A stretch of DNA of 35,492 nucleotides from Firmicutes bacterium UBA2296 (GTDB lineage Bacteria > Bacillota > UBA994), in the NCBI GenBank assembly GCA_002345475.1, contig DDWC01000034.1, forward strand, positions 1-35,492, given 5' to 3'. Both the position numbers and the translations under genes were made by a program. Under the pieces are notes generated by a model, which saw only the letters and a list, made by a program, of their open reading frames with translations, searched no databases and had not been told where the DNA came from. Position 1 is the stretch's first letter, and every line of letters starts with the position of its first letter. Positions 1 through 35,492 of this stretch are shown in pieces.

Positions 1-342
1 TTCTACAGCAGCTGCGAGGTCAACAACGGTATCGCCTATGTCGGCGTCTTGGCCGTAGTAAAGGTGCTTACCCTGCACTCCTCTATGGCTGATGTAGTTT
101 ATTGCTACGCTTCTAGCTGTATAGACAAGGTAGGCAACGGTTTTGTGACAGTCTAGAGCCCGCAAAGTAGAGATATTTTTAATCAACCTAATATAGCTGT
201 CGTTAACAAGATCTTCAATGTTGTTTCTATCCCGCGTTATTCCGTAGATTACTTTGCGAACCAGTGCATAGTGGTTACGATAAAGGACAAGTATCAACTC
301 CCTGTCACTTTCATCTGTAAGTGTAGCGAGTAGCACAAACAA
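1..342 (-). CDS. sigma-70 family RNA polymerase sigma factor, N-terminal part (gene runs off the left edge)
   Basis: My own minus-strand translation; the ORF is absent from the track because it is open at the edge. TTG at 342 (alternative GTG at 336) lies 9 nt after GGAG, with an in-frame TAG upstream at 355-357. It reads MFVLLATLTDESDRELILVLYRNHYALVRKVIYGITRDRNNIEDLVNDSYIRLIKNISTLRALDCHKTVAYLVYTARSVAINYISHRG... This pattern is typical of sigma-70 region 2 in small ECF-like or mobile-element sigma factors. Confidence 0.55.
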   Translation of the reverse strand, partial: MFVLLATLTDESDRELILVLYRNHYALVRKVIYGITRDRNNIEDLVNDSYIRLIKNISTLRALDCHKTVAYLVYTARSVAINYISHRGVQGKHLYYGQDADIGDTVVDLAAAVE

Positions 343-751
343 AGCATCACACTCCTATTCCTAGATGTTGGTTGAAATTTCACCACAGAGCCGGAACAAT
401 CCTTCTTTTTTCCAGAAACCATTGTCTTCTCAGCAGGATTGTGTTTCAAAGCACCTTGCATGTTTTGCTGATTGAGGTAGGCTGTTCCTCTTTACATGCA
501 AATCTGTTGGGACAAGTTACCATGCGCCTACATAGTATGCTGATAATAATCCCGTTGCCTTTCCTTTCCCGCAAAACCCTAATGTACTGTAAGTCCAGGC
601 TTCGATGAGAATCAGGTTAGGGGCGTGCACACTTGCACAGGGGTGTGCATTTTATCATTTCGTAGTAGATTAGCCAAATTGACTACCATCTATTGATGAA
701 AGAGTTTTATCGATAGGTGGCTGTTATTTCTCTCACAGTGATGTAAATAAA

Positions 752-778
752 GCCGCTCCTGCGTCTTTCAGGAGCGGC
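752..778. terminator. orphan GC-rich hairpin (10-bp stem GCCGCTCCTG / CAGGAGCGGC, 7-nt loop)
   Basis: The stem is perfect. The T-rich tail is better on the minus strand (TTTATTT) than on the plus strand (GTTTCG). No annotated gene ends next to it on either strand. Confidence 0.35.
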
Positions 779-868
779 GTTTCGCAATGTGATGTTATAG
801 AGCTGTGTTCTCTTCGTGCTGACCGGGAAAAAAGACATTTCGCAATGTAGCAGTTGAAAAATCGTCTG

Positions 869-912
869 TTAACTTCCACGCTCTTTTAGGATACAATAAG
901 AGCGTGAAAGTT
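869..912 (+). promoter_or_regulatory. candidate abiE promoter overlapped by a 15-bp inverted repeat (possible AbiEi operator)
   Basis: AACTTCCACGCTCTT (871-885) and AAGAGCGTGAAAGTT (898-912) are 14/15 complementary. The 12-nt spacer contains TACAAT (892-897). TTAACT (869-874) lies 17 nt upstream as a weak -35. The element ends 11 nt before the abiEi ATG. Confidence 0.4.
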
Positions 913-923
913 AGGTGATGTAA

Positions 924-1520
924 ATGAGTAAATTCGAAGTGCTGGACTCTCTTCTGCAGACAAACAACGGTTTTTTGAGTTCGTCGGAAGCTGTAGCCGC
1001 CGGAATCTCCAGGCCTTATTTCCGTGAATATGTCCGAGATAGGGGACTAGCACGTGTCGCCCATGGCCTGTATATGTCTCAAGATGCTTGGGAAGATGAC
1101 ATGTACGTCATTCAAGTGCGATACCCTCAGGCTGTGTTTTCCCATGAGACTGCGCTGTACCTCTTAAACCTTGCTGAGCGTGAGCCGCTTCAGTACTCCA
1201 TCACCCTAAAGGCTGGGGCTAACGCAAGTGGGCTCACCAAGCAGGGTATAAAGGTATATAAAATCAAAGAAGGCCTTTTCTGTTTGGGCATTACCGAGGC
1301 GAGGTCTCCCGCAGATCATTCGCTGAGGGTCTATAACCCGGAACGAACAATCTGTGACCTGATCCGCAGTAGAAGGAATATTGAGATTCAGGACATTCAA
1401 AGCGCGTTCCGGGCGTATGTGCGTCGAAGTGACAAGAACATTCCGTTGTTAATGCGTTATGCAAAGGAACTCAAGGTTGAAAGAAGGGTCAGGCAATACC
1501 TGCAGGTGCTACTCCCATGA
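924..1520 (+). CDS. abiEi: type IV toxin-antitoxin system AbiEi family antitoxin / transcriptional regulator
   Basis: A 198-aa ORF with the N-terminal wHTH-like pattern (LSSSEAVAAGISRPYFREYV...ARVAHGLY) and the C-terminal domain typical of AbiEi. It has a 4-nt ATGA overlap with the downstream nucleotidyltransferase gene. Confidence 0.8.
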   Translation: MSKFEVLDSLLQTNNGFLSSSEAVAAGISRPYFREYVRDRGLARVAHGLYMSQDAWEDDMYVIQVRYPQAVFSHETALYLLNLAEREPLQYSITLKAGANASGLTKQGIKVYKIKEGLFCLGITEARSPADHSLRVYNPERTICDLIRSRRNIEIQDIQSAFRAYVRRSDKNIPLLMRYAKELKVERRVRQYLQVLLP

Positions 1521-2374
1521 TCAAGACATCGCAGCAACTCAAAGCATTAGTCCGCAATATGTCGAAGGGGGACAGCACAAGAGCACAAATTATCCTCCGC
1601 AATTATGCTATGGAACGATTTCTTGAGCGTGTCTCTCTGTCCCCGTATCGGGACAATTTGATTCTAAAGGGCGGTACACTGGTGGCCGCTATTGTTGGGC
1701 TTGTCAACCGTTCCACGATGGACCTTGATGCGACTCTAAAAAACACTGCCTTAAGTGTCGAGAATGCGCGCAGGATAATCGACGAGATTACGTCTGTGCA
1801 GATCGAGGACGGGATGAGATTCGAGGTTAAGAGCGTTGCATTCATTATGGATGATGCCGAATATCCAGGCATAAGAGCGACGCTTGACAGTACACTTGAG
1901 ACGATGCACATTCCCTTCAAAATTGACTTCTCCACTGGAGATGTCATCACGCCTCAGGAAATCTCCTATTCGTTTAAGCTGCTGTTTGAGGATCGCTCGT
2001 TCTCGATACTTGCCTATAATCTGGAGACCGTTCTAGCGGAAAAGCTTGAAACGCTCCTTTCGCGGGGATCTGCCAGCACCCGCATGAGAGATTTCTATGA
2101 TATCTACGTACTCGCCTTGACTCAGATGCACAATATCGACTCCGTTGTATTGAGCAACGCCTTTAACAATACGACTAAACGACGTGGTTCCGTGGCAGTG
2201 GTGGAAGAAACAGAGACCATACTAAATGAGATTCAGTCGAGCGCAGAGATGGTATCGCTTTGGGAAAACTACCAGCGCAAGTTCGAATATGCCATCGATG
2301 TCAGCTGGGAAAATGTAATGGCAGCGGTAAGGCAACTGTGCCATGTGATAATGGGGTCAGGCTTAACTTTTTAA
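1517..2374 (+). CDS. abiEii: nucleotidyltransferase AbiEii/AbiGii family toxin (DUF1814)
   Basis: A 285-aa ORF carrying LKGGT, MDLDAT and RMRDFYDIYVL motifs, which are characteristic of AbiEii-type nucleotidyltransferases. It is translationally coupled to abiEi. Confidence 0.85.
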   Translation: MIKTSQQLKALVRNMSKGDSTRAQIILRNYAMERFLERVSLSPYRDNLILKGGTLVAAIVGLVNRSTMDLDATLKNTALSVENARRIIDEITSVQIEDGMRFEVKSVAFIMDDAEYPGIRATLDSTLETMHIPFKIDFSTGDVITPQEISYSFKLLFEDRSFSILAYNLETVLAEKLETLLSRGSASTRMRDFYDIYVLALTQMHNIDSVVLSNAFNNTTKRRGSVAVVEETETILNEIQSSAEMVSLWENYQRKFEYAIDVSWENVMAAVRQLCHVIMGSGLTF

Positions 2375-2403
2375 CTTTTGAGACATCGCCAAGAACCCGC
2401 ACG

Positions 2404-2940
2404 TTATAGTATCATCTCCAGGTGAATGTCCTCAGGCTCCTTCGCGAATAGCACGGGGTCGATGTCGCTGGCTAGAGTACACCCCATGCGTTGGTAGAAA
2501 TGAACCGTATGTTTTGAGGGTGTGGCAGAGACGTACAGCTTTTTTGCACCAAGCTGCCGGGCTCGCTGAATTACCAGTCGCATAAGCGTTTGCCCAACTC
2601 CCAACCCTCGATAGTTCTTGCTGATATGCAGCATAGGCATCTGCAAGGTATCGCTTGACGAACCGATGAACTTGCATTCAACGGAGCTGGCTCCTACCAG
2701 ATTGCCATTAGCGAAAGCGCCGTACACGGTGCCACCGCGCTCGATAAGTTCTCGGGTTTCCTTAACAATTGAATCCAACTCACCCGGAGGAAACCCTGTC
2801 ATATTGTACACTTCCGGTTCCAGGACCAGGCCACCGTTACGAAAGTAGTAAATTGCCTCTATGTACTCACTGCGGTCAATTTCTCGAAACTTCTCAGCTT
2901 CTTTTATGTCGAGGCAACGGTAAGTAATGGGTTCGGTCAT
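2404..2940 (-). CDS. GNAT family N-acetyltransferase
   Basis: A 178-aa ORF with the acetyl-CoA binding motif RGLGVGQTLMRLVIQRARQLGAKKLYV. Confidence 0.8.
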   Translation of the reverse strand: MTEPITYRCLDIKEAEKFREIDRSEYIEAIYYFRNGGLVLEPEVYNMTGFPPGELDSIVKETRELIERGGTVYGAFANGNLVGASSVECKFIGSSSDTLQMPMLHISKNYRGLGVGQTLMRLVIQRARQLGAKKLYVSATPSKHTVHFYQRMGCTLASDIDPVLFAKEPEDIHLEMIL

Positions 2941-3076
2941 GTGTATCAGATCTCTCCCTTCTATTCATGGCTCTTATTGCTTCTCTTCCATTTCCAGTAT
3001 ATGCTGATCTGCACAATAGCAACAGCTTAAGGCAATATACAAGATGCATCAAGCGGAAGGAACGGTAATGCAAAGC

Positions 3077-3113
3077 AACAGAGGTAGGAGGCCACCGGCC
3101 TGCTACCTCTGTT
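3077..3113 (-). terminator. hairpin downstream of the M24 peptidase gene
   Basis: An 11-bp perfect stem, AACAGAGGTAG / CTACCTCTGTT, with a GC-rich loop region. On the minus strand the tail is GCTTTGCATT. It lies 118 nt after the stop codon. Confidence 0.45.
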
Positions 3114-3230
3114 GTACATATCGTATGCATATAACTGCTCCATCTGACTAGACACTGACACTCTGTCAAGGAGAACAAGCCGATCCCCTCGCCGCCTAAC
3201 CTCCTGAATACTAAGCCTGTGTGGAAGCTT

Positions 3231-4499
3231 CTAAATAAGATAAAGTTCGGTCTGACGTCCCCCCAGATAAATGACTCGCCCGCCGGTGAAAGCCGCCGTC
3301 TGCTCGATGTACATGGAGATTTCCTGGTTCGCCCATTCAGGGATAGTAGCCTTGACGTTAAGCTCTATGGCATAGCAGGTGTCGTCAAACAGCTCATAGT
3401 CACCCCGACCGGGGATGTTTTCGCCAGGTTTAGTGTACAGGCCGATAATGGGGCCGGCACCGTGTCCGTGAAACCCGATAGGGTGGGTATAGATCTGGGG
3501 TTTCAGCCCTGCGGCTCTGGCGTCGGCCAGGGTTTTTTGCATTATCTCGTTACCCGTACGCCCTGCCACATAGTTGTCGGCCAAAATATCCTGCAGCTGG
3601 TTGCCAAGTTTAAGAGCCTGGGTCAGGCCGACGGGGGCGTCGGTTTCTCCGGGGTGTAGCACATAGGCGTTCTGTTGGGTGTCGGTGGCTAGACGTAAAT
3701 ATCTTAACCCCACGTCGCAGTGCAACAGGTCGCCAGGGAGTATGGGGGCATCACCTGCAGTGCGTCCGGGTAGACCCTGGCGCTGGGCATCCACGGTGGG
3801 CTGAAACCAGCATTCAAGCCCCAGGGATTCGATGCGTTCCCTTATCCACCAGGCTACTTGCTCTGGCGTGGTAACTCCGGGATGCACCACTTTGCTGGAG
3901 AATGCTTCGCGGATAATACCATGGGCAATGTCGTTAAGCCCGGTGTAGGCGGCCAGTTCCGTCTTGCTGCGGCGTTCCAGCCATCCCAGAACCAGTCTTT
4001 CGGCGCTCTTCACCCGGGGGGAAAACTCGGGGCCCAGGGCTTCCATAAGCTGCCCGTGTTCGGTCATGGTCAGGCCGTCGGCAAAGGCGAAGTCCTTCGA
4101 GAAGTTGACACCAATGGTGCGAGGATTGCGTTCCCGCACCAGGCGGGCTATGCACGCCCACTCGTCGACCTCACCTTGATCCCATGCCCGGCTATAGATT
4201 GCGTCCAGGCCCCGCCCGGGACTCATTCCCTGAATGGGTTTGGCAATGTTCAGGCGGTCTACGCCACCGTCTTCCCGCAGGCAAAATAACAGCTTGCGGG
4301 CCAGGAGCATGGGCTCTGGAACCAGGCTTTTGTGCACGGGGTCTTCGTGGTACTCGCCCCTCGACAGCACAAGCCACATGTCAATTGATTCGCGCTGCAT
4401 GAGCTCGGGCAGGACTTCCTCCAGCTTCTCCAGCAGCCAGCGGTTAATCAGCTCGGCTTGCTGATTAAGGGGCAGGATTTTTTGCTTCCAGTCAGTCAT
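3231..4499 (-). CDS. M24 family metallopeptidase (Xaa-Pro aminopeptidase / creatinase-like fold)
   Basis: A 422-aa ORF. The C-terminal pita-bread-type motifs are HCDVGLRY, DTQQNAYV, HPIGFHGHGAGP and YAIELNV. Confidence 0.8.
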   Translation of the reverse strand: MTDWKQKILPLNQQAELINRWLLEKLEEVLPELMQRESIDMWLVLSRGEYHEDPVHKSLVPEPMLLARKLLFCLREDGGVDRLNIAKPIQGMSPGRGLDAIYSRAWDQGEVDEWACIARLVRERNPRTIGVNFSKDFAFADGLTMTEHGQLMEALGPEFSPRVKSAERLVLGWLERRSKTELAAYTGLNDIAHGIIREAFSSKVVHPGVTTPEQVAWWIRERIESLGLECWFQPTVDAQRQGLPGRTAGDAPILPGDLLHCDVGLRYLRLATDTQQNAYVLHPGETDAPVGLTQALKLGNQLQDILADNYVAGRTGNEIMQKTLADARAAGLKPQIYTHPIGFHGHGAGPIIGLYTKPGENIPGRGDYELFDDTCYAIELNVKATIPEWANQEISMYIEQTAAFTGGRVIYLGGRQTELYLI

Positions 4500-4666
4500 G
4501 TTCTAACACCTCTTTAGCCTTTTCCCTCTATGGTAGCAGACAAGAGCTTAAAATGCGTGCTTTAGTAGAATAAAGTGCAAAGGATGCACACACCCGGCGC
4601 CGCAGACAAAGGGGACAGGTCCGCTTCTCGGACGGCATTGTCCATTGCTGCAGTGAGCTCTTTTGT

Positions 4667-5101
4667 CTAGTATCTCAACTCCATGACGGTCTCTCCATCC
4701 ACTTGCCGCCCTGTGTGCACAAATCCCAGGCTGGAGTATAGCTTTTCCGCGGGTGTGTTGTCAGGGTGAAAACTGATGAGGACCAGATCACAGTTATGTT
4801 CCTGTTGCATTTTCTGAAGCAAAGCCGTCATCGCCCCGCGGCCAAAGCCCTTACCCTGATGCTCACGGTCAATCATCAGCCGCCATATCCAGTAGTTGCC
4901 GTCATCCGCATCAAGGCAGTACATTACAAAGCCAACCATGGTATTTCCGCTGTAAACGGCCAGCGGCACACATTCGGGATGAAACTTGGCCTGGGCCAGC
5001 GAAAAGGAGTTTGTGGCGACCATATTGTCCTGCTCCTGCTTGACCCTCAGGCCTAAGCAGTCGAGATAGTTATCGCGGGTGATTTCTTTAAGTTCAACCA
5101 A
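4667..5101 (-). CDS. GNAT family N-acetyltransferase (diamine/spermidine acetyltransferase-like)
   Basis: A 144-aa ORF with the motif REHQGKGFGRGAMTALL. It lies 15 nt downstream of the DUF2249 gene, so the two are probably co-transcribed. Confidence 0.75.
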   Translation of the reverse strand: MVELKEITRDNYLDCLGLRVKQEQDNMVATNSFSLAQAKFHPECVPLAVYSGNTMVGFVMYCLDADDGNYWIWRLMIDREHQGKGFGRGAMTALLQKMQQEHNCDLVLISFHPDNTPAEKLYSSLGFVHTGRQVDGETVMELRY

Positions 5102-5116
5102 GTCTGATTGCCCCTT

Positions 5117-5335
5117 TCATAGTCGCGTAATCCTGATGCGGTGCTCTCCTTTGGTGCTCGACAGTGCCTCCCATTGAAAGCCGTTGCCAAGTCTCAGTCT
5201 AAGTGGCTTGGGATCTATGTCGTTAACGAGAATAATCGATTCGCCGGACTCTAGAGCTTCAACAGCCGCGACCACAATGCCAAGCTTTTTCAGCAGGGGG
5301 ATCTCTCTGGCATCAAGCACTTTGGGTTCAGTCAT
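5117..5335 (-). CDS. DUF2249 domain protein
   Basis: A 72-aa ORF. Its size and the pattern LDAREIP...ILVNDIDPKPL match the small DUF2249 family as I remember it. Confidence 0.55.
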   Translation of the reverse strand: MTEPKVLDAREIPLLKKLGIVVAAVEALESGESIILVNDIDPKPLRLRLGNGFQWEALSSTKGEHRIRITRL

Positions 5336-5458
5336 GACCGAGCCTCCTCATCAGATATTTGACATTATCATATCAGCCAGCATGTGCGACGCAAAGGAAT
5401 TAGGCCCGGTGCAGAGAAGATATCATTACGAGATATTTCTAGTCTAGAAAGGAGTTTT

Positions 5459-6904
5459 ATGATGTCGAAACAATTACTGAGCCAGGTAATCGAGGAGAAG
5501 AAGCAGACTTTCACCGAGTTGAGTGATCGCATCTGGGGTTATGCCGAGACAAGGTTTGAGGAGAAACAGAGCGCAGAGGTGCTGTGCCAGGCGCTTGAGG
5601 CTGAAGGGTTCGCGGTAGAACGAGAGTCCGGCGGAGTGCCGTTTGCTTTCGTCGGCACCTTCGGAGACGGCAAGCCGGTTATCGGCTACTTGGGTGAGTA
5701 TGATGCATTGTCCGGACTTAGCCAGAAACCGGGAGTAGCGGTACGCGATCAGCTGGTGGCGGGTGCCAACGGCCATGGCTGTGGACACCATCTGCTGGGC
5801 GTAGGTGCACTTGCGGCGGCCGTAGCCCTCAAACGCTATATGGAAGAGCACAAGCTGCCGGGTACAGTGAAGTATTACGGCTGCCCCGGTGAAGAGGGCG
5901 GCTCTGGCAAGGCATTCATGGCCCGCGAGGGGGTATTCGAAGGCCTGGACGCTGCTATCACCTGGCACTCAGGCAGTGTAACCGCTGTTACCTCGGGGTC
6001 TTCACTGGCCAACATTCAGGTCTATTACAAGTTCAAAGGCAAGGCCTCCCACGCTGCCGCTTCGCCCCACCTGGGTCGCAGCGCACTGGACGCAGTGGAA
6101 CTGATGAACGTGGGTGTCAACTACATGCGCGAGCATATGGTCAGCGAAGCTCGTGTACACTACGCAGTAGTCAATGCCGGCGGCAAGAGCCCTAACGTAG
6201 TACAACCAGAAGCAGAGGTCATTTACCTCATCCGCTCTCCGAAAAACAGCCAGGTCCAGGAGCTTTTTGCCTGGGTAAGCGATATCGCCAAGGGTGCCGC
6301 GCTGATGACCCAGACCGAGCTGACCGTGCAGGTGGACAAAGCCTGTTCCAACCTGATCCCCAACCTGACCATGGAAAAGATCATGCATGAGAACCTGGCG
6401 GCTCTGCCGCCCGTGGTACCTACAGCAGAGGAAGAGGCGTTCGCCGCCGAGATTCGCAAGAGCCTGGGCAAGGCCGAGCTCGAAAAGGAGACCAAAGCTC
6501 TGGTTGAGAATTACGGCGGAGCAGAAGGGCGCAAGATTGCCGCTGAGCTGGAAGGCAAGAGCCTCAGTGGGGCTGTTCTGCCACATAAGAACAGCGAGAA
6601 GTCCATGATGGGGTCTACTGACGTTTCCGATGTGTCCTGGATAGTGCCTACGGTGCAATGCACCGGCAGTTGCTGGGCTCTCGGTACACCGGGTCATTCC
6701 TGGCAGCAGGTGGCGCAGGGCAAGTCTTCCTGGGCCCACAAGGGAATGCTGCAGGCCGCCAAGGCCATGGCCGGCACAGGGCTGGATTTGCTGACTAACC
6801 CGGAGCTGCTGGCGCAGGCCAAGGCCGACCTTAAAGAACAGCTGGCCGGCGAGACATATCAATGCCCCATCCCCGCAGGGGTAAATCCGGCGCCGGTTAA
6901 GTAA
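5459..6904 (+). CDS. M20 family metallo-hydrolase, AbgB-like (aminobenzoyl-glutamate utilisation protein B family)
   Basis: The track ORF begins at 5384, but the ATG at 5459 follows GAAAGGAG by 5 nt and gives a 481-aa product. It carries the GHGCGHHLLG motif, and the overall length is typical of AbgB-type M20 enzymes. Confidence 0.8.
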   Translation: MMSKQLLSQVIEEKKQTFTELSDRIWGYAETRFEEKQSAEVLCQALEAEGFAVERESGGVPFAFVGTFGDGKPVIGYLGEYDALSGLSQKPGVAVRDQLVAGANGHGCGHHLLGVGALAAAVALKRYMEEHKLPGTVKYYGCPGEEGGSGKAFMAREGVFEGLDAAITWHSGSVTAVTSGSSLANIQVYYKFKGKASHAAASPHLGRSALDAVELMNVGVNYMREHMVSEARVHYAVVNAGGKSPNVVQPEAEVIYLIRSPKNSQVQELFAWVSDIAKGAALMTQTELTVQVDKACSNLIPNLTMEKIMHENLAALPPVVPTAEEEAFAAEIRKSLGKAELEKETKALVENYGGAEGRKIAAELEGKSLSGAVLPHKNSEKSMMGSTDVSDVSWIVPTVQCTGSCWALGTPGHSWQQVAQGKSSWAHKGMLQAAKAMAGTGLDLLTNPELLAQAKADLKEQLAGETYQCPIPAGVNPAPVK

Positions 6905-6915
6905 CAGCTAACAAC

Positions 6916-6943
6916 AAGGAGCGAGCCCGCGGGCTCGCTCCTT
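6916..6943. terminator. bidirectional hairpin between the convergent M20 and M14 genes
   Basis: AAGGAGCGAGCCCGCGGGCTCGCTCCTT is a perfect 28-nt palindrome lying between the stop codons at 6904 and 6960. Confidence 0.65.
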
Positions 6944-6959
6944 ATGTATTCTGCCGATC

Positions 6960-8591
6960 TCAAAGCTCCAGGCTTGTCTTCACAACGCCGCCCTTGTCGC
7001 TTAGCACAGTGATATCGAGCCGGCCCTTGCCCGACACGACCCACTCGGCCTGCCGCTTGGCAAAGCCGGGTATGTGGCCCAGCTCGGTTCTGGCCTGCCC
7101 CGCGCTCAGACTAAGTCCCTCGCCAAGCTCGAGCTTAACTTCGACGGGTTTGGCAGTTTTGTTACTCAGGGCCATTGCGGTGATGTTGGTGGCCAGGAAA
7201 CCGCTGTTTACTACTATGAGCTGCACCTTGTGCACGTTTTGTGCCAGCTCTACGGTATTCACTTTCTCGATCTCCAGGCGGGGAGATGATGCCGCATGGC
7301 GGATGGTGTAGCGCGCGCTGCCGCGGATTTCGTCCTCGAGCATGTGTGTGGGAGGGTTCTGGTTGACGTACTTGCGGTTCCAGCCGCCTATTTCCACCTC
7401 TCCCAGTTGCGGATGGACAAAGCTGTGCCAGTTGATAAAACCGCTGCCGTCAAGCTCCCGGTCGTTCCACTCCAGCAGTTTAAGCTGGACATCTTCTTCA
7501 TCCCTGGGGGTGCGCTGCTTAATCATTTTAAGGCTCTGGTGCTCGAGACCGGCCTGTTTGGGCAGATCCCACAGTTCTATCTCCAGCGCCACTATGCCCA
7601 GATGCGCATACGCCCAGTCGCGGAAACTGCCTACTGTAGGCTTGCTTTGGTCCCAGGTGAGATCCTGAAAAATGGAGATCAGCGGGAAGTCGGTCTCTGC
7701 CTTACCCATGTAACCGAAAGTCTTGTATAGTTCCAGGTCTGCTTCGGGCATTTTATCGTCGCTGAGGTGTTCAAAAGGACGGAGAAACACGCCCACCGCA
7801 GTGTGGTAGGCCAGGGTTCCGCCGATGTTCTTGTGCTTCAGCATAAAGTCGGCCACGTTCTTTGTTTCCGGCTCGCTAAAGGGGTAGGCGCCGGCGCCGG
7901 GCTGCCTGTGTTCCGGAGCCCAGTTGGCGGCAAAGTTGCGGTTGAAGTCCAGCCCGAACTGCGGCCGGGCGACCTTCACCTGAACACCGTCGTAGTTTTT
8001 GATCATACCTTCCGGGAAGAGTCGGTAATACTCTCCGCCAAAGTCGTCGGGCAAGCGTTTCACCATAATACGAGGGTCGCGCTCTGAAACCTTCCACTCG
8101 CCGTGGGGATCACGCCAGCGCATCTGCAATATGTGTCCGTCGCCGTTGACGTCTTCCGGGTAAAGCCCATCGGCCTGCTCTTCGTCGGGATATGGTCTGG
8201 CGGCGGAACGCACAGAATGGGGCGTGGTCAGGTAGTACTCGGACCCGTCCATGGTGATGCGGGGCATGATGTAAACCGTACGGGTATCCAGCACATGGGT
8301 ACACAGCGGGTCAGACCCATAGCCCAGAAGCAGCTCCTGTATGGTGTAAAGACAGGCTGCACAGCCTGATACTTCTCCGGCGTGGGTATTGCCGTTGATG
8401 AAATAGGCAGGCTTCTCTGCTGCTTCGCCGCTGGCGTAGTTGGTGAGCTCCAGCACCCACTGTTCTCGGCCCTGCGGGCTCAGGCCGGCGGAAGACAGCC
8501 TGCACAGGTGAGGGAAATCCTTTGTCCATTGTTCGAGCATGGTCGTAATTTGGTCGTAGGTGTGAAACTGGTCGAACACGATTCTTGCCAC
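6960..8591 (-). CDS. M14 family zinc carboxypeptidase
   Basis: A 543-aa ORF with a GTG start. The HxxE zinc motif occurs in NGNTHAGEVSG, followed by the later FNRNF and AYHT motifs typical of M14. Confidence 0.8.
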   Translation of the reverse strand: MARIVFDQFHTYDQITTMLEQWTKDFPHLCRLSSAGLSPQGREQWVLELTNYASGEAAEKPAYFINGNTHAGEVSGCAACLYTIQELLLGYGSDPLCTHVLDTRTVYIMPRITMDGSEYYLTTPHSVRSAARPYPDEEQADGLYPEDVNGDGHILQMRWRDPHGEWKVSERDPRIMVKRLPDDFGGEYYRLFPEGMIKNYDGVQVKVARPQFGLDFNRNFAANWAPEHRQPGAGAYPFSEPETKNVADFMLKHKNIGGTLAYHTAVGVFLRPFEHLSDDKMPEADLELYKTFGYMGKAETDFPLISIFQDLTWDQSKPTVGSFRDWAYAHLGIVALEIELWDLPKQAGLEHQSLKMIKQRTPRDEEDVQLKLLEWNDRELDGSGFINWHSFVHPQLGEVEIGGWNRKYVNQNPPTHMLEDEIRGSARYTIRHAASSPRLEIEKVNTVELAQNVHKVQLIVVNSGFLATNITAMALSNKTAKPVEVKLELGEGLSLSAGQARTELGHIPGFAKRQAEWVVSGKGRLDITVLSDKGGVVKTSLEL

Positions 8592-8761
8592 AAGATATCA
8601 GCTCCTTTGTTTTCATGCGCTGTGTGAGATTTTCCCCTTGGGGTCCGCCAAATCCTTCCGCCGCAACAGTGTTCCTATTTTAACACTGCTTATACAACAA
8701 TCGGCCGTCATCCGGTGGGACGTAGAGCGTCTAGTTTTGTCCGATCAACTTGAGAGAACGT

Positions 8762-8779
8762 GGCACAGCATACTGTGCC
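8762..8779. repeat. 18-nt palindrome GGCACAGCATACTGTGCC, a solo copy of the motif found at both ends of the IS
   Basis: It differs at one central base from GGCACAGCATGCTGTGCC at 17516-17533. The 3' flank CCGACAAAAG matches CCTACAAAAC at 17534-17543. Confidence 0.8.
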
Positions 8780-8795
8780 CCGACAAAAGATGATT

Positions 8796-8990
8796 GCCGA
8801 ATGCTTAGTGCTGAGTGGTCGTCCGCTCCACTACGCGCCCAGCGCTAACCGCCCGTAACTACTGTGGGCACAGTGTCTCCCGTCTGTGGTGTCAGTGGAG
8901 GGTTTCCCCTCCCGTATCAGATCCGATCAGGTTCAATCAGCTCTTGTCAGGCTGTCGCAAGTCAAAGCAGACTCCACTTTTCACTTTCTG
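8796..8990. repeat. short-period tandem-repeat mosaic (7-nt units, then ATCAG decamers)
   Basis: GCCGAAT GCTTAGT GCTGAGT runs from 8796. ATCAG/GTCAG ends at 8920, 8930, 8940 and 8950. This is the spacer between the radical SAM stop and the M14 start. Confidence 0.8.
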
Positions 8991-9003
8991 CTGATTGCGG
9001 AAC

Positions 9004-9912
9004 TCAATGCGCTCGTGCTCGACGCAGCCCAAACCGGCTGGCTGCTTGATGCGCCGCCATGATTTCCTGAGACGAGGGTATTCTGCCAATAACTCCATCG
9101 GACTTGGCCTGCCGGCTAGGGCTGTACTGTGCCATGATGTTGACGTAGGTATCAGTGGACATACTCTCGGCAAGAAACTGCAGAATTGCTTCTGTATCCT
9201 TTGCGTGGTCGGGCATAATCAGGTGGCGGACCAGCAGGCCACGAGTCGCCAATCCCTGGCTGTCTATGACCAGGTCGCCCACCTGTCTGTGCATCACGGT
9301 CACGGCTTCACGGACTGCCGCAGGGTATAGTCTGGTCCCAAGATAGCGTTCCGATGATGATTCGCAAAAGAACTTGATATCCGGCATATAGATGTCGACC
9401 ACGCCATCGAGCAGAGCAAGCGCCTCTAGAGAATCGAAGCCTCCGGTGTTATACACCAGCGGGATTCTCAGTCCAAGGTCCACCGCCAGGCACAGGGCAG
9501 AAAGAATCTGCGGCACATAGTGGGTGGGTGACACAAGGTTGATGTTGTGACATCCACGGTGCTGCAGCCGAATGAACAGATCCGCCAAGCGATCGACCGA
9601 GACGACTTGTCCATGTCCAAGGTGGCTTATCTCATAATTTTGGCAAAAGATACAGTGCAGGTTGCAGAGTGAGAAGAAGACAGTTCCCGAACCACTGCTT
9701 CCGGTGAGTACGCGTTCCTCGCCGAAGTGGGGAGCGGCTCCCGATATACGGACTTCACTCCCGGCCCTGCAGACTCCTTTTTCTCCTGCTGTCCGGTCGA
9801 CACCGCAGTTGTGAGGGCAGAGGTTACACTGACGTAACATCGCTTTAGCTGTTTCGGCCCGCTTAATCAGCTCACCTTCCTCATGCAACCTGACGTAGTT
9901 AGCATTGAACAT
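9004..9912 (-). CDS. radical SAM protein, PflX-like (pyruvate formate-lyase activase-related)
   Basis: It has CNLHCIFCQN (CX3CX2C) plus an N-terminal CNLCPHNCGVDRTAGEKGVC cluster. The track start is 9972, but the ATG at 9912 follows GGAGGTG by 5 nt. Confidence 0.75.
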   Translation of the reverse strand: MFNANYVRLHEEGELIKRAETAKAMLRQCNLCPHNCGVDRTAGEKGVCRAGSEVRISGAAPHFGEERVLTGSSGSGTVFFSLCNLHCIFCQNYEISHLGHGQVVSVDRLADLFIRLQHRGCHNINLVSPTHYVPQILSALCLAVDLGLRIPLVYNTGGFDSLEALALLDGVVDIYMPDIKFFCESSSERYLGTRLYPAAVREAVTVMHRQVGDLVIDSQGLATRGLLVRHLIMPDHAKDTEAILQFLAESMSTDTYVNIMAQYSPSRQAKSDGVIGRIPSSQEIMAAHQAASRFGLRRARAH

Positions 9913-9963
9913 GCTAGCACCTCCGTTCTTACCCAAGTCTGTGTGAGGCGAAAGCCGGGGAGC

Positions 9964-10047
9964 GTTCAGCATTCGGCATTCAGCAAACAGCAGTCAGCAG
10001 AAAGCGGAAGGTAGAAAAGGGATAAGGCTTGGGCCCTAGGCCCTAGC
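9964..10047. repeat. heptanucleotide repeat mosaic, 12 units in one register
   Basis: GTTCAGC ATTCGGC ATTCAGC AAACAGC AGTCAGC AGAAAGC GGAAGGT AGAAAAG GGATAAG GCTTGGG CCCTAGG CCCTAGC. Confidence 0.85.
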
Positions 10048-10216
10048 CGGTTCGCCAAATGTCTGTTTGAGTCTTGTTACTCTACATAATCCGGTTTATC
10101 AAGGTTATACGCGTATTACTGTTTCCCCTGCACCAGGGGCCGCGAGTCAGGGCCTCGCCGCTACAACCTCAAAGGGACATGGAACGAGTGACGCGATAGA
10201 AGCCCAGGGCAGGTTC

Positions 10217-10286
10217 TTGCGCTGGCTGCTGGCTGCTGAGGGCTGATTGCTCCTGCTAAGCGCCAAGTGCTAATCGCCAAGCGCCG
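10217..10286. repeat. heptanucleotide repeat mosaic, 10 units in one register
   Basis: TTGCGCT GGCTGCT GGCTGCT GAGGGCT GATTGCT CCTGCTA AGCGCCA AGTGCTA ATCGCCA AGCGCCG. It ends 4 nt before the stop codon of the DUF2087 gene. Confidence 0.85.
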
Positions 10287-10290
10287 CCTC

Positions 10291-11040
10291 TCACACCTTC
10301 ACCCAGTACCTGCTGCCGTCCCTGGTGCGTTCGAGATAGCCGTAGTCGATGAGATAGCGCCGCAACATGACATAGTCGTCGTAGAAGGCGGCCAATTTTT
10401 CGTTGATCTCTGTCTCGCTGAAGTCGGTCTTGGCCGGTATCGATTCCGCAATATGCCGTAGCACCATAACTTTTCGTTTCTGTTTGCTGGGCATTGTGGC
10501 CAACTTACCGTCTTTGAAATAGGTGTCTATAGCCTTCTTATATTCTTCCTCGGTGATGGCAAATCTCTCGTCCACCATGGTCGCCCCCTTATGCACTGGT
10601 ATAAACTTTTCGTCAGTTGTCTCCTCGACACCCAGCAGACCCATAAGTGCCAGCAGCACCCGGGCCTGACGTTCCTTCTCGCGCAGTTTGAACCGGTGGG
10701 CTCTGACGGTAGAGGTGCTGCCTCCCCCCGTCGCGCGTACTATCTCCTGGTCGCTTAAGCCGCGATGCATCAGGCCAAGAATCTGTGATTGTAACTCGGT
10801 CAGGCCGCTGAGCTTGCGATCCAGGCCCAACAAGTACTTGAACATGCCGCCATGTTCGGCGCTGACGTGCTCTCTGGCCATGCGCGGGGCGTCTAGCAGT
10901 CTGTCAGCGTGCCGGTAAATGACGCCAAGCTCGAACTTGTGGCCACAGATAAGGCAGACATAGTCGTCGCCATCACGAGTGTATCCCTGGGCCAGCTGGT
11001 CGGCCGAAGCACTCCAGAAACGTTCGTCAGTTTGATTCAA
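10291..11040 (-). CDS. DUF2087 domain transcriptional regulator with a zinc-ribbon and a LuxR/sigma region-4-like HTH
   Basis: It carries CLICGHKF, then LTELQSQILGLMHRGLSDQEIV...STVRAHRFKLR, then a C-terminal DUF2087-like YVMLRRYLIDYGYLER. The start is uncertain: TTG at 11040 has GAGGAG 8 nt upstream, ATG at 11058 is an alternative, and the track start at 11076 falls upstream of the predicted transcription start. Confidence 0.65.
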   Translation of the reverse strand: MNQTDERFWSASADQLAQGYTRDGDDYVCLICGHKFELGVIYRHADRLLDAPRMAREHVSAEHGGMFKYLLGLDRKLSGLTELQSQILGLMHRGLSDQEIVRATGGGSTSTVRAHRFKLREKERQARVLLALMGLLGVEETTDEKFIPVHKGATMVDERFAITEEEYKKAIDTYFKDGKLATMPSKQKRKVMVLRHIAESIPAKTDFSETEINEKLAAFYDDYVMLRRYLIDYGYLERTRDGSRYWVKV

Positions 11041-11078
11041 AGCAAACACTCCTCGCATATGTTGAATATTACACAAAC

Positions 11079-11107
11079 ATAATACAGTTTCGTTTATAAT
11101 GTGTCAA
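11079..11107 (-). promoter_or_regulatory. sigma-A type promoter of the DUF2087 gene
   Basis: On the minus strand this reads TTGACA (11107-11102), a 17-nt spacer, then TATTAT (11084-11079). Confidence 0.55.
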
Positions 11108-11227
11108 CGACCCGCTAGCCGCCAGCCACGTGCCGTGTACGGTCCGTAGTTAATGTTTAGCGCACAAAGAGGATTTGCGGGCTTTCCGTTGAACAAAAAT
11201 AGGATAACTTCCTAAGGGGGCAGGACA

Positions 11228-12901
11228 ATGAGCACTGCAGATACAGGTAGCAACTTCATCCATACCCAGATAAACGAGGATCTGGCCAGCGGGCGATACG
11301 ACCGGGTACATACCCGCTTCCCCCCGGAGCCGAACGGCTACATGCATATCGGCCACGCTAAGGCTATATTGCTCAACTATTCCACCGCTCAGCTTTACGG
11401 GGGAAAGTTCAACCTGCGCTTTGATGATACTAACCCCGTCAAGGAAGAGACCGAGTTTGTGGAAGCGATTATTGACGATATCCATTGGCTGGGTGCGGAA
11501 TGGCAGGATCGGCTGTTTTTCACCTCCGGCTATTTCGAGCGGCTTTACGAACTGGCCGAGGGCCTGATTATTGACGGTAAGGCCTATGTTTGCGATCTGG
11601 ACAAGGACCAGACCAGGGAGTATCGGGGAACTTTGACCGAGCCTGGGAAGGACAGCCCGTATCGCAGTCGCTCGGTGGAAGAAAACCTTGATCTTTTCCG
11701 CCGAATGCGGGCTGGCGAGTTCTCCGAGGGCTCGCGGGTATTGCGTGCCAAGATTGACATGTCCTCGCCCAACATCAATATGCGCGACCCGGTTTTGTAC
11801 CGCATAATGCACGCCGAACACCATCGCAGCGGCGATGAATGGTGCATTTATCCCATGTACGACTATTCACATCCCTTATCTGATGCCTTTGAAGGTATCA
11901 CCCATTCACTGTGCAGCATAGAATACGACGACCACCGTCCCCTTTACGATTGGTTTCTGGAGAACACCGGGTTTACGGCGTCTGACAGGCCCAGGCAGAT
12001 TGAGTTTGCCCGGCTGAACCTGACTTATACAGTGATGAGCAAACGCAAGTTGCTTAAGCTCGTGCAGGACAGACACGTTGCGGGCTGGGATGATCCCCGC
12101 ATGCCCACAATTGCCGGGCTTCGCCGCAGAGGCTACACTGCCAGTTCCATACAGAATTTTGCCGAGCGCATCGGTGTGGCCCGGGCAGACAGCACAGTAG
12201 ACTTAGCCGTCCTGGAGCACTGCATAAGGGAAGAGCTAAACAGCAGCGCGTCACGTATCATGGCGGTGCTGAAGCCCCTTAAGGTAGTAATCACCAACTA
12301 TCCTGACGGTCAGACTGAAACCCTGCATGTAGAAAACAACCCTGAGAACCCAGATGCCGGAAGCCGCGAGGTGCCGTTCTGCCGTGAGGTCTATATCGAG
12401 GCGGACGACTTCATGGAAGACCCCCCGCGCAAGTTCTTCAGGCTGGTGCCGGGTGGAGAAGTGCGGCTAAAAGGCGCGTATATTATCCGCTGCGATGACG
12501 TCGTCAAGGATGCCGAAGGCAATGTGGTGGAACTGCGCTGCAGTTATGACCCGGAAACAAGAAGTGGCGGCGCCAACAGCGGCAAAAAGGTCAAAGGCAC
12601 GCTGCATTGGGTATCGGCGAAGCACGCAGTACAATCGGAAGTGCGCCTTTACGACAACCTGTTCACCGTGGAAAACCCAGGCGCCAGCGAGGACTTTGCT
12701 TCAATAATCAATCCGGATTCGCTCACAGTCCTTGGCAACGCCCTGGTGGAACAGAGCGTGGCGGACATGGCCGCGGGAACCCGCTTTCAGTTCATGCGAC
12801 AGGGATATTTCTTCCTGGAGTCTGTATCACAGGACGGCCGCCCCGTTTTCAACCGCATCGTAGGTCTAAAGGACACCTGGTCCAAAATGCAGAAGGCATA
12901 G
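11228..12901 (+). CDS. glnS: glutamine--tRNA ligase
   Basis: A 557-aa ORF. The class I signatures are [14 protein letters not shown] (HIGH) and VMSKRK (KMSKS), and the overall GlnRS pattern includes YPMYDYSHP. Confidence 0.92.
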
Positions 12902-12936
12902 CCGGAGAAGGTCCCACATAGCAATATCAAAGCAAG

Positions 12937-12970
12937 AAGGAAGAACCACCTGGCAAGGTGGTCCTTCCTT
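12937..12970 (+). terminator. rho-independent terminator of glnS (shared with the convergent DJ-1 gene)
   Basis: AAGGAAGAACCACC tggcaa GGTGGTCCTTCCTT pairs at 13 of 14 positions and is followed by TTT. Confidence 0.65.
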
Positions 12971-12971
12971 T

Positions 12972-13568
12972 TTACCTGGCTTTACCCAGTACCTCAATTA
13001 ATGTGCGGTTGAACTCTTCCATGCCGCTGCTTTGCGAGGTTATGACCAGGTCCGACACCGACACAGGACCGGGCACGTAGACGCCGCCACCCGCTTCTAT
13101 GGTGGACGAGGCGGTACCGGTCGCCTTGATCCCCTCCAGAACTCCCGCATGAGCCATAACTCCTGTTCCGGCGCAGATCCCGGCTATAAGTTTTCGTTGT
13201 CTGTGAAAATGTCTTATGAGTGACAGGGCTTCGGCTGATTTGACCAGTCGTTCTCCAGAAAACCCGCCCGGTATCACCAGAGCGTGAAAATCGCTGGGGT
13301 CTACATCACCGATGGCTACTTCTGCTTCTATGGTCTGGCGTGGCTCGTCCATAGCGGTAACCAGCCCTACTTGGGGCGCAACCACCACCACGGTGCCGCC
13401 ATGTTTTTCAACGGCTTCAATGGTGGCTTTCGCATAGACATGGAGATAACGCTCGTCTACCAGCAGAGCCACCCTTTTACCGTGCAGATTAACGGGCGCG
13501 GTGCATCCCGCGAGAGTGATGAGTAATAGTGTCAGGGCCAGAATAAACGATCTAGTTGTCGCTCGCAT
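12972..13568 (-). CDS. DJ-1/PfpI family protein with a lipoprotein signal peptide
   Basis: A 198-aa ORF. The N-terminus MRATTRSFILALTLLLITLAGC contains a lipobox (LAGC). The nucleophile elbow is AGICAGTGV. Confidence 0.75.
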   Translation of the reverse strand: MRATTRSFILALTLLLITLAGCTAPVNLHGKRVALLVDERYLHVYAKATIEAVEKHGGTVVVVAPQVGLVTAMDEPRQTIEAEVAIGDVDPSDFHALVIPGGFSGERLVKSAEALSLIRHFHRQRKLIAGICAGTGVMAHAGVLEGIKATGTASSTIEAGGGVYVPGPVSVSDLVITSQSSGMEEFNRTLIEVLGKAR

Positions 13569-13658
13569 TTGCTGAAATCACCCCCCAGGGTAACGTAGCA
13601 TAAACCGCAAAGATCGAACGAGGACTATCATTTGAGGAGTAGCACTAATCGTTCTGCT

Positions 13659-14687
13659 CTAGCGCAAGAGAGCCTTCTTCATGGGCTCGGGAATAGGCAG
13701 GTCGGCTTCCAGAGCCTTGGCAGCCCGCACAGGCCATTGTGCGTCGTGAAGGTATGCGCGTCCCACAGCCACAAGGTCGCAATCCTGATTGCGCAGGGCA
13801 TACTCGGCCAAAGAAGGCTCACCCAGCAACCCCACGGCAATGACCGGTATGGCCACACTTTGCTTTATGGCCCTGGCCAATGGCAGCTGGTAGCCCGGCC
13901 ACACTTCGGGCCTGACGGGAACGCTGCCGCCGCTGCTGACGTGTATTGCCGCCATGCCCATAGCCTCAAGTTCCAGACACAGAGCGATGATGTCTTCCAG
14001 TGTGTAGCCGTTAGCGTCGTATTCGCTGGCGGACACCCGGACAGTGAGAGCGCAATCTGGTCCGATGTGGGGTTGGCAGGCTGCCACAGTCTCCTTTAGA
14101 AAACGGTGCCTGTTCTCCCTGCTTCCTCCATACCGGTCGGTACGTCTGTTGGAAAGCGGGGAGATGAACTGATGTATGAGATAACCATGAGCCCCGTGGA
14201 GTTCCATCACTTTGTACCCTGCGGCGACGGCCCGGCGAGTAGCCTCCGCAAAGGCGTCAATGGCCTCAGCTATGTCCGAGATACTCATGGCTTCAGGCAC
14301 ACGGTGTTCAGGCGAAAAAGCGACGGCCGAGGGTGCCAGCAGGCGGTCTACACCAGCCCATGACTTGCGTCCGGCGTGTCCAAGCTGAACCGCGGGGACC
14401 GAGCCAAAGTAGGCTATGGTCTCCGCCAGGCGAGCCAGTGGCTCTACGTGAGCATCGTCCCACAGGCCAAGGTCGCAGCCAGAAATCCTGCCGTCGGCAG
14501 TTACTGCTGTTGCTTCCAGTATGGTAAGCGCCGCGCCAGCTAGGGCGCGCACCCCGTAATGAGCGGTGTGGTAAGGGTTGGCCAGTCCCATGTCACCGGC
14601 GCTGTACTGACACATAGGTGGTAGTACAATCCGGTTCCGCAGTGACACCGGGCCGATCTTTGACGGTGTGAAAAGAATGTTTTCCAT
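13659..14687 (-). CDS. NADH:flavin oxidoreductase, Old Yellow Enzyme YqjM/NamA type
   Basis: A 342-aa ORF. It has the LPPMCQYS motif of YqjM-type OYEs and the ELHGAHGYLIHQF active-site stretch. AAGGAGG lies 7 nt before the ATG. Confidence 0.85.
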   Translation of the reverse strand: MENILFTPSKIGPVSLRNRIVLPPMCQYSAGDMGLANPYHTAHYGVRALAGAALTILEATAVTADGRISGCDLGLWDDAHVEPLARLAETIAYFGSVPAVQLGHAGRKSWAGVDRLLAPSAVAFSPEHRVPEAMSISDIAEAIDAFAEATRRAVAAGYKVMELHGAHGYLIHQFISPLSNRRTDRYGGSRENRHRFLKETVAACQPHIGPDCALTVRVSASEYDANGYTLEDIIALCLELEAMGMAAIHVSSGGSVPVRPEVWPGYQLPLARAIKQSVAIPVIAVGLLGEPSLAEYALRNQDCDLVAVGRAYLHDAQWPVRAAKALEADLPIPEPMKKALLR

Positions 14688-14812
14688 AGTAGACCTCCTT
14701 ATTGGACATTGTACTGGTTTTCGTCATTTTGTGACGTTTTCCTCCCCACGAGGGAGCAGGATTACGTCTGCGAAGAGGGAATTCTATGGGTAAGGAAGGG
14801 AGTGTTTTGGTC

Positions 14813-15673
14813 ATGCTTGTTTCAATGAAAGACATGCTTAACAAAGCCAAAAGTGAGGGATATGCCGTCGGTGCCTTTAACCTTAACAACCTGGAGTTTA
14901 TCCAGGCTATTTTGCTGGCCGCCGAACAGGAGAAGTCTCCGCTCATTTGCGGTGTGTCCGAAGGTGCCGTCAAGTACATGGGTGGATATAGCGTGGTTGT
15001 CGCTATGGTGAAGTCCCTGATGAAGGAATACAGAGTCACAGTCCCTGTGGCATTGCATCTGGATCACGGTTCTTCCTTCGAGGCCTGCATGAAGGCAATT
15101 CACGCCGGCTTCACTTCGGTAATGATCGACGGTTCTCACCATCCATTGGCTGAGAACATTGCTCTGACGCGCCGCGTGGTAGATGTGGCACATGCGCTGG
15201 GTATCTCTGTAGAGGCTGAGCTTGGCCGCATCGCCGGTCAGGAGGACGACCTGTCGGTAACCGAGGCGGAACAGGCCTACGCCATACCCGAAGAGTGTGA
15301 AGAACTGGTAAAAGCTACCGGGGTTGACTGCCTGGCCCCTGCACTCGGCTCGGTACATGGCCCCTACAAGGGTAAGCCGAAGCTCGGTTTTGCGCGCATG
15401 GAGATTATCGGTCGGACCACCGGAATACCTTTGGTGTTACATGGCGGTACCGGCATACCACTTGAGGACATTCAGAGGGCGATTTCCCTTGGCACGGCCA
15501 AGATCAATGTCAACACCGAAAACCAGCTGGCCTCGGCCCGCAAGGTGCGGGAAGTGCTGGCTGCCAAGCCCGAAATGTACGACCCACGCAAGTATCTCGG
15601 CCCCGCCCGGGATGCCATCAAGGAAGCGGTAGTGGCCAAAATCCGCGAGTTCGGCTCAAACGGGAAGGCGTAG
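14813..15673 (+). CDS. fba: class II fructose-1,6-bisphosphate aldolase
   Basis: It carries [29 protein letters not shown] and VLHGGTG. I chose the ATG at 14813 over the track start at 14786 because of the conserved N-terminus and an upstream AGGAAGGGAG. Confidence 0.9.
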
Positions 15674-15680
15674 AATAGCT

Positions 15681-15805
15681 ACCAGCCGCCAGCCGCCAGC
15701 CGCCAGGGGGAGACGTGGGGTTAGACGTTAGACGTTGGACGTGAGGCGCTAGTGAGTAGCACTCGGCATTTGGCGTTCTGCACTAAGCAGTCGGGAAGTA
15801 ACCGG
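15681..15805. repeat. heptanucleotide repeat mosaic
   Basis: CCAGCCG occurs three times (15682-15702). It is followed by TTAGACG TTAGACG TTGGACG TGAGGCG (15721-15748), then CTAGTGA GTAGCAC TCGGCAT TTGGCGT TCTGCAC TAAGCAG. Confidence 0.85.
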
Positions 15806-15842
15806 CTTTGCGCATGTTTATCGCGTTAGGAGGCAAGGAATG

Positions 15843-17538
15843 GTAGGGGCACAGCATGCTATACCGTCCATTTATCGCTGTTTTACAGGATGCTATAAGG
15901 CAAAAGTTCACCTCTGTTTCAGGATATGCTACTAGAGTGACATAAATTGAGTGGGAACCACCCTGTCATGGGCTACGGGTTCGTCTTGCTTGGCTCACTC
16001 TCTATCGAGAGCTAACCCGAACAGGCTATCCACTGCTTCCGGCAGAGGACAGTAATGCGCTTTATGTTAGTGACAATCGCAGAGAGCAAGGCTTGAAACT
16101 CACCGGCTACAAGACCTATTCCCTCTAACCGATCGAGGCCATGTCGGCACTTGAGCTCGGAGTTCTTGTGTTCAATTGCCATGCGGGTAAGCACATGGTT
16201 GCGATTTCTTGTTAGTAGCAACCTGGCTCTCGCTACGTCCTTGTGGTAACGATTGAACTCGACTGCTCGTGCTTTCGCCTTGGTGCATTCATCCTTCTTA
16301 GGGCACTGGCCACAATCTGCTGGATCGAACGTAAACTTAAGTCCTTCCTCACCGTCAAACTTCACCGGGTTGGTTGCTACGCGTCCCTCTGGGCAGATGA
16401 GCCTGTTGTCCTGCGTCAGAATGAACTTGTCCTTGTGAAAGGGTGAGTTGCGTTGTCCGTTGGATTTCTTAGGGATCAGGGCTTCTACTCCCTTTGAGTG
16501 GAGATCGCGATAGTTCTCGCCGTGGCCATAGGCCGAATCTGCAAACAGTTGCTCGGGGACTATACCTGTGGACTCTACGTGGCTCTCGAAGACTTCTTTG
16601 AGGTAGGATCCCTCATCATGATTGGCAGGAACAAAGCTCAAAGCCGTGATGATCTCGGAATCCGCGTCCATGGCAATGATGGCGTTATACCCTAGCTTCT
16701 GTTGTCTATTCCTGTAGGCTACTCTAGCCTCCGGATCAACTGGAGTCGCTATCTTGTCTGGCTTGCCCTGACCATCAAGCATCGTTTCCAGCACGTCTGC
16801 TGTTCTCCTTTGCCGCGGCGTAAGCTCCACATTCTTCAACTTCTCAATTACAGACCTGGCGAAGGCGATTCTCTCCTCCAAGTCTGTGCTTGCAGGCAAC
16901 TGCACACTTCCCCACAGCCCAGCCCGTTTCAGCAACCGTCGCGCAGTCATAACCACTACCGTGCCGTGAGCCTTAAGCTTGGTGTTGGCCAGAACTATGG
17001 TCCCATCAACCACCACTCTGGTGCCTTTGATCATTCCTTTGGCACGCGCCTGCACGACAACATCCCGGAAAATCTTGCGTAGCTTGATGTTACCCATGCG
17101 CAAACGAGCGAAGTTACTCAAGGTAGCTTTGCAGGGCAACTCATCTGATGTGTTAATGCCGATAAACCATCTAAATGCAGCGTCGGTATTGGCACGGTCA
17201 AGCACCTGCGAGAGGCTCAAGTTGTAAATCCGCTGGAGTAGTAGCAATTGAAACAGAACCGTGGGGTCGTAACCAGGGGCTCCCTTACCGTTCCATGAGT
17301 ATGAATCATATACCAGCGAGTCAACCATTGATAGGTCAACAGCAGCTTTGAACTGCCGCAACTTATGTTTAGCAGGAACCATTTGCTCGTACATGAAATG
17401 GCTAAAGACGTCCAGTTGGTCACTCTTGCGAAACATGCTACCACTCCCCCTTGAAACTAGCCCTATTATACCATTTGTGCCGTTTTTAAGGAGTAATGGT
17501 GGCTATTAATTAAACGGCACAGCATGCTGTGCCCCTAC
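15843..17538 (-). mobile_element. IS1182-family-like insertion sequence (outer bounds)
   Basis: A single DDE transposase ORF is flanked by perfect 18-bp inverted ends: GTAGGGGCACAGCATGCT (15843-15860) and AGCATGCTGTGCCCCTAC (17521-17538). Similarity continues imperfectly inward (ATACCGTCCATTTA versus GTGCCGTTTAATTA). An extended -10, TGGTATAAT (minus strand, 17473-17465), and AAGGGGGAG precede the ATG. An alternative reading gives the IS as 15861-17515 with a 13-bp duplication of GGCACAGCATGCT. Confidence 0.7.
16012..17436 (-). CDS. IS1182 family (IS5-like superfamily) DDE transposase
   Basis: A 474-aa ORF. The N-terminal DUF772-like motif is LFQLLLLQRIYNLSLSQVLDRANTDAAFRWFIGI, and the C-terminal motif is EHKNSELKCRHGLDRLEGIGL. 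The size fits IS1182 rather than IS5 proper. Confidence 0.8.
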   Translation of the reverse strand: MFRKSDQLDVFSHFMYEQMVPAKHKLRQFKAAVDLSMVDSLVYDSYSWNGKGAPGYDPTVLFQLLLLQRIYNLSLSQVLDRANTDAAFRWFIGINTSDELPCKATLSNFARLRMGNIKLRKIFRDVVVQARAKGMIKGTRVVVDGTIVLANTKLKAHGTVVVMTARRLLKRAGLWGSVQLPASTDLEERIAFARSVIEKLKNVELTPRQRRTADVLETMLDGQGKPDKIATPVDPEARVAYRNRQQKLGYNAIIAMDADSEIITALSFVPANHDEGSYLKEVFESHVESTGIVPEQLFADSAYGHGENYRDLHSKGVEALIPKKSNGQRNSPFHKDKFILTQDNRLICPEGRVATNPVKFDGEEGLKFTFDPADCGQCPKKDECTKAKARAVEFNRYHKDVARARLLLTRNRNHVLTRMAIEHKNSELKCRHGLDRLEGIGLVAGEFQALLSAIVTNIKRITVLCRKQWIACSG

Positions 17539-17849
17539 AAAACAAGGACATGTCACCGACATGCCCTATGCTGAATGCTCACTGCTGATTGCTCCCCACC
17601 GCGAGCCACGGTCTCGCCGCTACGTTCTAAGAAGAGCTGACAACGAACAACTGACAACGCTCCCGCGTTCCACCAATCGCCAAGCACCCGTGCCCCCAGT
17701 GGTCGCCGTGTCCCCGACTGTGGTAGCTGTGTCTGGTAATCCCATCCTCTATCAGCGCCCATCAGTCCTTATCAGGCTTATCAGGCTGTCGTAACCTCGC
17801 CTGGTGGCTGGCGCCTGGTAGCTGGTGGCTGGCGGCTGGCGGCTCTCCC
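17539..17849. repeat. short-period tandem-repeat mosaic (7-nt units plus ATCAG decamers)
   Basis: It contains GCTGAAT GCTCACT GCTGATT GCTCCCC (17570-17597) and ACAACGA ACAACTG ACAACGC. ATCAG occurs at 17751, 17761, 17771 and 17780. CTGGTGG CTGGCGC CTGGTAG CTGGTGG CTGGCGG CTGGCGG runs across 17801-17842. The block ends at the rex stop codon. Confidence 0.85.
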
Positions 17850-18476
17850 CTACCCCTTACCCTCTTGCGCCAGATGATACGACAGCGCCATCAGGCCGAC
17901 GATCAGGTTCTCCTGCCGTACTTCAACTGTGTGGGGCACCTCCAGGCGTATAGGAGCAAAGTTCCATATGGCTTTAATGCCGGCCTGGACCAGCACATCG
18001 GCAACCTTTTGCGCTGCCGGACCGGGAACTGCCACTATGGCCAGCTCTATTTCGCTCTTACCCAGAACCTGGGCCATCTGTTCGGTGTGCATTATGGTCT
18101 GCCCGGCCAGAGCCCCGCCCACCTTGCTGCGGTCGGAGTCAAACACGGCGGTAATGTTAAAGCCCTGCTCGCGAAAGCCGTCGTAGTTTGCCAGAGCCTG
18201 CCCCAGATGTCCGGCGCCTATCAGAGCCAGTTTGCGGGGTCTGTCAGCGCCCAGTATGGAGGTTATCTGGTTTAGCAACTCTTCCACATCGTAACCGACG
18301 CCGCGGCGGCCGAACTCGCCAAAATAGGCCAGGTCCTTGCGTATTTGCACCGAGGTAATGGCCAGAAGGCGTCCCAATTCCTCTGAAGAAACCACTTCTA
18401 CCCCGCTATCCCTGAGTCGGGCGAGGCAACGCATATATAGAGGCAAACGCTCAATGGTAGGCTTGGGAATATTCAT
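17850..18476 (-). CDS. rex: redox-sensing transcriptional repressor Rex
   Basis: It carries MNIPKPTIERLPLYMRCL, the SSEELG...SVQIRKDLAYFGEFG wHTH, and the Rossmann motif IGAGHLGQAL. The ATG at 18476 (7 nt after GAGGAGAG) is preferred over the track start at 18536. Confidence 0.9.
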   Translation of the reverse strand: MNIPKPTIERLPLYMRCLARLRDSGVEVVSSEELGRLLAITSVQIRKDLAYFGEFGRRGVGYDVEELLNQITSILGADRPRKLALIGAGHLGQALANYDGFREQGFNITAVFDSDRSKVGGALAGQTIMHTEQMAQVLGKSEIELAIVAVPGPAAQKVADVLVQAGIKAIWNFAPIRLEVPHTVEVRQENLIVGLMALSYHLAQEGKG

Positions 18477-18531
18477 GGGAGCAACTCTCCTCTCGAATCC
18501 GCGGCAGTTGTCGAACTTGTCAAACAACAGC

Positions 18532-18566
18532 CACAAAGTTTGTGACTACCTGAACTATTATATCAT
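18532..18566 (-). promoter_or_regulatory. candidate rex promoter (extended -10) with an adjacent 13-nt palindrome
   Basis: On the minus strand, TGATATAAT lies at 18565-18557. CACAAAcTTTGTG (18544-18532) follows between the -10 and the RBS. The -35 is poor. Confidence 0.35.
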
Positions 18567-18589
18567 AAAAAAAGGAAGCATAAGCTTCC
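18567..18589 (-). terminator. rho-independent terminator of efp
   Basis: On the minus strand this reads GGAAGC ttat GCTTCC followed by TTTTTTT. It lies 13 nt after the efp stop. Confidence 0.6.
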
Positions 18590-18602
18590 CTGGTTAAAAA
18601 TC

Positions 18603-19163
18603 CTAGACTCTATCAAGGTATTCCTTAGTGCGGGTATCAATGCGAATCTTTTCGCCGGTGTTAACAAAGAAGGGCACGTTGACCACAAGGCCTGTCTCCA
18701 TGGTGGCCGGCTTGCTGCCGCCCTGGGCGGTGTCACCCTTAAAGCCCGGCGCTGTGTCGGCAATCACCAGTTCCACATAGTAGGGAAGCTCAACGCCAAT
18801 GACGCGGTCATTATAGATGACCATGGTGACGTTCTCATTCTCCTTAAGGAACTTGATGTCGTCGCCCAGGACGTCGTGGTTGACGTTAATCTGTTCGTAG
18901 TTCTCGGTGTCCATAAAGGTGTAGAAATTGCCGGCATCATAAAGATACTGCATTTCCTTGCGCTCCACGTGGGCCCGGTTGACTTTCTCCCCTGCCCTGA
19001 AGGTCAGTTCCTGTACGGCACCGCTCTCCACGTTCTTGATCTTGGCGCGCACAAAAGCGGCACCCTTGCCCGGCTTGACGTGCTGAAAATCCACTATCTG
19101 GAAAGCCTGCCCGTCCATTTCTATGGTCATCCCCGTGCGAAACTCGTTGGTTGAAATCATCAT
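18603..19163 (-). CDS. efp: elongation factor P
   Basis: A 186-aa ORF with [18 protein letters not shown] and the [15 protein letters not shown] loop. The second ATG, at 19160, is equally plausible. Confidence 0.93.
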
Positions 19164-19202
19164 TGTACCCCTTTCATCATGAAGGCTTCGAAGCAGGGGC
19201 TT

Positions 19203-19286
19203 CTGGCTCCTGGCTCTTGGCTCTTGGGAGTTCGGCTCCTTGTATGCATTCCTAAGAGCTAAGAGCTAGCAGCCAAGAGCTCTCCG
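19203..19286. repeat. heptanucleotide repeat mosaic arranged as an inverted pair, 12 units in one register
   Basis: CTGGCTC CTGGCTC TTGGCTC TTGGGAG TTCGGCT CCTTGTA TGCATTC CTAAGAG CTAAGAG CTAGCAG CCAAGAG CTCTCCG. The right half is the approximate reverse complement of the left half. Confidence 0.85.
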
Positions 19287-19302
19287 GCTACCTTGCGGCC
19301 GC

Positions 19303-20370
19303 CTACCCTAGCTCCACTAACTCCTTGGTAAACTTATTAAAATTCCTGTAACCCGTGTCGGTGACAACCACCATGTCTTCGATGCGCACGCCGCCCCATT
19401 CGGGGATGTAGATGCCAGGCTCTACGGTTATGACATGGCCGGCGGCCAGGGTGTCCTCGGATTTGCTTCCCGCGCTGGGTCCTTCGTGAACCATGCGACC
19501 CACGCCGTGCCCCAGGCCGTGGCCAAAACGCTCGCCGTAGCCATGTTCGCCGATGTAATCACGGGCTACTTTATCTACGTCTTTGCCCAGCATGCCCGGC
19601 CGCACCGCGGCCAGAGTCTTCAGCTGCGCCTTGTACACAACGTCATAAACGCGGCGTTGCTCTGCCGTGGCCTTACCCACCACAAAGGTGCGGGTAATAT
19701 CCGAGCAGTATCCATTGTACATAGCGCCAAAGTCCAGAGTCAAGAAGTCGCCGGGCATAATCTTGCGCTGGGAGGCTCTGCCGTGGGGCAGGCTGGATCT
19801 CGGGCCCGAAGCCGCGATAATGGGGAAAGGCAGCCCCTGTGATCCCAGGCGTCGCATGGCGACCTCCAGTTCCATGGCCACATATTCTTCCATAACCCCG
19901 GGTTTTATCAGCGAGAGTATTTCGGTGAGACCGGACTCGGCTATTTCCGCAGCCTTCTGCATGGAAGCTAGCTCGCCTTCGTCTTTCAGCATGCGCAGCT
20001 TTTCCACCAGGCCCGAACAAGGTACCAGCTCTACCTCAAGCTTTTCCTGCAGGGTTACCCAGGTGGCGTGGGGCACAAAGTCCCCTTCGAAGCCAAGCTG
20101 CACTATGTTCGCAGCTTTCATCGCGTCGTTCAGGCTGACGTAAAGATCCGGCGCGTAGTCGATGATGTTGACGCCGGGGCACTGTGCCGCCGCCTGCTCG
20201 GTGTAGCGGAAGTCCGTAAGCATCATGTCGCCTTTTTTGCCCACAATGAGATAGCCGTTAGACCCGGTAAAACCGCTGACATAGGCGCGGTTTTCCGGCT
20301 TAAGGACCAGCAGCGCGTCGACGTTCTCCGGCAAAGACTGCCTCAAGTTATTAAGTCTGTGTGCTGTCAC
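19303..20370 (-). CDS. M24B family Xaa-Pro dipeptidase / aminopeptidase P
   Basis: A 355-aa ORF with a GTG start. It carries the motifs DFGAMYNGYCSDITRT, HGLGHGVGRMVHEGP, EPGIY and VRIED. Confidence 0.88.
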   Translation of the reverse strand: MTAHRLNNLRQSLPENVDALLVLKPENRAYVSGFTGSNGYLIVGKKGDMMLTDFRYTEQAAAQCPGVNIIDYAPDLYVSLNDAMKAANIVQLGFEGDFVPHATWVTLQEKLEVELVPCSGLVEKLRMLKDEGELASMQKAAEIAESGLTEILSLIKPGVMEEYVAMELEVAMRRLGSQGLPFPIIAASGPRSSLPHGRASQRKIMPGDFLTLDFGAMYNGYCSDITRTFVVGKATAEQRRVYDVVYKAQLKTLAAVRPGMLGKDVDKVARDYIGEHGYGERFGHGLGHGVGRMVHEGPSAGSKSEDTLAAGHVITVEPGIYIPEWGGVRIEDMVVVTDTGYRNFNKFTKELVELG

Positions 20371-20392
20371 TTGGCTTCCTCGCTTTCTCTGT

Positions 20393-20848
20393 CTAGGTCT
20401 GCACTGCCGGGCCGTTGCCCGTCAGGTTGGCCGCCGCCTGCAGCGCCAGCAGATATCCCTGCGGGCCAAAACCGCTTATCTGCCCCACCACCACCGGGGA
20501 AATCACCGACTTGGCACGAAACTCCTCACGGGAATATATGTTCGAAAGGTGAACCTCGATGCAGGGCAAACCGGTAGCCGCCAGCGCGTCGCGAATGGCG
20601 TAGCTGTAATGGGTGTAAGCGGCCGGGTTAATGATGATGCAGCTGTGGGTGACGATGGCCTGGTGAATGGCTTCAATTATTTCGCCCTCGCTGTTGTGCT
20701 GCGCCACTTCCACCTGCAAACCCAGTTCGTCCGCCTTCTCGTGTATCATGTAGTCGATCTGGGCCAGGGTGGTCAGGCCGTACACCTGACGCTCCCTGTG
20801 TCCCAGCAGATTAAGGTTTGGTCCATGGATTACTAAAACACTTGCCAC
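20393..20848 (-). CDS. aroQ: type II 3-dehydroquinate dehydratase
   Basis: A 151-aa ORF with the motifs VIHGPNLNLLGHRE, INPAAYTHYS and EVHLSNI. Confidence 0.92.
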   Translation of the reverse strand: MASVLVIHGPNLNLLGHRERQVYGLTTLAQIDYMIHEKADELGLQVEVAQHNSEGEIIEAIHQAIVTHSCIIINPAAYTHYSYAIRDALAATGLPCIEVHLSNIYSREEFRAKSVISPVVVGQISGFGPQGYLLALQAAANLTGNGPAVQT

Positions 20849-20863
20849 AACAATTCTCCTCTA

Positions 20864-22012
20864 CTAAAGCTGATACTCTACCTTGCCGTTAATAATTGTC
20901 GTTTGAATGCGCGAACGCAGCCGCAGCGGGTGTCCGTCCAAAATAAGGACATCGGCGTCCTTGCCTACTTCCAGGCTGCCCACTCTGTCGCCCATGCCGA
21001 TAATCTCGGCGGCGTTAATGGTTATGGCCTTCAGGGCTTCCTGCGGGTCCATCCCGCCGCGAATGGCCAGTCCGGCGCTAAAGGGCAGCATGTAGGAAGG
21101 CGTGGAGGGGTGATCCGTGGTCAGGGCCACCTTCACGCCGTGCTCCGCTAATACCCCAGGGGTAATAATGGTGCGACCGGCGGTGTCCACCTTCATGCGG
21201 GCCTGCGCCAGAGGACCCACAATAACCGGCACGTTGCGCGCCGCCAGTTCCTTGGCCAGCTTGTGGGCTTCGGTGCCGGTGGTCAGGATCATGGTGACAC
21301 CAAACTCCGCCGAAATGCGCAGCGCCGTGTAGATGTCGTCTGCGCGGTGTGCGTGTACCAGCAGTGGCAGTTCGCCCCGCAGTACCCGGGCCAGAGTCTC
21401 CTGCTTAAGGTCAAAATCCGGCGCCTTCTCGGCGTTTTCCTGCTTCTTCATGTAGTTGCGCGCGCCCTGCAGGGCCTCGCGCAGCATGGCGGCCGTGCCC
21501 ATGCGGGTGCTGGGCATCTTCTTTTCGCCGCCCCACTGGCCCTTAACGTCATTCCCCAGGCCAACTTTCACGGCAAACTCCTTTACATACATGGCGTCCG
21601 CCGTGTCGCTCTGACTGGTCTTAAAGACCGCGGCAATGCCGCCCAGCACATTAAGCGTGCCCGGGCTTACCAAAGTGGTGGTGACACCGCCTTCCCTGGC
21701 TGTGGGCAGTGCTTCGTCGTGGGGGTTAAAGCCGTCCAGAGCCCTCATATGGGGCACCACCGGGTTGGTGATCTCGTTGTGGTCGGCTCCCTCCCAGCGG
21801 GTAGAATCTTCCTTCAGCCCGAGAGCCGTATGGGCGTCCACAAAACCGGGGCAGACAAAGCCGCCCTTGGCGTCTATCACTTGCGCTGCCGCCGGGACCA
21901 CAACGTCCTGCCCCAGCGCCGCAATCTTGCCATCTTCTATAAGCAAAGTGCCATTTTCAATAACACCCTTAGTAACAGTCAACAATGTCGCGTTCTTAAT
22001 GGCTAGCAACAT
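20864..22012 (-). CDS. amidohydrolase-family paralog with degenerate metal-ligand motifs
   Basis: A 382-aa ORF, colinear with and clearly homologous to the upstream gene. It has DAHTAL in place of DAHAHV and LTTGTEAH in place of IEHGTEAH. Its start overlaps the upstream stop by 10 nt. Confidence 0.75.
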   Translation of the reverse strand: MLLAIKNATLLTVTKGVIENGTLLIEDGKIAALGQDVVVPAAAQVIDAKGGFVCPGFVDAHTALGLKEDSTRWEGADHNEITNPVVPHMRALDGFNPHDEALPTAREGGVTTTLVSPGTLNVLGGIAAVFKTSQSDTADAMYVKEFAVKVGLGNDVKGQWGGEKKMPSTRMGTAAMLREALQGARNYMKKQENAEKAPDFDLKQETLARVLRGELPLLVHAHRADDIYTALRISAEFGVTMILTTGTEAHKLAKELAARNVPVIVGPLAQARMKVDTAGRTIITPGVLAEHGVKVALTTDHPSTPSYMLPFSAGLAIRGGMDPQEALKAITINAAEIIGMGDRVGSLEVGKDADVLILDGHPLRLRSRIQTTIINGKVEYQL

Positions 22013-23184
22013 GAAACACTCCCTTCGCCGCGGCGGTAGACCACTGCGCCTGCCATAATGGTGGCTTCCACCTTGGTCTCGGTCTCAAACGGGTGGCCTG
22101 TCCACACCACAATGTCCGCTTCCTTGCCCACTTCCAGGCTGCCGACCCTCTCGCCCACGCCGCTGATCTCTGCGGCGGTCTGAGTAATGGAGGCCAGAGC
22201 CACGTCTTCCGGCAGACCGTACTTCACCGCCATGGCCGCAGCCAGAGGCAGGTAACCCACCGGGATGATGGGATGGTCGGTCAGCAGGGCAAACTTCACC
22301 CCGGCGGCGTGGCAAATAGCCGGCGTCGCCAGCGAAGTATCCTTTACCTCTACCTTGGAACGGGCGCACAGCGCCGGTCCAATAACCACGGGGATGTTGC
22401 GCTTCGCCAGTTCCCCCGCCACCTTATGGGCTTCCGTGCCGTGCTCAATGGTGATATTAATGTCGAATTCTTCGGCAATGCGTATGGCCGTCATAATGTC
22501 GTCTGCCCGGTGCGCATGAATCCTCATGGGAATCTCCTTGCGCAGCACCTTGGCGATTACCTCCAGGCCCAGGTCCTTGTCCGGCAGCTTGCTTTCGTCA
22601 TCTCCGGCTTTGGCGATCTTGCCCAGGTAGTGCTTGGTCTTCAGCAATGCTTCGCGCATCACCGCAGCCGAACCCATTCTGGTAGAGGGCATAATCTTGC
22701 GGTTGCCGTAGGCGCCCTTGGGGTTCTCGCCGAAAGCCGCCTTCAGGCCCGAAAGCTCCACCATGACCATTTCGTCCATGGAGTTGCCCTTGGTGCGCAT
22801 GGTAACCCCTTCGCCGCCGATGATGTTGGCGCTGCCCGGCGGGCACCATATGGCGGTAACGCCCATCTGGTACGCGTCGCGCAAACCCATGTCTTCGGGG
22901 TTAATGCCGTCCAGGGCGCGCACCTGGGGTGTTACCGGGTTGGTGGCTTCGTTAACGTCAATGCCTTCGTTACCCATACCCTCTTCCCAGATGCCAACGT
23001 GGGCGTGGGCGTCGATAATGCCCGGGGTGACAACCTTGCCCTCTGCGTCGATAATCTCTGCGCCCTCGGGTATGCTGATGCCCTTGCCTATGGCGACTAT
23101 CTTGCCGTCATCGATCAAAATGGTGCCTTCGTCGATGATCCCGGCGGTTACCGTGTAAAGTTTTCCCTTCTTAATGGCTAGCAA
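22003..23184 (-). CDS. amidohydrolase family protein (COG1228-type, imidazolonepropionase/dipeptidase-related)
   Basis: A 393-aa ORF. A TTG start lies 7 nt after AAGGAGG. It carries the motifs GIIDAHAHVG (HxH), RIHAHRADD, IEHGTEAH and LLTDHP. Confidence 0.8.
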   Translation of the reverse strand: MLAIKKGKLYTVTAGIIDEGTILIDDGKIVAIGKGISIPEGAEIIDAEGKVVTPGIIDAHAHVGIWEEGMGNEGIDVNEATNPVTPQVRALDGINPEDMGLRDAYQMGVTAIWCPPGSANIIGGEGVTMRTKGNSMDEMVMVELSGLKAAFGENPKGAYGNRKIMPSTRMGSAAVMREALLKTKHYLGKIAKAGDDESKLPDKDLGLEVIAKVLRKEIPMRIHAHRADDIMTAIRIAEEFDINITIEHGTEAHKVAGELAKRNIPVVIGPALCARSKVEVKDTSLATPAICHAAGVKFALLTDHPIIPVGYLPLAAAMAVKYGLPEDVALASITQTAAEISGVGERVGSLEVGKEADIVVWTGHPFETETKVEATIMAGAVVYRRGEGSVSCC

Positions 23185-23270
23185 GCGGTTACCTCCTTAA
23201 ATATATGCAGTAAATATTTCTGCTACCTGAGTTAAGTTCTCGCATTTAGGCCTTAATCCTGCCGCAGGAC

Positions 23271-23711
23271 CTAAAGTGGCTGGCAGAAAATAGCCTGTAA
23301 AGCCTGCCGCAGCTCGTCCTCGCTGGCGTTTTCTATCATGGCGTATTCTCCGAGGGCCTTAAGCCCCACAAACCGCGGCTTGCCCGCCGCGCTCTTTTTG
23401 TCCGCTTTAAAGTAAGGCTGCAAGTCCTCGTAACCGTAAGTGGTACAAGTGGGCAGGCCCAATCCACCCAGCAGCTTTCTCACCTCGTCTTCGACTTTCC
23501 GCTCCAGCCCAAATCTCAATTGCGAAAGCCTCAGCGCCGCCAGAAGCCCCAACCCCACCGCCTGCCCGTGGTTATACTCGCTGTACTGCCCCACCGCCTC
23601 CAATGCATGGGCAAAGGTGTGCCCCAGGTTAAGCTGCTGCCGCGCCCCCGTGTCCAGCGGGTCAGCGGCGACGACAGAGGCTTTGTAGCTCAGACAAGCC
23701 TGGATTAGGGG
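23271..23711 (-). pseudogene. aroB: 3-dehydroquinate synthase remnant, C-terminal ~40% only (5'-truncated)
   Basis: PLIQACLSYKASVVAADPLDTGARQQLNLGHTFAHALEA...NHGQAVGLG...GLP...DKK matches the C-terminal domain of AroB (compare E. coli KAEVVAADERE..LNLGHTFGHAIE). No N-terminal Rossmann half appears in any frame. Upstream of 23711 the track ORF is only read-through of the heptamer repeats. Confidence 0.75.
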
Positions 23712-23856
23712 CTCTTGGCTCTTAGCTCTTAGTTCTTGGAGTAGGGCGTGAGAGGAGGAGTCTTGCGCTAAGCGCACGTCCCTCGCTCCTCCTGGCGGCT
23801 GGTGGCTGGCGGCTGGTGGCTCACCCTCTAAGCGCCAAGCGCCAAGCGCTAAGCGC
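23710..23856. repeat. heptanucleotide repeat mosaic, 21 units in one register
   Basis: GGCTCTT GGCTCTT AGCTCTT AGTTCTT GGAGTAG GGCGTGA GAGGAGG AGTCTTG CGCTAAG CGCACGT CCCTCGC TCCTCCT GGCGGCT GGTGGCT GGCGGCT GGTGGCT CACCCTC TAAGCGC CAAGCGC CAAGCGC TAAGCGC. Confidence 0.9.
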
Positions 23857-23871
23857 CCGTCAGCGCCATGC

Positions 23872-23897
23872 AAAAAGAGCAGGCATGCGCCTGCTCT
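23872..23897 (-). terminator. rho-independent terminator of the FMN-binding lipoprotein gene
   Basis: On the minus strand this reads AGAGCAGGC gcat GCCTGCTCT (9-bp stem) followed by TTTTT. It lies 30 nt after the stop codon. Confidence 0.75.
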
Positions 23898-23927
23898 TTG
23901 GTAGGTAATCAAGTGATCGTCTTAGTA

Positions 23928-24686
23928 CTAGCGGGTGGCCAGCTCCAGAGCTCTGGCAACAGCCTGCATAGCGTTGGTGCTGGTACCGGTGGCGCCTGTG
24001 AAGACGTCGATTTCAGCGCTGTTCTTAGCAATGAAAGCCTTGGGCAGCTCGATCAGTGCTTCGTGGTACTCATCCCATGCGTACTCCGCATCCTTAAACG
24101 CCTTGCTCGTTACGCCTGCGTCGTTAGTGACGTTGCGGGTTTCATTGATAACAACTTCGACTATCTTGTCGTTCTCAATGGTTACGAGAACTACAGCCCA
24201 GTCGTTAGCGCGGCCACCGACATCGGACATGGCCATGAACATTCCATCGTAGTACTTGCCGCCGGCGGGCTTGTTAACCAGAGCCTTTTCCATGGCGCGC
24301 TGGACAGCCTGCTTGGACTGGTTAGAACTGCTGGTAGCGCCGGTGTAGATGTCGACGTCCCAGGTGTTCTTTTCTACGAAGGCCTTGGGAAGTTCAGCCT
24401 TCATTTCGTGGTAACCGGTGTAGCCGGCGGCGGCACCGTAGGTCTCATCCTTTTCGGTAGCCAGGTTGCCGTAACCTACCAGGGTAACAGCAGTAATCTT
24501 GTCGTTCTCGATGGTAACTTCGGCTGTCATGTAGCCACGGGCAGTGGCGTTAGACGAGGCGAAGAAAGTGCCGTTGTTGTAAACGTATACGGGTGCAGGG
24601 GGTGCCGGGGGCTCTTTTGGTGTGCAACCGATAAGTACTGTTGCGGCCAGAGCGAGCACCAATGCAAAAGTCATAAGTCTCTTCAC
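23928..24686 (-). CDS. lipoprotein with two FMN-binding (FMN_bind) domains, PplA-like
   Basis: A 252-aa ORF. The signal peptide MKRLMTFALVLALAATVLIGC contains a lipobox. There are two tandem domains, each ending in a flavinylation-type motif: VDIYTGATSSSNQSKQAV and IDVFTGATGTSTNAMQAV. Confidence 0.8.
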   Translation of the reverse strand: MKRLMTFALVLALAATVLIGCTPKEPPAPPAPVYVYNNGTFFASSNATARGYMTAEVTIENDKITAVTLVGYGNLATEKDETYGAAAGYTGYHEMKAELPKAFVEKNTWDVDIYTGATSSSNQSKQAVQRAMEKALVNKPAGGKYYDGMFMAMSDVGGRANDWAVVLVTIENDKIVEVVINETRNVTNDAGVTSKAFKDAEYAWDEYHEALIELPKAFIAKNSAEIDVFTGATGTSTNAMQAVARALELATR

Positions 24687-24767
24687 TTGTGTACCTCCAT
24701 GATTTTAAAGTATTCTGTGCGCCCATATGCCCTGCCTACCTCAGGAAACACGGTCGCACTCCCTAAC

Positions 24768-24796
24768 ATAATACACCTTTGCGACAGAAATATCAA
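24768..24796 (-). promoter_or_regulatory. sigma-A type promoter of the FMN-binding lipoprotein gene
   Basis: On the minus strand this reads TTGATA (24796-24791), a 17-nt spacer, then TATTAT (24773-24768). It gives a leader of about 80 nt. Confidence 0.5.
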
Positions 24797-24840
24797 AGGG
24801 TTTATGTATTTATACCAGTAACTTAATCGAAGTTAAATAC

Positions 24841-26094
24841 TTATTCAGTTAATGAATTCACCCGGATCAAGGTTATTTGTCTGCCGGACATCTTCTCCAC
24901 CCGCAAAAGGTAGGATCCTTCTTCGATAAAGTCACCCTTCTTAGGGATTCTGCCCAGTCTCTCGAAGATAAGACCGGCCACGGTAGTGGCATCAATATCG
25001 TCCGGAGCAATGCCAAGTTCCTCATCAAGGTCTTCCATGCTGATGCGACCGTGAATCAGCCAGGAACCGTCGCTCTGCCGGGTGATGGCTATTAGTTCTT
25101 CGTCCTGATCATACTCATCACGAATTTCGCCGACAATCTCTTCCAGCAAATCTTCTATTGTGACCAGGCCCTCTACTCCGCCGTATTCATCTATGACCAT
25201 GGCTATGTGGGTGCGACTCTCCCGCAACTCCTTGAGGAGCTCGCTCACGCGCTTGCTTCCCGGAATGAACATGGCCGGGCGCAGGATTTCTTTGAGCTTA
25301 AGGGATGACAGGCCCGCTGGCGTGTACAGGTGTCGCAACAGGTCCTTGGCGTAAAGTATGCCCACTATGTCGTCGATGCTCTCGGAATATACCGGGATGC
25401 GCGAGAAACCACTGTCTCTAACCAGACGCAGAATTTCATCCATGTCATCTTCAATATCGGCTGCTACCACATTGATCCTCGGGACCATTACTTCCCGTAC
25501 GGGGGTATGTCCGCTATCCAGCAGACCAAAAATCATGTCCCTCTCAGACTGTGGCAGTTCTGACTGCTCCTCCGCGTATTCCACCATATGGCGGATCTGC
25601 GTTTCATCGCTTTCGGGCATATCGGCGCTGAGCAGGCGCTTGGGCAATGCCACCAGCAGGTAGGATAAGGGTGAAACGAGGCGGTAAACCCTCTTCAAAG
25701 CGCGGGTACCTTTCAGAGCCACTCGCAAAGGGGAGCGGGCAGCCCTGCTCTTGGGGATAAGTTCGCCAAAGATATTGACCAGAAGCACCACGATCAGCGA
25801 TGTCAGGGTCAAGGTATAGGCGCCAAAGGGCGCAAACTCCAGGGCCAGGCTGGTACTGGTCACGGTGAATAGCACCACAGAGAGGTTGGTACCCAGCAAT
25901 ATGGTGGCCAGCAGTTGCTCCCTGTCCTCACTCAGGCCCAGGGCCTCTGTGGCGTCCTCCTGTTTGCGCGAGGCGAGGTGCGAAAGCGCCAGCCTGTCCA
26001 CTGCGCTGAAGGAAGCCTCCATCGAAGCGAAAAAGCTCACAAGGTACAGGCTGAACATAAGCAACCCAAGACGTATAATAATCGCCCAATCCAT
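24841..26094 (-). CDS. HlyC/CorC family transporter (DUF21-CBS-CorC_HlyC)
   Basis: A 417-aa ORF with an N-terminal DUF21 membrane domain, a CBS pair, and a C-terminal transporter-associated domain (DGSWLIHGRISMEDL). Its ATG overlaps the upstream TGA (TGATG). Confidence 0.85.
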   Translation of the reverse strand: MDWAIIIRLGLLMFSLYLVSFFASMEASFSAVDRLALSHLASRKQEDATEALGLSEDREQLLATILLGTNLSVVLFTVTSTSLALEFAPFGAYTLTLTSLIVVLLVNIFGELIPKSRAARSPLRVALKGTRALKRVYRLVSPLSYLLVALPKRLLSADMPESDETQIRHMVEYAEEQSELPQSERDMIFGLLDSGHTPVREVMVPRINVVAADIEDDMDEILRLVRDSGFSRIPVYSESIDDIVGILYAKDLLRHLYTPAGLSSLKLKEILRPAMFIPGSKRVSELLKELRESRTHIAMVIDEYGGVEGLVTIEDLLEEIVGEIRDEYDQDEELIAITRQSDGSWLIHGRISMEDLDEELGIAPDDIDATTVAGLIFERLGRIPKKGDFIEEGSYLLRVEKMSGRQITLIRVNSLTE

Positions 26095-27107
26095 CAGTCG
26101 TCCCCCCTTACTGGCGGGGCATCATGTTCATCAACTATTTCTCCCACGATTTCCTCCACCAAATCCTCCAGGGTAATAATGCCAAGCAGTTCTCCCGTTT
26201 GACTGCGCACCGCCGCCATATGAGTCCGCTTTGTTCCCAGTATCTTAAGGACTTTCTCCACTGATTCACCTGGAAGTATAGACATTAACGGGCGCAACAA
26301 ATGCTGCAGTGTCACAGAGCCAGTGTCTGTGAGGAGCAGGTCTTTCATATATATCAGCCCCACCAGGTTATCCAGAGTGTCCTGGTAAACAGGCAGTCGG
26401 GAATACCCTGTTTTAAGCATCAGTTCTGCAGCCTCGCTGATGCCGGCGTTCACCGACACTGCTCTTATGTCCTGGCGTCGGGTCATCACCCTGCGCACCG
26501 GCGTGGTGTCTGTATCGAAAATATTCAGGATAGTTTCCCCGGCGGTGTCAGAAATCTGTCCGCTGGATTTGCCCTCAATGAGGGCCGCTCCAATTACGTC
26601 TTCCCTTGCTACCCGCAGAGAGTCTGTGGGAGCGGGGAAGAAACGATCTATGACACGGCAGAGGTTGCCCAGCAGATATGACACCGGCGTTAGTAGCCGG
26701 CTCCACCAGTAGAGCGGTGTTAGTGCAACACTGAGAAAGGCCACAGGTCGGTTGGCCGCCACAACCTTGGGCACAACTTCACCAAAAGTGAGAAGGATGA
26801 GAAACGAAAGAATTGTGGCATATATCTCTGCCACCTCGCGCTGTAGCGCAGTAGCCAGCACCAGAGCGGTTACGCTGCCGGTGAACACTACGTTGACCAG
26901 TGTGTTGCCGATAAGGATAGTCGACAGCGTGACTTCTGGCCTTCCCGTCAACTCAGTCACCATGTGCTCGGCTTTGCCGAGGCGCAACTTGCGCAGCAGG
27001 TGTTTCGGAGCAGCAAAAAGCGCGGTCTCCGATCCCGAAAAGAAAGCCGAGAACAGCAGGAAAACCGCTACCAGGGCTAATCGGTATGGACCCCCAGGGT
27101 CGTCCAA
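26094..27107 (-). CDS. CNNM/DUF21 domain protein with a CBS pair (no CorC C-terminal domain)
   Basis: A 337-aa ORF. A TTG start lies 7 nt after AGGAGGAG. It has the FSGSETALFA motif of DUF21 and a CBS pair, and it ends right after the second CBS. Confidence 0.8.
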   Translation of the reverse strand: MDDPGGPYRLALVAVFLLFSAFFSGSETALFAAPKHLLRKLRLGKAEHMVTELTGRPEVTLSTILIGNTLVNVVFTGSVTALVLATALQREVAEIYATILSFLILLTFGEVVPKVVAANRPVAFLSVALTPLYWWSRLLTPVSYLLGNLCRVIDRFFPAPTDSLRVAREDVIGAALIEGKSSGQISDTAGETILNIFDTDTTPVRRVMTRRQDIRAVSVNAGISEAAELMLKTGYSRLPVYQDTLDNLVGLIYMKDLLLTDTGSVTLQHLLRPLMSILPGESVEKVLKILGTKRTHMAAVRSQTGELLGIITLEDLVEEIVGEIVDEHDAPPVRGDD

Positions 27108-27234
27108 TTCCCATCTCCTCCTATAATGTGCACAATATCACGTAGTTCAATTGGTGATTATATCATGTTAGTCGCTCTAATTACACATAATAGAGGGTTT
27201 TTCGCCATTCGGTCTCTCGATTTCCGGGTCTGGT

Positions 27235-27262
27235 TTGCAGCTTGCCCCGTCTGGTATATAAT
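27235..27262 (+). promoter_or_regulatory. candidate promoter of ylbF-ychF
   Basis: TTGCAG (27235-27240), a 16-nt spacer, then TATAAT (27257-27262). Confidence 0.4.
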
Positions 27263-27282
27263 ATCCTGAGAACAAAACGGAG

Positions 27283-27666
27283 GTGGCACTATTGCTTATT
27301 CACGACAAAGCACACGAACTGGTCAGAGCGCTGCGCCAGTCGCCCGAATACAAGGACCTTTTAGCTGCTGCCGACAGGCTTCGGCAGGACCCGGCAACCC
27401 TGAAAATGTTCCTGGATTTTCGTCGCACTGAACTGGAGTACGACACCAAAATAATGACCGGCGCCGAGGCTGATCCTGCCGAAATTGAGAGTATTAACAA
27501 ACGGCGGGAGATTGTCTTCCTCAACAGCCTGATTCGCGAGTACGTAGAGAAGGAGATGCGTTTCGGTACCATTTTCTCCGATGTACAGCGCATCATCAAC
27601 GGCGCAGTGCAGGAAGTGGCCAGTATTTACGCTGAGATGGGTAATGAGGAAGGCGGTCAGGAATAG
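27283..27666 (+). CDS. ylbF: YlbF/YmcA family regulatory protein
   Basis: It has HDKAHELVRALRQSPEYKDLLAAADRLRQDPATLKMFLDFR, typical of the Com_YlbF family. The GTG at 27283 lies within the GGAGGTG SD, so the TTG at 27292 may be the real start. Confidence 0.75.
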   Translation: MALLLIHDKAHELVRALRQSPEYKDLLAAADRLRQDPATLKMFLDFRRTELEYDTKIMTGAEADPAEIESINKRREIVFLNSLIREYVEKEMRFGTIFSDVQRIINGAVQEVASIYAEMGNEEGGQE

Positions 27667-28755
27667 ATGCCGACATGTGGTATTATCGGTCTCCCCATGG
27701 TGGGTAAGACCACGGTATTCAATCTTCTCAGCGGCGCCAGAGCTGAGACCAGCAAGTTCTTCTCTGGCCGCACCGAAGCCAATGTAGCCATGGCGCGGGT
27801 GCCTGACAAGCGCATTGATTTCCTTGCGGGGCTATACAGGCCGAAAAAGACTACCTATGCCCAAATTGAGGCCATTGATGTCCCTGGTCTCGTGCGAGGG
27901 GCTTCGGAGGGGCAGGGCATAGGCAACGCCTTTCTCGATTCGGTGCGCAAGGCTGATGCACTCATTCATGTGGTCCGTGTTTTCCACAGCGATCTCGAAC
28001 ATGTGGAAGGCACAATTGACCCCGTTCGTGATGTGCAGACAGTGGCTTTTGAACTGTTGATGGCCGACATGGAGTTCGTCGACAAGCGTATCAATCGCAT
28101 CCAGGAGGCCAAGAAGAAACCTCCTCAATCGGCGGCTGAAGCCGAAGTGTTGGGCAAAATTCTACAGCATCTGGAGCAGGAGCTACCCTTTTCCCAGATT
28201 GTACTTGACGAAAAAGAGCGTGAAGTGATTGCCCACTACACCTTTCTCACTGACAAACCTCTCATAGTAGTGGCAAATCTTGATGACGCCCAGCTGGGTT
28301 CCGGCCATTATCCCGGCAAAGAAGCCCTGCACTCCTACTGTCAGACGCAGAGCCTGTCTCTGGTAGAAATCAGCGCCAACAGCGAGATGGAGATTGCCGA
28401 GCTCAGTGGCGAGGACAGGGAGCTGTTTTTTGCCGACCTCGGCATCGAAGAGCCGGGTATCGACCGCATCGCCAGGGCCGCTTATCAGGTTCTAGGGCTT
28501 ATTTCCTTCTTCACCGTGGGTGACGACGAAGTGCGGGCCTGGACTGTAAACCGGGGCAGCACCGCCAAACAGGCGGCTGGCAAAATTCATTCCGACCTGG
28601 AAAGGGGTTTTATCCGCGCTGAACTGATGCGCTATGCCGATCTGGCCGAGCACGGTTCCGCCGCTAAGCTTAAGGAAAAAGGCCTGGTTTCCCTGGAAGG
28701 CAAGGACTATATCGTTCATGACGGGGATATTCTCAGTATAAGGTTTAATGTATAG
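27667..28755 (+). CDS. ychF: redox-regulated ATPase YchF
   Basis: A 362-aa ORF with GIIGLPMVGKTTVFN (P-loop) and a C-terminal TGS-type domain (HSDLERGFIRAE). The ATG immediately follows the ylbF stop. Confidence 0.9.
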   Translation: MPTCGIIGLPMVGKTTVFNLLSGARAETSKFFSGRTEANVAMARVPDKRIDFLAGLYRPKKTTYAQIEAIDVPGLVRGASEGQGIGNAFLDSVRKADALIHVVRVFHSDLEHVEGTIDPVRDVQTVAFELLMADMEFVDKRINRIQEAKKKPPQSAAEAEVLGKILQHLEQELPFSQIVLDEKEREVIAHYTFLTDKPLIVVANLDDAQLGSGHYPGKEALHSYCQTQSLSLVEISANSEMEIAELSGEDRELFFADLGIEEPGIDRIARAAYQVLGLISFFTVGDDEVRAWTVNRGSTAKQAAGKIHSDLERGFIRAELMRYADLAEHGSAAKLKEKGLVSLEGKDYIVHDGDILSIRFNV

Positions 28756-28792
28756 CCACACCGTGGCGTATGTGGCGCTTAGCGATACGAGG

Positions 28793-28890
28793 GCCGCCAG
28801 CCGCCAGCCGCCAGCCTCCAGCAGGGATGTTTTTCGAACGTCTAACGTCTAAAGTCTAAAGCCTATAGTCTAACGTCCCTAGTCTGACCG
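28793..28890. repeat. heptanucleotide repeat mosaic, 14 units in one register
   Basis: GCCGCCA three times, then GCCTCCA GCAGGGA TGTTTTT CGAACGT CTAACGT CTAAAGT CTAAAGC CTATAGT CTAACGT CCCTAGT CTGACCG. Confidence 0.9.
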
Positions 28891-28953
28891 GGAGGATAGT
28901 CGTTTGTCGCTCCCGGAATATTTGATTTACGATTTATGTTTTTTGTTTGTCGA

Positions 28954-28981
28954 GCGCTAAGCGCTAAGCGCCAAGCGCCGT
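28954..28981. repeat. heptanucleotide repeat array
   Basis: GCGCTAA GCGCTAA GCGCCAA GCGCCGT. This is the same unit family as 23829-23856 and lies 18 nt upstream of the nadE start. Confidence 0.85.
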
Positions 28982-28998
28982 CAGAAAGGCGGTACATC

Positions 28999-29730
28999 AT
29001 GTCAAACTACAAACAGATGGCGGACGACTTGAGCAACTGGATAGCATTGCAGGTCAAGGCTGCTGGCTTAAAGGGTGCGGTATTTGGACTGAGTGGGGGC
29101 ATTGACTCCGCAGTGGTGGCCGGCCTGGCCAGACGCGCCCTGGGGCGAAACGCTTTGGGTGTTATTATGCCCTGCCACTCGAATCCGGAGGATAGGGAGC
29201 ACGCTCTGCTTTGTGCCCATGCCTTTGATCTTCCTGTGGCCGAGGTAGACCTCGGGCCGACCTATGACAAGTTGTTAAGCACCTTGCTGGAGGCGGCTCC
29301 CGACATTTCACCGGACCGCATGAGCAAGGCCAATCTTAAACCCAGGCTGCGCATGTCGACCCTTTACTACTTTGCCAACGTCCATTCCTATCTGGTGCTT
29401 GGGACCGGCAATCGCAGTGAACTGACTGTCGGCTATTTCACCAAACATGGTGATGGCGGCGTAGACGCTATGCCCATTGCCGGGCTGGTGAAATCAGAAG
29501 TCAGGGGCCTGGCGACCGAACTCGGCGTTCCTGGCGAAATTATTGACAAGCCTCCCTCTGCGGGGCTCTGGGAAAACCAGACCGATGAGGGCGAAATGGG
29601 GCTCAGCTATAAGCAACTGGACAGCTATATTTTGACCGGTGAAGCCGAACCGGAGATTCGTCAACGCATAGAAAGACTCATGGCCGGGAGCGCGCACAAA
29701 CGAAAGCTGCCACCCACGCCTCAGTCATAA
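28999..29730 (+). CDS. nadE: ammonia-dependent NAD+ synthetase
   Basis: It has the SGGIDSAVVA PP-loop and the NRSELTVGYFTKHGDGG motif. The ATG at 28999 (MSNYKQMADDL) is preferred, because the track start at 28936 lies inside the repeat array. Confidence 0.88.
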   Translation: MSNYKQMADDLSNWIALQVKAAGLKGAVFGLSGGIDSAVVAGLARRALGRNALGVIMPCHSNPEDREHALLCAHAFDLPVAEVDLGPTYDKLLSTLLEAAPDISPDRMSKANLKPRLRMSTLYYFANVHSYLVLGTGNRSELTVGYFTKHGDGGVDAMPIAGLVKSEVRGLATELGVPGEIIDKPPSAGLWENQTDEGEMGLSYKQLDSYILTGEAEPEIRQRIERLMAGSAHKRKLPPTPQS

Positions 29731-29743
29731 GGAGGATTACACC

Positions 29744-30475
29744 ATGGCGGGACATTCAAAATGGGCTAAGATCAAGCACCGCAAGTCGAAACAGGATGCA
29801 GCCAAGGGCAAGATGTTCACCAAAGTTGCCAAGGAAATCATCATGGCGTCCAAGGCCGGCGGTGGAGATCCGGCAGCTAACTTCAGGCTGCGTATCGCCA
29901 TAGATAATGCCAAGGCCATCAACATGCCCACCGACAACATCAATCGCGCTATCGCCCGGGGAATCGGCGGCACGGAAAGTGACAACTACGAAGAGTTTAC
30001 TTACGAGGGGTACGGACCGGGCGGAGTAGCCATCATGTTGGACATTGCCACCGATAACCGTAACCGCACTGCCGGCGATATCAGGCACCTCTTCTCCAAA
30101 TACGGCGGGAATCTAGGTGAGACCGGTTGCGTAAACTGGATGTTCTCCAAAGTAGGCATGATAGTGGTCGAGAGGGAAGATTCGCCTCTTTCGGAGGACC
30201 AACTGTTGCTGATGGCCGCGGAGGCCGGGGCCGACGATCTTTCGGGCGATGAGGACTCCTTTCAGATAACCTGTGCCCCCGAGGCCATCTGGCAGGTTAA
30301 AGCTTCCCTTGAGGAACAGGGTGTAACACCGGTCAGCGCCGAGGTTACTTATGTGCCAAGTAATACGGTAGCTGTCCAGGGGGATGACGCTGTGCGCCTG
30401 ATGAAACTAATGGAACTCCTCGATGACCACGACGACGTTCAAGAGGTTTACGCCAATTTTGACATAGAAGAATAG
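29744..30475 (+). CDS. yebC: YebC/PmpR family DNA-binding transcriptional regulator
   Basis: A 243-aa ORF with the hallmark N-terminus MAGHSKWAKIKHRK. AAGGAGG lies 8 nt upstream. Confidence 0.92.
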   Translation: MAGHSKWAKIKHRKSKQDAAKGKMFTKVAKEIIMASKAGGGDPAANFRLRIAIDNAKAINMPTDNINRAIARGIGGTESDNYEEFTYEGYGPGGVAIMLDIATDNRNRTAGDIRHLFSKYGGNLGETGCVNWMFSKVGMIVVEREDSPLSEDQLLLMAAEAGADDLSGDEDSFQITCAPEAIWQVKASLEEQGVTPVSAEVTYVPSNTVAVQGDDAVRLMKLMELLDDHDDVQEVYANFDIEE

Positions 30476-30480
30476 TCGAA

Positions 30481-30512
30481 AAGAGGAGCCCTGCCCGGGC
30501 TCCTCTTTTCTT
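30481..30512 (+). terminator. rho-independent terminator of yebC
   Basis: AAGAGGAGCCC tgccc GGGCTCCTCTT (11-bp stem) followed by TTCTT. Confidence 0.8.
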
Positions 30513-30646
30513 GCCACAGCTTCAGCCTTTTCATAAACGAAATTTACCTCTTTCGGGAGCAGGATTAATTCGTCACTGGGCGAATATCCATCTTTGGAGT
30601 GCAGAATCAGGTGCTCCGAAGGCTCAAACCAAAGGAGGTGAAAACT

Positions 30647-31429
30647 ATGTCAATGATCCCCAATACCATGTTTGCTTTCTTCTCGTTGATCATCATCGGC
30701 GTCACCATTATCGGTGTACTGCAGATGACCAAGCAGGGCAAGATGCATCCAAAGCTGCGCCGCCTGGCCGGTTTGGACGCGCTTGAGGAAGCGATTGGAC
30801 GCGCCACAGAAATGGGTCGCCCCATCCACTATTCTCCCGGATACGGCGACATCACCAACACCAACGCTCCGGCTACCTTCGCATCCTTCGCCATCCTGTC
30901 CCACGTTACGGGGCTTTCAGCCAAGTACAATTCTCAGCTGATCGTCACCTGTAAGTCCCCCCAGTCCTTCCCGCTCATCCAGGAACTGGTCCGCACAGCT
31001 TATGCCGCGGCCGGACGCCAGGATATGTTCAAGGAAGACACCGTGCGCTTTATCTCCGAGGCTCAGTTTGCCTGGGCTGCCGGCGTACTCGGTATCTTCG
31101 TGCGTGAGAAGGTCGCTGCCAACATCATGATCGGTTACTTTATGGCCGAATCCCTGTTGTTTGCGGAAGGCGGAGCTCAAGTCGGCGCGATTCAGATCGC
31201 TGCCACCAGTAACATGGCACAGACCGCGTTTTTCGTCGCAGCTTGTGACTACGTGCTACTGGGTGAAGAGCTCTACGCCGGTGGTGCGTACCTCTCTCAG
31301 GACCCCATCAAGGTCGGCAGTATCGCCGGTCAGGACTACGTCAAGGCCATCTGTATGGTGTTTATCTCGGTTGGCACCATTATGCTCACCTTTGGTAGCG
31401 ACTGGTTGGTTCTTTTGACACGAAAGTAA
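30647..31429 (+). CDS. uncharacterised membrane protein 1 of a four-gene operon
   Basis: The ATG at 30647 lies 7 nt after AAAGGAGGTG; the track start at 30599 has no SD. The 260-aa product has an N-terminal TM helix (FAFFSLIIIGVTIIGVL), a hydrophilic domain of about 110 aa containing HYSPGYG, and several C-terminal hydrophobic segments. I recognise no family. Confidence 0.6.
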   Translation: MSMIPNTMFAFFSLIIIGVTIIGVLQMTKQGKMHPKLRRLAGLDALEEAIGRATEMGRPIHYSPGYGDITNTNAPATFASFAILSHVTGLSAKYNSQLIVTCKSPQSFPLIQELVRTAYAAAGRQDMFKEDTVRFISEAQFAWAAGVLGIFVREKVAANIMIGYFMAESLLFAEGGAQVGAIQIAATSNMAQTAFFVAACDYVLLGEELYAGGAYLSQDPIKVGSIAGQDYVKAICMVFISVGTIMLTFGSDWLVLLTRK

Positions 31430-31471
31430 TCATGTGCGGATTCATTTCATCACAAGAAGGGAGGTGTAGAT

Positions 31472-32122
31472 GTGCGTAGAGAAGTTCCGTTAGTCATTAC
31501 TTTCGTCATCGGTGTGTTACTTATCGCTTCTTATTTCCTGCAAGGACCAATACTGGGCGGTGAATATACCTGGAAGACCTTGTCCTCGGACATTACCAAC
31601 TGGGGTGTTCTGGTATCAGCTTTCGCTGTGGGTATTGCGGCAGTAAACCTGACCCGCATTCACGGTAACAAGATCACCAATCAGAGGCCTGGTTTTATCA
31701 ACAGTATAGCTTTGATTGGCACCATGGTTATTTTCATTGCCGTTGGCGTGTTTAACAAACATTTCGGGACGGCCGGTACCAGGGCCTTGTTCCAGAACAT
31801 GTTTGACTACATTCTGTCACCGCTGGGCGCCGCCATGTTTGCCATTATTGCCTTTTACGTGGCTTCGGCGTCGTATCGTGCTTTCCGCGCTCGTAGCGCA
31901 GAGGCCACTATGCTACTGATTGCCGCTATCATTATGATGATGGCCAGTGCTCCAATTGGCGCTCTTATATGGAGCAAATTCCCGGTTATCGGCAAGTGGT
32001 TGCTTGACGTGGTCAATATGGCCGGTCAGCGCGGCATCCGGCTCGGTGTTGCTATCGGTGGTTTTGCCGCCAGTATGCGTATCCTGCTTGGTATCGACCG
32101 CGGCCATCTCGGTAGCGAATAA
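31472..32122 (+). CDS. uncharacterised polytopic membrane protein 2 of a four-gene operon
   Basis: A GTG start lies 5 nt after GGGAGGTG. The 216-aa product has about 5-6 hydrophobic helices. I recognise no family. Confidence 0.6.
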   Translation: MRREVPLVITFVIGVLLIASYFLQGPILGGEYTWKTLSSDITNWGVLVSAFAVGIAAVNLTRIHGNKITNQRPGFINSIALIGTMVIFIAVGVFNKHFGTAGTRALFQNMFDYILSPLGAAMFAIIAFYVASASYRAFRARSAEATMLLIAAIIMMMASAPIGALIWSKFPVIGKWLLDVVNMAGQRGIRLGVAIGGFAASMRILLGIDRGHLGSE

Positions 32123-32149
32123 TATTGTAAGAAAGGAGGTGTCCTGAAG

Positions 32150-32977
32150 ATGAATTGGTTGGACAAACTTCAGCAGATCGACCGCAGGGTCATTTACACA
32201 TTGTTGCTTGTTGTATTACTTATTCCTATGTTTCGCCCCCTCGGTATTCCTCTTGAGGTCAATATGACCACACAAAAGGTCTATGACCTGGTACAGGCCC
32301 TTGACCCTGCCCGTGATGTCGCTCTGTTTGTTATGGACTATTCCCCCGGTGGGTCTCCTGACGTGCATCCCCAGGCGCTTATCGTCGCCGAACATCTCGC
32401 CCAGCGCGGTGTTCGAACCATTATGGTTTCGTTCGTAGACGCCGGGCCCATGTTCGCCGAACAGGTGCTTGACCACGTCAGCAAGAAGTACGACATAGTA
32501 TACGGAACGGACTTCGTCAACCTCGGTTATCTGGCCGGAATGGAAACGGCGATCAAGAACTTCGCCGAAGCTCCCCACACCGCATTTGAGCGCGATTTCC
32601 GCAACAATCCCGTAGCCAGTATGCCTATTATGGCCGGTATCACGCACATCACCGACATCGCGTTCATTATTGACTTTCAGACCGGTGACCCCGGCTATAA
32701 CGCGTTTCTTAAACAGGTTCAAGGCCCCTACGGTGTCACCTATGCCGCCGGCATAGTCACCGTCAGCGTCCCCAACGCCATGCCCTTCGTGCAATCAGGC
32801 CAGATCAGCGGACTGTTGCAGGGCCTGCGCGGTGCGGCAGAATACGAAGTATTGGTAGGTTCACCGGGCGCCGGTGCCGCCAAAATGGACGCTCAGTCTT
32901 TGGGTCACTTATTGATAATTGGTTTTATTATCGTTGGTAACGTCGCCTACTTCCTTAACAAAAAGAAGGCGGTCTAG
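32150..32977 (+). CDS. uncharacterised bitopic membrane protein 3 of a four-gene operon
   Basis: The ATG lies 9 nt after AAAGGAGGTG. The 275-aa product has an N-terminal TM (VIYTLLLVVLLIPMF), an alpha/beta-looking domain of about 210 aa containing DYSPGGS, and a C-terminal TM (LLIIGFIIVGNVAYFL) followed by a KKK tail. Confidence 0.6.
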   Translation: MNWLDKLQQIDRRVIYTLLLVVLLIPMFRPLGIPLEVNMTTQKVYDLVQALDPARDVALFVMDYSPGGSPDVHPQALIVAEHLAQRGVRTIMVSFVDAGPMFAEQVLDHVSKKYDIVYGTDFVNLGYLAGMETAIKNFAEAPHTAFERDFRNNPVASMPIMAGITHITDIAFIIDFQTGDPGYNAFLKQVQGPYGVTYAAGIVTVSVPNAMPFVQSGQISGLLQGLRGAAEYEVLVGSPGAGAAKMDAQSLGHLLIIGFIIVGNVAYFLNKKKAV

Positions 32978-33018
32978 CATGGGTCCAGAATACTATTTGA
33001 GTCTGAGGAGGTGAAACA

Positions 33019-33657
33019 ATGAACATCTCAATGGATCCCTGGGTATGGCTTATGGGACTTGGTATGTTGGCGATTTTTTCCTTTGTATATAAGGAGAATG
33101 CTATCTACCGCCTTTTTGAACATATTTACGTAGGGGCCGCCGCGGGCTACACCATCGTCGTCAACTACGGCAACATAGTTGACCGCGGTATCATGCCGCT
33201 CTTTAAGCAGGGCAAGTACAATCTGGTCGTTCCGCTTATTATCGGCCTGTTGCTGTACGCGCGCTTCTTCAAGAACATTGCCTGGCTCAGCCGTTGGGCT
33301 ATCGCTTTCCTGCTGGGCATCGGTGTTGGCGTCTCCACTTTCGGCGAGGTCAACTCGGTCATTATCGCGCAGGTTCGCGCCAGTATGATGACCCTCATCG
33401 TGCGCAACGGCGCCGGCGTGTTCCAGCTGGGGCGCAGCGTTAACAACTGGATTATGGTTTTGGGAACCCTCTCGGTTCTACTGTACTTCTTCTTCTCCGT
33501 AGAGCAGAAGGGCCTTGTGAAGCACGGTTCAGCTTTGGGACGCGCTATCATGATGATTACCTTTGGTGTTTCCTTCGGTAACGTCGTCATGGGTCGTATC
33601 TCATTGCTGCTAGGCTCACTGGAGACCATCTTTGGTCAGTGGCTGGGTCTACTATAA
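33019..33657 (+). CDS. uncharacterised polytopic membrane protein 4 of a four-gene operon
   Basis: The ATG lies 6 nt after GAGGAGGTG. The 212-aa product has about 6 hydrophobic helices. I recognise no family. Confidence 0.6.
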   Translation: MNISMDPWVWLMGLGMLAIFSFVYKENAIYRLFEHIYVGAAAGYTIVVNYGNIVDRGIMPLFKQGKYNLVVPLIIGLLLYARFFKNIAWLSRWAIAFLLGIGVGVSTFGEVNSVIIAQVRASMMTLIVRNGAGVFQLGRSVNNWIMVLGTLSVLLYFFFSVEQKGLVKHGSALGRAIMMITFGVSFGNVVMGRISLLLGSLETIFGQWLGLL

Positions 33658-33670
33658 TAGCCTAATCCGC

Positions 33671-33700
33671 AAACCCGCGGCTCACACGCCGCGGGTTTTT
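33671..33700 (+). terminator. rho-independent terminator of the four-gene membrane operon
   Basis: AAACCCGCGGC tcacac GCCGCGGGTTT (11-bp stem) running into TTTTT. It lies 13 nt after the stop codon. Confidence 0.85.
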
Positions 33701-33771
33701 CCATGCAGGTATTTCGCCATAAACGTCGAACTGGTGTTCATAGGCCACGGGCGTCGCCCGTGAAGGACGAG

Positions 33772-33841
33772 AGGCTGTTGGTTGTTAGCTGTTGGCTCTT
33801 GGTAGTTCTCCGAAGAGCTAAGAGCCAGGAGCCAAGAGCTC
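33772..33841. repeat. heptanucleotide repeat mosaic arranged as an inverted pair, 10 units in one register
   Basis: GGCTGTT GGTTGTT AGCTGTT GGCTCTT GGTAGTT CTCCGAA GAGCTAA GAGCCAG GAGCCAA GAGCTCC. It ends 34 nt before the ruvC ATG. Confidence 0.9.
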
Positions 33842-33875
33842 CCCTCCAAACACCGTCCACGAAAGGAGCCCCCAT

Positions 33876-34382
33876 ATGCTCGTTTTAGGTATAGATCCAG
33901 GTCTGGCTACCACCGGTTTTGCCGTGGTGCAGGAAACCAGGGACAAGGCGCAGCTACTGTCCTATGGATGTATTCGCACGCCCGCAGGCATGCCTGAGCC
34001 CGACCGCCTGGTAATGTTATACCGCGGGGTGAAGGAACTCCTTGCCGCAAGCGCTATTGACTGCCTGGCCATAGAGAAGCTGTTTTTTAACACCAACGTC
34101 ACCACGGCGCTATCCGTCGGACAGGCGCGTGGTGTCGTTTTGCTGGCTGCCGCAGAACAGAGCGTAGATATAGCCGAATATACCCCGCTGCAGGTAAAGC
34201 AGGCGGTGGCCGGTTACGGCCGGGCCGAAAAGGTCCAGGTACAACGCATGGTACAATCACTATTGGGACTGAAGGAAATCCTTCGTCCTGACGACGCTGC
34301 CGACGCCGCCGCCATTTGTCTGTGTCATCTGCAATCATATCGTTTTGGCGGTGCGGTAAAGAGGGGGGAAAAGGGTGTATAG
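33876..34382 (+). CDS. ruvC: crossover junction endodeoxyribonuclease RuvC
   Basis: A 168-aa ORF with MLVLGIDPGLATTGFAVV (catalytic Asp), AIEKLFF and DAADAAAICLCH. Confidence 0.92.
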   Translation: MLVLGIDPGLATTGFAVVQETRDKAQLLSYGCIRTPAGMPEPDRLVMLYRGVKELLAASAIDCLAIEKLFFNTNVTTALSVGQARGVVLLAAAEQSVDIAEYTPLQVKQAVAGYGRAEKVQVQRMVQSLLGLKEILRPDDAADAAAICLCHLQSYRFGGAVKRGEKGV

Positions 34383-34983
34383 TTACATCTCGGGTACATT
34401 AAAAGCAAAACTCCCTGGAGCTGCAGTGGTGGACAATCAGGGTATAGGATATCGCATCAACACGGCCGACAGAGCTTTGTCAGGGCTCGAAATAGGGTCG
34501 CAGGTCCTTTTTCACACCTTTCTACACGTCCGCGAGGAAATTCTGGCCCTCTACGGCTTCCCTGAAGCCGAGGGAGTATCGCTTTTTGAACTACTCCTTT
34601 CTGTGTCCGGTATTGGGCCCAAGGCAGCTCTGGCAATTTGTGAGCTGGGTTCAGCGGCCCAGATTTACGGGGCCATTGTCGCCAGAGATATCACGTGGCT
34701 TACCAGAGCTCAGGGTGTGGGCAAGAAGACGGCTGAGCGCCTTGTCCTTGAGCTAAAAGAGAAGATAGGCAAGGATTTTTCTGCCGCTCCGCACACCGGA
34801 GCCACTGCTGCTGGAGACCTTGGAGATCTGGCCGGGCAGGCTATCGCCGCTCTGGAAGGGCTTGGTTACCGCGCCGGAGAGACCCAACCCCTGGTGGCCC
34901 AGGCCATGGCTCTGCTGGGATCCAACACTAACCTCGAAGCGTTGCTGCGGGCAGTACTTCGTAACATGGCACAAGGCAGGTGA
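34375..34983 (+). CDS. ruvA: Holliday junction branch migration protein RuvA
   Basis: A 202-aa ORF whose GTG start overlaps ruvC by 8 nt. It carries YSYISGTL, the helix-hairpin-helix [13 protein letters not shown], and [15 protein letters not shown]. Confidence 0.9.
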
Positions 34984-34988
34984 ATCCG

Positions 34989-35492
34989 ATGATCGAAGAA
35001 CGCATAGTGTCACCGGCAGAAATTCTGAGTGACGAGGAAAACGCCGAGAAGAGTCTGCGTCCGCGTTCCCTGAGCGAGTACATAGGGCAGGAGAAGGCCA
35101 AGGAGAACATGCGTATTTTCATCGAAGCTGCTCTTAAGCGGAGGGAAGCATTGGACCATGTTCTTCTCTATGGACCGCCCGGTCTCGGCAAAACCACGCT
35201 GGCAGGCATCATCGCTAATGAACTTGGGGTTAATCTTCGAATCACCTCCGGACCGGCGATTGAACGGCCCGGCGATTTGGCTGCCATCCTGACCAACCTG
35301 GGTGATGGCGACTGCCTCTTCATCGATGAAATACATCGGCTCAGCCGCTCCGTCGAAGAAGTCCTGTATCCGGCAATGGAGGATTACGCGCTGGATATTG
35401 TGATAGGTAAAGGGCCTTCGGCACGCAGCATCAGACTGGATCTACCCAGGTTTACTCTGGTCGGGGCCACCACCCGGGCTGGGGCGTTGTCC
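34989..35492 (+). CDS. ruvB: Holliday junction DNA helicase RuvB, N-terminal 168 aa (runs off the right edge)
   Basis: My own translation; the ORF is absent from the track because it is open at the edge. It reads [80 protein letters not shown]..., with Walker A motif GPPGLGKTT. The ATG lies 5 nt after the ruvA stop. Confidence 0.9.

Follow-up and report, generated by a model that had tools for sequence, protein, structure and literature searches.

Heptanucleotide repeat arrays in the intergenic spacers of an uncultured Bacillota lineage

Introduction

Short tandemly repeated repetitive heptanucleotides (STRR) were reportedly described from heterocystous cyanobacteria by Mazel and colleagues in 1990. 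The arrays that we analyse here, found in a 35,492-nt stretch of DNA (the window) from an uncultured Bacillota lineage, resemble STRR (also cited in PMC4692102) in being tandem heptamers of several families per genome that lie between genes in many dispersed copies. They differ from STRR in that the hosts of the latter are cyanobacteria and that no tandem CCCCAGT, TTGGTCA or CAACAGT is present in the window. The Firmicute-like host recognized in the initial annotation is borne out by the glutaminyl-tRNA synthetase (GlnRS), which shares 93% identity with its counterpart in a 'Bacillota bacterium' MAG and 66-68% with those of Syntrophomonadaceae and Desulfotomaculia.

The same annotation named STRR as the sole analogue, an apt comparison but an incomplete one, since over-representation of heptanucleotide simple sequence repeats (SSRs) has been reported in many bacteria since 2007. 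Xanthomonas has GGGAATC repeats and Nostoc has GGGGA(Y)T repeats. Both kinds are 89-93% intergenic, show a mode of ~4 units, form many inverted pairs with stem-loop potential and are scarce between divergent genes; their length and sequence differ among related species, and no function was found (Rehm et al. 2015, PMC4692102). The window arrays share the intergenic position, the ~4-unit mode, the inverted pairs, the rarity between divergent genes and the variation between species, so STRR is not the only analogue. Unlike the single dominant G-rich, G-quadruplex-capable unit of each of those genera, however, the arrays here comprise at least five families without G3 tracts, and a G-quadruplex requirement therefore cannot explain their 4-unit mode; moreover, they lie inside larger composites that are themselves dispersed.

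In 2007, Mrazek, Guo and Shah found long SSRs with 5-11-nt units, heptanucleotides being the most over-represented, in bacteria that are free-living and have larger genomes, and ascribed them to polymerase slippage (as summarized in PMC4679880 and PMC4692102). Their survey is older than the present lineages, and neither mosaic composites nor a strong 4-unit mode appears in those summaries. TAACTGA repeats, known from marine Beggiatoaceae, cyanobacteria and Bacteroidetes, consist of a single unit in almost always direct orientation (1 inverted array in 170) just upstream of start codons (MacGregor 2015, PMC4679880). They too are short intergenic heptamer arrays (2-6 copies) beside unrelated genes in distant phyla, whereas the arrays here have many units, frequent inverted pairs and a variable distance to start codons. 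BIMEs of enterobacteria are built of palindromic units of ~35 nt with a GTAG head and are mobilized by RAYT transposases. Like the window blocks, REP/BIME sequences are mosaics of short intergenic modules that follow gene ends in either orientation, could fold into hairpins and are present in some strains but not in others, but their palindromic units are not tandem heptamers, and the window lineage carries a separate REP-like 28-nt palindrome in its spacers.

The window arrays are thus a new example of a known, unexplained class of bacterial repeats, as in Nostoc and Xanthomonas, and not a novel element type. We consider it probable that the blocks are lineage-wide non-coding heptanucleotide SSRs, generated in steps of 7/14 nt through slippage or tandem duplication, dispersed, and tolerated in unconstrained spacers.

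Results

Arrays were detected with Tandem Repeats Finder (TRF) and as strict lag-7 runs (at least 12 of 14 matches), compared with Markov shuffles. In the 9.9-33.9 kb part of the window TRF finds ~22 arrays of period 7 (Table 1), and it finds none in the first 8.6 kb, as had been noted. Strict runs number 16 against 0.1 in the shuffles; lags 5, 6, 8, 10 and 11 give none and lag 9 gives one. Period 7 is unique among periods in the window, which we count in favor of slippage. Computed per block, lag-7 identity is 0.55-0.86 (z 6-9) in eight blocks, with 0.39 for 17539-17849 and a similarly low value for 8796-8990 marking a signal that is patchy and degenerate there; every heptamer block previously claimed holds a TRF period-7 array except the latter. 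The modal array size is ~4 units (28-30 nt), with a sharp drop at 5 units. Several arrays have a period-14 superstructure of 92-100% identity (TRF), and perfect (young) and degenerate (old) arrays coexist, both observations favoring slippage.

Table 1. Repeat blocks of the window and their neighboring genes
Position	Strand	Feature	Genomic context
8796..8990	.	Weak degenerate mosaic; lag-7 identity 0.35, no TRF row	
9961..9999	.	Degenerate array (AGCATTC/ATTCAGC), 5.6 units (TRF); lag-7 identity 0.66 over 9964-10047	49 nt upstream of radical-SAM start at 9912 (minus-strand gene)
10221..10286	.	(GCTGGCT)2.6, then period-14 array (TGCTAAGCGCCAAG)2	Ends 4 nt from DUF2087 stop at 10291
15676..15782	.	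Composite module: (CCAGCCG)3.6 15682-15706, linker, (GTTAGAC)3.3 15720-15742, tail	
17568..17658	.	Degenerate arrays (ATGCTGA)3.7 + (CTGACAA)3.1 (TRF)	
17670..17797	.	Non-heptamer mosaic module (CCCCAGTGGT..CTGTGGT..), then period-9 (ATCAGGCTT) repeats	
17801..17844	.	(CTGGYGG)6.3, period-14 superstructure	Ends 5 nt from rex stop at 17850
19198..19281	.	Predicted complementary-array hairpin: arm (GGCTCYT)4.3 19198-19227, loop 24 nt, arm (CTAAGAG)4.3 19252-19281	Between pepP stop and efp start (TRF, Pfam)
23710..23857	.	Mosaic: (GGCTCTT)4.3 23710-23739, non-periodic linker with inner hairpin, (CTGGCGG CTGGTGG)2.1 23792-23821, (AAGCGCC)4 23830-23857	Adjoins 5'-truncated aroB
28793..28978	.	Block: (GCCGCCA)4.3 28793-28822, (GTCTAAM)5.4 28840-28877/85, small hairpin, (AGCGCTA)3.7 28953-28978	Between ychF stop (28755) and nadE start (28999)
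33773..33839	.	Predicted complementary-array hairpin: arms (GGCTSTT)4.3 33773-33802 and (AAGAGCY)3.9 33813-33839, loop 10 nt	Downstream of canonical terminator (33668-33700), 35 nt upstream of ruvC

The arrays are identical, with 0 gaps over 14.7 kb, in three independent assemblies (JGI, ENA), and since these show them without any indel they are not artefacts. An assembly or vector origin is hardly credible: the same families are present in related species that come from other samples, and the arrays (at most 30 nt) are shorter than assembly k-mers. The one point in its favor is that the contig paths of the window and of contig L001 diverge right of the IS at 17534, so that one of these contigs, or both, may be a repeat-induced join. 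The absence of copy-number variation in these three population assemblies also indicates that, over short time scales, the arrays are not hypermutable.

Unit families recur in both orientations, as described initially: CCAGCCG/CTGGCGG, RGCTCTT/AAGAGCY, GGCGCTT/AAGCGCC, GTTAGAC/GTCTAAC and ATTCAGC/GCTGAAT. The (CTGGYGG) array at 17801..17844 and the CCAGCCG array at 15682, for instance, are complementary to each other. A further claim, that each block keeps one 7-nt register while its units change, is not supported. Between different families a common register is trivial, because some rotation can always be picked: GCT has offset 1 in GGCTCTT and offset 4 in the GGCGGCT of the earlier parsing. 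Within 23710-23856 a 52-nt linker (23740-23791) lacks periodicity, and across all loci separated arrays of the same unit do not generally keep phase. The register lock, which had made the blocks resemble the output of an exotic templated process, thus fails testing. Nor do most units carry AGC/GCT at a fixed offset; no more than about half of the families contain either trinucleotide.

Within 35 kb there are at least five unrelated unit sequences, and this number bears on the idea that the arrays bind a protein reading 7-nt/7-bp units, modeled on the omega-repressor heptads of pSM19035 for DNA or on Csp, S1 or CsrA-type binders for RNA. The strict period of 7, the modal unit number of 4 and the presence of direct and inverted orientations would suit such a protein, and the literature has already proposed an RNA-binder role for the TAACTGA repeats. 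Binding would, however, require many specificities given the number of units and their replacement at orthologous sites; moreover, the arrays shun promoters and the window encodes no candidate binding protein. We regard binding arrays as very unlikely.

The blocks are non-coding, as proposed, and the open reading frames that apparently cover them are over-extended: nadE truly starts downstream of its block (Table 1), and the aroB fragment runs from ~23708. The exclusion of CRISPR and REP stands, and an Rfam search of the blocks gave no match. Two blocks, 19198-19281 and 33773-33839, are predicted to form hairpins of complementary arrays, a feature that had been missed. Minimum free energies over 19190-19295 are -60 (+) and -43.7 (-) kcal/mol (z=-5.4), and the fold over 33765-33850 has -40.6 kcal/mol on the + strand (z=-3.9). 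Neither hairpin has a canonical terminator U-tract, in keeping with the earlier view that they are not ordinary terminators.

Such stability raises the possibility of REP/BIME-type functional structures, in which paired arrays would fold, as RNA or as a DNA cruciform, into ~30 bp stems that serve in mRNA 3'-end protection, as U-tract-independent terminators/insulators or as RNase III processing sites, the tandem heptamers being merely an evolvable route to long stems. Whole array spacers fold above chance relative to their shuffled versions (z -1.4 to -4.3) while divergent controls are near 0, the arms are uniformly ~30 nt long, and inverted pairs recur in Xanthomonas as well as in Acidobacteriota, Planctomycetota, Chloroflexota and Gemmatimonadota. 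We nevertheless consider a structural role unlikely. Many blocks are unpaired and, at 15682/15720 and 28793-28978, fold with z ~0; the stronger-folding strand is unlinked to the direction of transcription (5 versus 4 cases); and separate canonical terminators exist at 33668-33700 and ~23860-23900, the former leaving the 33773-33839 hairpin past a terminator and within the ruvC leader.

In this lineage arrays occupy 14 of 40 spacers with a 3' end and 0 of 10 divergent ones (p=0.025), compared with 66 of 336 and 12 of 99, respectively, in other phyla. The lack of arrays in divergent promoter spacers and the frequent placement of array edges 4-8 nt from stop codons would fit a structural role, but in tandem spacers the distance to stops is not smaller than that to starts, and spacers turn over rapidly between species. 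Between species with 87% identical GlnRS, spacers measure 412 and 39 nt (the former holding 8796..8990, the latter being the orthologous spacer in contig L123) or 378 and 729 nt.

The same unit families are found in metagenome contigs of related Bacillota, in part at orthologous sites; the right part of the 10221..10286 block, for example, is orthologous to L123 7309-7337. The unit family at an orthologous position also changes between relatives. Period-7 TRF rows number 46 in 77 kb of the clade, compared with 47 over 776 kb of metagenome contigs that are unrelated, a ~10-fold higher density that reaches 16-21-fold by strict runs. In the relatives, larger mosaic repeats of 100-250 nt, dispersed in both orientations and 72-86% identical, contain the arrays as modules, a context common to related species that the initial annotation had overlooked. 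The composite at 15676..15782 has paralogues at L001 10244-10365 (with a 14-nt indel), L124 6424-6491 and L123 6896-6960 (reverse complement), and the 17670..17797 module is 79% identical, in reverse orientation, to L124 4889-5017. Composite segments sit in non-orthologous spacers of two species and paralogous composites differ by 14-nt indels; we count the former for slippage combined with dispersal and the latter for slippage. An IS1182-family element and the REP-like palindrome also lie within array-bearing spacers.

Dispersal in both orientations and across species could likewise indicate non-autonomous MITE-like mosaic elements, with heptamer arrays as terminal inverted repeats and a transposase acting in trans. 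L124 6163-6592 is flanked by inverted (GGCGCTT)4 and (CCAAGCG)4, orthologous spacers differ by the presence or absence of 150-370-nt blocks, and the IS1182-family element and palindrome share these spacers. Mobile elements are nonetheless a distinctly unlikely explanation: neither defined ends nor target-site duplications were found, identity between copies does not exceed the range given above, and many phyla have heptamer arrays of other units without these composites. Module order and content also differ by copy, and the blocks are therefore a mosaic and not a single unit.

The 23710-23857 block lies precisely where aroB is truncated, a position reminiscent of filler DNA at break-repair junctions. 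Iterative microhomology-primed or snap-back synthesis, for example by an NHEJ LigD-type polymerase, would copy a local template in short stretches, both direct and inverted; adjacent direct and inverted arrays of one unit do occur, and array length is apparently quantal (~30 nt). Ku/LigD is probably encoded in many heptamer-rich taxa. Against such an origin, which we judge highly improbable, orthologous sites have kept their arrays, ordinary slippage accounts for the 14-nt indels just as well, and period 7 is unexplained.

Discussion

In the mechanism that we favor, a heptamer in an unconstrained spacer would duplicate by 7 or 14 nt, through replication slippage or tandem duplication, up to ~4 units (~30 nt). 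The array would then decay through point mutations and a variant unit might be amplified anew, which would produce the apparent drift between unit families. Arrays would travel to other spacers, in either orientation, inside larger mosaic intergenic repeats moved by ectopic recombination or non-autonomous transposition, and the same families would recur because they travel as modules. Long hairpin potential would arise where complementary arrays share one spacer. Besides the evidence already credited to slippage and dispersal, we count for this mechanism the high array density in the clade, the change of unit family at orthologous positions, the contrast between divergent spacers and those with a 3' end, the lack of a link between hairpin strand and transcription, the length differences between orthologous spacers and the agreement with published accounts of the class.

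We infer slippage as the mechanism and neutrality of its products, and several observations count against this reading. The size distribution, which peaks at 4 units instead of decaying monotonically, is not what unconstrained slippage alone would predict; arrays may be capped because they become unstable beyond the length that efficient homologous recombination requires. Copy number shows zero variation in the three population assemblies, and between species orthologous sites retain arrays and portions of the array sequence. Inverted array pairs and the computed above-chance folding of spacers could point to selection for structure, and nothing in slippage explains the period of 7.

Harmless sites, downstream of or between co-directional genes, would keep their arrays and divergent promoter spacers would be purged of them. 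Of the four divergent spacers of the window, all described initially as free of repeats, three indeed lack a lag-7 signal, but 11041-11227 holds a weak relic, GCTAGCC GCCAGCC ACGTGCC (lag-7 identity 0.35, p=0.0025).

Period-7 signal and its genomic setting

The heptamer arrays of the window, tandem runs of 7-nt units, are real and their signal is statistically overwhelming. Tandem Repeats Finder (TRF), run on the whole window, returned ~22 period-7 rows, all within 9961-33839; the first 8.6 kb, which the initial annotation had described as free of such blocks, has none. In a sliding lag analysis (42-nt windows, lags 1 to 15, cut-off 70% self-identity), 61 positions were at or above the cut-off at an offset of 7 nt (lag 7) and 9 at its double, lag 14, and no 42-nt window of the contig reached 70% at any other of these lags. 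Strict runs, defined as at least 12 of 14 matches at a given lag, number 16 at lag 7 compared with 0.1 in Markov shuffles; at lags 5, 6, 8, 10 and 11 the window has none and at lag 9 it has one. The core claim of blocks with a 7-nt period is thus borne out. Taken block by block, eight of the ten intervals originally claimed have a lag-7 identity of 0.55-0.86 (z 6-9), but the signal is patchy in 8796-8990 (0.35) and 17539-17849 (0.39).

Strict lag-7 runs occur at 0.37 per kb in the window, 0.49 in its relatives and 0.023 in unrelated metagenome contigs, and the density of TRF rows is ~10-fold above that of unrelated metagenome DNA; this background consists of 777 kb of contigs that had been gathered by a scan for the palindrome GGCACAGCATRCTGTGCCCCKACAA. 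Alignments of three independent assemblies (one from JGI and two from ENA) to the window span 14.8, 9.9 and 4.6 kb, are 99.85-99.97% identical and contain 0 gaps, in a stretch that includes array blocks A to C; the source samples are JGI 3300040971 and ENA ERZ27315058. Because all three carry the arrays without a gap, the arrays are not assembly artefacts, and since there are 0 indels among the three assemblies at 99.97% identity they are not hypermutable.

The blocks had been called non-coding, and this reading stands: ORFs that seem to include arrays are over-extended. The nadE start is at 28999, preceded by a Shine-Dalgarno sequence, and ORF 23271-23912 is a 5'-truncated aroB (3-dehydroquinate synthase) whose homology begins at ~23708. 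Such arrays inflate ORF calls, as for these two genes, and can mislead assemblers. The aroB remnant (23271-23708, minus strand) retains only the C-terminal domain, lacking ~210 N-terminal residues, and is cut off where heptamer block F (23710-23857) begins. No close intact orthologue was found, the homologue search giving only fragments of 42-47% identity. The coincidence would suit an origin of the arrays as filler synthesized at repair junctions, which we nevertheless regard as very improbable.

In the window and its relatives, 14 of 40 spacers with a gene 3' end bear arrays, compared with 0 of 10 divergent spacers (Fisher p=0.025), with spacer types taken from gene calls that reproduce the database calls. 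The proposed restriction to 3'-end spacers therefore largely holds, although a short degenerate heptamer relic lies in the divergent spacer 11041-11227. The same distribution bears on the idea that the arrays are protein-binding sites. Omega-type operator/centromere arrays are likewise contiguous 7-bp heptads, but those lie in promoter regions, where a ribbon-helix-helix repressor binds them; because the arrays described here avoid divergent promoter spacers, they lack this positional feature, and a role in protein binding seems remote.

Units, array size and folding

Five main unit families, RGCTCTT/AAGAGCY, GGCGCTT/AAGCGCC, CCAGCCG/CTGGCGG, GTTAGAC/GTCTAAC and ATTCAGC/GCTGAAT, are each present in several spacers and in both orientations, in agreement with the recurrence first noted. 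Single-linkage clustering of units at no more than one mismatch fused most families, and as that many chance links are expected we draw nothing from the merged clusters. Two further properties had been ascribed to the units. A register lock is not found: separated arrays of one unit do not, as a rule, share a phase, offsets are scattered outside one long degenerate array, and a common frame across different unit families is trivial because a rotation can always be chosen. In block F, the initial annotation's own example, GCT has offset 1 in GGCTCTT but 4 in GGCGGCT, and the 52-nt linker 23740-23791 is without periodicity. Nor do AGC or GCT sit at a fixed offset, as either trinucleotide is present in only about half of the unit families.

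The arrays vary remarkably little in size. Across the clade (the window organism and related Bacillota contigs), intergenic period-7 arrays with 2, 3, 4, 5 and 6 whole copies number 6, 11, 16, 5 and 1, respectively, whereas all other periods peak at 2 copies. Several arrays have a period-14 superstructure with identity above that at period 7, for example CTGGCGGCTGGTGG in 2.1 copies at 100%.

Complementary arrays form hairpins in blocks E and H (see table). The block E fold (19190-19295, + strand) has an MFE of -60 kcal/mol (z -5.4) and that of block H (33765-33850), which lies in the ruvC leader behind a canonical terminator, an MFE of -40.6 kcal/mol (z -3.9). Neither hairpin is followed by a T-run on either strand, and without a U-tract directly after them the hairpins were rejected as intrinsic terminators. 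Terminator-like structures are not enriched in the window (21 found, 20.1 expected), and consensus scans for promoters and terminators stayed at shuffle level. Taken whole, the array-bearing spacers of the window have a modest folding advantage over dinucleotide shuffles (z -1.4 to -4.3); no such advantage is seen in divergent control spacers or in the sole relative spacer that was folded, 6134-6676 of the related contig L124 (z -0.7 to -0.8). At 15682-15742 and 28793-28978 unrelated arrays are strung together and fold no better than shuffles. There is no sign of selection at the RNA level: among hairpin pairs between co-directional genes, the strand favored by folding through G.U pairs is sense in 5 cases and antisense in 4, and arrays in tandem spacers lie no nearer to stop than to start codons.

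The hairpins invite comparison with REP/BIME structural elements. The REP module, however, is an imperfect palindrome of ~35 nt with a GTAG head, where here we find direct heptamer arrays, and no RAYT (Y1) transposase is encoded within the window. We consider it rather unlikely that the arrays are structural elements of this type.

Features of the window, of the related metagenome contigs L123 and L124, and of L001, an independent assembly matching the window
Feature	Location	Details
Hairpin of complementary arrays, block E	window 19198-19281	arms 30 nt, loop 24 nt
Hairpin of complementary arrays, block H	window 33773-33839	loop 10 nt
Palindrome GTAGGGGCACAGCATGCTGTGCCCCTAC	window 8761-8790	variant
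Palindrome GTAGGGGCACAGCATGCTGTGCCCCTAC	window 15843-15867	IS end
Palindrome GTAGGGGCACAGCATGCTGTGCCCCTAC	window 17519-17543	IS end
Palindrome GTAGGGGCACAGCATGCTGTGCCCCTAC	L123 7033-7060	
IS1182-family insertion sequence	window 15843-17543	474-aa transposase 16012-17436, NF033551
Composite pair	L123 7084-7330, L124 5018-4775	
Composite pair	L124 4889-5017, window 17797-17670	
Composite pair	window 15676-15782, L001 10244-10365	

Relatives and dispersal in composites

The window GlnRS shares 93% identity with its counterpart in a 'Bacillota bacterium' MAG (GCA_035464215.1) and 66-68% with those of Syntrophomonadaceae and Desulfotomaculia, which places the host in an uncultured Firmicute lineage. 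Three related metagenome contigs, L123 and L124 (GlnRS 87% identical to the window) and L125 (74%), are syntenic with the window and equally rich in heptamer arrays. The relative at 87% shares the unit families of the window and the relative at 74% has mostly different ones. One array, beside the DUF2087 stop, is kept at its orthologous site (window 10254-10286, L123 7309-7337). Spacer lengths differ widely between species (412 versus 39 nt and 378 versus 729 nt). Downstream of the APH gene, blocks of ~150 and 43 nt in one species are missing from the other, and at one site there the first array unit has been exchanged, one species having (CGTCTAA)4 where the other has (TCTTTGC TGAACGC)n.

Segments of 100-250 nt recur at 72-86% identity in non-orthologous spacers and in both orientations. 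The arrays are modules of larger mosaic repeats, which we call composites. Between the window copy and that of L001, (GTTAGAC)n differs in length by an indel of 14 nt, or two units. Repeats of ATCAGGCYT (TATCAGG core) with a period of 9/10 are found at window 17761-17787, L001 11633-11656 and L123 7150-7200; as another conserved module, they indicate that composites are not made of heptamers alone. Inverted arrays bound L124 6163-6592 in the manner of a MITE, yet orthologous comparisons revealed neither a target-site duplication nor a sharp boundary, and MITE-like mobility of the composites is, in our judgment, decidedly unlikely.

Comparison with known repeats

The arrays belong to a known, still unexplained repeat class and reveal no new class of element. 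Like long simple sequence repeats (LSSRs) with 5-11-nt units, they have a head-to-tail unit beyond chance length, as seen in the TRF rows, strict runs and density, and they change by whole units between related copies, as seen in the 14-nt paralogue indel and the period-14 superstructure. According to MacGregor (2015) and Rehm et al. (2015), Mrazek et al. (2007) found that in many bacteria no long SSRs are more over-represented than those with heptanucleotide units, and suggested polymerase slippage (PMC4679880, PMC4692102). That heptanucleotide repeats are over-represented between bacterial genes was already recognized in 1990 and 2007, and no explanation has followed.

An STRR-like non-coding repeat in a Firmicute was the right interpretation: as in the short tandemly repeated repetitive heptanucleotides of heterocystous cyanobacteria, the window arrays are tandem heptamers of several families, dispersed and intergenic, although the window has no tandem CCCCAGT, TTGGTCA or CAACAGT (STRR1-3) and the host is a member of the Bacillota, not a cyanobacterium. 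The view that STRR is the only analogue has to be given up, since Xanthomonas GGGAATC and LSSRs, together with the STRR and TAACTGA repeats (PMC4679880, PMC4692102), are published members of the heptamer class. With no register lock, no fixed AGC offset and no lack of other analogues, the features that hinted at a categorically new element do not hold. A CRISPR array (23-50-nt repeats with unique spacers of similar length) is ruled out by the contiguous 7-nt units. The arrays were also rejected as a known structured RNA, with 0 matches to Rfam 15 at gathering score and only chance matches (E 0.22-0.38) at permissive thresholds, and a search for tRNA and tmRNA returned nothing.

G-quadruplex formation by heptamer repeats requires a G3-4 tract in every unit and at least four units. 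The window units GGCTCTT, AAGCGCC, CCAGCCG, GTTAGAC and ATTCAGC have no G3 tract, and tandem GGGAATC or GGGGATT is absent from the window. In other respects the arrays resemble the G-quadruplex heptamers (GGGAATC/GGGGAYT), with a mode of ~4 units, inverted pairs and depletion between divergent genes. In Xanthomonas, GGGAATC arrays are 89-93% intergenic and most often have four units (Rehm et al. 2015, PMC4692102); they form 70-75 inverted pairs with stem-loop potential, lie between divergent genes in only 7-8% of cases, vary between species and are without demonstrable function (PMC4692102).

A scan of genome collections with CCRCCAGCCRCCAGCCRCCAG, (CCRCCAG)3, was too unspecific, giving many coding 21-nt repeats in high-GC genomes. 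Among the matches listed, heptamer arrays are found in Acidobacteriota (Vicinamibacterales, Blastocatellia, Bryobacterales), Planctomycetota, Chloroflexota (Ardenticatenaceae), Gemmatimonadota and a Heliobacteriaceae MAG. At the loci listed there are several separate arrays built from other units, frequently in inverted pairs such as (GGATYGA)n...(TCCATCY)n, (TATAGGT)n...(ACCTGTA)n and (GGCTGGT)n...(CCACCAA)n; once arrays matching the search pattern are removed, sizes of 3-4 units are the commonest and numbers fall at 5. To the taxa with such repeats the window adds a Firmicute lineage and the cross-phylum sample adds Acidobacteriota, Planctomycetota, Chloroflexota and Gemmatimonadota; to the class itself our data add multi-family mosaics, composite dispersal and a 4-unit mode without G4 potential.

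Origin of the arrays

The data most likely fit a cycle of birth and decay. Arrays would be born by duplication in steps of 7 or 14 nt, as suggested by the period-14 superstructure, the 14-nt indel and the presence of perfect young arrays beside degenerate old ones. Re-amplification of variant units could make one family seem to 'drift' into another and could replace the units at one site; arrays would be carried to other spacers inside mosaic composites and removed where promoters would be disturbed.

Plain slippage does not account for the 4-unit peak with its sharp cap, nor for arrays that are completely stable within the population. Repeats that exceed the length for efficient homologous recombination may be unstable, which could explain the cap. 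The G-quadruplex explanation of the Xanthomonas 4-unit mode cannot be general because the window units have no G3 tracts; the 4-unit mode, inverted pairing and avoidance of divergent spacers are independent of G-rich units, which weakens that explanation. It is conceivable, if improbable, that a conserved process beyond plain slippage writes ~4-unit (~30-nt) arrays, often with an inverted partner, in spacers across many phyla, the candidates being snap-back or iterative repair-polymerase synthesis at breaks and selection for modular 30-bp stems. If so, this Bacillota clade, with at least five non-G4 families and composite copies, would separate a 7 x 4 rule from the G-quadruplex explanation.

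Other elements of the window

The IS1182-family element has 25-bp inverted repeats, GTAGGGGCACAGCATGCTRTRCCGT, whose outer 17 nt are half of a widespread palindrome, so that the element either carries the palindrome or inserts into it. Identity between L001 and the window ends at 17534, beyond which L001 runs into other DNA. The two assemblies thus follow separate routes through IS copies, and a repeat-induced join is possible in one of them. The palindrome itself, GTAGGGGCACAGCATGCTGTGCCCCTAC, is perfect over 28 nt and REP-like, with a GTAG head, and is an element distinct from the heptamer arrays. A search of metagenomes for the core with its flank, aimed at more composite copies, revealed instead that the palindrome is unrelated and very widespread, with matches in at least 120 metagenome contigs that have 31 to 67% G+C and unrelated flanks. 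Among the matches listed, the perfect 28-mer is present in 30 of 120 contigs, and none of the 120 loci (777 kb) has a homologue of the window transposase. Variants with compensatory changes occur (CACGGCATGCCGTG), only one viral contig carries the palindrome, and its sequence was not found in the literature. An identical GC-rich palindrome is present in these very different genomes.

In (CTGGTGG)n, at 17801-17844 and 23792-23821, the E. coli Chi octamer GCTGGTGG appears once per unit, probably by coincidence, given its absence from the other unit families and the Firmicute host. The segment 1-2400 has a G+C of 0.43-0.49, compared with ~0.55 elsewhere, is without heptamer arrays and contains an AbiEii-family toxin gene (1517-2374); its lower G+C and the toxin gene suggest that it may be a small mobile island.
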